Assembly (NCBI GenBank): GCA_009777275.1
Contig: WRME01000001.1
Span: 1 to 43,576 of the forward strand
Length of the DNA stretch: 43,576 nt
Reading direction: 5' to 3'
Source of the DNA: Oscillospiraceae bacterium
Lineage (GTDB): Bacteria > Bacillota > Clostridia > Oscillospirales > Ruminococcaceae
Under the pieces are notes generated by a model. It was given only the letters and a program-made list of their open reading frames with translations, was not told the DNA's origin and did no database searches. This document shows, in pieces, positions 1 to 43,576 of this stretch. Made by a program: the position numbers and the translations under genes. Positions within the stretch are counted from its first letter, which is position 1; the number at the start of each line of letters is the position of its first letter.

Positions 1-206
1 TTGCGGATTTTTTCCCCCCCCCCCCCGGGGGGTAATTGAAATTTTATAGTATGCAGCCCCCTATCCCCCTCGGGGGGGGGGTGCCGCCGCAGCGGCGGGG
101 TGGTCGGTAGGGATGACCGCCCTCGGTCATCCGTGGTTATCGCAAGGGCGGGTGTTTTTCTCTTGGTGCCCTCGCAGCGGCGGGTGTTTTTCCCGTAACT
201 GTCATT
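1..206. repeat. Mosaic repeat locus 1 (window start), an inverted copy of the composite at 27078-27212 and 43416-43545
   Basis: The reverse complement of 1-104 aligns with accaccccgccgctgcggcggcacccc...catactataa... seen at 27078 and 43416. H4(rc) at 81-104. GTAG-GGATGACC-gccctc-GGTCATCC-GTGGTTAT (H3) at 108-140. H4-type arms ending GGGTGTTTTT at 141-160 and 166-190. C13 (14-26) and G10 (72-81) homopolymers. Confidence 0.8.
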
Positions 207-246
207 ATGCACAAAAATCTCCTCAATTTTTCTGTCATTCTGCATA

Positions 247-273
247 TTGAATTTCTCGAAATTTTGTTATAAT
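247..273 (+). promoter_or_regulatory. Candidate sigma-A promoter of the giant gene (extended -10)
   Basis: TGTTATAAT (TGnTATAAT) at 265-273. TTGAAT at 247-252 with a short 15-nt spacer. ~60 nt upstream of the start codon. Confidence 0.35.
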
Positions 274-335
274 ATATAGTGAGTTAGATTTTTTCTGTTA
301 GGCTCATTTTTTTATTTTATTTGGAGGTGGCTTTA

Positions 336-3300
336 ATGCTGAAAACAAAAAGCAAAAAGTACATGAGGAGGGTGGTCTCTTGGCTTGTAACGCTCGCTAT
401 GATCGCAGGGAATTTTACATACTTTGCGGGTCTTGCTGCGTTTGTTTTACACGGAGACGACCTTGACGGAAGGAGACCCGTTGTGGTGTCGGCCTTCCCC
501 GGAGGAACGAGAACCGATGGTCACGTTTTTTTCGAGTCGGGAAGTGCTTCCCCGAGGGGAGATTTGACAGACAACAAATATGACCCGGATTATCTTTTCT
601 TTGAGTATCAAATTGACCTAAATTGGAGCAGCTCGATCACTGATTCTGACGAAACGGTGCTTGCTACGATAAACAACAGCACCAACGGTGCGGCATACTT
701 CAGAGATACGACCTTTGATGGAGATAGAGACAACAGATACGCTCCGAATTGGGATTATTTCAAGCAAGCTCAAGGTCCTTTGGTCAAAGGAATCAATAGG
801 ATTTCTATACCCATGACCAATTTAATGGACGGCACACTGGGCGGAGAAAAGGATGCTATCGATTGGAGCGACTTAGACAAATTCCTGCTCACCTATTATG
901 TCGGTGACCATTATACAACCGGAGTTACATTCATCTTCTCGGGTATACGGGTTGTGTATTATACCGATGAGGAGGAGGGGGATGGTTCCGATGCTACTAT
1001 GGCTCCGATAGCCGACTGGATCGGCAGCACTCCTCTTGTTAGAACTAACGTAGGTACTTGGGAGTGGGGCGAAAGAACAAGGCTTTTCGGAAACGGCGAT
1101 GCTACAACAATAGATTCTTCCAAGATCTTTTGGAACATAGAGTTTGACCACAAGGTTACAAAAGACGGTCAAGAACTCACACAAGCCGAATATGATGCTA
1201 TTACCGGGCAAAAGCTAAGATTGCATATGGGCTTCAGGGATGGTGATTCTCCGGAAAAGCGGTATACCCTGCATAGCTTTGGTAATGATTTGTACAATGT
1301 CGGAAAAAATACCATCAGCATTCCGCTCGAACAAATTATCAAAACACAGTGGACTAATGTCAATGCCAACATCCCTCATGTGCCGATAATCTTCAACGGC
1401 ACCTCAACAACCGATTATACTCGTGAAACTACTACCGGAGACAATCAAAACCGAGTTTTCAACTGGGGTAATATACGAGAGACCCGCTTTCAGGTGCAGA
1501 ATCTCACCCCCGATGCCGAGACCTTGCTTACATTATATCGGAATGGCGTTTTCTACATAGCGGACGAGGGTAAGGCGGCTCTGAGAGAGCTTGTCAAAAC
1601 AGCCGAGACCATGATAGACCCCGACTACGCCGATGGCGTTGCTTTGTCGGCTTTGGCAACGGCATGGGATCTGCTTGCGGCAGATCTGCCCTATCAGATC
1701 GATGTCGATGCGGCATATGCTACGCTCAGCGATATTATCGACAACTTCAACACAACGGTCATTACCGTTGATGATTTTGTGGGCGGCAAGAATCTTTCCG
1801 CTTCCTTTGATTTTCGCCCCGGAACAACTATATCAAGCCAAGGCGGAAACATACAGTTTTTCAATTGGGTTGTAGACAGATACGCACCAAACGGCGACAG
1901 AACCAATAAAGTTGGAGGAACAGGAAACGCAGGTAATAAGGATCTATATCCCGACCGCTCCAAACTCTTTTACGAGATTGAGTTTGATCTCGGGGTAACC
2001 AACCCGCTCGCAATCGCAAGCGGAGCTTATAACAATTTTACCGGAGATACCCCTCCGGCTAACTATGCGGCAAATGCTGAAGACAGAAAATACTTAACAA
2101 CACAAGAGTTTCAGGCAATTCCAAACTTTAACATAATCAGATGGTATATGGAAGCTAATAGATTAGAACCCGATACGGGCGGACGTGATATTGCTTTCGA
2201 CCTTAACAGGGGCGGAACAATGCCTATTGTTATCGGCAAAAACTCCCTAAGCATGCCGATTCAGAGTGCTATAGACAGAGATGTGTGGACAGGGAATATG
2301 TTCGACCCCCGTCTGCCCATGACAGTCAACGGTCAGACCGATACAAACTCATGGAGTTATTGGAACAACGGAGCACCTGGCAATGATGATAACGGAAATA
2401 GAAGATACAACTGGAACAGCCTAAGTTTGTTCAGGGTTGAAATATTCGCAAACCGTGATGATGCCTACACGGGAGACAGAAATCATTTTATGAGAGGCAG
2501 GATAGTCGATTTCGCAGTAACCAGACTGGGCTTATACTACTATGACGTCAACGGTAAGGACGAACTCCGTAATATGGTAGAAACTGCCGAGAGCGTTATG
2601 CAGGGCGGTGTCTCTACAGCTTACTGGTTGGAGTTTAAATTAGCATTGCATACTGCAAAAACTCTGCTTGGTGCAGTCAATCCCTCACATGACGATGTTG
2701 ATGCGGCAATGGAAGCACTTGAGACGGCCATGAATGATATTGATTCACCCAGTACCGTACAGCTCGAGTGGGGCAGAATCGCCGGAGACGGCACTGGCGG
2801 AACACCTCCGACCAATATAGCGGAAGACAAAATGAGCTTTACCCACAGAGTACCCGGCAGTAACGTAGGCGGCTCATTGTACATGGGTGTTGACAACGGT
2901 AACGGCGAGGGAACTTCTTTCGACGCAACCGGATACAAATATGTATATGTAGACATAATCAAGAAGAACAGAGTACCTACCGAGGGTATATCCGAGGGAT
3001 TCAACGGACTTCATTTACAGCATAACAATGCGGGCATTCCGTTGCCGGAAGCAACGATAAACTCGAGTAATTATGCCGGAACAGACCCGAAAACGGCATT
3101 GTCGTGGCAGGCAGAACTCGGCTCTAAAAAGCCGAATGCCGCATTGGTGAGATTCACCGTGCCTGAGGACAAAGCCACCGACCTAAGGTTCAGGTTTGAT
3201 TTAGAGGGCGGAATGGGCGGTAACAACGCTGAGGCTCACGCCAACGAAGAAAACCAAACCATCAGAATAGGCGGCCTGTGGTTATCCAACGATCCTAACT

Positions 3301-6300
3301 TTGGTGCGGCGGAAGATCATGTTATGGAACTGTACCGTGCCGGAGGAGATAATGCCGGAAACTTCACAGATCTTGGTAACGGCGCATTCTCTATTACAGC
3401 CGGAGGCGGCGGTCATTGGTTCAGAGATAGAAATTCTAATATTCACCAGACAAACGATACCAACTGGTTTGAAATTTCCCGTTATAAATATCTCTACCTT
3501 GATGTTGAGCGTATGGCTCAGTTCCACAGAATGGTGCTAACGGCCGACAACGGCGCTCGTGGCTTTAACATAAGACCGAATGATAATAATCCTAGTAACA
3601 TACAGGGATTCGGACCGGGAACTTCGGGTGTTATTCGGCTTGATCTATCACACTGGAGATTCGAGTTCGGCAGAAACCATGATATGACAATATTCAGACA
3701 ATTAGGATTTGTCGTTGACGGATGGAGCGATGGTCCTCTGACAATCAGCGGTGCAAGGCTCTCGAATCAAGATTACACCTATTCTTCTACCTTCGAGGAA
3801 CCTACTATAACAAACTTTGTAGTAGGCGACAATTTTGCTGTTGACGGCTCAATGACCCTCACAAGTAAAACTATGGCACAGATTACTACAACTCTGCCAT
3901 ACCCGTCATGGGAGTATGTTTCTAATCTAAATCCTAATATAAAAATATTTAGATTAAATTATACCAATTCATTCCCTGCGGGTCATACAGGCATTAATGA
4001 AAACGGAATACGAATGAACTATCATAACGCTGTTATAGGCGGTAATTATGATTGGTCTACCGGAATCCCCGCAAACAATGGCGACTGGGGAAGTTTCAAC
4101 CGCAATTTCCCGTTCAGATTTGCCGATCAAGCGGCGGCGGATGCCTTTGCGTTACAGCTAAACAAAGCATATAATCCGAATTTTGACGATCTCGAAGTTG
4201 CTAATATTGTAAACTATAGTTTTACAGAAATCACAAATGCTAACGATTGGAACTCGGTAGAATGGGATAGAATGTTCAACATCTATAACGCACACGACAT
4301 AACAAGACCAAGGAGTTTTAACCGTACGCTATTTGAACAGGAAACAGGTCTTGTCTTCACTCGCGGCGTAAACGACAATAGCCCTGCGTGGGATGTGTAT
4401 TTCGCTAATTTGTTTGACGGAGTTCGCATAGCTCCTACTACCCAAACCATCCCCATACTCCCGGAGATGGCATCAGGGTACGACATGAACAAGCTGGGCG
4501 AGCAGACGGTTACGATCAGCTACAAGGGGCAGAGTTTCACCTATGACATATTTGTGGGCGGACCGGATCTCTCGCTCGACAAGAGCAGCGGATCATGGGA
4601 TCTCGTGTATGGCTATGACAATGCCGACGGGCTTGATGTAACGGTGTCAAACACAGGCACGCTGAAACTTGACGACATCGAGGTTACCATCGACAAGGAT
4701 GATGCGTTCGAGCTGAATCTCGACAACCTCAAAGACCTTGACCCGGAGGAAGACTTCACATTCACAGTAGCTCCCAAAGACGGACTTGCGGCAGGAACAT
4801 ACACCGCAACCGTGACGGTTACAGTCGGTGATATAGAAAAGACCGTGACCCTAACCATAAACGTAGACAAAGCCAACGGTGCCGCCGTTAAAGAACCGTA
4901 CCTGTTGGAGGCGACCGATACCGCCATCAAGGTAAGGTTAGAATTTGACGGCACCGCAAACGATGAGCAGATCATCGAATCTGCCATCAGCACAAGCGAC
5001 AGTCTCGATGACATAATCGGCGACTGGAACACTACAGGCGAGTTTAGCGGCCTGAGCGAATACACCGAGTATTATGTCTTCGCAAGGTCTAAGGAATCTG
5101 CTAATTACCTTGAGGGAACGGCGGTAATGAGAGACCGCGCGATTAGGACACAAGACGTAACAGCTCCATACGGTGATATACTCGTCAAGGACAGAAGTAT
5201 TTTGGCAACCCTAATCAGCAAGCTGACATTCGGGTACTTCTTCAGGGACGAGACAACCGTCACAATCACGGGCGGCGACGCTCACTCAGGATTGGCCGCA
5301 ATAGAATACTTCCTGTCCGACACCTACTACGACTTAGATAAAGAGGAAGACTATTTAGAGATTCTCGGCGTAGATTGGGTAACAGGCTGGACAGCAAGCA
5401 GCGGATCTCCCAATAACGGAGTTAAGGTTGACAAAACACCGCAGTGGAAAGGCTGGATCTATGCACAGTTCAGAGATTCGGCGGGTAACGATAAAATAAT
5501 CATGTCGGGGGCTTTGGTTATCTTTGAAGACAACGCAGATGAGGTTGACGGCGGAATCTTTATCAAGAACCTGCTCGAAGACTTTGTTGTAGATGTAGAG
5601 TCCAACGGCAACACGATACTCTCAATCTCGTTTGACACGGGTAGCGGTATCGTAGGATTGACCGAAGACGACTATAGCTACAGCGATGACAAGATAACAT
5701 TCAAGAGCGATTTCCTGCGGACATTACCCGCAAGCAACGATCCCTATGCCTTCTTTGTACAGTGGAATCCGATGGGCGAGAAATATGTTGGCTCCGAGAT
5801 TAACGATGATGCTCCGGGCAGAACCGATGTCAAGATTACGGTAAGCAAAGCGGAGCAGGAGGCGCTCGGATTATCGGGACTTAGCGTAAACAAGGTTGCA
5901 TACGGCACCGACCCGATCGCAATCGAGGCGACAGGCGGCGGCGGAGAGACCAACACATTCGAGATAACCACCGATGCAATCATAACGCTGGATAACAACG
6001 ACAACGTAGCAAGCTATGACAGTGCTACAGGTCTTCTCTCTTTCCTGGGGACAGGAACATTCAACATAGTTGTAAACCAAGATGGCGATGATGTCTACAA
6101 CGATGCTAATGAGTTTGTTTATTCGGTAACAGTAGACCAAGGCATACCGTCTATACGGCTTGCCGCAGAAAGATCGCTTACTGACATAAACGACAAAGAT
6201 GTCATACTAACCGCAACCGTTTCCGGAGCAGGATCTACCCCGACCGGAACTGTGAGTTTCTTCAGCAAAGAACACACGGGTACAGGAGATTATGCTCTCA

Positions 6301-9185
6301 TAGGAGATGCTGTAGACCTTGCAGACGGAGTTGCAGAATGTATCGTAACCGCACCGGACGGCCTGTGGGATTATATGGCAGTCTACAGCGGCGACAGCAA
6401 CTATGCTGATAAAAATGCCAACGGAGACCCGATCTCAGATGCAATACACGGATTCGATGTCAGCAGTGCTGACCAGACTATAGCATTTGGCACGGATTCA
6501 ATAGAATTACCATACGGCGTGGCTCCGCTCGGTCTCTTCTACACCGAAGGTGACGAAAACGGAGACGGTGAGGTAACACTCAGTCTGTCTTCCGGATCAC
6601 CGACAGGCGTAATCGAACTCTACCAAGACCAAGACGATGATGAGTGGCTGGCAAAAGTTCTCGGAGTAGGCCAAGTGGTTGTAGTAGCAGAAAAAGCGGC
6701 GACCCCGGGATTCAATGCCGCTACAGACGAAATTACCATCACGATAACACCGAGAGATCTCAATTTTGAGTTTGAAGATGAGTACGAAGTATCGGTAGAG
6801 TTTGACAAGACCTATTCCTACACAGGCGAGCGGATCATGCCCGAAATAGCCGACATCACAGTCACAGATGCGGAGACGAATGCGGTCATCACCGAGAACG
6901 ATTATGACATAACCGCATATGGTGCTAACATCAACGCAGGAAAAGGCAGCATAACCCTCACGGCAAAGGGCAACTACGAAGGCACGAGAGTGGTTGAGTT
7001 CGACATCGCAAAGGCGAAGGCAACTGCTATCGACTTCCCAACCGTTGATCCCATGGTATACAGCCCGACCCGCACGCTTGGCGACATTCCTCTTGTTGGC
7101 GGAAAGATTGTGTTCCTTCTTTCTTTAGACCCTGTAACGAATACCGATGCTAATGCGTATGGAGATTTTGCATGGTCAAATCCCGATGCTGTTCCGAATG
7201 CAGCGATTCATTCCCTGCCTGTATGGTTTGCACCTAACGATTTTGCTGATGGCAACGTGGACTTTAGCGAAATACAATTCTGGAATAATGGTATTAGTAA
7301 AGGTGTTAAACTGACTATAACCCAAGCAGAGGGAGCAAAGATCACCAACATCAACGATCTGCAGGCTAATGTCACCCACAACAAAATCGAGTTGACAAAC
7401 GTCAATGCCCTGTTGTCTGATAACGAAAACGCAGGATTCGAGTTTGCTATCAGCGATAAAGCAGACGAAACCGCTCAGGACTTAGAATCACTGTGGGATA
7501 CCAAGACGGTATTTGACGTAGAAAACGTAGACGAAAAGGCAACAAACTTCTACATCTATGTTCGTTCAGCAGAGAGCGGCAACTACTTTGCGGGAGAACA
7601 CAACGTCAAGATGTTCACAACCCTCGATGATCCCGCAAACAAGATAGAGCTTGATCAGACAGGCGAATGCGATTTCGGCACACGAAAATACGGATACGAT
7701 TATTCGTGGGCAACTGCCGTAAAAATAACCAACCTGGGCAATCAAGAGACAGGCGATCTAACCGTAGCTATAAAAGACACTACAAAAGATGGTGCGAACT
7801 TTGCAGGTAATGCTTTCATAGTCCTAGACGGAAACACAATTCCGAGTATAGATATAGATGGAAACGCAACCTTCGCAGTAAATCACGCAGTGCTTCTTGA
7901 ACCCGGCGTATACACGGCAACGGTAGTTGTGAGCAATGACTTGGTAGACCCGGTCAGCTTCACGGTTAAGTTCACCGTCACACTTGCAGACGGAGCAGCG
8001 GTAAGCGCTCCTGAATTGGTAAGCAAGACGGCAAACAGCATTACTGTAAAATCTGAGGCACTTGTCAATCCCGGCGAACAGGAGATCATCTATAGTATCA
8101 GCAAAAGTGCAAATCCCGGCGAAGTTTTCGACACAAACACCACGGGAGTATTCACCGGATTAGATAACTACACCGACTACTGGTTCTTTGCAATGACAGC
8201 GTCAAAGGGATTCTATGATGAGGGTATGCCATCAGCAAACCCGACAGCCATCAGGACCAATGACGGAGTTGCTCCTACAGGCTGGATAAGCGTGGCAGAA
8301 AGACCTGCGTTTGAGACCTTCATCAACACAATAACATTCGGAATATTCTTCAAGAATACAGCCTCTGTAACTGTAAAGGGTGAAGACGCCGATTCCGGAG
8401 TTAAGACCATCGAATACATCCTGCACGGCGACAGTTTTGACACAGTACAGGATGCTATAGACGGCATTGACAATGCTTGGACGGTAGGATACACAGCAAC
8501 CGCTATCGAAGAAGACGAAGCACAGGCAGTATTCAATATCACAGCGGCGCAAAAAGGCTCGGTATATGCCCGCATAACAGACCAGCAGGGCAACTATATC
8601 GTGATCAACTCAGACGGAATCGTGGTCTATAACGACAGCGAGGACGAGGTTGACGGCGGCATATACACCATCAGGGTTACCGGAACCCAAAGAGACCACA
8701 TAGTACCGATTGAGATGAATGACAATACCGTTGCCGCAATCGTGGATGAAGACGGAAAAGAACTCGTGGCAGGAACCGATTACACCGTGGATTACGCCAA
8801 CGAGACCATAACATTCTCAGGTGCATATCTCGCACCACTCGGTAACGAAGACGAGGAAGTAATAGCTATATTCACCGTCACATGGCTCCCGATGGGCGAA
8901 ACACCGACAACACCGTTAGCGGAACTCGGAACAACGACTGTCGCATTCCTGATCGTAAAGGCTAAGGCGCCCATGAAGGGCAACCCGACCGACGACGGCG
9001 AGATCTCTGTAAGCGATGTACTCTACACGAGAGACTTTATATTCAGAAGATCAGCCATAAACGCCCCTGATATTGATCCCGACACATATGCCATGATATT
9101 TGCCGCAATGGACATGAACGAAGACGGCGTAATCGACATCTTCGACCTGATCCGCATCAGAGATGCAATAGTCCGCGGAAGATAA
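336..9185 (+). CDS. Giant (2,949 aa) secreted/anchored multi-module surface protein with C-terminal dockerin
   Basis: Uninterrupted ORF 321-9185. GGAGGTG SD at 323-329 favours ATG 336. N-terminus MLKTKSKKYMRRVVSWLVTLAMIAG is a basic plus hydrophobic signal/anchor. C-terminus carries two Ca-loop-like segments, DDGEISVSDVLYTRD and DMNEDGVIDIFDLIRIRD (dockerin duplicated F-hand pattern). Ig-like (GTVSF...AVYSGDSNYAD) and MBG-like (NDYDITAYGANINAGKGSITLTAKGNYEGT) segments sit mid-protein. Large internal duplications. No catalytic motif recognised. Confidence 0.85.
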   Translation: MLKTKSKKYMRRVVSWLVTLAMIAGNFTYFAGLAAFVLHGDDLDGRRPVVVSAFPGGTRTDGHVFFESGSASPRGDLTDNKYDPDYLFFEYQIDLNWSSSITDSDETVLATINNSTNGAAYFRDTTFDGDRDNRYAPNWDYFKQAQGPLVKGINRISIPMTNLMDGTLGGEKDAIDWSDLDKFLLTYYVGDHYTTGVTFIFSGIRVVYYTDEEEGDGSDATMAPIADWIGSTPLVRTNVGTWEWGERTRLFGNGDATTIDSSKIFWNIEFDHKVTKDGQELTQAEYDAITGQKLRLHMGFRDGDSPEKRYTLHSFGNDLYNVGKNTISIPLEQIIKTQWTNVNANIPHVPIIFNGTSTTDYTRETTTGDNQNRVFNWGNIRETRFQVQNLTPDAETLLTLYRNGVFYIADEGKAALRELVKTAETMIDPDYADGVALSALATAWDLLAADLPYQIDVDAAYATLSDIIDNFNTTVITVDDFVGGKNLSASFDFRPGTTISSQGGNIQFFNWVVDRYAPNGDRTNKVGGTGNAGNKDLYPDRSKLFYEIEFDLGVTNPLAIASGAYNNFTGDTPPANYAANAEDRKYLTTQEFQAIPNFNIIRWYMEANRLEPDTGGRDIAFDLNRGGTMPIVIGKNSLSMPIQSAIDRDVWTGNMFDPRLPMTVNGQTDTNSWSYWNNGAPGNDDNGNRRYNWNSLSLFRVEIFANRDDAYTGDRNHFMRGRIVDFAVTRLGLYYYDVNGKDELRNMVETAESVMQGGVSTAYWLEFKLALHTAKTLLGAVNPSHDDVDAAMEALETAMNDIDSPSTVQLEWGRIAGDGTGGTPPTNIAEDKMSFTHRVPGSNVGGSLYMGVDNGNGEGTSFDATGYKYVYVDIIKKNRVPTEGISEGFNGLHLQHNNAGIPLPEATINSSNYAGTDPKTALSWQAELGSKKPNAALVRFTVPEDKATDLRFRFDLEGGMGGNNAEAHANEENQTIRIGGLWLSNDPNFGAAEDHVMELYRAGGDNAGNFTDLGNGAFSITAGGGGHWFRDRNSNIHQTNDTNWFEISRYKYLYLDVERMAQFHRMVLTADNGARGFNIRPNDNNPSNIQGFGPGTSGVIRLDLSHWRFEFGRNHDMTIFRQLGFVVDGWSDGPLTISGARLSNQDYTYSSTFEEPTITNFVVGDNFAVDGSMTLTSKTMAQITTTLPYPSWEYVSNLNPNIKIFRLNYTNSFPAGHTGINENGIRMNYHNAVIGGNYDWSTGIPANNGDWGSFNRNFPFRFADQAAADAFALQLNKAYNPNFDDLEVANIVNYSFTEITNANDWNSVEWDRMFNIYNAHDITRPRSFNRTLFEQETGLVFTRGVNDNSPAWDVYFANLFDGVRIAPTTQTIPILPEMASGYDMNKLGEQTVTISYKGQSFTYDIFVGGPDLSLDKSSGSWDLVYGYDNADGLDVTVSNTGTLKLDDIEVTIDKDDAFELNLDNLKDLDPEEDFTFTVAPKDGLAAGTYTATVTVTVGDIEKTVTLTINVDKANGAAVKEPYLLEATDTAIKVRLEFDGTANDEQIIESAISTSDSLDDIIGDWNTTGEFSGLSEYTEYYVFARSKESANYLEGTAVMRDRAIRTQDVTAPYGDILVKDRSILATLISKLTFGYFFRDETTVTITGGDAHSGLAAIEYFLSDTYYDLDKEEDYLEILGVDWVTGWTASSGSPNNGVKVDKTPQWKGWIYAQFRDSAGNDKIIMSGALVIFEDNADEVDGGIFIKNLLEDFVVDVESNGNTILSISFDTGSGIVGLTEDDYSYSDDKITFKSDFLRTLPASNDPYAFFVQWNPMGEKYVGSEINDDAPGRTDVKITVSKAEQEALGLSGLSVNKVAYGTDPIAIEATGGGGETNTFEITTDAIITLDNNDNVASYDSATGLLSFLGTGTFNIVVNQDGDDVYNDANEFVYSVTVDQGIPSIRLAAERSLTDINDKDVILTATVSGAGSTPTGTVSFFSKEHTGTGDYALIGDAVDLADGVAECIVTAPDGLWDYMAVYSGDSNYADKNANGDPISDAIHGFDVSSADQTIAFGTDSIELPYGVAPLGLFYTEGDENGDGEVTLSLSSGSPTGVIELYQDQDDDEWLAKVLGVGQVVVVAEKAATPGFNAATDEITITITPRDLNFEFEDEYEVSVEFDKTYSYTGERIMPEIADITVTDAETNAVITENDYDITAYGANINAGKGSITLTAKGNYEGTRVVEFDIAKAKATAIDFPTVDPMVYSPTRTLGDIPLVGGKIVFLLSLDPVTNTDANAYGDFAWSNPDAVPNAAIHSLPVWFAPNDFADGNVDFSEIQFWNNGISKGVKLTITQAEGAKITNINDLQANVTHNKIELTNVNALLSDNENAGFEFAISDKADETAQDLESLWDTKTVFDVENVDEKATNFYIYVRSAESGNYFAGEHNVKMFTTLDDPANKIELDQTGECDFGTRKYGYDYSWATAVKITNLGNQETGDLTVAIKDTTKDGANFAGNAFIVLDGNTIPSIDIDGNATFAVNHAVLLEPGVYTATVVVSNDLVDPVSFTVKFTVTLADGAAVSAPELVSKTANSITVKSEALVNPGEQEIIYSISKSANPGEVFDTNTTGVFTGLDNYTDYWFFAMTASKGFYDEGMPSANPTAIRTNDGVAPTGWISVAERPAFETFINTITFGIFFKNTASVTVKGEDADSGVKTIEYILHGDSFDTVQDAIDGIDNAWTVGYTATAIEEDEAQAVFNITAAQKGSVYARITDQQGNYIVINSDGIVVYNDSEDEVDGGIYTIRVTGTQRDHIVPIEMNDNTVAAIVDEDGKELVAGTDYTVDYANETITFSGAYLAPLGNEDEEVIAIFTVTWLPMGETPTTPLAELGTTTVAFLIVKAKAPMKGNPTDDGEISVSDVLYTRDFIFRRSAINAPDIDPDTYAMIFAAMDMNEDGVIDIFDLIRIRDAIVRGR

Positions 9186-9217
9186 TGGCGTAGGCAGGAA
9201 AACAAAACAAAGAGAAA

Positions 9218-9247
9218 AGAGCGGTCATAACGACCGCTCTTTTTTTT
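9218..9247 (+). terminator. Rho-independent terminator of the giant gene
   Basis: AGAGCGGTC (9218-9226), loop ataac, GACCGCTCT (9232-9240), then T7 (9241-9247). Confidence 0.8.
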
Positions 9248-9259
9248 GGCGTGCTACTT

Positions 9260-9483
9260 CCACGGTCACCGCATTTACTTTTTTGATAGTAATCCGCAAT
9301 AACAACGGATGACCGAGGGCGGTCATCCCTACAACCCTGTATTACGCCCTGAAACGCCCTCTCAGTCGGCGTTGCTGCCCTGTAGGGTATGCACCCCGTG
9401 CATACAGTCCTTAATAAACATTTCGTGTTTTTTGTGTATTTCGTGGTTGAAAAAGAATAAAAAAGTAAATGCGGTGACCGTGG
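9260..9483. mobile_element. MITE-like 224-bp composite bounded by perfect 25-bp terminal inverted repeats
   Basis: CCACGGTCACCGCATTTACTTTTTT (9260-9284) is the exact reverse complement of 9459-9483. Interior order: attgcgg(rc), H3(rc, 9308-9329), H9 (9351-9375), H1 (9381-9408), CACGAAA-type repeat (9420-9448). No coding capacity. Confidence 0.6.
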
Positions 9484-9485
9484 TC

Positions 9486-9671
9486 CTACTTCTCATTCTG
9501 ATTGACAAAATCCCTGGCTCTGTCGGCATCTTCCTGCCTGATTACGGGGATCAGTCTGTCCTTGTCACCCTGCATGGTAAACTGTGCAATGGGGTGCTGC
9601 TCCGCCTCGGGAATGACCGTCTTTGCGGGATTGATCTCGGTTTTGTTGCCTCTAACAGATTTTTTGCTCAT
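9486..9671 (-). CDS. Small hypothetical protein (61 aa), last gene of the activase operon
   Basis: ATG 9671 is preceded by GAAAGGA about 10 nt upstream. It lies 39 nt downstream of the activase stop on the same strand. Hydrophilic, no motif recognised. Confidence 0.45.
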   Translation of the reverse strand: MSKKSVRGNKTEINPAKTVIPEAEQHPIAQFTMQGDKDRLIPVIRQEDADRARDFVNQNEK

Positions 9672-9696
9672 AAATATTACATCCTTTCTCTATGGG

Positions 9697-9742
9697 AAAA
9701 ACACCCGCCGCTAAGAAAAAACACCCGCCGCTGCAGTAGGGG
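9697..9742. repeat. Two tandem H4 half-modules (AAAAACACCCGCCGCT x2) overlapping the activase 3' end
   Basis: Copies at 9697-9712 and 9716-9732, then gcagtagggg. They encode the last ~10 codons and follow the stop of the 9711-10676 CDS. Confidence 0.7.
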
Positions 9743-10676
9743 TTTGGCAGGAGTTGCAGCGATTGCCCCAAAGATCGGCGAATTTGCCGTCCTTATAGAA
9801 ACAGACCAGTTCGCAGTTGTTGGCGCAGTTGGTACATTCGGCGCCTCTGGTCTCAAACTCTGTGTCGATGATGTTAAAGTCAAAATCCTTGTTGCGGCTG
9901 CTCTTTCTGCTGAGGATTGCCGCCCCCAGAGCCCCCATCAGGTGCGAATTTTGGTCAACCAGTATCGATTCACCCGTGGCATCCTCAAACGCCTTTATAA
10001 CGCCGCTGTTTTTGCTGACCCCGCCCTGAAACACTATCGGAGCCTTTATCGGCTTGCCTTTGCCGACATTGTTGAGGTAGTTGGTCACCACCGCCATACA
10101 CAGTCCTGCGATTATGTCCTCCTTCTTGTGACCCGTCTGAGCCTTGTGAACGAGATCGGATTCGGCAAAGACGGTGCATCTTGCCGCTATTTTAGCGGGA
10201 TTTGCGGAAGAGGCGGCTATCTCGCCGAACTCAGATACATCATGCCCCAGCCGTTTTGCCTGAGAGGTCAAAAAGGAGCCTGTTCCGGCGGCACAGAGTG
10301 TGTTCATGGCATAATCGACCACTATGCCGTTGTCGATAATAATGATCTTAGAATCCTGCCCGCCTATTTCAAATATGGTCCTTGCTTGGGGGAATACCGA
10401 CAGAGTTCCGATAGCATGAGCGGTTATCTCGTTTTTGACGGCATCGGCATCGAGCATGGAGCCGATAAGTTTTCGCGCCGATCCCGTTGTTCCGACCGTG
10501 CGGATAGCGACATTGCCTGCCTGCCTGTGCAATTCGCTTATGGTATCCTTGACCGCGCGGATGGGATTGCCCTCGGTCCAAATATAATGCTCGGCTATGA
10601 TGCCGCTGTCGTCATCAATAATAACGCCCTTTGTAGAGATGGATCCGACATCGACCCCTAAATATCCTGTACACAC
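9711..10676 (-). CDS. BcrAD/BadFG (HgdC-like) ATPase, CoA-substrate-specific enzyme activase family, with C-terminal six-Cys tail
   Basis: ASKHA-type motifs YLGVDVGSISTKGV, IFEIGGQDSK, CAAGTGSF, FQGGVSKN. Extra C-terminal CX2CX3CX3C...CX2C (nt 9747-9836). 19-nt overlap with the upstream gene. The last ~10 codons (TPTAAAGVFS) are encoded by an H4 repeat half-module. Confidence 0.8.
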   Translation of the reverse strand: MCTGYLGVDVGSISTKGVIIDDDSGIIAEHYIWTEGNPIRAVKDTISELHRQAGNVAIRTVGTTGSARKLIGSMLDADAVKNEITAHAIGTLSVFPQARTIFEIGGQDSKIIIIDNGIVVDYAMNTLCAAGTGSFLTSQAKRLGHDVSEFGEIAASSANPAKIAARCTVFAESDLVHKAQTGHKKEDIIAGLCMAVVTNYLNNVGKGKPIKAPIVFQGGVSKNSGVIKAFEDATGESILVDQNSHLMGALGAAILSRKSSRNKDFDFNIIDTEFETRGAECTNCANNCELVCFYKDGKFADLWGNRCNSCQTPTAAAGVFS

Positions 10677-11725
10677 TTTTGCACCAATTCCTTTTCTTTC
10701 TTCATTATAAGCATATCGCTGAATGCCTCGAGCCGTGTCTTGACCCCTGTTTCCGAGGTCTGGGAATCAAAGCTGAAATACAATATCGGGATGTTGTAAT
10801 CTCTGCTGATGTTTTGGAGCATGGGGATAGCGTTTACCTCAGGTGTGCATCCGAACGGCTTGACGTGGATAATGCCGTCATACCCCTGCTCGGCATAGAG
10901 CCTGCTCCTTGCGACCGAATCCTTACCGTCGGCACCAATGTCATACTTTAGATAGCGTCCCGCTTCTCTGAGGGTCTTGTTGTAAAGACGGGACTTCTCA
11001 AAGAGCAGGAAGGTGACGTTCATAAATCTATTGACGGCCATTCTGTTTGCGGCAAGCTCTTTCTCGATAAAATAGTTGCTGAATGGCTCCATGCTTGTAT
11101 AGAGTTCCCCGACAATGCCGACCTTGAGACAGTCTGACGGCTTGTCGGTCCGCAGATTCGTAAATGCGTTTTTGTATCTTTTATAAAGACCGCCCAAGCT
11201 CTTAAAGTCACGAATGTTAGCAATCTCCGCCAAGAATCTCTCATGCAGACCCTCAAAACTCCCCGCAAAGACCTCGAATCCGATGTTTTCACGGATATAC
11301 AGCTCGATTATGTCGATTACCTTTATCATTCTCAGCACAAGCAGCAGACTGTAGACAAATCTGCCGAGCGAGAGTTTACAGCCCAGCTCATGGCACAGTT
11401 TGTATAGATTCAGTGGGTTTATACTGCCCTTCATCAGCTTGACAAACCTGAACTCATACCCCAGATCCCGCAGTATCTGCTCCTGAATCTCGGCGTAATA
11501 TCCGTAGCGGCATCCTCCGCCCGCCTGCAATAGCACATTGGCTCCGCATTCGAGAGTTTCGATATAATTGCCCAGATTGTATTTGAAAGGAACGCAGACA
11601 AATTCGGGACTGTGATTACTGCCGAGTTCCAGGGTCTTGCGGGTAATAGGCGGCGGCGTAATGACCTTGGAGCCGGGGAAAACCATCCTCAGCAAAGCGC
11701 TGACCGCAACATGATAGTTACCCAT
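10658..11725 (-). CDS. DUF2229-like activase-associated (acyl-CoA dehydratase-related) protein, subunit B
   Basis: Motifs SPEFVCVPFKYNLGNYIE and GGGCRYGYYAEIQEQILRDLGY; operonic with the activase. ATG 11725 has no SD. The in-frame upstream codons read IEKVFSFPH(M), which resembles the family N-terminus as I remember it, but contain no ATG/GTG/TTG. The start is therefore uncertain. Confidence 0.7.
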   Translation of the reverse strand: MGNYHVAVSALLRMVFPGSKVITPPPITRKTLELGSNHSPEFVCVPFKYNLGNYIETLECGANVLLQAGGGCRYGYYAEIQEQILRDLGYEFRFVKLMKGSINPLNLYKLCHELGCKLSLGRFVYSLLLVLRMIKVIDIIELYIRENIGFEVFAGSFEGLHERFLAEIANIRDFKSLGGLYKRYKNAFTNLRTDKPSDCLKVGIVGELYTSMEPFSNYFIEKELAANRMAVNRFMNVTFLLFEKSRLYNKTLREAGRYLKYDIGADGKDSVARSRLYAEQGYDGIIHVKPFGCTPEVNAIPMLQNISRDYNIPILYFSFDSQTSETGVKTRLEAFSDMLIMKKEKELVQKCVQDI

Positions 11726-11772
11726 ATGCGGAAAACTAAAAACCTTTTCTATAAAACCACCGCCCTCTAATT

Positions 11773-11881
11773 TTCTGCACTATACATTTTACATTGATTC
11801 TCATTCTGTTTCTTAATTCTGCATTCTGCACTATTACATACATTGATTCTCATTCTGCATTCTTAATTCTGCATTCTGCAT
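11773..11881. repeat. Tandem (~50 bp x2 plus a partial) GCAGAAT-type module between the two DUF2229-like genes
   Basis: Units 11781-11831 and 11832-11881 (tat[at]aca..cattgattctcattctg..tcttaattctgcattctgca). Related to the reverse complement of 26880-26909. Confidence 0.75.
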
Positions 11882-12772
11882 TGTTATGATTTCCATAAAA
11901 CTCTCAAGCCTTGTTTGGAGTCCGGTGCCGCTGTTCAGTTCATCGAGGACTATGTTGATGATAGGAATGTCTCTGATTTTTCTTATGAGAAGTTCGTTCA
12001 CCAGCGAATCGGGACCGCAGGGAAAGGCGGAAAGCAGGATTATTCCATCCACCCTATCTTTAAAAATCCCGACCGCTCCCACCAATTCCTTGTTATACAA
12101 CCAGTAGAGTGAATCGGATATTCTGCCTGAGCTTTTGGCACAGAGCTTTTTGTCGGCGGCATCGGCGCAGACGGGAATCCCGCCCATGCTTTTTATAGCG
12201 GATATGACAGGCTGTCCCAACATTCTGTCGTGTGTGTTGTAGTTATGCGCCACTATCAGTATCTTGGGTTTGCCGCTCTGCTCCATCTCTTGCTGCTGCC
12301 GATGTGACGACATTCGCGCTTGTTCGGCAGAGAATCGTTTAGCCTTTATAAACGCAGACAGCGATTGCGGGGTTTTTTTGCCGATCATTCTTCCCATGCT
12401 CAGGAACCCTTTCAGCTCGCCTGCACCTCGAATAGCATCGATGTTATAATCGATAAGTTCCGCCTGCTCAAAGGTGTTTCTGACAATATCATAAAGAGCG
12501 TTGAATTTCACACAGACCTGATTATCCCTGCCATAGTTGTCGATACGGGGGACGAGTATATAGTCGCATTTGCCGATAAGCGAGTAGACATGACCCATAT
12601 AGATTTTTGCGGGCAGACAGCACTCGTCTATAGAATACTTGATGCCATCGTCCATGATTTTCTTGTTGGTCTCTCCGCTTATAGTTATATCACAGCCAAG
12701 CTCGCAGAAAAACCTTTCCCACAATTCGCCGTAACGATAATACAGCAACGCCCGCGGCAATCCTATTGTCAT
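11834..12772 (-). CDS. DUF2229-like activase-associated protein, subunit A
   Basis: N-terminus MTIGLPRALLYYRYGELWERFFCELG...DECCLPAKIYMGHV. The last 15 codons (MQNAELRMQNENQCM) and the stop lie inside the GCAGAAT-type repeat module. Confidence 0.7.
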   Translation of the reverse strand: MTIGLPRALLYYRYGELWERFFCELGCDITISGETNKKIMDDGIKYSIDECCLPAKIYMGHVYSLIGKCDYILVPRIDNYGRDNQVCVKFNALYDIVRNTFEQAELIDYNIDAIRGAGELKGFLSMGRMIGKKTPQSLSAFIKAKRFSAEQARMSSHRQQQEMEQSGKPKILIVAHNYNTHDRMLGQPVISAIKSMGGIPVCADAADKKLCAKSSGRISDSLYWLYNKELVGAVGIFKDRVDGIILLSAFPCGPDSLVNELLIRKIRDIPIINIVLDELNSGTGLQTRLESFMEIITMQNAELRMQNENQCM

Positions 12773-12866
12773 TATTCCAGCCCGCTTTTCACAGTTATTT
12801 CAACTGTTATTATGAACGCATATTGTATGAAATATGCAAACATTAAAACAATACCTCTTAGTCTCC

Positions 12867-13200
12867 GAAACGCCCTCTCAGTCGGCGTTGCCGCCGACAG
12901 CTCTCCCAAAGGGAGAGCCAAGGTGACACACCCACAGGGTTTGCGATAACCCCGAAAAAACACCCGCCGCTGCGGCGGCACCCTCTTTACGAAAGAGGGC
13001 AGGGGCTTGAAATTTCAATCCTGTAGGGTATGCACCCCTGTGCATACCGTCCTTAATAAACATTTCGTGGTTTTTATGTATTTCGTGGTTACAATAATTG
13101 TCAATTGTACATTGTCAACTGTCAATTGTAGTGGTAGGGGCGGCAATCTGCCGCCCGTGGTTATTGCGGATTGCTATAAAAAAAACAAATGCGGTCCGTG
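12867..13200. repeat. Mosaic repeat locus (334 bp) upstream of the activase operon and hicAB
   Basis: Order: H9 12867-12891; H8 12901-12917; H4 12955-12983; H5 12981-12999; cttgaaatttcaatcc 13006-13021; H1 13022-13050; CACGAAA repeat 13051-13090; heptamer array 13096-13130; H2 13133-13165; attgcggatt plus a TIR-like aaaaaacaaatgcggtccgtg ending at 13200. Confidence 0.85.
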
Positions 13201-13204
13201 ATGC

Positions 13205-13233
13205 TTGACATTTAGTACCGTATATGGTACTAT
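13205..13233 (+). promoter_or_regulatory. hicAB promoter with embedded palindromic operator
   Basis: TTGACA 13205-13210, 17-nt spacer, TGgTACTAT with -10 at 13228-13233. Palindrome AGTACC-gtatat-GGTACT at 13214-13231 overlaps the spacer and -10. Confidence 0.45.
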
Positions 13234-13252
13234 AATAATAGGAGGTGAAAAA

Positions 13253-13477
13253 ATGGCAGGATTTGAAAAGACAATGGATAAGATGAAACGTCAACCTCAT
13301 GGCATAAGCTATGAAGAAGCGGCAAAGGTTTTAGAGCATTTTGGATATAAGTTTTTGCGGCAAAAAGGTTCACATTGTCATTTCAGGCATTTGTGCGGTG
13401 ATTTAATTACGATTAAAAAAGAAACACCGACCATAAAAAAATGCTATGTTGTTGATATTCTATCAAAAATAGAATAG
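13253..13477 (+). CDS. hicA: HicA-family mRNA interferase toxin
   Basis: AGGAGG at 13240-13245, then 7 nt, then ATG 13253. ~74 aa with FLRQKGSHCHF (HicA G-S-H core). Followed 17 nt later by a HicB-like gene. Confidence 0.75.
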   Translation: MAGFEKTMDKMKRQPHGISYEEAAKVLEHFGYKFLRQKGSHCHFRHLCGDLITIKKETPTIKKCYVVDILSKIE

Positions 13478-13493
13478 CATTCCTGCTTATATT

Positions 13494-13847
13494 ATGGATA
13501 AAAAGAACATTGATTATTATATGAATTTGCCTTATAATATAACTATGCAAGAAATACATGATGAGAGCGGAGATTATTTTTATGCACGAGTTTTAGAGCT
13601 TGATGGATGTCAAAGCCACGGCAATACCATTGACGAGACTTATGAGAATATCCGTGAAGCGATGGAGGGATGGATTGAGATTAAACTCGAATATGGTGAT
13701 GAAATCCCTGTGCCTATATCTAATAATGCCTTTAGCGGTAGATTCAATCTGCGTATACCGAAAAGTCTGCACAGCAGGTTGGTTATAGAGGCTCAAACTG
13801 AAGGAGTGTCACTCAATCAATACGCACTCTATAAACTTGCAAATTAA
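13494..13847 (+). CDS. hicB: HicB-family antitoxin with C-terminal ribbon-helix-helix
   Basis: N-terminal HicB fold pattern (YFYARVLELDGCQSHGNTIDETYENIREAM). C-terminal FSGRFNLRIPKSLHSRLVIEAQTEGVSLNQYALYKL is an RHH-type DNA-binding tail. Confidence 0.8.
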   Translation: MDKKNIDYYMNLPYNITMQEIHDESGDYFYARVLELDGCQSHGNTIDETYENIREAMEGWIEIKLEYGDEIPVPISNNAFSGRFNLRIPKSLHSRLVIEAQTEGVSLNQYALYKLAN

Positions 13848-13850
13848 CTA

Positions 13851-13882
13851 AAAAACACCCATCTCACCGATGGGTGTTTTTT
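13851..13882. terminator. Bidirectional terminator between hicB (+) and spoVT (-)
   Basis: A5, ACACCCATC, loop tcacc, GATGGGTGT, T6. The 9-bp stem is flanked by an A-run and a T-run. Confidence 0.75.
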
Positions 13883-13925
13883 ACACTCGTATTAATGTTA
13901 TGTGAAATTTCACTAACCTATATTC

Positions 13926-14468
13926 CTATTCTTCCATCTGTTTGCCGATAAACAACGCTGCGGCCTGAACCAGCTTAACCTGAGTATCGTTGGCGGTGTT
14001 CTTGTCATCAGACGACAGGAACATTATAACACCGATAGCATCGCCGCTTGATACGATAGGTACGCAGACAAGAGCGTGCTTGTCAACGCCCTCTATAGGA
14101 CGGATAGTTCTTTCCGATTTTTCGCTGTAAATATAGGTCTTGCGTGATTCCATGATTTCGTCAAGAGAGGGCGACACACGGCGCTCTAAAATCTCTTTTT
14201 TGGGAAGTCCGGCGACTGCAACCACATGGTCTTTGTCGCAGACAACGGCAGGAAGATCTCCCGTCTTGTTCAGAACCTCGACATATTGCGATGCAAAGGT
14301 TGAAATTTCTCCTATCGGAGAATACTTCTTGAAGATAACCTCACCCTCGTTATCGGTGTAAATCTCGAGAGGGTCTCCTTCGCGTATTCTGAGAGTTCTT
14401 CTGATTTCTTTGGGGATCACTACACGCCCGAGGTCATCGATTCTTCTTACTATTCCTGTTGCTTTCAT
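13926..14468 (-). CDS. spoVT: Stage V sporulation transcription regulator SpoVT (AbrB/SpoVT N-domain + GAF-like C-domain)
   Basis: MKATGIVRRIDDLGRVVIPKEIRRTLRIREGDPLEIY is near-identical to the B. subtilis SpoVT N-terminus as I recall it. GGAGA SD lies 8 nt before ATG 14468; the ORF-track start at 14483 lacks proper spacing. Confidence 0.9.
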   Translation of the reverse strand: MKATGIVRRIDDLGRVVIPKEIRRTLRIREGDPLEIYTDNEGEVIFKKYSPIGEISTFASQYVEVLNKTGDLPAVVCDKDHVVAVAGLPKKEILERRVSPSLDEIMESRKTYIYSEKSERTIRPIEGVDKHALVCVPIVSSGDAIGVIMFLSSDDKNTANDTQVKLVQAAALFIGKQMEE

Positions 14469-14755
14469 ATTCTTGTTCTCCATTTCCTTTTTAAATAATA
14501 TTATATAAAAATTTGAAAAATATTTATTTACTTAACTGTTATTATTTGTAATATATCAAGGTTTATTCCAACCGGATTTTAAAAAATATAATTACTATAA
14601 TAATGCTACATATTCATTCCAAACATTTACATACATATTATAAAAGATATTTCGCCATATATCAAGAGGTAAATAATGGGAAATAATTTTTACTTGATTT
14701 ATAATATAAATATGATATAATAATATAAATAAGTATAAACAAGGTGGTATGCGTT

Positions 14756-15859
14756 TTGAAAAAAAGCAGTATAGTGATATATGTTATTTCGTTCTTATTA
14801 TTAGCGGGAGCAGGGGTTTTATTTATTTTCAGAGAAAACTTAGCTCAGCTTATCGAGATTCAGGTGGCACCTCCTGTAACCAACACCGACGGGTTTTTTA
14901 TGGATACCTTTATAACACAGTCGGTACACAGCGATGATGAAGAGATTCGCAGCCAAGTCAGCACTCAGATAACCGACATGATCGCAGATGTAGAATCAAA
15001 GACATCTATGTATATTCAAGATTCTGATATATACAAGATCAACAAGGCTCCGTGGGGCGGACTTCTCGGAAGCCACACGCAGGTAAGCCAGTTCACATTC
15101 GATCTGCTCAAGGATGCCCGGCATTGGGGGCTGAAGTGGGGCGGCGGAGGTTATTTCGATGTTACCATCGGAGCTCTTACCGAGGTATGGAACTTTGACC
15201 CGCTAAATCCCAAGATTCCGCCGCAGAGTGAGGCGGAACGTCTGAAAAACCATGTTAATTGCACATTTATGCACCTCACCGATGAAGCCAACAGAATCGT
15301 GAATATGCGCGACCCGTTTGCCAGGATTGATTTAGGCGGGATTGCCAAAGGTCATGCTGCGGGTCTTGCTCTGGAGATATACAAAAACAGCGATATTAAG
15401 GGAGCGTTGCTGAGTATAGGCGGGAGCAGTATCGCAACATACGGAACAAAACAGGACGGTATGTTCTACGAAATAGGCATAAGAGACCCGGACGGAGACA
15501 ACGCCGATGATTTGATAGGATACTACAACGGCATAAACACGACCATCTCAACGGCAGGCGCATACGAGAGATATTTTGAGCAGGACGGCAGGATATACCA
15601 CCACATACTCGACCCGCACACAGGCTATCCCGCAGAGAGCGACCTCAAGTCTGTCACGGTCATTTCCGAGAACGGAGCCCTTGCCGATGCCTATGCAACC
15701 TATCTCTTTATAAGAGGATCGGAGTATATAAAGTCGGTCATAGCCGATCCCTATGAGGATGCGGGGATTATCGCCATAGACAAAAACAACAATGTATATG
15801 TCAGCGAAGATGTACTCGACAGCTTTACCCTTACCTCAAATAGATATAAGATAGTATGA
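14756..15859 (+). CDS. apbE: FAD:protein FMN transferase (ApbE family), membrane-anchored
   Basis: IDLGGIAKGHAAG and HHILDPHTGYP ApbE motifs. AAGGTGG SD at 14741-14747 fits TTG 14756; GTG 14744 is the alternative. N-terminal hydrophobic anchor. Confidence 0.8.
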   Translation: MKKSSIVIYVISFLLLAGAGVLFIFRENLAQLIEIQVAPPVTNTDGFFMDTFITQSVHSDDEEIRSQVSTQITDMIADVESKTSMYIQDSDIYKINKAPWGGLLGSHTQVSQFTFDLLKDARHWGLKWGGGGYFDVTIGALTEVWNFDPLNPKIPPQSEAERLKNHVNCTFMHLTDEANRIVNMRDPFARIDLGGIAKGHAAGLALEIYKNSDIKGALLSIGGSSIATYGTKQDGMFYEIGIRDPDGDNADDLIGYYNGINTTISTAGAYERYFEQDGRIYHHILDPHTGYPAESDLKSVTVISENGALADAYATYLFIRGSEYIKSVIADPYEDAGIIAIDKNNNVYVSEDVLDSFTLTSNRYKIV

Positions 15860-16194
15860 GAAGATTTGCAGGAAGGATAGATTTGCTGATAATATCGGTC
15901 TTGTTGGCGGCCTGCTCTGTCTGGATATTTATAAGCGAACTGCCCGCAAGCGATGATATTGTCGCACAGATAAAACAGGGGAACGAGATACTGATCGAGA
16001 TAAATCTCAGCCAAAACAGATCGGACGAGGTTATCATTCTCAGCGACCATGTCAAGGTAAAGATAGAGGGCGGCTCTATAGGATTTGCAGATGTCGATTG
16101 TCCCGACAAACTTTGCGAAAGGACGGGTATGCTTTCTCGCAGGGGCAGCAGGGCGGTATGCCTGCCTAACAGAATGGCCATTGTGATAATATGA
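15856..16194 (+). CDS. NusG domain II-like small membrane-anchored protein
   Basis: ATGA overlap with apbE. N-terminal TM (IDLLIISVLLAACSVWIF). C-terminal CPDKLC motif. Its position between apbE and the Gx-transporter gene matches the gene trio as I remember it. Confidence 0.5.
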   Translation: MRRFAGRIDLLIISVLLAACSVWIFISELPASDDIVAQIKQGNEILIEINLSQNRSDEVIILSDHVKVKIEGGSIGFADVDCPDKLCERTGMLSRRGSRAVCLPNRMAIVII

Positions 16195-16715
16195 AGATAA
16201 AAAATATAACCGCAAACGGTATTTTGCTGGCACTGGCGCTGGCCTTGTCATTTTTGGAGAGCTTTATCCCGCCGATACCATTCCTGCCGCCAAATGCCAA
16301 GATGGGTCTTGCCAACGTAGTTGTTATGTACTCTGTATTCTTTGCAGGGTACCCATCGGCTCTGAATGTCACCCTCCTAAAGGCACTCTTTGTGCTGATC
16401 ACAAGAGGGGCGGCGGCAGGACTGCTCAGCCTTTCGGGAGGGCTTATGTCGCTGGCTGTCATCATATTGATCAAGATAGCGGCAGGGGACAGGGCTACAT
16501 ATATCACCATAAGCATCAGCGGGGCCATTGCCCATAACATGGGGCAGATATTTGCGGCATCGCTGCTGATGGGTTCGTTTGCGGCTGTGGGATACCTGCC
16601 GTTTTCGGTAATAACGGGAATAGTTTTCGGCATCTTAACCGGAGGCGTGTTAAGAGCGGCAATTCCGGCCATGAGGAGATTAGAGAATAATGACCATACG
16701 CAAGGCAACGGTTAA
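16191..16715 (+). CDS. Gx transporter family / heptaprenyl-diphosphate-synthase-component-I-like membrane protein
   Basis: ATGA overlap with the upstream gene. 174 aa with ~5 hydrophobic segments. Family assignment is from memory of the neighbourhood and composition. Confidence 0.55.
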   Translation: MKIKNITANGILLALALALSFLESFIPPIPFLPPNAKMGLANVVVMYSVFFAGYPSALNVTLLKALFVLITRGAAAGLLSLSGGLMSLAVIILIKIAAGDRATYITISISGAIAHNMGQIFAASLLMGSFAAVGYLPFSVITGIVFGILTGGVLRAAIPAMRRLENNDHTQGNG

Positions 16716-17145
16716 AGACCTAAAGTCGATAAAAGAACTATATTGGGAGCTGGATTCGGTAGCGATAAATCTCAAACCGGAGGATTTTAAGCATAAAGAA
16801 CGCTCCGACGAACATCTTATAGAGATAATCAACAGCGACAAGTCGGATTTTCTTGTAGCTATGATCTCTAAAAAGGTTGCGGGATTCTCGCTGATATACG
16901 AGCGTGAGCTTGACAGCGACAAAAACCCGCACAAATATGCCTATATCCAAGATTTTGTGGTCAAGAAGGAATATCGCAGGAGGGGTGTAGGAGCAAGGCT
17001 CATGGATGTCTCTAAGGTTTGGGCAAAAAACCGCAACGCTCTCGAACTAAGGCTGTCTATCATGCCCGAAAACGAAAACGCCCGCCGATTCTATACCAAA
17101 CACGGACTTATCATGCAAACGGTCATAATGGAATGTAATCTGTGA
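16690..17145 (+). CDS. GNAT family N-acetyltransferase
   Basis: VVKKEYRRRGVGARLM (acetyl-CoA binding R/Q-x-x-G-x-G/A motif), ~150 aa. Confidence 0.8.
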   Translation: MTIRKATVKDLKSIKELYWELDSVAINLKPEDFKHKERSDEHLIEIINSDKSDFLVAMISKKVAGFSLIYERELDSDKNPHKYAYIQDFVVKKEYRRRGVGARLMDVSKVWAKNRNALELRLSIMPENENARRFYTKHGLIMQTVIMECNL

Positions 17146-17179
17146 GTAATATTTTTACGTTTTTGTGAATAAAATAATT

Positions 17180-17209
17180 TGTAGGGTACGCAACCCTGTG
17201 CGTACCGTG
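17180..17209. repeat. Solo H1 module (GTAG-GGTACGCA...TGCGTACC-GTG) between the GNAT gene and yabP
   Basis: tgtagggtacgcaaccctgtgcgtaccgtg. Same module as at 9381, 13022, 26962(rc), 31875(rc) and 37475. Confidence 0.8.
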
Positions 17210-17246
17210 TCCATCGCAGGATTGCACACGAAAGGCATGAGATAGT

Positions 17247-17528
17247 ATGAACGGGGAGAAAAGAGCGGCAAAACAGCCGCATAATATAATACTTGAGGGA
17301 CGGAAGAGCATGACCGTTTCGGGGGTTGTCGATATAGACTGCTTTGACGAGCAGGAAGTAACCGCTCTTACCGATCTCGGCAATCTTGTCATCAAAGGCA
17401 CAGAGATTCACATAAATTCGCTGAGTCTTGAGACGGGCGACCTGGCTCTGTCGGGTCATATAAACTCCATTGTCTACACAAATGCGGGTAAAAAAGAGGG
17501 CGGCTTCTTAAAACGTATATTTAAGTAG
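17247..17528 (+). CDS. yabP: Sporulation protein YabP
   Basis: NIILEGRKSMTVSGVVDIDCFDEQEVTALTDLGNLVIKGTEIHINSLSLETGDLALSGHINSIVY is the YabP pattern. Conserved yabP-yabQ-divIC-yabR order. Confidence 0.8.
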   Translation: MNGEKRAAKQPHNIILEGRKSMTVSGVVDIDCFDEQEVTALTDLGNLVIKGTEIHINSLSLETGDLALSGHINSIVYTNAGKKEGGFLKRIFK

Positions 17529-17538
17529 GGGGCGGAGC

Positions 17539-18069
17539 ATGGAATATTATATTGCCGACCAAACGGTTATCTTTTTCATGTCGATCGCCTTAGGAGCAGG
17601 ACTGGGCGTTGTATACGATGTGTTCAGGATAATGCGTATCGCCGTAAAAACATCTAAGGGAGTAGTCTTTGCTCAGGACATTGTTTTCTTTGTGATTGCA
17701 GCGGCGGCTACCTTTGTCTTTCTCCTGCTAAAGAACGATGGACAGCTGAGAGTGCATATATTAATAGGAGAGTTTTTGGGAGCGGTCATCTATCATCTGA
17801 CGCTCGGAGCCATTGTTGTTCGGACAGCGGGAGCGGTTATAGGCTTTGTAAAAAGGACTGCCAACCTGATATACAGGATATTTATTAGGCCGATTATTAG
17901 AATATTTGTGCTAATACACCAAAAAATCAGTGGTGTTTTTGGTAAGGTTGGAACAAAATTAAAAATATTTTCACAAAATAGCAAAAAACGCTTGAAAAAC
18001 AATGGCGTGTTGTTGTATAATAATATGAAGAGCATAAACAAGAAAAAATTAAGGAATGCTAAAACATGA
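17539..18069 (+). CDS. yabQ: Spore cortex biosynthesis membrane protein YabQ
   Basis: Multi-TM protein with a YDVFRI motif, immediately after yabP. Confidence 0.6.
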   Translation: MEYYIADQTVIFFMSIALGAGLGVVYDVFRIMRIAVKTSKGVVFAQDIVFFVIAAAATFVFLLLKNDGQLRVHILIGEFLGAVIYHLTLGAIVVRTAGAVIGFVKRTANLIYRIFIRPIIRIFVLIHQKISGVFGKVGTKLKIFSQNSKKRLKNNGVLLYNNMKSINKKKLRNAKT

Positions 18070-18326
18070 TGTTCAGAATTGCGATTTTGATATTTGCTTT
18101 ATTAATAGCGGTTGATATAATAAATTCTCAGGTTCGGCTTAGTGATGACAAAGAGCATCTAAGCCAAATCAGGGAACAGATTCAAGCTGAGCAGCAAAAG
18201 AAGATCGAGCTGCAGGAGCTGCTTGAGATACATAATAATCCTGAAACCATCGTTAGGATAGCGCGGGAGCATTTAGGTTATGTTTTTCCCGATGAGCGTG
18301 TATTCATTAATATAACGGGGGAATAG
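18066..18326 (+). CDS. divIC: Septum formation initiator (FtsB/DivIC family)
   Basis: N-terminal TM plus coiled coil (QIREQIQAEQQKKIELQELLE) plus IVRIAREHLGYVFPDE. ATGA overlap with yabQ. Confidence 0.7.
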   Translation: MMFRIAILIFALLIAVDIINSQVRLSDDKEHLSQIREQIQAEQQKKIELQELLEIHNNPETIVRIAREHLGYVFPDERVFINITGE

Positions 18327-18353
18327 TGTCCTTTAGGAGGGTCAAGTTTTTAT

Positions 18354-18746
18354 ATGCAGTTAGAGGTTGGAAAAATTGTTGAGGGAACGGTTACGGGGAT
18401 AACCAATTTTGGTGCGTTTGTCGATATTGACGGAGCAAGGGGAATGGTTCATATTTCCGAAATATCCGCTACATTCGTCAAGGATGTCAGCCAGGTCCTG
18501 GAAGAAGGACAAGCAGTTAAGGTAAAGATTCTCAAGATGGGCGACGACGGTAAGATGAGCCTCTCTATCAAAGCGGCTCAGGCACCCCCTGCTCGAAACG
18601 ATAACTCGGATCGTGAAGACAGAGGACCGCAAACCTTTGAAGACAAGCTTAACAAATTCAAGCAGAGTTCTGAAGAAAAGACCTCCGATCTCAAGCGGCG
18701 AATGGATTCACGGAGAGGTCCTGCGGCAAGACGGGGTCCCAAGTAG
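18354..18746 (+). CDS. yabR: S1 RNA-binding domain protein (YabR-like)
   Basis: GKIVEGTVTGITNFGAFVDIDGARGMVHISEIS is an S1 domain. Basic, disordered tail. Confidence 0.85.
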   Translation: MQLEVGKIVEGTVTGITNFGAFVDIDGARGMVHISEISATFVKDVSQVLEEGQAVKVKILKMGDDGKMSLSIKAAQAPPARNDNSDREDRGPQTFEDKLNKFKQSSEEKTSDLKRRMDSRRGPAARRGPK

Positions 18747-18751
18747 GCATA

Positions 18752-20602
18752 ATGATAGATATAGCAGCGCATCTTAGGGATAATCACGGAATAGATCTGA
18801 GCGATCAGCAAAAAGAGGCGATTCTCTGCGACAAAAAGAGGCTGTTGCTGCTTGCCGTTCCCGGATCGGGCAAGACCACGGTCATAGCGGCACGAATCGC
18901 AAGCCTGATAAACATGGGAGTTCCCGCTGACAGCATACTCACGGTAACATTCGGACGGGAGACGGCGCGGGATATGGCGGCACGGTTTGACAGTCTGTTT
19001 CACGGAATGTTTGACCCTGTTCCCCGGTTTTCGACAATACACAGCTTTTGCTACAGGATGCTGAGAGAATACTGCTCAGAACACGGGGTAGCAATGCCGA
19101 TCGTTATCAGCGGAACAGACGAGCTGTCAGACGACCAAGAAGACCTGCTTAACAATTATATCGATTATGATGATATGCTGTTGGAGACCATAGAGATATT
19201 CACCAAGAACCCCGAGTTTTTAGAAGAGCGCCGCCGCAGATACAGCTACATAAATGTTGATGAAGCTCAGGATGTTTCGCTTGCTCAGCATAAGATAATA
19301 GACACGCTTGCCGCAAACAGCCGTCTTTTCATGGTTGGGGATCAAGACCAGAGCATCTACTCATTCAGGGGCGTCCCCGCCCTCAAGCCTGACCGAGACG
19401 TGATAAAGATAGAGCAGAACTTCCGCTCTGCAGGAGAGATTGTAAAGACCGCCAACAACCTGATCAAGAGCAACAAATACCGCTATAACAAAAATATGTT
19501 TTGCGATAACAATATTCCCGGCTCTGTAAAGGCCGAAAGACCGCTTGATGTTACCGAGCAGTACCAAAGCATCATAGAGTTTATCAAGAGCATACCGCCA
19601 TCCGAGACGATGGCCGTTCTATATCGCAACAATCAGAGTGCAGTTCCGCTCCTGCATCTGCTCAAAAAAAGCGGGATAGATTTTTACATCAAGGAGAACG
19701 AATGCGCTTTTTTCACATCATCGGTCGTTCTTGATATAATATCATATCTGAAGCTGAGCGAGAATCCCGCAAATTTTGCCGCAATCCGCCGAATATCGGA
19801 CAAATTAGGTCTGACAAGACAGATGATAGACGCAATAGGGGAGCATGGCGGCGGGATAGCTGCCATATCTAAGATAGAAAAACTCAGCAGCTTTACAAAA
19901 ATGCGTATGGAGATTCTGTCGGGACAGATAGACAGGCTAAAATACAGATCCCCTCTCGGCGCCGTAAAATACATCGAAAAGCGGTTTGATTACCGAGAAG
20001 ATGACGACAGTAATATACAAAAGCTCGGAATACTCAAGACCTTGGCTAAAGATTGCGGCAGTATCGGCGATTTTCTTGATGCCGTTGACAGCATATGCAC
20101 AGAGATGTCTTCCGCTCGCAATCCGATCGGCTCCGCCGTCACGCTTTCTACGGTACATTCGGCTAAGGGTTTGGAGTATGATCATGTAGCTGTTATAGAT
20201 TTTTATGACGGGATCTTCCCCTGCCAAAACGCCATAGACGAGCTTGAATATGGCAATCTCTGCCCCATGGAGGAGGAGACAAGGGTCTTTTATGTAGCAC
20301 TGACAAGAGCCCGCAAAAGCATTAGAATGATTGCACCCCGATATATCTGGGGACACAAGGCGGCTCCGTCCCGATTTATAAAGACCGCCCTCAAAGGAAT
20401 CAAGGATTCCGCCGCAAGCAGCGATTTTCCCGGGATTCCAAACAATATTATCGGCAAACGGATAACCCACAGTCATTACGGCAGGGGAGTTGTCACCGCC
20501 ATCGATTCTGATGATATTGTATCGGCGGAGTTTGATATGCACGGGGAACGAACAATTTCGCTGGGTCATTGCTTGGCCAACGGGATAGCAAGGCTGATGT
20601 AG
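18752..20602 (+). CDS. UvrD/Rep/PcrA-family SF1 helicase (short form, 616 aa)
   Basis: Walker A AVPGSGKTTV; motif Ia TFGRETARDM; motif II VDEAQD; motif III GDQDQSIYSFRG; NFRS; TVHSAKGLEYDHV; YVALTRARK. C-terminal HYGRGVV Tudor-like tail. Confidence 0.8.
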   Translation: MIDIAAHLRDNHGIDLSDQQKEAILCDKKRLLLLAVPGSGKTTVIAARIASLINMGVPADSILTVTFGRETARDMAARFDSLFHGMFDPVPRFSTIHSFCYRMLREYCSEHGVAMPIVISGTDELSDDQEDLLNNYIDYDDMLLETIEIFTKNPEFLEERRRRYSYINVDEAQDVSLAQHKIIDTLAANSRLFMVGDQDQSIYSFRGVPALKPDRDVIKIEQNFRSAGEIVKTANNLIKSNKYRYNKNMFCDNNIPGSVKAERPLDVTEQYQSIIEFIKSIPPSETMAVLYRNNQSAVPLLHLLKKSGIDFYIKENECAFFTSSVVLDIISYLKLSENPANFAAIRRISDKLGLTRQMIDAIGEHGGGIAAISKIEKLSSFTKMRMEILSGQIDRLKYRSPLGAVKYIEKRFDYREDDDSNIQKLGILKTLAKDCGSIGDFLDAVDSICTEMSSARNPIGSAVTLSTVHSAKGLEYDHVAVIDFYDGIFPCQNAIDELEYGNLCPMEEETRVFYVALTRARKSIRMIAPRYIWGHKAAPSRFIKTALKGIKDSAASSDFPGIPNNIIGKRITHSHYGRGVVTAIDSDDIVSAEFDMHGERTISLGHCLANGIARLM

Positions 20603-20664
20603 CACGCCCCGCCAAAAATATTTTTGAAAAACGACAAATATATACTTATTATATTATCAAAAAT

Positions 20665-20672
20665 GCCGATAT
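20665..20672 (+). promoter_or_regulatory. Sigma-28 (SigD/FliA)-type -10 box upstream of fliD
   Basis: Exact GCCGATAT 44 nt upstream of ATG 20716. The -35 at N15/N16 is only TTAT/CTTA versus consensus TAAA. Confidence 0.4.
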
Positions 20673-20715
20673 TCAATATAGGGTATTTTATTTGCACATC
20701 GAAAGGATGATTTAT

Positions 20716-22749
20716 ATGATAGCTCCGTCATCTATGAATGCCGCCACTTCGGGAAGAATGAGAATGGCAGGATTGGCAAGCGGTTTGGATACACAGGAAA
20801 TCGTAAAGGGTATGACCTCGGGTATACGGGCCAGAATAGCCAAACAAATACAGGCAAAGCAATCTATTGTGTGGAAGATGGACGCATACCGCTCGATCTC
20901 TTCCAAGATGGTTGACTTTAACAACAAGTATTTTTCCTTCTCATCATCCTCCAATCTGCTTAGTAATGCCTTTTACAGAACCATCAACTGGAATTCTACA
21001 GGAGCAAACTCTGATTTGGTTACCGTCTCGGGAAACTCTCCCACAGGCGGCAGTTTGCAGATAACCGATATAGTCAGCACCGCAACCACTGCGAGTTTTG
21101 TCACAACCAAGGATGCGGGAAATACCGTTATAACCGGAAACAGGGATATAAACTTTTCTAACAAAAACGCCTTGGGAACAACCGTGTTCAGAAATATAGG
21201 CGAAGAACCCTCACTAAGGCTGGAACTCAACGGGAGAGTAGCGACCATCAATCTTCCGGACGCTAACGAATACGCCAATCTAAAAGAATACGCAAACGCC
21301 ATTCAGGCTGAGGTTGACAAGGCATTCGGAGCCAACAAGATTATTGTGGGCAAGGATATTGCAAACGGACAGATGTCGGGCAGAATGACATTTGAAACTG
21401 TCGAAAACACCTCTATTCTTGCCATAGCAGGAATGAGCAGCAACCTAGTCGGAACGGCTCTGGGTCTGACCACAGGCGAGGCCAACAGAATCAGAGGCGG
21501 CAGTGATATTGCCGACATACTCTTTGCCGATGGCAAAAAATACGACTTTAAAGCAGGAGATAAGTTTGTTTTTGAGATAAACGGAACCAAGGTAGAGATC
21601 GAACGTGAGTTAGACGAAGACGGAGAACCGCAGAATCTGACACTCAATCAGATTATCGACCGAATAAACCAATCGGGAGCCGGAGTTAGGATACAGTATC
21701 TTGCAACGACAAACCGTTTCAGCGTTACCTCTACCGAGATGGGAGCGGGCGGCAAGGTAGACATAAAAGCCTTTGAGGACGACGAAAATGCCGCTAAGTT
21801 TATCGAGAGCCTGTTTGGTCAAGCGGGTGACGGAACGGACGGAACATATGCTATAAACGAGGGCAAAGATGCTCAGATAGAGATAAAATACGGAACGGGC
21901 GAAACGGCTATAGTAACCCGCTCAACCAACAACTTTTCTTTGGACGGATTCAACATAACCCTTGCTATCGGAGCTGAGGATAGATTTGTAAGAGGAGAAC
22001 CCGATTCTGCTATAAGATTCGAGTCGTCCTCCAATGCCGATGCTATGGTAGAGAGCATAAAATCGCTTGTAGACGAGCTTAATACCATAATACAGCTTGT
22101 AAACAGAGAGGTAGGCACAAGACCCAACCGCAATTATTTCCCTCTCACTGCCGAGCAGAAGAGCGAGATGAAGGATTCCGAGATCGAAGACTGGGAACGT
22201 CAGGCCAAGATAGGTCTGCTGTTCGGAGATTCGACACTGCGCGGTCTTTCAAATGAACTAAGATTCTTGTTCTCACCTCGTTCATCGGGACCCGATCCGA
22301 GACAATTCGGATTCAATGTTTCAACCCTATACGAAGACAACGGAAAGGTTCTTATAGACGAAGAGGCTCTGCGTAAAGCAATCCAAGAAAATCCCGATGG
22401 TTTGCAGGATTTGTTTACAGGCGAAAGAGGCATTATGACCGAACTCAAAGGCGTTGTGGACAAATACGCATCTACTGCAGGGGTGGATTTTGACGCTCCC
22501 TATGCGGCGGGACAGCAGCGAAAAGGATTGCTGATTCTCCAAGCGGGATTAGACGACAGCAGCACGTCAACAAGAAACTTCTTGTATCGTCAATTAACCC
22601 AACTGGATACTGTGATAGAGAGGCTCCAGAGAACTCAGCAGATTCAGGAAGACCGCTATTACAAACAGTTTACGGCGCTTGAAAGACACATGGTAAGGAT
22701 GAATGAACAGAGCAGCTGGATGGCGGGTCAGTTCGGCGGACAAATGTAG
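20716..22749 (+). CDS. fliD: Flagellar filament cap protein FliD
   Basis: N-terminal RMAGLASGLDTQEIVKGM and C-terminal YYKQFTALERHMVRMNEQSSWM are FliD patterns. GAAAGGA at 20701-20707 fits ATG 20716; ATG 20707 is the alternative. The ORF-track start at 20569 overlaps the helicase and is rejected. Confidence 0.85.
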   Translation: MIAPSSMNAATSGRMRMAGLASGLDTQEIVKGMTSGIRARIAKQIQAKQSIVWKMDAYRSISSKMVDFNNKYFSFSSSSNLLSNAFYRTINWNSTGANSDLVTVSGNSPTGGSLQITDIVSTATTASFVTTKDAGNTVITGNRDINFSNKNALGTTVFRNIGEEPSLRLELNGRVATINLPDANEYANLKEYANAIQAEVDKAFGANKIIVGKDIANGQMSGRMTFETVENTSILAIAGMSSNLVGTALGLTTGEANRIRGGSDIADILFADGKKYDFKAGDKFVFEINGTKVEIERELDEDGEPQNLTLNQIIDRINQSGAGVRIQYLATTNRFSVTSTEMGAGGKVDIKAFEDDENAAKFIESLFGQAGDGTDGTYAINEGKDAQIEIKYGTGETAIVTRSTNNFSLDGFNITLAIGAEDRFVRGEPDSAIRFESSSNADAMVESIKSLVDELNTIIQLVNREVGTRPNRNYFPLTAEQKSEMKDSEIEDWERQAKIGLLFGDSTLRGLSNELRFLFSPRSSGPDPRQFGFNVSTLYEDNGKVLIDEEALRKAIQENPDGLQDLFTGERGIMTELKGVVDKYASTAGVDFDAPYAAGQQRKGLLILQAGLDDSSTSTRNFLYRQLTQLDTVIERLQRTQQIQEDRYYKQFTALERHMVRMNEQSSWMAGQFGGQM

Positions 22750-22790
22750 CGGGCAGATTCCGCTAAAAATTAAAAAGAGGTATCAATATT

Positions 22791-23171
22791 ATGTATCAAA
22801 ATCCTTATCAGCAATACAAGGAACAATCTTTTGCTACAATGACACAGGGAGAAATGCTAATTTGTTTGTACGATGAAAGCATTAAACACTTGACAAAAGC
22901 AAAAATATATGGTACAAATAAAGAGTATGAAAAATTCAGTGAGGAAATAGACAGGGTTAAAGAGATCATTACATTCCTCGACCATGTTCTCGACCGTAAG
23001 ATCGAGATAAGCATGAGCCTGACAAAACTGTACGATTATTTCAACTATGAGTTGTCCAGAATCTCGGCCGGACGAAAGGTAGAGCTGATTGACGAACTGA
23101 TACCGCTTATTACCGAGCTGCGGGATACCTGGAAACAGGCGGACAAATTATCGAGAACTCAGGGAGCATAG
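22791..23171 (+). CDS. fliS: Flagellin-specific export chaperone FliS
   Basis: YQQYKEQSFATMTQGEMLICLYDESIKHL; 126 aa; follows fliD. Confidence 0.85.
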   Translation: MYQNPYQQYKEQSFATMTQGEMLICLYDESIKHLTKAKIYGTNKEYEKFSEEIDRVKEIITFLDHVLDRKIEISMSLTKLYDYFNYELSRISAGRKVELIDELIPLITELRDTWKQADKLSRTQGA

Positions 23172-23178
23172 ATGCTAT

Positions 23179-23565
23179 ATGGAACCTAACAAAATTCTTG
23201 ATGAGATTCTTTTGTGTCAAAAGCAAAAATACAACCTGCTCAACCGAATGTTAGATACCACCCGTGAAATGGAAAGGGTATTTAAAGAGGATGAAATGGC
23301 TTTCGGTATGCTCCTCGATATGCGAAAGAGCATTATGGACAGTGTTGACAAGATAAATATACAGACAGCCGAGCTTGCAGACAAACTTCCGGACAAAGAA
23401 AGAGAGGCCGTTCAAGAACACATGGTAACTTCATCTATAGAAGTTCCTATGGGCAGGATCGGCGATATATACAGGTCTAACAAGCAAAACATGGAGCTGC
23501 TCGAACGTATCATCAGCGTGAATAACGCCATAAATAATCAAATCTCGAAGGTTATGAGTGATTAA
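23179..23565 (+). CDS. Hypothetical helical protein in the flagellar locus (possible FliT-like chaperone)
   Basis: 128 aa with helical composition. The call rests on its position after fliS only. Confidence 0.4.
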   Translation: MEPNKILDEILLCQKQKYNLLNRMLDTTREMERVFKEDEMAFGMLLDMRKSIMDSVDKINIQTAELADKLPDKEREAVQEHMVTSSIEVPMGRIGDIYRSNKQNMELLERIISVNNAINNQISKVMSD

Positions 23566-23593
23566 CCAAAACAATAGAAAGGGTGCATTACCT

Positions 23594-24511
23594 ATGTCGT
23601 CAGAATACAGAAATGAGATACTCCTTGAATCGGGAACAAACGAAATAGAGATAATGGAATTTACAATAGCGGGAAATGTTTTCGGTATAAATGTCGCCAA
23701 GGTTCGGGAGATTATGATCCCCATGCCTGTCAAACCCATGCCCCATGCCCATCCAGCAGTGGAGGGTATATTCAAACCGCGCGGTCAGGTGCTGACCGTT
23801 GTCGATCTGCCGCAGTATCTCAATCTCTCTGCGGGCGATCCTGATGACAGGAATCTGTTTATAGTAACCAATTTTAACAAGATGCACGTTGCTTTCAGGG
23901 TTCATTCGGTAGTAGAGATACACAGAATATCATGGGAAGCCATCCAAAAGCCGGATAATATCATCTATGGCGGGGATGAGGGGGTTGCCACAGGTCTTGC
24001 CGAATGTAAAGGCAGACTGGTAACAATTCTCGATTTTGAGAAGATCGTAGCCGAAATATCCCCCACAACAAGCATACAAATGTCCGAGATAGAGGCCTTT
24101 GGCAAACGCAGTCAGGACAATCGTCCCATCATCATATGCGAGGACTCAAACCTGCTCTCAAAGCTTATAATAGAGTGTCTGAACAAGGCGGGATATACTA
24201 ACATAATCAAGTTTGATAACGGGCAGGAAGCATGGGATTATCTTGAGGAAATAGAAAACGATGAAAAGCTGTTTGACAAGGTGTCGCTGATAATCACCGA
24301 TATAGAGATGCCCAAGATGGACGGACACCGCTTGACCAAGCTGATAAAATCTCATGCCCGCATGAAGAACATACCTGTTATCATATTCTCTTCGCTTATA
24401 GACGAGGATATGCGTATCAAGGGCAAGCAGATCGGCGCCGACGAGCAGATGTCCAAACCCGAAATAGGAAACTTAGTATTAACCATAGACAGGCTGATAA
24501 ACAGCTATTGA
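23594..24511 (+). CDS. cheV: Chemotaxis coupling protein CheV (CheW domain + receiver)
   Basis: CheW-like N-terminal half (EIEIMEFTIAGNVFGINVAKVREI). REC C-terminal half (IIICEDS...ITDIEMPKMDG...SK). AAAGGG SD lies ~8 nt before ATG 23594. Confidence 0.85.
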   Translation: MSSEYRNEILLESGTNEIEIMEFTIAGNVFGINVAKVREIMIPMPVKPMPHAHPAVEGIFKPRGQVLTVVDLPQYLNLSAGDPDDRNLFIVTNFNKMHVAFRVHSVVEIHRISWEAIQKPDNIIYGGDEGVATGLAECKGRLVTILDFEKIVAEISPTTSIQMSEIEAFGKRSQDNRPIIICEDSNLLSKLIIECLNKAGYTNIIKFDNGQEAWDYLEEIENDEKLFDKVSLIITDIEMPKMDGHRLTKLIKSHARMKNIPVIIFSSLIDEDMRIKGKQIGADEQMSKPEIGNLVLTIDRLINSY

Positions 24512-24512
24512 T

Positions 24513-25229
24513 ATGGAGGGATGTCCTATTGCGGCGAATCCATCGAAAAATATACATTCGGGGCATCGCAGCCGGATGAGGGCAAAGTTCCTCAAATTTG
24601 GGTTCGAGTATTTTGAACCCCATGAAATCATGGAGCTGCTCACATACTACTCGATTCCGAGACGGGACACAAACGCTCTCGGTCATAAGATAATCAACCA
24701 TTTCGGGTCTATATCGGCGGTCTTTGATGCGCCGTTTCACGAGGTTGAAAAGGTAGCCGGCAAAAGCACGGCTACTCTGTTTAAGATAATAAAAGACCTA
24801 AGACGTATCGAACTGATAGATAGGGATAACAATTCCGACACCCGTGATTTCCGCACACGAATATCAGAGATGCTCGAATCGAGATTCGATGGTCTTACGG
24901 TTGAGCATATGTACGCCATATTGCTCGACAATGCCAGTAATATCGTGAGCTGTGAGAAAATATCAGAGGGTATGAGCGATTTTACCCGCTTAGAGATACG
25001 AAAGTTATATGACCTTACCCTAAAGTACAATGTTGTCAACGTAATATTAGCACACAATCATCCTATGGGGTCGCCTAAGTTTTCACAAACCGACATAAAC
25101 AGCACCAAAAATGCACAGTCGATGCTCCTGAATATGGGTGTTCGGGTTGTTGACCATTTTATATACGCCCGTGGAGCAAACTATTCCATGAGAGAACTCG
25201 GAATTTTAGAAGCGCCTGAGGTGTGGTGA
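24513..25229 (+). CDS. radC: RadC-family JAB/MPN domain protein
   Basis: HRSRMRAKFL...HEIMELLTYYSIPRRDTNALGHKIINHFGS N-terminal HhH part. AHNHPMGSPKFSQTD is the JAMM motif. Confidence 0.85.
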   Translation: MEGCPIAANPSKNIHSGHRSRMRAKFLKFGFEYFEPHEIMELLTYYSIPRRDTNALGHKIINHFGSISAVFDAPFHEVEKVAGKSTATLFKIIKDLRRIELIDRDNNSDTRDFRTRISEMLESRFDGLTVEHMYAILLDNASNIVSCEKISEGMSDFTRLEIRKLYDLTLKYNVVNVILAHNHPMGSPKFSQTDINSTKNAQSMLLNMGVRVVDHFIYARGANYSMRELGILEAPEVW

Positions 25230-25248
25230 CCGAATACGACCACAGAAT

Positions 25249-25274
25249 TTGCGATAGTGTTTGACGGGGTGGTC
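25249..25274. repeat. H7 half-module (ttgcgatagtgtttgacggggtggtc) upstream of the second hicA
   Basis: Identical to the right half of H7 at 27184-27209 and 32117-32142. The left arm (acactcgcaac) is missing. Confidence 0.7.
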
Positions 25275-25302
25275 ATCTGCAGGAATGAGCAGGAGGGAAA
25301 AT

Positions 25303-25551
25303 GTGAATAAACGCAAATTTTTGGAAAAGATATGTAATAACAATAAAAACGTAAATTTTTATGATCTTGTTGCTATTATTGAAGCATTCGGATTTTTTCA
25401 AATACGCACAAAAGGAAGTCACCATATTTTCGCTCGTGATGGTGTGTATGATTTGGTAAACATACAAAATGAAAAAGGCGAAGTAAAACCCTATCAAGTG
25501 ACACAGTTTTTGAAAATAATAGAAAAATTTAATCTCGAATTGGAGGATTAA
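25303..25551 (+). CDS. hicA: HicA-family toxin (second copy)
   Basis: IRTKGSHHIFARDG core and KPYQVTQFLKII tail. AGGAGG at 25291-25296 then 6 nt gives in-frame GTG 25303; ATG 25285 is the alternative. The ORF-track start at 25261 lies in a repeat half-module. Confidence 0.7.
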   Translation: MNKRKFLEKICNNNKNVNFYDLVAIIEAFGFFQIRTKGSHHIFARDGVYDLVNIQNEKGEVKPYQVTQFLKIIEKFNLELED

Positions 25552-25554
25552 AGG

Positions 25555-25773
25555 ATGAACATTTATCATATAAATATTTTTTACAGCAATGATGATGGTG
25601 GATTTATAGCGGATATACCTGATCTGAAATTTTGTTCTGCATTTGGAGAGACTCCCGAAACAGCACTCAAAGAGGTTTTGATAGCACAAAAACTTTGGCT
25701 CGATGTAGCCAAAGAAAGCGGCAGAGAAATACCGCAGCCGAAATACACACCCAATATATACCAAGTAGGATAA
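25555..25773 (+). CDS. hicB: HicB-family antitoxin (short form, no DNA-binding tail)
   Basis: YSNDDGGFIADIPDLKFCSAFGETPETALKEVLIAQKLWLDVAKESGREIPQP is the HicB/UPF0150 fold pattern. 3-nt gap after hicA. Confidence 0.7.
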   Translation: MNIYHINIFYSNDDGGFIADIPDLKFCSAFGETPETALKEVLIAQKLWLDVAKESGREIPQPKYTPNIYQVG

Positions 25774-25781
25774 ATGATGTG

Positions 25782-26855
25782 TTATAAATATTCCGTCATG
25801 CCCTTATCTTTGAGGGCATCGACGATTTTTTTTACCTCTTGCGCCTTATCCTTGGGACAGACCAGGATTGCATCTCCATTCTGCACGACAATGAGATTCT
25901 CCACCCCTATAGTGGTAATAAGAGCGGTTTCGCTGAACAAAATCGTGTTTTCGGTGTCGATGCTGATGTTTTTGCAGCGGATTATGTTCCCATCGCTGTC
26001 GGGAGGGAATATGGCTCCGAGAGCATCCCAGCTGCCGACATCATTCCAGCCTATGTCTGCGGGGATAACATAAACATCATCCGAACGCTCAAGTATGCCG
26101 TAATCAATCGAGATATTCTGCAATTCCGGATATATTTTCTGTATCATGCTGTCTTCACGGTCGGTTCCTATATAGTCATACCATTTTATGATTTTACTGT
26201 ACACACGGGGCAGGAACCGCTGGAAACAGTCGATTATAGTAGAGACTTTCCAGGCAAAGATTCCGCTGTTCCATAGATAATCACCCGAATCCACATAATG
26301 CTTAGCGCGCAGATAGTCGGGTTTTTCGACAAACTCCATAACCTTTAACCCGGCTCCGTATTTATCGCCTTCGCTGTAACGTATATATCCGTATCCCGTT
26401 GCGGCAAAGTGGGGTTTTATGCCTATTGTAACCAGCTTGTTGTCCTTATCGGCAATCTCACAGGCATCTGTGATGGTTTTCTTAAAGGCATCGGTGTCGC
26501 TTATGTGTGCGTCAGACGGGAATACGCACATAATACCATCGCCGAATTGCTTTTTCAGCTTGAGGGCGGTAAGCATGATACAGGGTGCAGTGTTCCGCTG
26601 CATAGGCTCGGTTAATATATTGCGGGCGATACTGTCGTCAAATAAAACCTCTTTTATGCCATCGCTCTGGCTTTGGGTTGTTATGATATATGTGTTGCCG
26701 AAAGGTATGACCCCCTCGCAACGCTTGATGGTCTCGTTTATCATAACATCGTTTCCGGACAGATTCAGGATTTGCTTGGGGCTTTTGCTCCTGCTGAGCG
26801 GCCAAAAGCGTGTACCGCTCCCCCCCGCAAGTATGATTGAAAATATATCACTCAT
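25782..26855 (-). CDS. manC: Mannose-1-phosphate guanylyltransferase
   Basis: ILAGGSGTRFWPLSR nucleotidyl-transferase loop; ~357 aa. GAGGTG SD upstream of ATG 26855. Confidence 0.85.
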   Translation of the reverse strand: MSDIFSIILAGGSGTRFWPLSRSKSPKQILNLSGNDVMINETIKRCEGVIPFGNTYIITTQSQSDGIKEVLFDDSIARNILTEPMQRNTAPCIMLTALKLKKQFGDGIMCVFPSDAHISDTDAFKKTITDACEIADKDNKLVTIGIKPHFAATGYGYIRYSEGDKYGAGLKVMEFVEKPDYLRAKHYVDSGDYLWNSGIFAWKVSTIIDCFQRFLPRVYSKIIKWYDYIGTDREDSMIQKIYPELQNISIDYGILERSDDVYVIPADIGWNDVGSWDALGAIFPPDSDGNIIRCKNISIDTENTILFSETALITTIGVENLIVVQNGDAILVCPKDKAQEVKKIVDALKDKGMTEYL

Positions 26856-26873
26856 GTTGACACCTCACTCGTA

Positions 26874-27276
26874 TAATAATGCAGAATTAAGAATGCAGAA
26901 TGCAGAATGTTACAGTGGATAACCACGAAAAGCACGAAAAGACACGAAATGTTTATTAAGGGCGGTACGCACGGGGGTGCGTACCCTACTATAATTTCAA
27001 GCCCCCGTAACTGTCCATTGTACATTGTAAATTGTCAATTGTCCGTCACCCGCCGCTGCGGCGGCACTCTGCAGCAGACCACCCCGCCGCTGCGGCGGCA
27101 CCCCTCCCCAGAGGGGAATGGGGCTTACATACTATAATTTCCAATTCCCCTCTGGGGAGGGGTGGCAAACACTCGCAACAAAGTTGCGATAGTGTTTGAC
27201 GGGGTGGTCTGCTATAAGGAACATGGATTTAGGGGTTAGGTGGTAGGGGCGGCAATCTGCCGCCCGTGGTTATTGC
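26874..27276. repeat. Mosaic repeat locus (about 400 bp) between wzt and manC
   Basis: Order: GCAGAAT array 26880-26909; CACGAAA array(rc) 26921-26961; H1(rc) 26962-26989; spacer plus heptamer array 26990-27043; H4 x2 at 27047-27066 and 27078-27104; CCCCTC-ccca-GAGGGG 27101-27116; H6 27147-27162; H7 27169-27212; H2 27243-27276. Confidence 0.85.
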
Positions 27277-27286
27277 TACTTTAATT

Positions 27287-28522
27287 TTACACATCCCACC
27301 TATGATTTATCGAGACTATTCCCGTTTCTTTGGTGCTGTTGTTTACCGTGAGTTTGAGGGCATCGCAGAGGTAGTCGTAATCACGGCCTATCTTTGATGA
27401 GCAGGAGACATCGAATAAATATGTTCCCTCTAACAGATTGAAGGATTCTATCGTGAAGGTCACGGTTCCGGATTTTTTTTGCAGATCCGGCTGCAGCTCT
27501 TCCGCAAAGGTGTCTATCCCGTATACATGAACTCCGTCCGATCTCTTTATGTTTATACCGAAGACAAGGGAATCCACATCATCGTTTATGGTATAATCGC
27601 AGATTATATTCACCCCGTCACGAGTGTGGATATTACTCGCCTCGGCTCCTGTGCTATCGGTCATCCTAACCCCGCTCAGCTTTACCTCTCCGCTTCCTCG
27701 GCGGTTCTCTTGTTCGGGAGAATCCGCATCGGACGGTTGGGGTTGTTTTTTTGCCTGCTCATTATTACTCGGCTCTTCTGTGGGATTGTCATATGTGTCG
27801 GACATAAAGTTGAGATATTTTTCGGTAACATATGTCGATTTACCGTCCTCAACCATCATACCGTCTTTAAACCATATGGTTCTTTCGCAGATCCGCTGAA
27901 TACTATTCAGATCGTGGGAAACCAAAACTATCGTTACACCCTGTTTTTTCATCTCATAGAGCCGCTCAAAGCATTTACGCTGAAAGTTTGCATCGCCCAC
28001 AGCCAGTATCTCATCAATGAGCAGTATATCAGGGTCAACACTGATGGCAACTGCGAAAGCAAGACGCATATACATTCCGGACGAATATGTTCTCACGGCA
28101 TTGTCGATAAACTCACCCAGCTCGGAAAACTCTATGATTCCTGCGATTTTGCTCTCGATTTCACTCCTGCTCATGCCGAATATAGAGGCATTTGTATAGA
28201 TGTTCTCTCTTCCGGTCATGTCGTGGTGGAATCCTGCCCCAAGTTCTATAAGGCTTGAAACTCTGCCGTCTATCTTGACCGTTCCTGATGTTGGATACAT
28301 TATCCTGGTCAGGAGTTTGAGCAGGGTGCTTTTGCCCGAACCGTTCTGCCCGATAAGACCCACAGTCTCACCCTTTTGGATGGTCAGGTTTACATCTCTG
28401 AGCGCCCAAAAATCCTCATGGGTGTTTCTCCTCCAGTGGATGACCTTATCCTTGAGGGAGGCCGGCTTGTCCTTGTATATCTTAAACTTTTTTGAAACGC
28501 CTTCTACATTTATAACCTGCAT
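27287..28522 (-). CDS. Polysaccharide/teichoic-acid export ABC ATPase (Wzt/TagH type) with C-terminal glycan-binding-like domain
   Basis: Walker A GQNGSGKST; signature YSSGMYMRLAF; Walker B ILLIDE. ~140-aa beta-rich C-terminal extension (Wzt_C-like). Confidence 0.85.
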   Translation of the reverse strand: MQVINVEGVSKKFKIYKDKPASLKDKVIHWRRNTHEDFWALRDVNLTIQKGETVGLIGQNGSGKSTLLKLLTRIMYPTSGTVKIDGRVSSLIELGAGFHHDMTGRENIYTNASIFGMSRSEIESKIAGIIEFSELGEFIDNAVRTYSSGMYMRLAFAVAISVDPDILLIDEILAVGDANFQRKCFERLYEMKKQGVTIVLVSHDLNSIQRICERTIWFKDGMMVEDGKSTYVTEKYLNFMSDTYDNPTEEPSNNEQAKKQPQPSDADSPEQENRRGSGEVKLSGVRMTDSTGAEASNIHTRDGVNIICDYTINDDVDSLVFGINIKRSDGVHVYGIDTFAEELQPDLQKKSGTVTFTIESFNLLEGTYLFDVSCSSKIGRDYDYLCDALKLTVNNSTKETGIVSINHRWDV

Positions 28523-28528
28523 ATACCA

Positions 28529-29593
28529 TCATTCCTTTGCCGTAAATTTCTTTATTAGACCGCTCAGCTGCCGCTCTATCGATGATTCTTTGAATACCTC
28601 TATCCGCTCATACTGCTTCTGCACAACGCTGTCACGCATGGATTTGTCGTGTATAAGCGAATATGCTATCTCTGCGATGACCGACGGCTCTGTTGTTTCG
28701 AGAAGAACCCCCGCATCTCCCATGGTATACCCGACTGCGGCCTTATCGAGGGCGATCACGGGCAGACCGAAGTTCATCGCCTCAAGCAAGGGGATACAGA
28801 ATCCCTCATGCTCGCTCATGCAGAGGAAGACCTTTGCGGCGCGGTAATAGGAATAGAGGTCACTCTCAGAGACCTTGCCTGTGAAAAAAACACTGCTGCC
28901 CAGCGACAGATCCGATACCTTTTTCCGCAGCATTGCGGAATAGGAGGGGCTTACCACAGATGCCCCGACAAATATCAGTTTGGCATCGGGGTTTATGTTT
29001 TTATGATAGTAGTCAAAAACATCGATTATGTTTTCATGCTTTTTGTTGGGAACAACCCGCCCGACAAAGAGGAATGTATCAGATCTTTCGAGAGATTTTA
29101 CTATCCCGTCTCTGACGGGGGTGCCGTTTATGGCATCAAAGTCTATCATTATCGGGAGAACATCGGCATCCTTTGCTCCTAATGATAACAGATCCGCCTT
29201 ATTATACTCAGAATCGGCAAGAAAGCAATCAAAGGCGGGAATCGCCTTTTGCAGCTGCAGAATCCCTTTTTGACAAAAGCTGTACATCTCGCTCTGTCCT
29301 GCAAAAAACTCTGCGGGCGTGATGTTGTGATAGACCAGCGCCTTTCTGCCTGCCAATCGGATAGCCCTGTTGATTATAGTCGATTTCCCGGCAAAATGTA
29401 TCAGCAGTATATCCTGCGGCGATGTCTTTATCCTGCTGAAACTCGATACCCTGTCTGTCAGTTCAGGGTGGATATACCTGCTGTAGACAGCGGCATCATA
29501 ACCCATCTTAATGAGCAGATTGTGCTTGTTTATAATATCTCTGCCGACGCCGTCGCCATAATCGACCGCCTCGCATATCTGTATTATTCTCAT
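28529..29593 (-). CDS. Glycosyltransferase family 4 (GT-B)
   Basis: FVGRVVPNKK and C-terminal SEHEGFCIPLLEAMNFGLPVIA (E-x7-E region). Confidence 0.8.
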   Translation of the reverse strand: MRIIQICEAVDYGDGVGRDIINKHNLLIKMGYDAAVYSRYIHPELTDRVSSFSRIKTSPQDILLIHFAGKSTIINRAIRLAGRKALVYHNITPAEFFAGQSEMYSFCQKGILQLQKAIPAFDCFLADSEYNKADLLSLGAKDADVLPIMIDFDAINGTPVRDGIVKSLERSDTFLFVGRVVPNKKHENIIDVFDYYHKNINPDAKLIFVGASVVSPSYSAMLRKKVSDLSLGSSVFFTGKVSESDLYSYYRAAKVFLCMSEHEGFCIPLLEAMNFGLPVIALDKAAVGYTMGDAGVLLETTEPSVIAEIAYSLIHDKSMRDSVVQKQYERIEVFKESSIERQLSGLIKKFTAKE

Positions 29594-29955
29594 GTGTTTT
29601 GATTCTCCATATTAATACGATCTATCTCTGACATCATCAGGGCCGTGTGAGCAAGAATCTCGCTTGTCATATCAGAAACAGCCCTGTTATATTCCACCTG
29701 CTGATGGGTATAGTGTTTTATCAATTTGTTGATTACCCTCTTAAAAAATCTCCCCGACACCCCGAAAGGCACAATGTTTGTGACGGCATTCTGCGACAGA
29801 ACGGTATATTGGGCAAAGAGCCTTTGGTAGCTCTCGCCCAGAGCCGACTGCGATCGGCTCTTGTCTGCGGGTGATTTTGCTCGGTCGGCGATATTCTGCT
29901 CAATGCTCCGGGCCATTTTGCGGGTTAGATCAACATCTCTGTTTACAGTATACAT
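29590..29955 (-). CDS. Hypothetical coiled-coil protein, translationally coupled to the GT4 gene
   Basis: 121-aa ORF with ATGA overlap onto the GT4 start. Weak SD. No motif recognised. Confidence 0.45.
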   Translation of the reverse strand: MYTVNRDVDLTRKMARSIEQNIADRAKSPADKSRSQSALGESYQRLFAQYTVLSQNAVTNIVPFGVSGRFFKRVINKLIKHYTHQQVEYNRAVSDMTSEILAHTALMMSEIDRINMENQNT

Positions 29956-29961
29956 TCTTTT

Positions 29962-30759
29962 TTATATTTCCTCTACAAAATATTTTTGCAGCTTGCTGAA
30001 CAGCACCCCGCCTATTAGCAGGATAACAACGGCAAAGACAGCCGAATATGAAAGCCAGCTAAAATCGGGAGGATTTCCTCTCAGCAATATTTCTCTGAAT
30101 GACATAACGATAGGGGCAACGGGATTCATCATCATCACAAGACGAATCTTGGACGACATTTCGGTCTGTACAGACAACTCGTACAACACCGGAGTTAGAA
30201 AAAACCATCCCATGATTAGTATATTAACAATATGCTCAAGATCCCGCAGATAAACATTCAGAGCTGAAAACAGAAAGCAGAACCCCAAAACCATCATAAA
30301 TAGTATGAGCAGAACCAGCGGGAAGTAGAGCAGATTCAGATTGAAGGAAGTGCCTGTAATCAATAGCGAGGGGATCAGGATAGCCAGGCTGAAGATGTAG
30401 TTCATCAGGTTGCTGACCGCTCCGGACAGCGGAAGAATCATTCGGGGGAAGTATATCTTTTTGAGAAGACCGCCGCCCGCCGTTATGCAGGATGTGCATC
30501 CCGTCAGCGAACTTGAGAAGAATATCCAGGGGAGCATGGCTACAAACATAAACATGAGATAGCTCTCGTTAGGGTCGGCCGAACCGATGCGATGTATCTT
30601 TGAAAAGACAAAATAATAGACAAACATCATTAACAGCGGGTTTAAGAATGTCCACAAAAACCCTAGAACCGAACCCCTGTAACGGGTGCTGAGGTCTTTT
30701 TTGACAAGACTGTACAGCATCACCCTATAGTTATATAGCTCTTTTATCGTATTTATCAT
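29962..30759 (-). CDS. ABC-2 type polysaccharide export permease (Wzm/TagG type)
   Basis: KKDLSTRYRGSVLGFLWTFLNPLLMM plus 6 TM segments. GGAGGA SD favours ATG 30759, which has an ATGA overlap with the epimerase stop, over TTG 30771. Confidence 0.85.
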   Translation of the reverse strand: MINTIKELYNYRVMLYSLVKKDLSTRYRGSVLGFLWTFLNPLLMMFVYYFVFSKIHRIGSADPNESYLMFMFVAMLPWIFFSSSLTGCTSCITAGGGLLKKIYFPRMILPLSGAVSNLMNYIFSLAILIPSLLITGTSFNLNLLYFPLVLLILFMMVLGFCFLFSALNVYLRDLEHIVNILIMGWFFLTPVLYELSVQTEMSSKIRLVMMMNPVAPIVMSFREILLRGNPPDFSWLSYSAVFAVVILLIGGVLFSKLQKYFVEEI

Positions 30760-31682
30760 CTGTTCCTCCAATATTCTAACACCGATTGCAGTGAATCCCG
30801 CAGATCTGTTTCAGGTTTCCAGCCTGTACATTCAGTTATTTTTGTTATATCCGCCTCTATATGAGGATTGTCGGACGGTCTCATTCTCTTTGGATCCTGC
30901 ACAACCTCTATGTCAACCGCCGCCATAGACAGCAGTATATCGAGTATGCTTTGTATGCTTACCGCCGTTCCGCTGCCGACATTGTATATCTCACCTTTTT
31001 TGCCATGTTCAGACAATGCCCGGTATGCCCTGACAACATCGCGAACATCGGAAAAATCGCGGAATGCGCTGAGGTTGCCTACCGATATTACAGGAGGAAT
31101 CCGCCCTGCCTCTATATCTGCTATCTGTTTGCAGAAATCGGGGACGACAAACCCCGATGCCTGTCCTGCTCCAATGCTGTTGAAGGAGCGGGTCATAACT
31201 ATATCCATCCCGAAAGCCTCTGCAAACATACAGCCCGTCATGGTTTGTGACGCTTTGCTGACTGCATAGGGATTGCAGGGAGCAAGGATGGTCTTCTCGG
31301 TAATGGGGACGGCATTCCTGTCTACCCTGCCGTATTCCTCTCCCGAACCTATGAGCAGAACCCTGCTGTCAAGACCGAGTTCCCTTATTTTGCTCAGCAG
31401 ATTGACCGTTCCCTCACAGTTTACCCTGTATGTAAAGTTAATATCATTCCAAGACAGCCCCACAGAGCTTTGAGCGGCAAGATGGTAAACAACATCAGGT
31501 TTTGTCTCGAGCAGTGTCCTCTCGATACTGTCGGTATCAAGAAGATCGAGGATATACGAATCGCCCTGTTCCCATTTTTCATGCGGGAGACGAGCGGCAA
31601 AGACGGCCCTGCCGCTATCTGCAAGCAGTTTGTACAGATACCTCCCGACAAACCCCGGAGCCCCCGTGATCAACGATTTCAA
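30756..31682 (-). CDS. NAD-dependent epimerase/dehydratase (SDR; GDP-sugar reductase/epimerase-like)
   Basis: ITGAPGFVGRYL Rossmann motif and YAVSK catalytic Y-x3-K. TTG start. Confidence 0.8.
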   Translation of the reverse strand: MKSLITGAPGFVGRYLYKLLADSGRAVFAARLPHEKWEQGDSYILDLLDTDSIERTLLETKPDVVYHLAAQSSVGLSWNDINFTYRVNCEGTVNLLSKIRELGLDSRVLLIGSGEEYGRVDRNAVPITEKTILAPCNPYAVSKASQTMTGCMFAEAFGMDIVMTRSFNSIGAGQASGFVVPDFCKQIADIEAGRIPPVISVGNLSAFRDFSDVRDVVRAYRALSEHGKKGEIYNVGSGTAVSIQSILDILLSMAAVDIEVVQDPKRMRPSDNPHIEADITKITECTGWKPETDLRDSLQSVLEYWRNR

Positions 31683-31760
31683 TAAAATAACATCCTTTGC
31701 ATGGTATTGCTATATCATTATATTTTACAAAACCTATTATGTCAATAGATTTATGCAATC

Positions 31761-32157
31761 TGTAACTATTTTGTAACTATTTGGTTTTGGGATGACCGCC
31801 GCCCTCTCCGTCACGCCACGGCGTGACACCTCTCCCAAAGGGAGAGGCAAGAAGACACACAGGGTTTATGACGGGCGGTACGCACGGGGGTGCGTACCCT
31901 ACAACGTGATAACCACGGGCGGCAGATTGCCGCCCCTACCACTACAATTGACAATTTACAATGTACAATTGACAATTATTGTAAATGTAAATTTGCTGGC
32001 GAAAATAGGGTTAGATTTCTATAATTTCAAGCCCCCGTAACTGTCCATTGTTCATTGTAAATTGTCAATTGGCATCATTCCCCTCTGGGGAGGGGTGGCA
32101 AACACTCGCAACAAAGTTGCGATAGTGTTTGACGGGGTGGTCTGCCTCGAAATACTC
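31761..32157. repeat. Mosaic repeat locus (about 400 bp) between the epimerase gene and DUF1015
   Basis: Order: tgtaactattt x2 at 31761-31782; H3-like left arm plus GTCACGC-cacg-GCGTGAC 31789-31827; H8 31830-31846; H1(rc) 31875-31902; H2(rc) 31909-31940; heptamer array(rc) 31943-31977; spacer; heptamer array 32039-32071; H6 32080-32095; H7 32102-32145. Confidence 0.85.
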
Positions 32158-32158
32158 T

Positions 32159-33454
32159 TCACACTATCTTATTCATAACAAGTCCTGTTATGATTTTGGG
32201 GTAAAAATATGTGCTTTTTTGCGGCATTTTTTCTCCTGCGGCGGCAACGTCTCTTATCTGCCATACCTTTGTCGGGTTGAGCAGGAAGCAGCAATCGGCA
32301 TTACCGCCGTCTACGGCCTCAAGTGCGGCAGACATACTGCGGGTGTATCTCAGATTGGTCTGTGCGGCCATGTTTTCCTCGTCTATGCCAAACGCTTTTT
32401 CCAATGCCACCGAATGTAACACAGACACATCAAGACTGCGATAGGCATCGCTTGCATCGGGGAAGATCTCTTTCATGGCGTCTTTGTTCTTGAGGGTGAG
32501 GGTGTGGAACAGAGGTGTTCCACGCTCATCCTTGCTATAGATAACAAATGCCTTTTCGCCTTGTTTGTCAAGGCTCTCTATAGCGGATACGGCCGAATCA
32601 AGATTGCTTTGGGGGTTAATATCAAAATCAGCCGAGAGTTTTTTCAGCGTGTCTGCTAAGCTAAACTCTTCCAAGCTATGGATTATGCGATGGGTGGGCA
32701 ACACAACAAGCTCATCGTTGTCTATATCGGCAAGTATCATCATAACATAGTTTCCGGGATGGGTCTCATCATCGGAAAAGCCGAACTCGACAAGATATGT
32801 GCGGTATCGCATGGCCGTTTCGTAACGGTGGTGGCCATCGGCTATATAGAGCTTTTTATCGGCAAACTGATCAACCAATTGGTCTATAACGGTCTGATTC
32901 TCACATTTCCACAGCTTGTGGGTAACGGCCTCTTTGTCGGTAAACTCATATATAGGTTCAGAATCGGTCTCGGCATTTATGCTTTTGGCTATACTTCCGC
33001 TAGGATCCGAATAGAGAGAATATATCTGGCTGAAATTGCAGCCTGTAGCGTGCATAAGATTATATCTGTCCGCCTTTGCCTTAGAGAGTGTTTCCTCATG
33101 CGGGAGTATTATACCTTTGTGAAACTCTTCAAGCCCCACAAGCGTTACAATTCCTTTTAGTTGCTTCTTCTGTCCCTCAAACTCAAACTCCTGCCCATAG
33201 ATATAGATACCCGGGGTATCGTCTATAGCCAGCACTCCCTTGCCGAGATATTCATCCAGTGTTTCTCCTGCTTTTTCATAGCGGTTTTCTCCGGCGGGAA
33301 GTTCGAGCCGCACTATATTATACTCGTTTGCGTCTATATAACCCGCGCGCTGTTCCTCGCTGATAATGTCGTAAGGCGGGCAGGTTAATGTCGAGATCTC
33401 TCCTGCCTTTGCGGTATCATACCTCATCGCCCTAAATGCTTTTATTCTTGCCAT
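32159..33454 (-). CDS. DUF1015 family protein
   Basis: MARIKAFRAMRY...LTCPPYDIIS and YIADGHHRYETA patterns. AGGAG SD. Confidence 0.8.
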   Translation of the reverse strand: MARIKAFRAMRYDTAKAGEISTLTCPPYDIISEEQRAGYIDANEYNIVRLELPAGENRYEKAGETLDEYLGKGVLAIDDTPGIYIYGQEFEFEGQKKQLKGIVTLVGLEEFHKGIILPHEETLSKAKADRYNLMHATGCNFSQIYSLYSDPSGSIAKSINAETDSEPIYEFTDKEAVTHKLWKCENQTVIDQLVDQFADKKLYIADGHHRYETAMRYRTYLVEFGFSDDETHPGNYVMMILADIDNDELVVLPTHRIIHSLEEFSLADTLKKLSADFDINPQSNLDSAVSAIESLDKQGEKAFVIYSKDERGTPLFHTLTLKNKDAMKEIFPDASDAYRSLDVSVLHSVALEKAFGIDEENMAAQTNLRYTRSMSAALEAVDGGNADCCFLLNPTKVWQIRDVAAAGEKMPQKSTYFYPKIITGLVMNKIV

Positions 33455-33751
33455 ACCATCACTCCTAGTAAATAATAATACTTATTTTATCACAGATGTT
33501 TTGTTATTGCAATAAAAATCACACTTTTGTCAATTTAACCAACGAAAGACCGTCTTTATGCCCCGGTTTTATAATATTAGGCAAAATACCTGTCATTTTA
33601 TATAAATGAACGGCAAAAAGTTTGTTAAATAAAACACTGTTATTTCTCATTAAAATCTGTTATATTATTATATAGGGACTGCCTGCTGTTTGGATGCGAT
33701 CGGAACACAGGCGCCGTATAAAAATTGTATTTTATTAAGGAGGCTTTACTT

Positions 33752-34897
33752 ATGGCAAATGTTTCACTAAAGAGTATCTATAAAAAGTATCCGGGCGGTG
33801 TAATTGCGGTTTCAGATTTTAATCTCGAAATAGCGCACAAGGATTTTATTATCCTGGTCGGACCTTCCGGCTGCGGCAAAACCACCACGCTCCGCATGAT
33901 AGCAGGTCTTGAGGAGATCACCAGCGGAGAAATATTTATAGGCACAAAACTGGTCAACGATGTTGCGCCTAAAGACAGAGACATCGCTATGGTTTTCCAA
34001 AACTATGCTCTCTATCCCCACATGACTGTTTTTGACAATATGGCATTTGGTCTGAAGATAAGAAAAACACCCAAAGATCAAATCAAAAAGCTGGTTGACG
34101 AAGCGGCTGAAATTCTCGACATAACCCATCTTCTCGATCGGCGTCCCAAAGCGCTTTCGGGAGGACAGCGTCAGCGTGTAGCGTTAGGACGCGCGATTGT
34201 CCGCAATCCGCAGGTCTTCCTGCTTGACGAACCTCTCTCCAACCTTGATGCAAAACTGCGCGCTCAGATGAGGACCGAGCTTTCAAAGCTGCATCAGAGA
34301 CTTGGAACAACCTTTATCTATGTTACCCATGACCAGGTTGAGGCTATGACGATGGGTACCCGTATCGTTGTTATGGACAACGGATTTATCCAGCAGGTTG
34401 ATACCCCGCATACCCTTTATATGAAACCGGGCAACAAGTTTGTTGCGGGATTCCTTGGCTCACCTCAGATGAATTTTATAGATGCCTTTGTCAGAAGCAA
34501 TGAGGGTAAATACTTTGTAGAGTTCGGCTCTGAGCAGACAAAGACATCCAGAGGCAAAAAGTATCTGATCGAACTGCCCGATAGCAAAAACTCTAAAGAA
34601 TGTCTCAAACCGTATGTTGATAAGGCTGTAGTTGTCGGGATACGTCCCGAAAACCTGCATGATGAAGAGATGTTCCTGTCGGCCGCTAAAAAAGACAGCA
34701 TCATAGAATGTAAGGTTGATGTTACAGAGCTTATGGGAGCCGAGACATATCTCTATCTCGACTGTGAGGGTATTCCTCTTACCGCCCGTGTTTCACCCCG
34801 CTCGACAACCGCCGCCGGTGATGTTATAGAGGTTGCCGTTGATACAAGCAAACTACATCTGTTTGATAAAGAAACAGAAGTTACCATAACAAACTAA
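33752..34897 (+). CDS. msmX: Sugar ABC transporter ATP-binding protein (MsmX/MalK/UgpC type)
   Basis: AAGGAGG at 33737-33743 then ATG 33752. GPSGCGKTT, LSGGQRQRVALGRA, FLLDEPLSNLD. C-terminal TOBE-like domain. Confidence 0.9.
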   Translation: MANVSLKSIYKKYPGGVIAVSDFNLEIAHKDFIILVGPSGCGKTTTLRMIAGLEEITSGEIFIGTKLVNDVAPKDRDIAMVFQNYALYPHMTVFDNMAFGLKIRKTPKDQIKKLVDEAAEILDITHLLDRRPKALSGGQRQRVALGRAIVRNPQVFLLDEPLSNLDAKLRAQMRTELSKLHQRLGTTFIYVTHDQVEAMTMGTRIVVMDNGFIQQVDTPHTLYMKPGNKFVAGFLGSPQMNFIDAFVRSNEGKYFVEFGSEQTKTSRGKKYLIELPDSKNSKECLKPYVDKAVVVGIRPENLHDEEMFLSAAKKDSIIECKVDVTELMGAETYLYLDCEGIPLTARVSPRSTTAAGDVIEVAVDTSKLHLFDKETEVTITN

Positions 34898-34965
34898 TAA
34901 TATTTTGCATATCCCCGATAGCTTTCGGCAATAATAACCTCATACTTATGTAATAAGAGAGGTGA

Positions 34966-35112
34966 ATGAAATTGCCGGACAAAGGAAAAAACAACAAGAG
35001 CAAATCAGGGGATCGCAAGGATAAGCAAAACAACAGGAACAACAACGCTAATAATAACAACGAACAACGGAACAACGCAGACAACAAGAAAGACGATGCA
35101 AACTGCAGATAA
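34966..35112 (+). CDS. Possible 48-aa highly hydrophilic N/K/D-rich small protein
   Basis: Not in the ORF track (under 60 aa). GAGAGGTG directly upstream of ATG 34966. Translation MKLPDKGKNNKSKSGDRKDKQNNRNNNANNNNEQRNNADNKKDDANCR. Followed by a 10-bp-stem hairpin at 35133-35159. Confidence 0.35.
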   Translation: MKLPDKGKNNKSKSGDRKDKQNNRNNNANNNNEQRNNADNKKDDANCR

Positions 35113-35132
35113 CACTGTACGAGAATAACAAT

Positions 35133-35168
35133 ACGGGCGGGAGTAAATTTCCCGCCCGTATGTTCGTT
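35133..35168 (+). terminator. Hairpin terminator after the 48-aa ORF
   Basis: ACGGGCGGGA (35133-35142), loop gtaaatt, TCCCGCCCGT (35150-35159), then a T-rich atgttcgtt. Confidence 0.55.
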
Positions 35169-35173
35169 ATATA

Positions 35174-35202
35174 TTGACATATCCGGCGAGATATACTAAA
35201 CT
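35174..35202 (+). promoter_or_regulatory. Candidate sigma-A promoter of the AAA+/nuclease gene
   Basis: TTGACA 35174-35179, 17-nt spacer, TAAACT 35197-35202. Confidence 0.35.
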
Positions 35203-35222
35203 GTAGTTGGAGGGGATGTCTA

Positions 35223-36518
35223 ATGCTCAGAAAAATTACCGCTAAGCTGAACCAATGGAACGAATCTTTATACAGAAAACCTCTCATCCTGCAAGGAGCG
35301 AGACAGGTTGGCAAAACATACACAGTTTTAGAATTTGCCCGGGAACGGTATGATAATGTCGCATATATTAATTTTGAATTTGACAGGTCTGCTATGGATA
35401 TATTTGCAAACAGCCTTGATCCAAAGGAGATCGTTCCTAAGATAGAGATTTTCACCAAACAAACGATAACCAAAGGCAGAACGCTTATATTCTTAGACGA
35501 AATACAAAAATGCCCCCCTGCCCTTACATCGTTAAAATACTTTGACGAATTTGCGTCAGAGTATCATATTATTGCAGCGGGAAGTCTGCTGGGGGTTGCC
35601 GTAAGCCGAGAGGAGTTTTCATTTCCGGTAGGCAAGGTCAATCGCTTGACGCTCTATCCCATGGATTTTGAGGAGTTTCTGATTGCGGTCGGCAAACCCG
35701 AACTCTCTGATATGATTAGGGATTGTTTTGCGGCAAATGCTCCTATGGATACTGTCTATCACAATGCGCTTTTGGAGCTGTACAGACAGTATTTAGTGGT
35801 CGGGGGTATGCCCGATTGTGTATCCAAGTTTGTAGAGACGGGTGACAACACCCTTATAAGAGCAACGCAAAGATTGATTTTAGAAGATTATTTAGACGAT
35901 ATGAGCAAATATAACAGCAAGAACGAGATAAAGAAAACAAGGCTTGTATACAGCAGTGTTACCGCTCAGCTTTCTAAAAAGAACACACGCTTTCAGTACA
36001 AACTAATAAAATCGGGAGGCAGAGCATCAGAGTTTGAAAACGCTATCGAGTGGCTGATTCTGTCGGGTATCGTTACTCGGGTAAACGCTCTCGAAACAAT
36101 AAAAAAACCTCTCGACAACTACAAGAACATCGACAGCTTTAAAATATTTATCTCTGATGTCGGTCTTTTGTGCGCTAAAAACAATCTGCCCGCCAATGAT
36201 GTGTTGTGGGATTCAAGCGAACTCAATGATTTTAAAGGCGGAATGACCGAAAACTATGTATGTAATCAGTTGGTCTCAAGCGGACATGAGTGCTACACAT
36301 GGCATAGCAATGGCGAAGCCGAAATGGATTTTGTAATACAGCGGGAGGGAACGGTTATACCTATAGAGGTAAAATCCGCCGATAACAGCAAGGCGAAAAG
36401 CCTGAAGACATATATAAACAAATTCAAACCCGAATATGCCATAAAGGTTTCGTCCAACAATTTCGGCTATGAAGATGGAATAAAAACCATTCCGTTATAT
36501 GCCGCTTTTTGTATATAA
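35223..36518 (+). CDS. AAA+ ATPase (AAA_14-like) fused to a DUF4143 / PD-(D/E)xK-like C-terminal domain
   Basis: Walker A GARQVGKT; Walker B LIFLDEIQ. C-terminal EAEMDFVIQREGTVIPIEVKS is a D...E-x-K nuclease-fold motif. Confidence 0.8.
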   Translation: MLRKITAKLNQWNESLYRKPLILQGARQVGKTYTVLEFARERYDNVAYINFEFDRSAMDIFANSLDPKEIVPKIEIFTKQTITKGRTLIFLDEIQKCPPALTSLKYFDEFASEYHIIAAGSLLGVAVSREEFSFPVGKVNRLTLYPMDFEEFLIAVGKPELSDMIRDCFAANAPMDTVYHNALLELYRQYLVVGGMPDCVSKFVETGDNTLIRATQRLILEDYLDDMSKYNSKNEIKKTRLVYSSVTAQLSKKNTRFQYKLIKSGGRASEFENAIEWLILSGIVTRVNALETIKKPLDNYKNIDSFKIFISDVGLLCAKNNLPANDVLWDSSELNDFKGGMTENYVCNQLVSSGHECYTWHSNGEAEMDFVIQREGTVIPIEVKSADNSKAKSLKTYINKFKPEYAIKVSSNNFGYEDGIKTIPLYAAFCI

Positions 36519-36535
36519 CAGGGGAGGAATGTCCA

Positions 36536-37273
36536 ATGCTCTATGCGGCAATAATGGCGGGCGGCAGGGGGGAACGGCTGGGCGGAGATCTGCCTAAACA
36601 GTTTCTGCCCGTTTGCAGCAGGCCCGTTATAATCCGAACCCTCGATGTATTTATGGGTCTCGGAGTTTTCGATTGTATCTATATCGGCATGGCTCCCGAT
36701 TGGATCGAACACTGCACCCGTCTCCTGAAAGAACACGGTTACTGTGATGGCAGCATAAAACTTGTTGCAGGCGGACAGAGCCGTCATCTCACGATGGTTA
36801 ATATCCTGCGTGAAATCAACAACACAAAGAACGATATTATCGTTACCCACGATGCCGCCCGTCCCTTTGTCAGCGGCAGGATGATACTCGACAGCATCAG
36901 TGCCGCCAAACAACATGGCGCCTGCGGAGCGTATATAGAATCTACCGACAGTCTTGCCCTGTCGCAAGACGGGGACTCTATCGGGCAATGTCTCCAACGC
37001 AATGGGATTTATTTAGCGCAAACCCCTCAGAGCTTTCGTCTCGATCTGTTGTTAGAGTGCATAGACAAACTCAGCCCGTCTCAAGCGGAACAGCTCACAG
37101 ACGCCTGTTCGGTCTTTAGATTATGCGGCCTGCCTGTAAAGATAATCCCCGGAGAATCAAGCAATCTCAAGATAACCACAAAAAGCGACATGGAATATGC
37201 AGAGTATGTGGCAACGACACGGAAAAACACCCGCCCTTGCGAGGGCACCCCGACGGCAATTGACAATGGATAG
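36536..37273 (+). CDS. IspD/TarI-family cytidylyltransferase (by memory closer to TarI, ribitol-5-P cytidylyltransferase)
   Basis: GGGGAGGA SD then ATG 36536. AIMAGGRGERLGGDLPKQFL, VTHDAARPF, AQTPQSF, SNLKITT. The last ~17 codons (RKNTRPCEGTPTAIDNG) are encoded by H4 and heptamer repeat modules. Confidence 0.75.
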   Translation: MLYAAIMAGGRGERLGGDLPKQFLPVCSRPVIIRTLDVFMGLGVFDCIYIGMAPDWIEHCTRLLKEHGYCDGSIKLVAGGQSRHLTMVNILREINNTKNDIIVTHDAARPFVSGRMILDSISAAKQHGACGAYIESTDSLALSQDGDSIGQCLQRNGIYLAQTPQSFRLDLLLECIDKLSPSQAEQLTDACSVFRLCGLPVKIIPGESSNLKITTKSDMEYAEYVATTRKNTRPCEGTPTAIDNG

Positions 37274-37505
37274 TTGACAATTGACAATTATTGTAACTAT
37301 AAATTCGCTGACAAAAATAGAGTTAGATTCCTATAATTTCAAGCCCCCGTAACTGTCCATTGTTCATTGTAAATTGTCAATTGTCATCGGGGTGCCGCCG
37401 CAGCGGCGGGTGTTTTTCCCGTAGGGGCGGCAATCTGCCGCCCGTGGTTCTCACGGATTGCGGGTGTTTTTTCCTGTAGGGTACGCACACCTGTGCGTAC
37501 CGTGG
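37222..37505. repeat. Mosaic repeat locus overlapping the tarI/ispD 3' end and preceding ymdB
   Basis: Order: H4 variant (GCCCT-tgcg-AGGGC) 37222-37251; heptamer array(rc) 37256-37293; spacer; heptamer array 37351-37385; H4(rc, terminator-like GGGTGTTTTT) 37389-37420; H2 37421-37449; cacggattgcgggtgtttttt 37452-37472; H1 37475-37505. Confidence 0.85.
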
Positions 37506-37566
37506 ATACAAAAACGCCGTGTTTATGCCAACGAATGACCGAAAGCAAACAGAATGGAGAGATAAC

Positions 37567-38334
37567 ATGAAAATTTTATTTATAGGTGATGTTGTGGGGT
37601 CGGGCGGGTGCGAATATGTTCGGAACAGACTGCCCTCTCTTAAAAAGGAGCATGACATAGCGGTTACTATTGCCAACGGTGAAAACTCTGCTATAGGCAA
37701 CGGAATCCTGCCGCAGTCGGCGCGGCATCTGTTCGACAGCGGGGTGGATATTATCACAACCGGCAACCATGTCTTCAAACGCAAGGAAATATACCCCTAT
37801 CTCGATGAAACTCAGGGCATCATACGTCCCGCTAACATCTCGGCAAAATGCCCGGGCAGGGGTCTGTTTGTACTCGATTGCGGCAGGGATAAGGTATGCG
37901 TAATAAACCTCATAGGTCAGGTTTATATGGAGCCTGTCGATAACCCTTTTTGCAAGATGGACAGGCTGTTGCAAAAAAACGAAAATAAGATAACAATAGT
38001 TGATTTTCACGCAGAGGCGACAAGCGAAAAGGGCGCAATGGCGCACTATCTTGACGGAAGAGTGTCGGCCGTTATAGGAACCCATACCCATGTGCAGACC
38101 TGTGACGAGCAGATTCTGCCCAGGGGGACGGGGTTTATCACCGATGCCGGAATGACAGGGCCGCAGCTATCGGTGCTGGGTGTCACCCCCGAATCTATCA
38201 TCAGCAAACTCACTACCGGAATGCCCGCAAAATTCGAGACAAGCGAAAACCCCTGTTTTTTAAACGGGGTAATACTGGATATAGACTCATCAAGCGGCAA
38301 GTGTGTGGGGATAAAGAGGGTGATGGATAATTGA
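37567..38334 (+). CDS. ymdB: YmdB-type metallophosphoesterase (TIGR00282 family)
   Basis: MKILFIGDVVG, NGENSA, GNH, VDFHAEATSEK, GTHTHVQT motifs. GGAGA SD before ATG 37567. The stop codon lies in a repeat module. Confidence 0.85.
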   Translation: MKILFIGDVVGSGGCEYVRNRLPSLKKEHDIAVTIANGENSAIGNGILPQSARHLFDSGVDIITTGNHVFKRKEIYPYLDETQGIIRPANISAKCPGRGLFVLDCGRDKVCVINLIGQVYMEPVDNPFCKMDRLLQKNENKITIVDFHAEATSEKGAMAHYLDGRVSAVIGTHTHVQTCDEQILPRGTGFITDAGMTGPQLSVLGVTPESIISKLTTGMPAKFETSENPCFLNGVILDIDSSSGKCVGIKRVMDN

Positions 38335-38471
38335 CAGTTACGGGGGGTAACCACGAAATACACTAAAACCACGAAAAGGGAAAAACACCCGCCGCTGCGG
38401 CGGCACCCTCTTTACGAAAGAGGGCAGGGGCTAATAATCTCAAGTCCCTGTAACTGTACATTGTCAATCGG
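38329..38471. repeat. Mosaic repeat locus between ymdB and the HD gene; contains both stop codons
   Basis: Order: aattgacagttacgggggg 38329-38347; CACGAAA array(rc) 38349-38379; H4 38381-38408; H5 38406-38424; variant spacer plus heptamers 38425-38471. Confidence 0.8.
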
Positions 38472-39204
38472 TATTTTTGTATCTTAATGAGTAGCGTGTT
38501 TTGGAATGCTCCCTATAAATATCACTCAGTATTCTACCGATGCTTTCCAGCACTAAACGATGGTCTGTTGTCATTTTGACCTTGAATATTGTTTCGATAT
38601 TGTTATCAATAAAAGTGATTTGACTGCGTATTCGACGTACAAAATCAGGAAGTGTTTCCGCATCACCGAGGTTAGACAGTATGTCCAACAATTTGAGAAA
38701 CAATGCTTTTGGACTCATCTCGGACAGTTTGTAGTTGGTATATTCGGACTTGTCTATCCACTGCGTTTCTCCGTTCGGTAACGACTTTGGATATTTCCCT
38801 TCTGCATTTTTTGCCTCGTTAGTCAGTTCAACAACAATAGTAGTAACCGAATATCCGAAAGTTTTCTTCATCCACTCAATTGTGGTAATCTGGTCTTCGC
38901 CGCGCTTGACGGCATCTTCTAAGTAGTCGTGCAATACCGCCGCCGCATACATAACATCATCACCATGTGAAAATTGATAGTGCATACATAGTCGGTAAAT
39001 CTCAGTACAGTGGTCTTCGTAAGGCAAACCGGTGGTTTTACGCACTTTTCCCTCATATGCTCTTTTTGCTACCGCTTTTGCCATACGCAAGAGCGGAAAT
39101 TGTTTTGCTGATGTGCCGGCCACAAGATTAGTTTCACAATCGTAGTAGATGGTGTCTGATTCATAGCAATTTCGATTATTAAAGTTTATAACGGTTCTTT
39201 CCAA
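38464..39204 (-). CDS. HD-domain hydrolase with RelA/SpoT-type HDxxED motif (small alarmone hydrolase-like)
   Basis: GLPYEDHCTEIYRL...AAAVLHDYLEDA matches the (p)ppGpp-hydrolase HD_4 signature. AAAGGAGG lies 8 nt before TTG 39204; the ORF-track start is 39249. AT-rich compared with neighbours. Confidence 0.7.
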   Translation of the reverse strand: MERTVINFNNRNCYESDTIYYDCETNLVAGTSAKQFPLLRMAKAVAKRAYEGKVRKTTGLPYEDHCTEIYRLCMHYQFSHGDDVMYAAAVLHDYLEDAVKRGEDQITTIEWMKKTFGYSVTTIVVELTNEAKNAEGKYPKSLPNGETQWIDKSEYTNYKLSEMSPKALFLKLLDILSNLGDAETLPDFVRRIRSQITFIDNNIETIFKVKMTTDHRLVLESIGRILSDIYREHSKTRYSLRYKNTD

Positions 39205-39243
39205 AAGTAATGCCTCCTTTGTAAAATTAAATTCACTTGAAAA

Positions 39244-39346
39244 CCGCAATTCCTGCGGGATTAGGCTTTAAGAAATAGGACTTGAAATTTCAATCCCATG
39301 CCCTCTTTCGTAAAGAGGGTGCCCTCGCAAGGGCGGGTGTTTTTTT
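39244..39346. repeat. Mosaic repeat locus upstream of the HD gene, with H5+H4 inverted relative to 38381-38430
   Basis: Order: ccgcaattcctgcgg 39244-39258; cttgaaatttcaatcc 39281-39296; H5(rc) 39301-39319; H4 variant(rc) 39318-39346. Confidence 0.8.
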
Positions 39347-39421
39347 GGCCAATCAACCCTTGACCCCGCAAAGATTTTATGATATATTATAGTTACAAAT
39401 TCGGAAAGGACGGTATGCCGG

Positions 39422-39826
39422 ATGAAAAAAGCCATCGTGGTTTGTACGGGTAATATATGCCGCAGTCCTATGGGAGAGATTATTCTCGCTAAGAGGGCGG
39501 AGGGTCTTGGGTGGATTGTAGAATCCCGCGGTGTTCAGGCTGATGTCGGCTCTGAGATGACCCGCTATTCACGCATTGCCCTTGAGGAGCTGGGATATGA
39601 CGTTCCCCCCCATTCGGCAAAACAGCTGACCCATGAGGATATAACAGGGTCAGATCTGCTTATCGTAATGACGACAGGGCATATAAAAGCAATAGCAGCT
39701 ATGGTTCCGCAGGCCAGGGACAAGTGTCTGTTGCTTGGGGTTCCCGATCCGTGGGGTTATGATATAGAGACATACAGAGAATGCCGTGATTCTATCCTTG
39801 AGAATATAAACAAAATAGAGCTATGA
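39422..39826 (+). CDS. Low-molecular-weight protein tyrosine/arginine phosphatase (YwlE-like)
   Basis: VCTGNICRSPMGE is the CX5R(S) P-loop. DPWG general-acid region. 134 aa. Confidence 0.85.
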   Translation: MKKAIVVCTGNICRSPMGEIILAKRAEGLGWIVESRGVQADVGSEMTRYSRIALEELGYDVPPHSAKQLTHEDITGSDLLIVMTTGHIKAIAAMVPQARDKCLLLGVPDPWGYDIETYRECRDSILENINKIEL

Positions 39827-41188
39827 TATGTCGCTATCATCCTGCTTAAAACCCTCTGTGCTGTCTGACTTTAGCAGCACCTTAAAGGTTTGCAGGAGCA
39901 GGAGCAGGTCTATCCAAACCGAATATCTTTCTATATAAAGCAGATCGAGGGTGAGCTTGTCCCTTGGAGAGGTGTTGTATTTCCCCGAAATCTGCGCTAT
40001 GCCCGTAAGACCCGCCTTTACCTTGAGGCGATACTTGTATTCGGGCATATCTTTTTCGTATTCCTTGGCTATCTCCAGCTGTTCGGGACGGGGTCCGACA
40101 AAACTCATGTCCCCCATGAAGATATTAAAGAAATTCGGCAGTTCGTCTAAGCGATACCTCCGCAGAAACCTGCCCACCCTTGTTATACGGGGATCCCCGT
40201 CATAGCTTGGGGTTGCTCCGTCCTTTTCGGCATCGGTCACCATCGTTCTAAACTTATACATCATAAACACCCGTCCGCTGCGGGTCATGCGTTCCTGTTT
40301 GATCATAACCGGAGATCCGTCGCATATCCTTATGATTATCGCCTCTATTATCATAACAGGAGCGGCTATAGCAAGGCTTAGAGCCGAGAAGACTATGTCA
40401 GAGACACGCTTGATAAACAGCTGCTCAAATGTAAGTCCCCGTGACGCCGACGAAAAGACCGCCATATCGTCAAGCATAGTCTGCTGTGCGTGTTTTGTGA
40501 TTATATCCGAAACATCGGGTGTGAAGTGTATGTTTTTATTGTGTTTGTATGAATATTCTATAATAGCGTTTCTCTCGGTAGCCGGAACATCGAATAGAAA
40601 AATACATTTATGCGCTCGTATCTCTCTTTTTATATCGGCATCGTCATACAAGATTTCCTTAGAAACACACCACTGCTTTCTGTATTTTTTCAGCTTTTCG
40701 CAGCTTGCAGGCAGGGTATCGGGATTGCCGTATACCACAAGGCAGGGTTCGGGGTCAAAGAGCTTGAAATAGATAAAATTACCCAACCATGTAAAGGTTA
40801 TTATGATAATGAGCTGAGCGAGATATATCAGAATGAGAACACCGATGTTTTGCAATGTCAGCTCCTGTGTCATTATCGAAAGGGAGAAGAATGTGGTCAA
40901 ATCACACATAAGCGTTGCCAAGGCTAACGAGTTTATGATCTCGTTGTCTTTTTTTTCGCCTATAGCAAACCCGCCATAGATTCGTATAAACAAAACCCCC
41001 GACACTATAAAGGTTGAGTATGTTATGGCCGTGGTTCTGGACAGGTCGAACATAAAGGGATATTCGTAATAAAACATCCAAAAGAATATGCCGCACAACC
41101 CCGCAAACATAAACAGTTTCACGAGAAACAATATGGTCTTTTCTATCCGCCTAAATATTTTTTTCAATCTTATCACGCTCCTCCGCAA
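39821..41188 (-). CDS. Polyprenyl-phosphate hexose-1-phosphate transferase (WbaP/EpsL-type bacterial sugar transferase)
   Basis: N-terminal TM bundle. C-terminal RLDELPNFFNIFMGDMSFVGPRPE and KAGLTGIAQ motifs. Start uncertain (TTG 41188 or a downstream alternative). Confidence 0.8.
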   Translation of the reverse strand: MRRSVIRLKKIFRRIEKTILFLVKLFMFAGLCGIFFWMFYYEYPFMFDLSRTTAITYSTFIVSGVLFIRIYGGFAIGEKKDNEIINSLALATLMCDLTTFFSLSIMTQELTLQNIGVLILIYLAQLIIIITFTWLGNFIYFKLFDPEPCLVVYGNPDTLPASCEKLKKYRKQWCVSKEILYDDADIKREIRAHKCIFLFDVPATERNAIIEYSYKHNKNIHFTPDVSDIITKHAQQTMLDDMAVFSSASRGLTFEQLFIKRVSDIVFSALSLAIAAPVMIIEAIIIRICDGSPVMIKQERMTRSGRVFMMYKFRTMVTDAEKDGATPSYDGDPRITRVGRFLRRYRLDELPNFFNIFMGDMSFVGPRPEQLEIAKEYEKDMPEYKYRLKVKAGLTGIAQISGKYNTSPRDKLTLDLLYIERYSVWIDLLLLLQTFKVLLKSDSTEGFKQDDSDIS

Positions 41189-41276
41189 AACAGCTAATAC
41201 ATAATTGTAACACGTTAATCGAAATTATACAACTGTCATTTTTTGGTATGTCAAATTTGAATGTTTGAGGAATGTG

Positions 41277-41305
41277 TTGCAATTATGTCGGGGATGTGAT
41301 AGAAT
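41277..41305 (+). promoter_or_regulatory. Candidate sigma-A promoter of the rpn-family gene
   Basis: TTGCAA 41277-41282, 17-nt spacer, TGaTAGAAT with -10 at 41300-41305. Confidence 0.4.
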
Positions 41306-41337
41306 GATATTATAGAGAAATAGAAAGGAGCAATATC

Positions 41338-42189
41338 ATGCCAAAACAATTTTTATCCCCACGCAATGATTTAATCTTCAAACTTCTATTCGGAGACGAA
41401 CGCAGTAAAGAAATTCTAACCGATTTTCTAAAGTCCGTACTGCTGATTCCCCACGAAGATTACGACACGATAACCATCCTTGACCCGCACCTTTTACCTG
41501 ACTACAGGGACGGTAAACTGGGCATAATTGACGTGAAGTTGCAGACAAAATCGGGCAAGATAATCAATATCGAGATTCAGGTCGAACACATACCGCAGAT
41601 GAGAGAACGGGTGATTTTCTACGATGCTAAGATGGTCACAGAGCAGATCGGTGCGAGCGAGAACTACGAGAAAATCAAGAAAGTCATCAGCATCATAATA
41701 ACCAACCACGAGTTTATAGAAAAAAGTCCGAAATACCATCACAGATTCACTCTTTACGATGCCGACAATCAGGTCGAATTTACCGACACAATCGAGATTA
41801 ACACGCTGGAATTGCCCAAGATCCCCGGCGATTCAGACGGCACACCATTGTGGGACTGGATGAAGTTTCTCGATGCGAAAAATGAGGAGGATTTGGACAT
41901 GGCAGCAGTAGCGAACACGCAGGTCAACAACGCCGTAATACGGCTAAAAGAGCTGTCCGCAGACGAGCGGACGAGGATGTTATACGAATCCCGTATAAAG
42001 ATGGAACGGGACATTTATTCGATAACAAAGGGGAAAGAGGATGCAGCCGAGAAGCGGGGTATGGAGCGGGGAATGGAGAGAGGCAAAATCACCATTGCCC
42101 GCAACGCACTTAGGATGAACATTCCTGTTGCCGACATAGCCAAGCTAACCAACCTTACCCCCGAAGAGATCGAATCCTTACTCCCATAA
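41338..42189 (+). CDS. Rpn-family recombination-promoting nuclease / putative transposase (PD-(D/E)xK, TIGR01784-like)
   Basis: LSPRNDLIFKLLFGDE N-terminus. GIIDVKLQ...INIEIQV nuclease core. AAAGGAG SD. Confidence 0.8.
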   Translation: MPKQFLSPRNDLIFKLLFGDERSKEILTDFLKSVLLIPHEDYDTITILDPHLLPDYRDGKLGIIDVKLQTKSGKIINIEIQVEHIPQMRERVIFYDAKMVTEQIGASENYEKIKKVISIIITNHEFIEKSPKYHHRFTLYDADNQVEFTDTIEINTLELPKIPGDSDGTPLWDWMKFLDAKNEEDLDMAAVANTQVNNAVIRLKELSADERTRMLYESRIKMERDIYSITKGKEDAAEKRGMERGMERGKITIARNALRMNIPVADIAKLTNLTPEEIESLLP

Positions 42190-42200
42190 CCCCACACAAA

Positions 42201-42231
42201 ACCGGACGGCATTGCCGTCCGGTGTCTTTTT
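42201..42231 (+). terminator. Rho-independent terminator of the rpn-family gene
   Basis: ACCGGACGGC, loop att, GCCGTCCGGT (10-bp stem), then gtcTTTTT. Confidence 0.8.
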
Positions 42232-42354
42232 ATAGCTACATACTTCATTCAATTAGCCACACTTCATTCAATAGCAAACTCTGCTCCTACAACCTGTCTT
42301 CCGCTGCCCTGCAGCACACGGTATTTTCCCAATCAATCTCTCCCAACAATCTTC

Positions 42355-42383
42355 TTGATATTTTGAGCGATTTATGGTATAGT
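42355..42383 (+). promoter_or_regulatory. Candidate sigma-A promoter of dgt
   Basis: TTGATA 42355-42360, 17-nt spacer, TGgTATAGT with -10 at 42378-42383. Confidence 0.4.
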
Positions 42384-42426
42384 TAGTTTAATAACGTTTA
42401 ACAACAATCGAGCGGAGGGTTTGTTT

Positions 42427-43416
42427 ATGACAATAAGAGAGAAAACCGAGATGATAGAGGTTTCAACTCTGAGTAAATACGCTGCATTGTCGATTAAAAC
42501 AAAGGGACGCACAAGGCTTGAGAGCGAATGTCCCATGCGTGCCGCTTTTCAGCGGGATCGGGACAGGATTATACACTCCAACGCATTTCGCAGGCTCAAG
42601 CATAAAACCCAGGTCTTTATATCACCCGAGAAGGATCACTACCGCACACGTCTGACCCATACGCTTGAGGTTGCTCAGATCGCACGGACTATCGCTCGTG
42701 GATTGCGGCTCAACGAAGACCTTGCCGAAGCCATTGCGTTGGGACACGATTTAGGACACACCCCTTTCGGTCACGCGGGCGAAAGGGCGCTGGACAAAAT
42801 ATGCAGGCATGGATTCAGGCACAATCTGCAGAGTGTGCGTGTTGTAGAGTTTCTCGAAAAAGAGGGTAAAGGGCTGAATCTCACCTATGAGGTCAAAAAC
42901 GGCATCGAGAACCATGTGGACGGAAATGCCGCCACCCTTGAGGGGCAGTTGGTGGAGGTCTCGGACAAGATCGCATTTGTCAACCATGATATAGAGGACG
43001 CCATACGAGGCGGAATAATCACAAGCAAAGACATTCCGTATAATTGCGACTACTTTCTCGGCAAGACCAAAAGCCAACGTATACACACCGCCGTAAACTC
43101 GATAATACAGGGCAGCGGTGAGAAGATACAGATGCACCCCGAAATCAAAAAGGCGCATGACCAGCTGCTTGATTTTATGTATAAGAAGGTCTATATAGAT
43201 TCCGCCGCCAAGACAGAGGAAAACAAGGTAGAGGGATTGATGAGAAGTGTGTATGAATATTATCTCGCCAAGCCGCAAGGTCTGCCGCCATTTTATGCGG
43301 AGATAGCCGAAAAAGAGGACATCGACAGAGCGGTCTGCGACTACATCGCCGGAATGAGCGACATATATCTTGTCAAACTGCACAATCGGCTATTCGTACC
43401 GCAGGCGTGGGAATAA
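42427..43416 (+). CDS. dgt: dGTPase-like dNTP triphosphohydrolase (HD superfamily)
   Basis: FQRDRDRIIHSNAFRRLKHKTQVF, HYRTRLTHTLEVAQIAR, GHDLGHTPFGHAGE. GGAGGG SD 7 nt before ATG 42427. Confidence 0.85.
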   Translation: MTIREKTEMIEVSTLSKYAALSIKTKGRTRLESECPMRAAFQRDRDRIIHSNAFRRLKHKTQVFISPEKDHYRTRLTHTLEVAQIARTIARGLRLNEDLAEAIALGHDLGHTPFGHAGERALDKICRHGFRHNLQSVRVVEFLEKEGKGLNLTYEVKNGIENHVDGNAATLEGQLVEVSDKIAFVNHDIEDAIRGGIITSKDIPYNCDYFLGKTKSQRIHTAVNSIIQGSGEKIQMHPEIKKAHDQLLDFMYKKVYIDSAAKTEENKVEGLMRSVYEYYLAKPQGLPPFYAEIAEKEDIDRAVCDYIAGMSDIYLVKLHNRLFVPQAWE

Positions 43417-43576
43417 CCACCCCGCCGCTGCGGCGGCACCCCTCCCCCGAGGGGGATGGGGGGTTGCATACTATAATTTCCAATTCCCCTCTGGGGGGGG
43501 GGGGGGAACACTCGCAACAAAATTGCGGTAGTGTTTGACGGGGGGGGCTGGCTCGAAACACCCCCTCAGTCCGCGG
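43414..43576. repeat. Mosaic repeat locus at the window end, same composite as 27078-27212
   Basis: H4 at 43416-43442, starting at the last base of the dgt stop codon; CCCCTC-cccc-GAGGGG; catactataatttccaattcccctct; G14 (43493-43506); H7 43508-43545; H9-like gaaacaccccctcagtccgcgg to the end. Confidence 0.8.

Follow-up and report, generated by a model that had tools for sequence, protein, structure and literature searches.

We found that hairpin-rich mosaics occupy 2,425 nt of a 43.6-kb contig (hereafter the window, the whole stretch of DNA analysed) from an uncultured, Oscillospirales-like bacterium. This amounts to 5.6% of the window and approximately 48% of the 4.7 kb between its genes, in line with a preliminary description that had put the coverage at about 2.4 kb, or 5–6%. 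The most probable reading, to which we assign a probability of about 0.65, is that small hairpin-forming repeats of several families, none of them autonomous, have piled up in intergenic DNA to form the mosaics. The Clostridia-type host proposed earlier is supported, the organism being a spore-forming, flagellated member of the Clostridia.

Repeated hairpins at 13 loci

Shared modules were found at all 13 loci examined, and their positions match those described earlier exactly or to a few bases. The window contains 25 perfect hairpins (stem of at least 8, loop of 3–6), compared with 2.5 ± 1.6 (maximum 8) in 60 dinucleotide shuffles; 11 of the 25 by script, or 12 by reading of the list, carry a GTAG tag, whereas the shuffles contain none. 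H1 occurs six times (9382, 13023, 17181, 37476 and, on the minus strand, 26965 and 31878), H2 four times (13134, 27243, 37421 and, on the minus strand, 31913) and H3 twice (107 and, on the minus strand, 9305). There are three copies each of H5 and H7 (plus an H7 fragment at 25249), two each of H8 and H9, and many each of H4 and H6. H9, previously written as AACGCC-N9-GGCGTT, is in fact the hairpin GTCGGCG-ttgc-CGCCGAC. Tandem Repeats Finder (TRF) also recovered the reported 7-nt arrays and the CACGAAA repeat, the latter with a period of 9 nt.

The idea that some 15 modules are shuffled freely did not hold, as most are pieces of a few larger palindromic composites with a fixed internal order. 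E1 (133 nt) consists of two inverted two-hairpin units, and U' and U'' are two-hairpin units in their own right. E2 is a separate palindrome of approximately 200 nt whose terminal inverted repeat is H4; such H4-like ends plus heptamer arms make it up, and not paired U units. A further element joins H1 to an AT-rich tail. Both palindromes fold far more stably than expected (E1, −55.8 kcal/mol, z = −11.9; E2, −51.4 kcal/mol, z = −9.3). The 17 near-full copies of E1 have constant ends, GACCACCCCG...CGGGGTGGTC, and differing flanks, and changes in the first hairpin (hpA) are compensatory within conserved frames. The loci are composed as follows.

1–206: contig-start mosaic; left half of E1, reversed (59–105); H3 REP (107–134); three terminator-like H4 copies on the plus strand (78–105, 140–160, 165–195); C/G runs in the first ~60 nt
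9260–9483: convergent-gap mosaic; H3 REP (9305–9332, minus); truncated U'' start (9353–9379); H1 REP and AT-rich tail with TTTCGTG repeats (9382–9448); bounded by an inverted repeat (9260–9283 / 9466–9483)
9697–9742, minus: two partial H4 or E2-end copies (AAAAACACCCGCCGC) that overlap a BcrAD-type gene at its stop codon
11773–11886, minus: array of 12 GCAGAAT heptamers between two genes of one operon; the array is itself a 50-nt unit repeated 2.1 times
12862–13200: divergent-gap mosaic; U'' (12869–12925), U' (12956–13018), H1 REP and tail (13023–13092), AATTGTC heptamers (13096–13129), H2 REP (13134–13165), X3 tail
17177–17209, plus: solo H1 REP between a GNAT gene and yabP
25246–25274, plus: E1 right-end fragment (H7b) after radC
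26874–27283: largest mosaic; GCAGAAT heptamers, CACGAAA repeats, H1 REP (minus) with tail, X1 and heptamers, H4 copy, complete E1 (27077–27209), spacer, H2 REP (27243–27273)
31780–32157: mosaic; truncated H3, U'' unit (31800–31855), H1 (minus), H2 (minus), partial E2 (31941–32076), right half of E1 (32077–32145); the same-strain contig L073 diverges at 32022
37221–37505: mosaic; complete E2 (37221–37420), within which the ispD ORF ends, H2 REP (37421–37447), H4-like hairpin, H1 REP (37476–37503)
38340–38470: convergent-gap mosaic; CACGAAA repeats, U' unit (38381–38443), X1-like tail
39270–39348, minus: divergent gap; reversed U' unit whose hpA is a compensated variant (GCCCT..AGGGC)
43414–43576, plus: E1 copy (43416–43548), 91% identical to 27077–27209; it starts at the stop codon of an HD gene, and the contig ends inside it with G-run errors

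Apart from the two contig ends, seven loci lie in co-directional gaps, two in convergent and two in divergent gaps, so the statement that they sit mostly at gene 3' ends and in convergent gaps was imprecise.

GTAG-tagged repeats and RAYT-type genes

H1, H2 and H3 have the structure that defines REPs, a 5' GTAG followed by a GC-footed palindrome, and share the frame GTAG-GG..stem..loop..stem..CC-GT(GG), as the preliminary description had proposed. We looked for an unpaired GT[AG]G 0–2 nt from the hairpin foot and for a stem of 6–13 bp with a GC-rich base, a short loop and the ability to fold as single-stranded DNA. By reading of the list, GTAG stands immediately at the foot of 12 perfect hairpins of the window (11 by script); their stems are 8–9 bp long and all begin with GG, their loops measure 3–6 nt, and they fold with ΔG of −9.5 to −11 kcal/mol (z of −3.1 to −5.2). 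GTAG is the commonest foot tetranucleotide in four sequence sets, namely the window, H2-seeded loci, RAYT loci and H7b-seeded loci (H7b being unrelated), and GG starts every one of the 39 distinct stems surveyed. H1 shows a compensatory swap of T-A to C-G. The 12 GTAG REPs of the window are all intergenic and make up a minority of the mosaic; another 40 were found in 138 kb of related metagenome contigs. Window copies are mostly single or in mixed H1/H2 pairs (31878/31913; 37421/37476), and inverted doublets are clear in other metagenome-assembled genomes (L020, L036, L038, L064 and L072).

The H2 core occurs at no fewer than 72 loci in more than 25 Clostridia metagenome-assembled genomes, and in three relatives it abuts a 160-aa RAYT-type HUH/Y1 gene or forms part of its reading frame. 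In these (L027, L075 and L078), the same hairpin as H2 lies in frame within the Y1_Tnp gene, and in L027 and L075 an H2-type hairpin is additionally found at the gene's stop codon. For the H2 type, the suggested association of REPs with RAYTs is a physical one in related Clostridia. The encoded family has invariant PDHIH (HuH) and YIxNNP (class-2 Y---NP) motifs in alignment A1, scores 28.4 with Pfam Y1_Tnp (cut-off 23) and 60.4 with NCBIfam REP_Tyr_transpos, which is under the cut-off of 80, and its profile has a single PDB match, E. coli TnpA-REP (4ER8, E = 6e-8). G-R-x-x-x-A-P-T, which is kept in 113 of 120 homologues, is encoded by a reverse-strand REP and forms a 7-residue insertion relative to 4ER8. 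The N-terminal in-frame REP copy co-varies in type; a search for a RAYT with an H1-type in-frame motif found none. Such in-frame copies, between HuH and Y, and copies at the gene end have been described for RAYT subclass 2.4 (PMC6006769), and the clostridial family shares the in-frame feature.

Origin of the mosaics

We propose that repeat elements accumulated, nested and became truncated in intergenic DNA. Family 1 would consist of REPs proper, which carry the GTAG tag and have three types of stem within a single frame. If E. coli TnpA-REP is taken as the model, a RAYT (HUH/Y1) encoded elsewhere in the genome may recognise the hairpin and its GTAG foot on single-stranded DNA, and then cut and rejoin the REP with no target duplication. 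Family 2 would comprise U, U' and U'', in which a variable first hairpin lies between short direct repeats and is followed by a conserved second hairpin, the units often being paired head-to-head into long palindromes such as E1. GTAG is absent from this family (two-hairpin units, E1 and E2). The REP/BIME idea is partly supported: H1–H3 fit the REP definition, and no link to a RAYT was seen for the non-GTAG elements. Elements of the E1, E2 and U kinds may behave like REPIN/MITE-type elements. As no RAYT gene lies in the window and there is no close relative, the mobility of the elements is an inference, and so would be any part that a RAYT plays for those without GTAG. The closest YmdB homologue shares only 63% identity, which precluded a comparison of empty with filled sites. 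Clustering would come about through the landing of new copies at the feet of hairpins already present. A possible example is the adjoining of one and the same U'' edge by H1, H2 or H3 in 9 of 26 U'' units. Recombination between copies could then reshuffle the arrays.

A more far-reaching version is unlikely in our estimation. It holds that the RAYT gene carries forward and inverted REP master copies in frame, that selection on VGAATCRP / GRQIAAPT fixes the REP across Clostridia families and re-seeds the genome, and that the same enzyme drives a nested hairpin ecosystem. In such an ecosystem, hpA cassettes (13–34 nt) and REPs would use the feet of other hairpins as specific insertion sites, and modular terminator/insulator arrays would fill half of the intergenic space.

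It is improbable, in our view, that the mosaics are host-selected regulatory structures (bidirectional terminators or insulators, stabilisers of mRNA 3' ends, or protein-binding arrays, for example the heptamers) that spread by duplication or gene conversion, not transposition. Terminator consensus sites number 45 against 16.9 expected, a 2.7-fold excess over shuffles; the matches include H4 copies, and H4 with GTGTTTTT and H2 with a T-rich tail both fit the consensus. Many elements adjoin stop codons, compensatory stem changes show selection on pairing, and TTGACA boxes lie within heptamer arrays. However, the genes' own strong terminators sit outside the mosaics (9215–9243, 13849–13883 and 42201–42223), and stacks of truncated copies of up to 400 nt exceed any regulatory need. 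H4 copies occur in both orientations, also upstream of genes, so a simple terminator role does not explain their placement; some are wrongly oriented or lie in divergent promoter gaps. The same elements adjoin unrelated genes in other contigs, and the GTAG type is linked to a transposase family. Under our preferred reading, some H4 copies (those followed by GTGTTTTT) probably act secondarily as terminators or insulators. Rfam covariance models gave nothing above threshold in the window; a MicX match at 9204–9287 (34 bits; gathering score, 75) was read as chance.

Another explanation, which we regard as similarly improbable, is that every family, with U, E1 and E2 among them, descends as a remnant or miniature (PATE/MITE) from another type of element, candidates being the IS200/IS605 type and a PDDEXK_2/Rpn nuclease system, and that the GTAG REPs are bystanders. 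The terminal inverted repeats and long MITE-like palindromic folds of E1 and E2 would suit it. A search of the window, of L073 and of 27 termite-metagenome contigs (L082–L108) found no Y1/HUH gene. The earlier statement that the window has no candidate mobilising enzyme overlooked a PDDEXK_2 'transposase' gene, inside which a same-strain contig breaks, suggesting several copies. Yet this gene is followed by an ordinary terminator (42201–42223) and not by a module, and no TnpA, TnpB or PDDEXK_2 gene adjoins modules in the 27 module-rich contigs. The flanks of the 17 E1 copies revealed no target-site duplication or other transposition footprint, and a classical DDE-derived MITE was rejected on the same lack of duplication, although both E1 and E2 end in inverted repeats.

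That the mosaics arose through faulty assembly or sequencing, or from a chimeric contig, is very improbable, and for the internal loci is refuted: both contig ends lie in repeats with C/G homopolymer runs and the junction at 32022 differs between assemblies, but another assembly gives the same bases at the eleven internal loci, and many projects and hosts yield the modules again in diverged form and with compensatory changes. Two contigs of the independent assembly ENA ERZ27257348 cover the loci from 9260–9483 through 39244–39346 without gaps at 99.98–99.99% identity, the window-end loci (1–206 and 43414–43576) lying outside them, and a JGI termite-gut metagenome contains the entire repertoire at 82–98% identity. 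The C/G runs, in the first ~60 and last ~90 bases of the contig, resemble read errors, and only these outermost ~60–90 nt are doubtful.

Comparison with known systems

In practical terms, these repeats interrupt metagenome assemblies, with many contigs stopping at them, seed spurious ORF calls and may be points of rearrangement. Three stems that share a frame, one of which is embedded in the gene of the enzyme itself, also offer a clean natural test of what the GTAG foot and the stem each contribute to recognition by RAYTs. The non-GTAG two-hairpin elements are flagged as well.

Among Firmicutes, pneumococcal BOX, RUP and SPRITE and Bacillus cereus bcr are likewise modular, hairpin-forming intergenic repeats. 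To our knowledge, these have neither a GTAG foot nor a RAYT link. The order of BOX is fixed as A-B-C, and RUP is an IS630-type MITE with TA duplication. In cyanobacteria, SDR (Elhai 2008) are reportedly very small hairpin repeats nested in other repeats. Cyanobacterial STRR are heptamer repeats, which recalls the tandem heptamers found here, and RAYTs of subclass 2.4 are plentiful in Cyanobacteria. SDR are cited in PMC3116915. Neither SDR nor STRR has sequence similarity to the present repeats, whose nesting is suggested by direct repeats around hpA. The NIMEs of Neisseria resemble the mosaics in being long intergenic arrays of interleaved short repeat families and recombination substrates. 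They are tied to phage integrase/dRS3 sites and to Correia terminal inverted repeats with TA duplication, and their sequences and hosts are unrelated. A remark on NIMEs (dRS3/RS, Correia elements) is found in PMC3733652. The mosaics described here differ in their hairpin units, and duplication was not seen.

The likeness is closest to REP/BIME/REPIN systems and their RAYTs. REP/RAYT biology has been established almost wholly in Proteobacteria and Cyanobacteria. The 5' GTAG foot and GC-footed palindrome are shared above all with subclass 2.4 (Quentin et al. [quoted passage not shown] Also in common with REP/RAYT systems are an intergenic position, more than one type of stem in a genome and an occurrence as singles, as clusters and, in other metagenome-assembled genomes, as inverted doublets. 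The differences are that the REPs here are a minority of the mosaic, that no RAYT of this genome was seen, that one REP type is base-identical across several Clostridia families, and that the host is a member of the Clostridia. Neither 'Firmicutes' nor 'Clostridia' appears in the text of Di Nocera 2013, and the Clostridia entries in Bertels 2017 belong to group 1 only. The dense, multi-family version in uncultured gut and termite-gut Clostridia extends the bacterial range of this familiar type of selfish DNA.

The repeat mosaics and their host

The modules listed in the preliminary description were present at 13 of 13 loci. Together the mosaics sum to 2,425 nt, accounting for 5.6% of the window and for roughly 48% of the DNA between its genes. 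The window contains 25 perfect hairpins (stem of at least 8, loop of 3–6), compared with 2.5 ± 1.6 in dinucleotide shuffles; 11 of these by script, or 12 when the list was read, carry a GTAG tag, whereas the shuffles gave none. TRF bore out the 7-nt and 9-nt arrays. A CRISPR array, integron attC sites, a tRNA and a riboswitch were considered and rejected, as spacing is irregular, no family matched and both orientations are present. An Rfam scan of the window (E ≤ 1) returned nothing except a MicX match, which we took as chance.

The preliminary description had allowed that the repeats might be an artefact. Two contigs from another assembly, ENA ERZ27257348, give gap-free matches to the window at 99.98–99.99% that take in all loci between 9260 and 39346, and the mosaics are identical between the same-strain contigs and the window. 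Thus, the repeats are not an assembly artefact. The only structural difference between the assemblies is a junction at 32022, inside the mosaic at 31780-32157, where they part ways within a module made of X1 and heptamers. Past this point (9441/9442 in the same-strain contig L073), L073 runs into another mosaic and other genes, joining the DUF1015 gene to HEPN/NTase genes, whereas the window joins it to the Wzm/Wzt cluster. The junction could reflect an exchange or rearrangement between mosaics by recombination, or else ambiguity in the assembly. Apparent corruption is confined to the outermost bases of the window, where C or G runs replace the normal sequence of the element E1 (for example, GACCACCCCG turned into GCCCCCCCCG). 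Such runs occur only near contig ends and are likely to be errors, in the reads or in assembly, at hairpin repeats:

14-32, 66-81, 43486-43510 and 43540-43548: C or G runs in the window
contig ends of L093, L094, L105 and L108 (termite-gut contigs): C or G runs

The window is chromosomal DNA from a flagellated Clostridia bacterium that forms spores, and its genes include spoVT, yabP, yabQ, fliD, fliS, cheV, a BcrAD/HGD activase set, the Wzm/Wzt polysaccharide cluster, ispD and ymdB. Among 5.8 billion proteins, the top YmdB homologue is 63% identical, and its neighbours carry the names Ruminococcus, Massilimaliae and Oscillospiraceae. The organism is therefore without a sequenced close relative. 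Other genes in the window include:

321-9185, + strand: 2,954-aa ORF containing CBM_X2 and Big_3_5 domains; its product is probably located at the cell surface or of cellulosome type
13205-13847: HicA/HicB toxin locus, directly adjoining a repeat locus
25285-25773, + strand: second HicA-type toxin locus (HicA-like gene and 72-aa partner), directly adjoining a repeat locus (replacing a rejected gene model at 25273-25764, − strand)

Two-hairpin units and composite elements

The preliminary description saw about 15 short modules in shuffled order. These are not free units; three paralogous two-hairpin units recur, alongside the larger elements E1 and E2:

unit U: ACCACCCC-[hpA]-CACCCCTC..GAGGGG-AATGGGGCTT
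unit U' (H4 plus H5): AACACCC-[hpA]-CACCCTCTTT-acg-AAAGAGGG-CAGGGGCTT
unit U'' (H9 plus H8): CGCCCTCTC-[hpA]-ACCTCTCCC-aaa-GGGAGAGG-CAAG
27077-27209 (133 nt): E1, two inverted U units, with H7 as hpA of one
37221-37420: E2, a 200-nt palindrome with H4 as terminal inverted repeats and AATTGTC heptamers as arms

In all three units, direct repeats of 5–7 nt flank the first hairpin, hpA, whose variation is compensatory (GCCGC/GCGGC, GCCGT/GACGGC and GCGCC/GGCGC in U; GTCGGCG, GTCATGC and GTCACGCC in U''), and the second hairpin is conserved. E1 has the ends GACCACCCCG...CGGGGTGGTC and folds at −55.8 kcal/mol (z = −11.9); E2 folds at −51.4 kcal/mol (z = −9.3). Seventeen near-full copies of E1 share the same ends in different flanks, with no target duplication at any of them. 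In 9 of 26 U'' units, a GTAG-footed hairpin (H1, H2 or H3) abuts the same unit edge at a distance of 0–3 nt, a pattern suggestive of insertion at the feet of hairpins.

Scanning metagenomes with the H7b 21-mer gave at least 27 contigs and, among the matches listed, all came from the termite-gut metagenome Ga0099364. When the window was compared with the 27 listed contigs by BLAST, exactly the 13 mosaic loci matched and nothing else, at 82–94% identity over up to 205 nt; E1, aligned separately, reached 98% identity over 133 nt. Viral contigs gave no match to the U pattern and one to the H1 pattern, indicating no phage link.

GTAG hairpins and a RAYT-type gene family

H1, H2 and H3 are built on one frame, GTAG-GG(stem)-loop-(stem)CC-GT(GG), and their folding energies as single-stranded DNA are −9.5 to −11 kcal/mol. 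Two compensated versions of H1 occur, TATGCAC/GTGCATA and TACGCAC/GTGCGTA; four of its six copies have an AT-rich tail containing TTTCGTG repeats, and in a fifth this tail has diverged. When one genome per species was scanned, the H2 core GTAGGGGCGGCA-NNN-TGCCGCCCGTGG was found at no fewer than 72 loci, spread over more than 25 MAGs of gut origin (termite, cattle, sheep, deer, rabbit and human), with the listed loci labelled Oscillospiraceae, Faecousia, Monoglobus, Acutalibacteraceae, Defluviitaleaceae and Peptococcaceae. The coding DNA of the listed loci does not resemble the window, and around them lie many more GTAGGG hairpins with other stems, some in inverted doublets. A strict search of the 72 listed H2-seeded loci found no H1, H3, H4, H7, H8, H9 or X1; these modules are therefore lineage-specific. 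Across 675 kb (the window and fetched loci), GTAG stands at the foot of 313 of 953 perfect hairpins, with 39 distinct stems, every one beginning with GG. GTAG was also the top foot tag in contigs seeded on an unrelated module.

In unrelated Clostridia MAGs, other short tandem repeats (GTAATAG, CTAGTMC, CCAACGA and GATG) flank GTAG hairpins, recalling the STRR heptamers of cyanobacteria:

L003, L005, L021, L022, L023, L046, L063, L065, L071 and Th196 loci: GTAG hairpins flanked by tandem repeats

One relative, L027, encodes a 168-aa protein that scores above threshold against Pfam Y1_Tnp; among NCBIfam models it fits REP_Tyr_transpos best, at a score below the cut-off of that model. One H2 copy overlaps the stop codon of this gene, and an inverted copy within the ORF encodes HGRQIAAPT. 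It has at least 476 homologues, some named 'REP element-mobilizing transposase RayT' by JGI. In the alignment, HuH, the class-2 tyrosine motif Y---NP and G-R-x-x-x-A-P-T are all invariant, and the last of these is a GTAGGG hairpin read on the reverse strand; the forward reading corresponds to a loop near the N terminus, VGAATCRP or VGADIIRP. Among 120 homologues, 113 have G-R-x-x-x-A-P-T and 87 the loop motif, and stem type co-varies between the two. The DNA of two further relatives, L075 and L078, confirmed one forward and one inverted REP in frame, and in L075 a third copy and a T-run directly follow the stop codon. The sole match to the family profile was 4ER8, E. coli TnpA-REP, relative to which the REP-encoded residues form an insertion. 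Homologues P0093 and P0117 (alignment A1) contain tandem in-frame REP peptides, VGAATCRPN twice and VGADTIRP three times, indicating that REP copy number varies within the gene.

In-frame REPs between HuH and Y are the hallmark of RAYT subclass 2.4, equivalent to Bertels group 4 (Quentin et al. 2018; PMC6006769), so the arrangement in the clostridial gene is already published for that subclass. The text of Di Nocera 2013 does not mention Firmicutes or Clostridia, and Bertels 2017 places group 1 alone in Clostridia, with weak repeat association. None of the papers searched reports the RAYT peptide motifs, or REPs from Ruminococcaceae. The novelty of the arrangement seems to be its host group.

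The preliminary description saw no mobilising enzyme in the window. This stands for RAYT, which is absent from the window, L073 and the 27 listed termite-gut contigs (L082-L108); in tblastn searches of these sequences with RAYT and PDDEXK_2 queries, the sole match was a REP-encoded peptide. Nor did a chimeric consensus query find a RAYT with an H1-type in-frame motif among its best 120 matches. The claim does not hold for transposase genes in general:

41338-42189, + strand: PDDEXK_2 / Rpn-type 'PD-(D/E)XK nuclease family transposase' gene

L073 ends within this gene, at window position 41462, suggesting that the gene is multicopy in the genome.

Relation to genes and to known systems

A simple terminator consensus is matched by H4 followed by GTGTTTTT and by H2 followed by a T-rich tail, and the right half of the window has 45 such sites compared with 16.9 expected. 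However, copies are found in both orientations and also in divergent gaps, and genes in the window have ordinary terminators of their own, including a strong one for the CBM_X2 gene (9215-9243). On this basis we interpret the arrays as selfish or neutral elements, with possible co-option of some. Three single-copy bidirectional terminators, each a long perfect palindrome with a T-run on either side, lie outside the repeat system:

13849-13883, 35131-35161 and 42201-42223: bidirectional terminators

The AATTGTC heptamers give promoter-like TTGACA-17-GACAAT matches on both strands (13097-13125, 31948-31976 and 37260-37288). Several repeats overlap gene ends: the final ~17 codons of ispD lie inside an E2 terminal repeat (37221-37273), the stop codon of the HD gene shares the first base of E1 (43414-43416), and H4a copies overlap the BcrAD gene stop (9697-9734). 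Public annotation of the same-strain contig includes a 61-aa ORF that lies entirely within a mosaic (window 12878-13063, − strand). Mosaic repeats give rise to spurious 'hypothetical proteins'.

The REP/BIME reading of the preliminary description is right for H1–H3; for the other modules it is a reasonable analogy. REP/RAYT, BIME, NIME and SDR-type mosaics are known systems of the same kind as the mosaics in the window; the novelty lies in the host group, in how dense the mosaics are and in the two-hairpin families.

Follow-up and report, generated by a model that had tools for sequence, protein, structure and literature searches.

Short hairpin modules recur between the genes of the window, the whole 43.6-kb stretch of DNA analysed here, and copies of one module often differ in their stems at both partners of a pair, which raises the question of what is maintained in them. 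An earlier note on the region 37222-39346 had answered that the structure, as ssDNA or RNA, and not the primary sequence, is the selected or recognised feature. Our analysis supports this claim, with the limit that primary sequence also counts: flanks and one loop are conserved as sequence. With a probability of about 55%, we read the modules as REP/BIME-like palindromic repeats interspersed between the genes of a termite-gut Clostridia lineage and kept by a hairpin-recognising enzyme, and not as dedicated RNA genes. This reading builds on what is directly established, namely the repeat families, their covariation, architecture and context, and RAYT homologues in relatives.

Two families, GTAG-tagged REPs (H1-H3) and H4/H5 arms, are mixed in the same intergenic mosaics, with 12 GTAG REPs and ~13 H4 units in 43.6 kb. 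In H1-H3, GTAG is followed at once by a GG...CC-based perfect hairpin of 8-9 bp with a 3-4-nt loop and then by G(TGG). The ~50-nt arm consists of AAAAACACCC, a variable H4 stem of 5-6 bp with a TGCG loop, ACCC, the H5 hairpin CCCTCTTT/AAAGAGGG and YARGG; it lacks the GTAG tag, its own tag being CACCC on one strand and GGGT on the other.

Both families are found around ymdB. At 37221-37250 (+), an H4 unit of the GCCCT/AGGGC allele (GG-AAAAACACCC-GCCCT-TGCG-AGGGC-ACCC, hairpin 37233-37246) is the left terminus of an inverted doublet of ~200 nt, whose interior (37251-37389) comprises CAATTG-rich inverted arms and a repeated module, CTATAATTTCAAGCCCCCGTAACTGTCCATTGT. The right end at 37390-37420 (-), reading GGGT-GCCGC-CGCA-GCGGC-GGGTGTTTTT-CCC on the plus strand, carries the GCCGC/GCGGC allele, so the stems differ between the two ends. 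The whole doublet folds with -97.8 kcal/mol (z -11), and a promoter-like CTGACA-18-TATAAT at 37308-37337 faces ymdB. The doublet is followed on the plus strand by a GTAG REP H3 (GTAG-GGGCGGCA-ATC-TGCCGCCC-GTGGTT, 37421-37454; -11 kcal/mol, z -3.5), a truncated H4 tail (TTGCGGGTGTTTTTT) joined to the REP flank (37458-37472), and a REP H1 of the C-G allele (GTAG-GGTACGCAC-ACCT-GTGCGTACC-GTGGAT, 37476-37507). Further downstream, a 67-nt inverted repeat (38378-38430 and 39295-39347) brackets the HD_4 gene (38464-39249). Its left copy is a complete GCCGC arm on the plus strand, GGG-AAAAACACCC-H4 (38391-38404)-A-H5 (CCCTCTTT-ACG-AAAGAGGG, 38406-38424)-CAGGGG, lying between the 3' ends of ymdB (+) and the HD_4 gene (-), with both hairpins present in the minimum-energy fold (z -3.6). 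The right copy, inverted (-) and upstream of the HD_4 gene, is a complete GCCCT arm with H5 at 39301-39319, H4 at 39321-39334 and the tail GGGTGTTTTT at 39335-39344.

Palindromic units of alternating orientation mixed with other short motifs, the arrangement that defines BIMEs, occur in seven clusters of the window (59-197, 9296-9745, 12956-13165, 26937-27283, 31852-32144, 37221-37507 and 43414-43550). The first contains, at 107-159 (+), a REP H2 with the GGATGACCG stem that leads via GTGGTTAT into an H4 right half starting in the loop (CGCA-AGGGC-GGGTGTTTTT). In 9296-9745, a REP H2 (9305-9332, -) and an imperfect REP H1 (9382-9409) are accompanied by two H4 left halves cut in the loop (9697-9714 and 9717-9734), the second fused to AGTAGGGG. 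The plus-strand mosaic at 12956-13165 joins a complete H4/H5 arm (12956-13005), a REP H1 of the T-A allele (13023-13050), a CAATTG module and a REP H3 (13134-13158). The cluster 26937-27283 combines a REP H1 (26962-26989, -), tandem H4 units (27047-27069 and 27082-27103), a REP H3 (27243-27267), a variant second hairpin (CCCCTCCCC..GGGG) and a 111-nt D2 module, which recurs in 31852-32144 together with a REP H1 (31875-31902), a REP H3 (31915-31939), both on the minus strand, and a CAATTG doublet.

The tagged family agrees closely with the published REP descriptor, which asks for GTAG or GTGG 0-2 nt 5' of a hairpin whose basal stem (7-20 nt) is fully paired and G+C-rich at its base, with 2-5 nt in the loop (Quentin et al. 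2018, PMC6006769). The tag lies at distance 0 in H1-H3, and stems and loops fall within these limits (9 bp and 4 nt in H1 and H2, 8 bp and 3 nt in H3). The first four stem bases are GGGC in H3, GGTA in H1 and GGAT in H2, so that a rule of three G/C in four is satisfied by H3 only. Neither the tag nor the stem length is found in the arms, whose H4 stem has 5-6 bp. In 526 kb of related DNA, perfect hairpins with stems of 7 bp or more were preceded by GTAG more often than by any other tag (68/1229, ~14 times the uniform expectation); all 68 stems begin with GG, 63 are followed by G, and 45 are distinct. In the window, GTAGGG-N12-20-CCGT occurs 9 times against 0.32 expected. The claim that H2 and H3 keep common flanks around entirely different stems was confirmed by GTAG-GGATGACCG..CGGTCATCC-GTGGTTAT (107-143) versus GTAG-GGGCGGCA..TGCCGCCC-GTGGTTAT (13134, 27243 and, as reverse complement, 31915). 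The proposed T-A to C-G exchange in H1 stood with exceptions in single copies: the T-A allele GGTATGCAC/GTGCATACC is intact at 13027-13048 but has a broken basal pair at 9386-9406, and the C-G allele GGTACGCAC/GTGCGTACC is present at 26964, 31877 and 37480, but the copy at 17185 lacks the ninth pair. In the window and related loci together, C/G was counted 23 times, T/A 7 times and a mixed pair never, counts that take in both-strand matches of the palindrome.

For H4, the two alleles described before are both real, although several of their coordinates had been given 1 base low. GCCGC-TGCG-GCGGC lies at 38391-38404 as reported, and at 12966-12979, 27052-27065 and 27086-27099; GCCCT-TGCG-AGGGC lies at 37233-37246 and, as reverse complement, exactly at 39321-39334. 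The alignment of 38381-38430 with the reverse complement of 39295-39344 indeed matches at 45 of 50 positions, and four of the five differences convert two adjacent pairs from G-C/C-G to C-G/T-A. By our own count, four random substitutions in 50 nt would be so placed, with pairing kept, with a probability of ~5e-6. These H4 alleles, like those of H1, are two-allele systems inside this one genome. A metagenome scan, in projects that include known termite-gut ones, added ~150 H4 copies. The short class comprises 132 copies with 18 distinct perfect stems; 116 copies (88%) are perfect, Watson-Crick pairs occupy 698 of 722 stem positions (96.7%), and the loop is TGCG in 111 copies. In the 5-bp class, 95.8% of positions are paired, double changes affect 5/5 pairs, none of 500 shuffles reached the observed covariation, and slid controls were paired at no more than 60%; in the 6-bp class, 95.5% are paired, with double changes in 4/6 pairs. 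An intermediate between the two alleles of the window, differing by a single pair (GCCCC/GGGGC), also exists in related DNA. Thus, the pattern that the earlier note had named as fatal to its claim, two clonal families with many broken stems, is absent from the related DNA. These data support the conclusion that the stem sequence changes freely with pairing almost always kept, and that what is conserved is the fold, a short tag and the loop; the flanks AAAAACACCC, ACCC, GTAG and GTGG are conserved as sequence and not only as fold. The pattern CACCCG-N12-CACCC was counted 5 times in the window, where chance would give 0.01. The form AAAAACACCCG-N12-CACCC was too unspecific on genome contigs, with 5 real loci among the matches listed and the rest due to chance, and a scan of viral sequences returned chance matches only.

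The copy at 163-197 (+; z -1.4), reported as a chimera at 166-187, does combine the left arm of the GCCCT allele with the right arm of the GCCGC allele (GCCCT CGCA GCGGC), switching in the loop, and cannot form the full stem; other chimeric stems, likewise joining a left arm to the right arm of a different allele, occur on the related contigs L139, L184, L214 and L220. Several mosaic junctions fall exactly in H4 loops. Judging from these chimeras and junctions, allele replacement seems to proceed through exchange of half-hairpins or cassettes between copies at the loop, rather than through paired point mutations. The arms are usually arranged as ~105-nt inverted doublets with H4 stems differing between the arms. 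In 24 of 40 doublets, a 5-bp H4 is combined with a 6-bp one, and only one doublet has the same stem in both arms; the length pairing is the stronger signal, as the same-stem deficit (1 observed, 3.15 expected, P = 0.17) is not significant alone. Homologous doublet spacers occur at unrelated flanks with different stems, and in one orthologous doublet (L140 versus L153) the hairpins are swapped between the arms, the interior not being inverted. No target-site duplication was found, conservation beyond the arms just falling off. Nor was any insertion/empty-site polymorphism caught, so that only the dispersal of homologous doublets leads us to regard the elements as probably mobile.

A candidate enzyme for the GTAG family is encoded in related genomes. 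Probes consisting of IS200 TnpA and E. coli RAYT sequences retrieved two IS200 copies (L200 and L204) and one RAYT (L186), the last of which was then confirmed with curated profiles: L186 651-1190 matches the NCBIfam family REP_Tyr_transpos with E 1e-17 at 64 bits, under the curated cut-off of 80. Among PDB entries it matches E. coli TnpAREP alone (4ER8, E 7e-10), and 890 homologues were found, some named RayT or derived from Oscillospiraceae MAGs. The WQ, D/H and R positions, which contact GTAG in the E. coli enzyme (PMC6006769), are invariant across the family. Homologues are present on the related contigs L186 and L221-L223, as single genes in housekeeping contexts as described for RAYTs (PMC5581495). 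GTAG REPs lie in frame inside these ORFs; unlike in classical REPtrons, no flanking REPs were found beside them, and L221-L223 hold few REPs. Neither in the 43.6-kb window nor in the near-identical 19-kb contig L001 did we find a RAYT gene, which leaves the RAYT link putative for this organism. L001 was the only near-identical contig when 37222-39346 was compared through YmdB; the nearest YmdB homologue is 63% identical, so the sequence collection includes no close relative. All-against-all ORF clustering in 526 kb revealed no recurrent transposase beside the elements, yielding housekeeping genes, one serine recombinase family and one IS4/Tn5 IS.

We propose that the elements are copied and maintained through an enzyme that reads folded ssDNA, recognising hairpin geometry, a short tag and, for H4, also the loop. 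For the GTAG family this would be the RAYT-type HUH tyrosine transposase of the related genomes, and the H4/H5 arms may be served by the same or a similar enzyme; that a RAYT, or any enzyme, acts on these hairpins is our inference. Stem letters would be free so long as they are paired, which would account for stem alleles being so numerous while the flanks stay invariant. At a given site, new variants seem to originate mostly from swaps of half-hairpins or whole cassettes between copies, broken in the loop, and point compensation appears to be the less common route.

A role at the RNA level, with the arms as intrinsic terminators (in the ...GGGTGTTTTT orientation) or stabilising 5'/3' stem-loops, pairing kept by selection on the RNA fold and TGCG acting as a stable UNCG tetraloop, is rather unlikely. 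The H4 units of the window, among them that at the right end of the doublet, are terminator-like in a pattern scan, and 38405-38390 (-) comes after the HD_4 gene and 37393-37408 (+) after ispD. Moreover, TGCG on the AAAAACACCC strand is an UNCG-type tetraloop, which hints at RNA; the variant TACG is one too, closing pairs are mostly C-G, and single arms lie just 3' of promoters and 5' of ribosome-binding sites on six contigs (L065, L081, L151, L192, L195 and L214). Against this, GGGTG intervenes between the 5-6-bp stem and the T-run. Doublets and single arms occupy every intergenic gene context without orientation bias, and of the 22 doublets whose neighbours on both sides were called, only 2 are located between convergent genes. 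The arms are therefore accounted for neither by a 5'-UTR RNA nor by a plain terminator, although individual copies may terminate transcription. H4 mismatches show no strand asymmetry (7 G.T, 8 A.C), which, together with the missing orientation bias, favours recognition of DNA over a one-strand RNA, and symmetric inverted doublets and half-hairpin chimeras are properties of DNA elements. Rfam gave no match at the gathering score in the whole window and none at E <= 1 in 37100-39500, and a tRNA search found nothing. It is somewhat less probable still that pairing is a by-product, without structural selection, of quasi-palindrome correction by intra-strand template switching or gene conversion, alleles spreading by inter-copy conversion. 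The chimeric stems, the junctions in H4 loops, the hairpins exchanged in the orthologous doublet and multi-base allele differences such as the window's four simultaneous substitutions would all fit. This leaves unexplained the flanks and loop that are invariant across species, the limit to G+C-rich stems of 5-6 bp and the non-random pairing of 5-bp with 6-bp stems; furthermore, the GTCA...TGCC class of H4 keeps a T.C mismatch, which self-correction should erase. A structural constraint on the hairpins is supported, and pairing may be kept by selection or by mechanical self-correction of palindromes.

It is very improbable that the doublets are classical MITEs, internally deleted derivatives of a DDE-type IS with the arms as terminal inverted repeats. 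They do have inverted ends of ~50 nt (AAAAACACCC...GGGTGTTTTT), and two inverted arms flank an IS4/Tn5-like transposase gene on L136. However, target-site duplications outside the arms are absent, H4 stems differ between the two arms, and no transposase family recurs beside the elements in 526 kb. The IS on L136 has its ends inside an H5 loop and a related IS on L200 has a one-sided arm, which looks like insertion of an IS into the element. Of the MITE hallmarks, the inverted arms are present, but no duplication and no parent IS was found. The untagged arms, with stems below the REP length and a strongly conserved TGCG loop that is no known REP feature, speak against their being REPs, and they could instead form a separate, undescribed element class of termite-gut Oscillospiraceae, in which the first hairpin is an exchangeable cassette and a dedicated enzyme nicks the TGCG loop and swaps half or whole hairpins, or a new structured RNA with an UNCG hairpin. 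We consider this unlikely; if true, the cassette version would account for the chimeric stems, the junctions in loops, the exchanged hairpins of the orthologous doublet and the enforced combination of 5-bp with 6-bp stems, and would represent a flip/flop-like or address-code system in cellular DNA.

The REP/BIME-like reading places the elements beside several known systems. Palindromic units (PUs) of E. coli are of Y and Z types, and IS1397 inserts in their hairpin loops. E. coli BIMEs are similarly intergenic mosaics of short motifs, with palindromic units alternating in orientation (PMC2817692) and pairs built from two different unit types; REPs are IS targets (PMC3733652), as is the H5 loop on L136. 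Unlike in these BIMEs, the H4/H5 arms are untagged, have two hairpins each and an invariant TGCG loop, and show far more stem diversity. Like the REPs of GTAG REP/RAYT systems (Nunvar 2010, PMC2817692; Di Nocera 2013, PMC3733652; Quentin 2018, PMC6006769; Corneloup 2021, PMC8266576), H1-H3 carry GTAG directly 5' of a G+C-rich perfect hairpin with a 3-4-nt loop, and are high-copy and extragenic with many stem classes per tag; related genomes have a single RAYT in housekeeping context that keeps the GTAG-contact residues. The differences are the host, a termite-gut Clostridia lineage, and the REPs inside rather than flanking the RAYT ORF. Proteobacteria, Cyanobacteria, Chloroflexi and PVC are listed by Di Nocera 2013 (PMC3733652), which nowhere names Firmicutes or Clostridia. 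Bertels 2017 reports Group 1 RAYTs in Clostridia, a group whose genes have far fewer repeats at their flanks (12 16-mer occurrences) than those of Group 2 (57) and Group 3 (140), and our literature search found nothing on such repeats in termite-gut Clostridia. The doublets resemble REPINs (Bertels and Rainey 2011, PMC3116915) in their two inverted units, short spacer, size of ~100 nt and dispersal as a unit, here seen in homologous spacers at unrelated sites. In REPINs the arms are almost identical and fold together into a single long hairpin, whereas here the arms differ systematically in the H4 stem, so each folds on its own. In the ITR flip/flop of AAV, a parvovirus, nested palindromes are handled with the involvement of the HUH nuclease family, and an HUH enzyme is proposed here as well. 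The analogy, and it is an analogy only, lies in small palindromes nested in a larger one whose order is swapped between copies (L140 versus L153); here the interior between the hairpins is not inverted, and a replication origin or viral context is absent.

REP/RAYT work has so far been done almost entirely in Proteobacteria, and the present lineage adds a REP-rich group of termite-gut Clostridia. Eighteen stems behind invariant flanks and loop are an unusually clean case of covariation in an untagged two-hairpin family, and offer a natural mutational series with which to ask whether geometry, tag or loop is what a hairpin-recognising enzyme reads. The chimeras and swapped hairpins are relevant to the question of how palindromic repeats can diversify while they stay paired. 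On the practical side, assemblies of termite-gut MAGs are broken at these repeats, which also give rise to spurious ORFs.

All of the sequence features from which an earlier note had argued for compensatory pair changes, and hence for selection on the hairpins, were reproduced in the window, although several of the coordinates were one base off. H4, the first of two hairpins in an arm of approximately 50 nt lacking a GTAG tag, is present as two alleles, GCCGC-TGCG-GCGGC at 38391-38404 and GCCCT-TGCG-AGGGC at 37233-37246, the latter also occurring as the reverse complement at 39321-39334. Alignment of 38381-38430 with the reverse complement of 39295-39344 gave 45/50 identity, with four of the five differences being a compensatory conversion of two adjacent pairs, and the chimeric H4 at 166-187 is real and does not fold. 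For the GTAG-tagged hairpin H1, the alleles GGTATGCAC/GTGCATACC and GGTACGCAC/GTGCGTACC are both present, and only matched C/G and T/A combinations, never a mixed one, were found among the window and related loci. The two other tagged hairpins, H2 and H3, have unrelated stems inside common GTAG...GTGGTTAT flanks. Both flank patterns are far more frequent in the window than by chance (5 vs 0.01 expected, and 9 vs 0.32 expected).

A loose genome scan for H4 returned mostly chance matches, but also genuine copies from three Oscillospiraceae MAGs whose names, Lab288 and Nt197, are labels of a higher-termite gut study (PMC7024585). A more specific metagenome scan yielded at least 93 loci; these come from some twelve JGI/NCBI metagenome projects, the three behind these MAGs among them. 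Joined, the two scans gave at least ~150 copies (148 distinct contexts) of the unit AAAAACACCC-hairpin-ACCCTCTTT. Among the matches listed, 116 of 132 short-class copies have perfect stems, of at least 18 different sequences; 698 of the 722 stem positions in these copies are Watson-Crick, and the loop is TGCG in 111 of them. Again among the matches listed, the 5-bp class is 95.8% paired with changes on both sides at all five pairs, covariation that none of 500 shuffles equalled (slid controls, 34-60% paired), and the 6-bp class is 95.5% paired with double changes at four of six pairs. The copies collected also include GCCCC/GGGGC, which links the two alleles of the window by single-pair steps. 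Thus, two clonal families with many broken stems, the pattern under which the claim of selection would have failed, were not seen. Loci L146, L183, L188, L204, L217 and others carry first hairpins of a third class (GTCAGCCGC-TTAC-GCGRCTGCC, GTCAGGC-TAAC-GCCTGCC and similar), with a T.C mismatch retained at stem position 2 and covariation at the other positions.

In the arm, another hairpin, H5 (CCCTCTTT-loop-AAAGAGGG), comes after H4, with YARGG after it; both hairpins appear in minimum-energy DNA folds. Beyond AAAAACACCC and YARGG, conservation is lost within a few bases, and no duplication signal was found beyond the arms. The arms occur mostly as convergent inverted pairs (doublets) about 100-120 nt long. 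Only one of 40 distinct doublets has identical H4 stems in its two arms, and in 24 of the 40 a GGNNC-type stem of 5 bp is combined with a GCCNNN-type stem of 6 bp, against about 15 expected from class frequencies. The window doublet at 37221-37419, with GCCCT in one arm and GCCGC in the other, folds as a whole at -97.8 kcal/mol. In the related locus L136 (1693-3733), an IS4/Tn5-like IS with a 462-aa transposase lies exactly in an H5 loop between two arms; a related IS in L200 (about 2185-3655) borders an arm at just one of its ends and is adjoined by an IS200-type TnpA gene (1673-2059).

In several imperfect H4 stems, the left arm is exactly that of one allele and the right arm exactly that of a different one, making them chimeras (window 166-187 and loci L139, L184, L214 and L220). 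Four more window junctions fall within or at the loop of H4 (142, 9697-9714, 9717-9745 and 37458). In an orthologous doublet (L140 11242-11355 vs L153 13873-13985; flanking identity about 87-90%), the H4 hairpins of the two arms have been interchanged, the H5-spacer-H5 interior being colinear and of the same orientation. Doublets with homologous spacers occur at unrelated sites with different stems. Together, these data suggest that the four-substitution difference in the window more likely came from copies exchanging half-hairpins or cassettes than from two paired point mutations. The pool of at least 18 paired H4 alleles still requires that pairing be kept. Half-hairpins joined to other modules at H4-loop junctions were also observed.

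Perfect hairpins with stems of 7 bp or more were tallied across the window and 526 kb of related loci; immediately 5' of them, no tetranucleotide is as common as GTAG (68 of 1229). All 68 GTAG hairpins have stems beginning with GG, 63 have a G after the stem, and 45 different stems are represented. H1-H3 are GTAG-tagged REPs, agreeing with the published REP descriptor (PMC6006769) and with the GTAG super-family (PMC3733652), the listing of which includes no Firmicutes.

A product of L186 (651-1190) matches the NCBIfam family 'REP-associated tyrosine transposase' (RAYT) with E 1e-17, its 64 bits being under the cut-off of 80. It has 890 homologues, some named RayT or from Oscillospiraceae MAGs, and the family profile matches a single PDB entry, E. 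coli TnpAREP (4ER8). Little or no variation is seen at the equivalents of the reported GTAG-contact residues (PMC6006769), W94, Q95, E100 (here D), H101 and R104. The RAYT-like genes occur singly, within housekeeping operons such as recO-RAYT-GNAT-mutS2, which fits RAYTs as described (PMC5581495). No REPs flank these genes; GTAG REPs lie in frame between their HuH and Tyr motifs (L186 921-999; L221, L222 and L223 10259-10282), where VGDDGNRP and RADCHPPLR are translated REPs varying in number among homologues. In some homologues, runs of translated REPs are also found at the protein ends. No RAYT was found in the window, and any tie between a RAYT and the window's organism is thus an inference.

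The best reading, to which we assign a probability of about 0.55, is a REP/BIME-type system in which the folded hairpin plus its tag is the recognised object. Such recognition would leave the stem letters free yet paired and would thereby explain stems of this kind; on this reading, the H4/H5 arms would form another family that is broadly similar but untagged. An RNA function of the arms seems unlikely. It would suit the UNCG-like loop of H4, the 5'-UTR positions of some arms and individual copies in GGGTGTTTTT orientation, which do look terminator-like. However, doublets occur alike in tandem, divergent and convergent gene contexts, single arms are not biased in orientation relative to the genes beside them, G.T and A.C mismatches in H4 stems are equal (7 vs 8 among the matches listed), and an Rfam search of the window gave no match, which argues against a dedicated one-strand RNA and a simple terminator. 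Less likely still is mechanical self-correction of palindromes, which leaves unexplained the conserved flanks and loop, the length pairing and the conserved T.C mismatch of the GTCA...TGCC class, and DDE-type MITEs are the least probable reading.

As an element kind, REP/BIME/REPIN is already known. The novelty lies in the lineage of the host, in an untagged arm of two hairpins whose loop is invariant and whose stem is hypervariable, in doublets that are heterotypic, in the swapping of hairpins and in REPs within RAYT genes; none of these was found described in a literature search.

The window comes from an ordinary part of the chromosome of a Clostridia that forms spores and bears flagella, and carries spoVT, yabP/yabQ, fliD/fliS, cheW, ispD, ymdB and polysaccharide genes, with the repeats grouped in about seven intergenic clusters. 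One ENA metagenome contig carries the same stretch; the nearest homologue of YmdB is just 63% identical, so site-by-site comparison has no close relative to draw on. An HD_4 phosphohydrolase gene (38464-39249, - strand) is flanked by two complete inverted arms (38378-39347) of 67 nt, 85% complementary and with different H4 alleles. The window also contains a PD-(D/E)XK 'transposase' gene (PDDEXK_2, Rpn-like), of which L177 holds a partial copy at 72% identity, and a HicA/HicB toxin-antitoxin pair adjoining a repeat cluster (41338-42189 and 13205-13847 for these features jointly). Inside the 37221-37419 doublet, a promoter-like CTGACA-18-TATAAT (11/12 matches; 37308-37337) faces ymdB, with its TATAAT at the beginning of a repeated module, CTATAATTTCAAGCCCCCGTAACTG, also found at 26989 and 32019. 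Further repeat modules lie at 27101-27211, 32034-32144 and 43440-43550, and also at 1-46 and 43472-43517; a 111-nt module family combines a CCCCTC..GGGG hairpin with a 14-bp hairpin (AAACACTCGCAAC/GTTGCGATAGTGTTT). Both window ends carry long C-run/G-run palindromes among repeat modules and are 85% complementary over 93 nt (12-104 vs 43416-43508). Such repeats can distort gene calls in termite-gut MAGs: mechanical ORFs at 9309-10661 (+) and 36509-37273 (+) begin or finish within repeat modules, one mechanical-ORF ATG lies inside an H2 hairpin, and the ispD ORF extends into the H4 unit at 37221.

Follow-up and report, generated by a model that had tools for sequence, protein, structure and literature searches.

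The favoured reading of the locus, held with moderate confidence, is that a gene for a small alarmone hydrolase (SAH) was acquired horizontally and that the two inverted arms flanking it are independent copies of a REP/BIME-like repeat, not the ends of a mobile element. The window, meaning the whole stretch of DNA analysed (43,576 nucleotides from an Oscillospiraceae bacterium), had originally been read as carrying an AT-rich single-gene cassette, its product resembling alarmone hydrolases with an HDxxED motif, that was captured or moved between two inverted repeat composites. The features concerned are listed here in order of position.

37390-37420, minus strand: H4a copy upstream of ymdB, 31/31 complementary to 38378-38408 (repeat matches I18 and I8)
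37519-38334, plus strand: ymdB, a TIGR00282-type metallophosphoesterase gene (Pfam YmdB, 1.7e-104), convergent with the hydrolase gene
38347-38376, plus strand: repeat module GTAACCACGAAATACACTAAAACCACGAAA, an inverted match (93%, I23) to 13063-13092
38381-38447, plus strand: left arm, comprising an A-run with CACCC, then H4a, H5 and H6 (repeat search, D5 and I5)
38391-38404: left-arm hairpin H4a, GCCGC-TGCG-GCGGC
38406-38424: left-arm hairpin H5, CCCTCTTT-ACGA-AAAGAGGG
about 38427-38447: left-arm H6, a degenerate palindrome
38432-38486, plus strand: partial 'GTAACTGT..CATTGTCAAT' module of repeat family D1, 67% to the reference copy
38464-39204, minus strand: SAH gene, from the open reading frame and its translation (246 aa, HD_4 / RelA-SpoT hydrolase domain)
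39212-39219, minus strand: Shine-Dalgarno sequence AAAGGAGG, read off the sequence, 8 nt upstream of the TTG start at 39204-39202
39244-39258, minus strand: small hairpin CCGCA-GGAAT-TGCGG followed by TTTT, read off the sequence, between the right arm and the ribosome-binding site of the SAH gene
39278-39344, minus strand: right arm, the inverted unit (repeat search, I4, I5 and I25)
about 39278-39298, 39301-39319 and 39321-39334: right-arm hairpins H6, H5 and H4b, the last reading GCCCT-TGCG-AGGGC on the minus strand
39360-39388, plus strand: promoter-like site of the phosphatase gene, TTGACC, 17-nt spacer, TATATT with TG extension (promoter scan, 10/12 matches)
39422-39826, plus strand: low-molecular-weight protein tyrosine phosphatase gene (Pfam LMWPc, 2.4e-23), divergent from the SAH gene

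Identity and rarity of the hydrolase

Only one real gene was found between the arms, and its own Shine-Dalgarno sequence, TTG start and LHDYLED motif (residues 91-97) were all verified as first described; a database gene call gave an identical 246-aa product. The assignment of this product to RelA/SpoT-type hydrolases was likewise upheld. In the profile search, Pfam HD_4 (PF13328) matched at 32.1 bits (E 1.1e-7) against a gathering cut-off of 27.2 and was the sole domain match, with neither a synthetase nor a regulatory C-terminal domain, while TIGR00691 (spoT_relA) matched locally to the hydrolase region (1e-5). Residues R55, H65, H92, D93, E96, D97, D174 and N178 were invariant in the 7-9 family members aligned (alignments A2 and A3), and the catalytic and metal-binding residues aligned with the motifs of MESH1 and RelH. 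The best PDB sequence matches were RelH (7qoc), MESH1 and Lmo0812.

An AlphaFold model built from a 7-sequence alignment reached a pLDDT of 87.5 and a pTM of 0.85; a model from a 5-sequence alignment (pLDDT 55.6) was discarded. Foldseek PDB ranks 1-35 for the retained model were all alarmone hydrolases (Mesh1, PaSAH/SAH, RelH, TtRel, SpoT, Aph1), and non-alarmone HD proteins (YpgQ, PgpH) appeared only at E > 0.1. In a viral structure library, phage SAH-like proteins ranked first. On sequence and modelled structure, the product is thus assigned as a stand-alone SAH of the RelA/SpoT type, a predicted metal-dependent HD_4 enzyme that would probably cleave the 3'-pyrophosphate off (p)ppGpp and perhaps also off (p)ppApp.

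Like the known SAHs (PaSAH 6YVC, Corynebacterium glutamicum RelH 7QOC/7QOD, L. levettii SAH 7QOE and Mesh1 3NQW/3NR1), the protein has a single HD_4 domain and no synthetase, carries the motifs RK-x-x-G-x-PY-x-x-H, HDxxED and KLxDxxxN, and has in the model an all-helical core that superposes on theirs (TM 0.64-0.74, normalised to the target). Identity to them is only 16-23%, and the protein is about 60 residues longer. Two elements of the model set it apart from these enzymes: an N-terminal extension of about 35 aa, whose four beta-strands fall within residues 5-31, and an inserted beta-hairpin (residues 138-150). The C-terminal tail (residues 233-246) is disordered (pLDDT <50) and is not conserved among homologs. 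With Aph1 (7SMG), which is sometimes prophage-borne, the protein shares the HD fold and the stand-alone state, but the Foldseek match is weaker (E 2.7e-3) and the protein is longer, not shorter, than the classical SAHs. An Aph1-type (p)ppApp-specific hydrolase was rejected on that weak 7SMG match, on the larger size of the protein and on the residues R55-K56-T57, where Aph1 has D24-K25-A26; Aph1 specificity also involves R119, and its fold is a compact one of eight helices.

The subfamily was found to be very rare and, from its sequences, forms a tight group of its own, numbering about 5-7 clusters among billions of proteins: five clusters were recovered among 5.8 billion proteins and five representatives below 1e-30 among 1.84 billion, with a score gap between the subfamily (1e-34) and ordinary SAHs of 170-190 aa (1e-19). 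Most members could be traced to termite-gut samples.

The flanking arms and their repeat family

The arms at 38381-38430 and 39295-39344 are, as originally described, 45/50 identical as reverse complements, and the match was found to extend to 67 nt (38381-38447 and 39278-39344; 57/67, 85%). Of the five mismatches within these 50 nt, four come from two compensatory base-pair changes in hairpin H4, which reads GCCGC-TGCG-GCGGC on the left (H4a) and GCCCT-TGCG-AGGGC on the right (H4b). As the additional GTAACCACGAAATACACTAAAACCACGAAA module lies next to the left arm, the gap between ymdB and the SAH gene holds more than a single arm and is a mosaic cluster; modules related to GTAACCACGAAATACACTAAAACCACGAAA also occur in a related contig (L139). 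The partial 'GTAACTGT..CATTGTCAAT' copy overlaps the stop codon of the gene (38464-38466) and its last codons, so that the coding sequence of the non-conserved tail extends into the repeat.

Both arms are ordinary copies of a dispersed family of intergenic hairpins resembling REP/BIME elements. The H5 19-mer occurs three times in the window, where 0.01 would be expected, AAAACACCCGCC occurs 11 times, and repeat clusters occupy 10 of about 20 intergenic gaps; the exact H5 23-mer was present in more than 86 termite-gut contigs. The stem of H4 is hypervariable (24 different arms) around a fixed UGCG loop, and H5 has a fixed stem and a variable loop. GTAGGG stands at the start of other modules in these clusters (D6, D11 and D13), but not of H4 or H5. 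The unit consists of an A-run, CACCC and the variable-stem UGCG hairpin, followed by the CCCUCUUU/AAAGAGGG hairpin, and it would fill about half of the intergenic gaps of the genome in either orientation. Of the upstream genes, 36 ran in the same direction as the unit and 20 against it (30 and 27 for the downstream genes), and a pure terminator or leader with fixed gene-relative orientation was set aside on this weak bias. Repeat clusters were also seen to break assemblies.

REP and BIME elements are the repetitive extragenic palindromes, and their mosaic clusters, of proteobacteria. Similar hairpin repeats double as terminators. REP elements are also associated with a RAYT (IS200/IS605-like) transposase and have a conserved GTAG head. 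The window repeats share with REP/BIME the short GC-rich hairpins, the mostly intergenic position, the high copy number, the occurrence in both orientations and the mosaic clusters. They differ in their host, an uncultured termite-gut member of the Oscillospiraceae, in the hypervariable H4 stem with its fixed UGCG loop, and in occurring inside operons and on a viral contig; no Y1 or RAYT-type transposase was seen in the window. The hairpins were also considered as integron attC sites or as CRISPR repeats; both readings were rejected on the anatomy, the pairs being inverted and not direct, with neither R/L boxes nor regular spacing. Rfam gave no family at the gathering threshold in the whole window, this region yielding only a sub-threshold engA match (E 0.5).

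The original claim that these inverted repeats had captured or moved the gene was not supported. When other genes with such pairs were sought within the window, the pairs proved generic: the housekeeping gene ymdB is bracketed by one (31/31 nt), as are the multigene blocks 9711-12772, 27287-31682 and 32159-37273, and essentially every block between repeat clusters in the window. In the related contig L139, atpC is bracketed by an inverted pair of 55 nt (96%). Three H4+H5 copies are spread across about 20 intergenic gaps of the window, and the chance that two of them fall in adjacent gaps is about 0.28 (1 - C(18,3)/C(20,3)), or about 0.15 with inverted orientation required as well. The sequence similarity of the arms is far beyond chance; the bracketing arrangement is not.

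A composite of the MITE or transposon type, with the arms as its ends, the hydrolase gene as captured cargo and an unseen transposase acting in trans, was judged improbable. It would fit the reality, inversion and similarity of the arms, the confinement of the low-GC stretch to the interval between them, and the presence of a repeat unit on a viral contig, by which units can evidently travel. Besides the equal or better pairs just described, it is opposed by the relationships of the arms, each of which is closer to a third copy, 25 kb away, than to its partner (left arm 94% to the copy at about 12956, right arm 90% to that at about 12952, against 85% between them) and carries a different H4 variant. 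No direct repeat was found outside the arms, the left flank reading ...ACGAAAAGGG and then AAAAACACCC, the right flank (reverse complement) ...GATTGGCC and then AAAAAAACACCC. No transposase lies between or beside the arms, the sole transposase-like gene (PDDEXK_2) being 2 kb off, and neither H4 nor H5 modules were present at three homolog loci (L001, L004, L008). The locus resembles composite transposons, gene-carrying MITEs and integron cassettes in having one gene between inverted repeats, but it differs from them in lacking a target-site duplication, a transposase or integrase, arms that are sister copies, and an attC-type site in direct orientation.

Short palindromic elements of about 110-130 nt with head-to-head topology, as in L100, L144 and L164 among the termite-gut contigs, were also counted in favour of a mobilisable composite. 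With their A-runs outward and the order H4-H5...H5'-H4', the arms have the same topology, and the gene could therefore lie inside such an element. The bolder version of this idea, in which arm, gene and arm form a gene-carrying H4-H5...H5'-H4' derivative that moves or flips genes, passes between chromosomes and phages of termite-gut Firmicutes, and delivered a phage-type hydrolase as counter-defence or immunity cargo, appears marginally less probable again; a second copy of the arm-gene-arm unit was not found in the window or at the homolog loci. Least probable of all, and very unlikely, is an invertible interval, the gene being turned round by recombination between the arms and then transcribed by read-through from ymdB. 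The arms are inverted repeats of 67 nt set 830 nt apart, and a flipped gene would be co-directional with both neighbours; but the orientation was the same in two independent assemblies of 99.98% identity, no invertase lies nearby, and the arms are only 85% alike.

On the preferred reading, as independent repeat copies, the arms would probably act locally at the RNA level. On the minus strand, the left arm presents two hairpins and then GGGTGTTTTT, a terminator-like 3' end for the SAH gene (terminator scan match at 38403-38389), and it may supply a hairpin and U-run end to the mRNA. On the plus strand of the right arm, H4b is followed by CGGGTG and a run of seven T, which is terminator-like (scan matches at 39320-39335 and 39324-39337) and lies just upstream of the promoter-like site of the phosphatase gene, which directly follows the T-run; this arm may stop transcripts leaving the interval before that promoter. 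The matches in both arms face outwards, although they are matches to a consensus only and GGGTG is an unusual spacer to find between the stem and the T-run. As no T-run terminator was found between ymdB and the right arm in the scan, read-through from ymdB, antisense to the SAH gene, may be possible. The promoter scan gave no convincing sigma-70-type promoter for the SAH gene; if transcription begins upstream of the right arm, the minus strand of that arm would form part of its 5' leader.

Composition, context and origin of the gene

The SAH gene had been described as AT-rich from a few lines counted by hand. Its GC content (40.5%) is indeed below that of ymdB (48.8%) and the phosphatase gene (48.6%), but the contrast had been overstated, the mean of the 35 window genes being 45.5 +/- 4.0%. 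Computed across the window, the gene is sixth lowest in GC, with a z of only -1.3, and second lowest in GC3 (41.3%, z = -1.8); its codon-usage distance is the largest among genes of at least 200 codons, yet not extreme.

The same comparison was extended to the homologs. In the window the gene has a GC3 of 41 and its surroundings one of 52; the corresponding values are 30 and 45 in L004, 38 and 50 in L180, and 33 for both in L008. The homolog in L001 has the GC3 of its neighbours, so that three of four chromosomal loci show the deficit and some copies appear to be old residents. The genomic context differs for every homolog: a PFOR gene and a phosphate-binding protein gene in L001, recJ-relA-MBL-HD-radical SAM in L004, the cell-division cluster murA-HD-ftsQ-ftsZ in L180, and in L008 a phage-like gene string adjoining a phage-type DNA methyltransferase gene. 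This last contig, phage-like and of 35% GC, carries the closest homolog (67% identity). Among sequenced phage proteins identity does not exceed 33%, and a scan of IMG/VR did not find the subfamily, only remote jumbo-phage SAH-like genes (30-33% identity).

A second assembly (L007) matches over 9.4 kb at 99.98% identity, with the same cassette in the same orientation. Beyond it, the nearest non-self YmdB is 57% identical in genome contigs and 63-64% among 5.8 billion proteins, and in none of 80 YmdB loci in the genome contigs was the phosphatase, ispD or SAH gene nearby.

The gene might instead be an old vertical resident, with its low GC due to protein composition or low expression and its scatter among other genomes to the strong rearrangement of these repeat-rich genomes. 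This was considered unlikely, though less so than any of the readings in which the arms move the gene. It accommodates the modest GC deviation, with five other window genes as AT-rich or more so, and the host-like GC3 of the L001 homolog. The window is moreover a patchwork of unrelated housekeeping genes between repeat clusters, and the second assembly changes partner exactly at such a cluster. It is harder to reconcile with the absence of the family from almost all Oscillospiraceae (thousands of homologs for YmdB, about five for the SAH gene), with a GC3 12-15 points under that of the neighbours in three independent genomes but equal to it on the phage-like contig, and with a closest homolog on that contig and not on a related chromosome.

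Horizontal acquisition, the part of the original prediction retained alongside the enzyme assignment, is consistent with a rare and patchy family, differing contexts, low GC3 and a phage-like closest homolog, and is judged plausible, the source being probably phage-like. On the favoured account, a phage of low GC, or mobile DNA of another kind, would most likely have supplied the gene, which would have landed between ymdB and the phosphatase gene.

Possible roles and meaning

As originally noted, no RelA_SpoT synthetase (PF04607) is encoded among all 35 window proteins. A toxSAS-SAH type IV toxin-antitoxin module was rejected, there being no adjacent PF04607 gene, and a toxSAS synthetase partner was absent beside every homolog examined; only a long RelA is encoded two genes upstream in L004. 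The enzyme may serve in trimming alarmone pools, or in protection from toxins that pyrophosphorylate alarmones or tRNA.

It is possible, although doubtful, that the gene is an orphan of the immunity or antitoxin type, or a domesticated phage counter-defence gene, that detoxifies the products of toxSAS, CapRel-like or Tas1/Apk2-like enzymes. In PMC7229694, stand-alone SAHs from phages counteracted every toxSAS tested, and Aph1 is a phage-borne immunity enzyme, with Aph genes also reported near cell-wall and translation genes (PMC10083569). The phage-like context of the nearest homolog points the same way, as does the match to PHROG 990 (metal-dependent phosphohydrolase), stronger at 6.7e-17 than the Pfam match. 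Neighbours of the gene fit PADLOC candidate defence models (PDC-S01, 7.5e-172; dGTPase, 1e-78). The protein itself, however, matched no defence-system model in PADLOC, no toxin partner was seen in the window or beside any homolog, and homologs near relA and in a cell-division cluster fit housekeeping alarmone control. The triad R55-K56-T57 also resembles that of ppGpp hydrolases (R-R/K-S) and not that of Aph1 (D-K-A). Like the SAHs of phages (Salmonella phages PVP-SE1 and SSU5; jumbo-phage PHROG 990), the gene has no adjacent synthetase, but unlike them it lies in a bacterial chromosome between housekeeping genes and is at most distantly related to sequenced phage proteins. An immunity role would be compatible with horizontal acquisition beside independent repeat copies; under it, which we consider a tentative option, the targets would be toxins delivered by competitors or activated by phage, and the enzyme would not tune the stringent response of its own cell.

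With this gene, the small alarmone hydrolases gain a rare subfamily with structural embellishments; the gene is also another instance of an SAH gene moving, as the origin favoured here would have it, between phage-like DNA and chromosomes with no synthetase partner. It bears on the roles of orphan SAHs, be they phage counter-defence, housekeeping, or immunity to toxins that form (p)ppApp or pyrophosphorylate tRNA. Where REP/BIME-like repeats saturate a genome, genes lie between inverted pairs by default, and such a pair is not evidence of capture. The repeat family, apparently undescribed and combining a hairpin of fixed UGCG loop and hypervariable stem with a neighbouring hairpin of fixed stem, may be of more interest than the gene itself.

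The hydrolase gene and its product

A single gene with its own ribosome-binding site had been predicted between two inverted repeats. This gene was confirmed at 38464-39204 on the minus strand, where the public gene call gives an identical 246-aa product, AAAGGAGG lies 8 nt upstream of a TTG start and the LHDYLED motif occupies residues 91-97. The predicted 50-nt pair (38381-38430 and 39295-39344) matched at 45/50 positions as reverse complements, and repeat comparison extended the match to 67 nt (57/67). The locus is laid out as follows.

37519-38334, ymdB
38381-38447, left arm
38464-39204, minus strand, hydrolase gene
39278-39344, right arm
39422-39826, LMW phosphatase gene

Each arm consists of an A-run followed by CACCC, the H4 hairpin, the H5 hairpin (CCCTCTTT-ACGA-AAAGAGGG) and a degenerate palindrome, H6. 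H4 reads GCCGC-TGCG-GCGGC in the left arm and GCCCT-TGCG-AGGGC in the right, the four differences amounting to two compensatory pair changes.

The gene had also been described as AT-rich. Its GC content (40.5%) is indeed below that of ymdB (48.8%) and the phosphatase gene (48.6%), but the contrast was overstated, as it ranks only sixth lowest among the 35 window genes (45.5 +/- 4.0%). Its third-codon-position GC (GC3) of 41.3% is the second lowest of the 35 (z = -1.8), and a composition check found its codon usage to be the most deviant among window genes of at least 200 codons, yet not extreme.

Rather than falling into a non-alarmone HD family, the protein scored 32.1 bits against Pfam HD_4, the RelA/SpoT hydrolase domain (gathering score 27.2). 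The closest solved structures by sequence were the Corynebacterium glutamicum small alarmone hydrolase (SAH) RelH (7QOC), human MESH1 and Lmo0812. Residues R55, H65, H92-D93, E96-D97, D174 and N178 were invariant in subfamily alignments; among them are the metal-binding residues and the acid/base catalysts of the alarmone-hydrolase class. An AlphaFold model built from a seven-sequence alignment was confident (pLDDT 87.5, pTM 0.85), and its best 35 PDB matches were all alarmone hydrolases (Mesh1, PaSAH, RelH, LlSAH, TtRel, SpoT, Aph1 and RelSeq), with other HD families appearing only at E > 0.1. The HD_4 score, invariant residues and structural matches together bear out the original alarmone-hydrolase-like assignment. 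The protein's R55-K56-T57 looks like the R-R/K-S with which (p)ppGpp hydrolases contact guanine and unlike the D-K-A of Aph1, a (p)ppApp-specific hydrolase (PMC10083569), which is only a hint about the substrate. The subfamily further carries an N-terminal four-strand beta extension and a beta-hairpin at residues 138-150 of the model; the 14 C-terminal residues are disordered and show no conservation in homologs. Earlier work has already described orphan SAHs, phage-borne SAHs that counteract toxic synthetases, and Aph enzymes specific for (p)ppApp (PMC7229694, PMC10083569, PMC9765508); within the SAH group of the RelA/SpoT superfamily, the hydrolase counts as a new member with added structural elements. 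As predicted, the window encodes no alarmone synthetase, and none was found adjoining any homolog with genomic context.

Distribution and origin of the subfamily

The subfamily is very rare, with 5 clusters (90% identity) among 5.8 billion proteins, 7 clusters by profile search, and 5 representatives below 1e-30 among 1.84 billion proteins, after which the next hits were ordinary SAHs of 170-190 aa at 1e-19 and weaker. Homologs with known genomic context occupy unrelated sites.

P0002 (67% identity), on the 4-kb, 35%-GC contig L008: packed co-directional small unknown genes, then a phage-type DNA methyltransferase (phrog_67, 1.5e-60)
P0003, on contig L001: between pyruvate:ferredoxin oxidoreductase and phosphate-binding protein genes
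P0004, on contig L004: downstream of recJ-relA-MBL hydrolase
P0009 (36% identity), on contig L180: between murA and ftsQ-ftsZ

In the L004 neighbourhood (4989-8825), from a termite-gut MAG, the homolog is two genes downstream of a long RelA/SpoT gene, and the L180 neighbourhood (murA to ftsQ-ftsZ, 6678-11268) comes from the same sample; these settings may tie the hydrolases functionally to the stringent response and to cell division.

In the window, L004 and L180 the hydrolase gene has a GC3 11-15 points under that of its neighbours; in L001 the two are equal, and on phage-like L008 the gene matches the contig. Taken together with the unrelated contexts and a match to PHROG 990 (6.7e-17), this compositional pattern would be explained most economically by repeated horizontal acquisition from low-GC phage-like DNA. 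The foreign origin originally proposed is thus plausible; mobilisation of the gene by the two inverted arms found no support. Among relatives with names, the nearest to YmdB and to the HD protein belong to Oscillospiraceae or Acutalibacteraceae MAGs.

Three genes near the hydrolase encode an AAA_14/DUF4143 ATPase (35223-36518; candidate defence model PDC-S01, 7.5e-172), a PD-(D/E)XK 'transposase' family protein (41338-42189) and an HD/HD_assoc dGTPase (42421-43416; PADLOC dGTPase model, 1e-78), which lends the neighbourhood, where housekeeping genes are interspersed, a loose defence character. Elsewhere, a hicB-like antitoxin gene (13494-13847), without a hicA partner among window ORFs of at least 110 aa, adjoins the large repeat cluster 12858-13195; no other window gene has a GC3 as low (33.9%) or a codon usage as deviant. 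In a 2954-aa protein (321-9185) only two CBM_X2 domains and one Ig-like domain (Big_3_5) could be recognised; it is probably a giant carbohydrate-binding protein of the cell surface.

The inverted pair and transcription at the locus

The proposal that the gene was captured or moved between the inverted repeats was not supported, four tests going against it. Similar bracketing was seen around housekeeping genes: ymdB lies between H4 copies with 31/31 complementarity (37390-37420 and 38378-38408), and inverted pairs enclose three larger blocks.

9711-12772, 41 nt, 88%
27287-31682, 34 nt, 100%
32159-37273, 35 nt, 97%

On the related termite-gut contig L139, a 55-nt, 96% inverted H4+H5 pair (6434-6488 and 7760-7814) encloses atpC and two small membrane-protein genes directly after atpG-atpD; one unit there sits inside the ATP synthase operon in a non-terminator orientation. 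The arms are not sister copies, since each is nearer to the copy at 12956-13018 (left 94%, right 90%) than to its partner (85%) and their H4 variants differ. No target-site duplication was read beside the arms, a Pfam search of window proteins found no transposase or integrase with the cassette, and no H4/H5 modules occurred within 16 kb of the homologs in other genomes. By our arithmetic, three copies in ~20 gaps would place two in adjacent gaps ~28% of the time. As a less likely reading, the gene might lie inside one former short palindromic H4-H5...H5'-H4' element; elements of this kind, with 20-70-nt centres, exist in other contigs. Overall, the evidence does not support treating the cassette as a mobile unit.

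On the minus strand the left arm reads as two hairpins followed by GGGUGUUUUU directly after the hydrolase stop codon, and would form a terminator-like 3' end of the transcript. The stop codon falls inside another repeat module, which would account for the non-conserved tail. The right arm is terminator-like on the plus strand (T7 run at its end), and 15 nt beyond it a scan found a good candidate promoter of the phosphatase gene on the plus strand (TTGACC, 17-nt spacer, TATATT, TG extension). Because each arm is terminator-like facing outwards, both would stop transcription leaving the interval. A terminator scan found no T-run terminator of ymdB's own before the right arm, and ymdB transcripts may cross the hydrolase gene in antisense; a promoter scan found no convincing hydrolase promoter.

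A family of structured repeats

The head AAAACACCCGCC occurs at 11 window sites against 0.2 expected, the H4+H5 composite is present in three copies, and ~10 of the ~20 intergenic gaps hold mosaic clusters of H4/H5 and other hairpin modules. The unit takes the form AAAACACCC-G[stem]-TGCG-[stem]C-ACCC-TCTTT-NNNN-AAAGAGGG-CA. Sites in the window are listed here; classical REPs carry GTAGGG as their head motif, which RAYT transposases recognise, and no RAYT-type transposase was found in the window.

H4+H5 unit sites (also in termite-gut loci L094-L179): 133-197, 9695-9745, 12956-13018, 17075-17086, 37221-37250, 37390-37478, 38381-38424, 39301-39344
GTAGGG-headed hairpin modules (e.g. GTAGGGGCGGCAATCTGCCGCCC, GTAGGGTATGCACCCCTGTGCATACC): 13134-13160, 27243-27269, 37421-37447, 13019-13050, 17177-17208, 37472-37503, 107-143, 9296-9332

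Among the matches listed, the exact 23-nt H5 core was found in more than 86 termite-gut metagenome contigs, often at contig ends. Across those loci a perfect hairpin directly follows 99/190 heads; these 99 simple H4 hairpins have 24 distinct 5' arms, and 86 share the loop TGCG. H4 combines a hypervariable, always paired stem with a near-fixed UNCG-type loop, whereas H5 has an essentially invariant stem and a variable loop; the UNCG loops suggest RNA-level selection. The units (M) occupied all types of intergenic setting (>M> 13, >M< 10, <M> 7 and <M< 7), and they were also seen inside operons and on a viral contig from IMG/VR (IMGVR_UViG_3300006045_000471). On the latter, two H4 hairpins and H5 (2500-2600) lie between genes for a 407-aa protease/scaffold-like and a 363-aa capsid-like protein, immediately ahead of the capsid-like gene's ribosome-binding site and ATG; phage or prophage DNA and operon interiors therefore also carry the repeat unit.

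The window ends are mutually inverted (12-104 and 43416-43508, 93 nt, 85%; also 1-46 and 43472-43517) and hold long homopolymer runs of C and G; the contig evidently terminates in repeat clusters at both sides. A second public assembly of the region matches at 99.98% identity between 41462 and 32022 and diverges at the latter position, at repeat cluster 31852-32144 (from its position 9441), continuing into a HEPN/nucleotidyltransferase pair, an AMP-binding enzyme, thioredoxin and ornithine carbamoyltransferase. Either a real rearrangement took place at the repeats, or the junction is an assembly chimera.

Given their copy number, mosaic clusters, varied contexts and hairpin structure, the arms are ordinary REP/BIME-like repeats, not special to the hydrolase gene. 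No Rfam family matches the modules. As new members of the REP/BIME kind, the arms come from an uncultured termite-gut member of the Oscillospiraceae, and H4+H5 looks like an undescribed structured repeat family that merits separate study.
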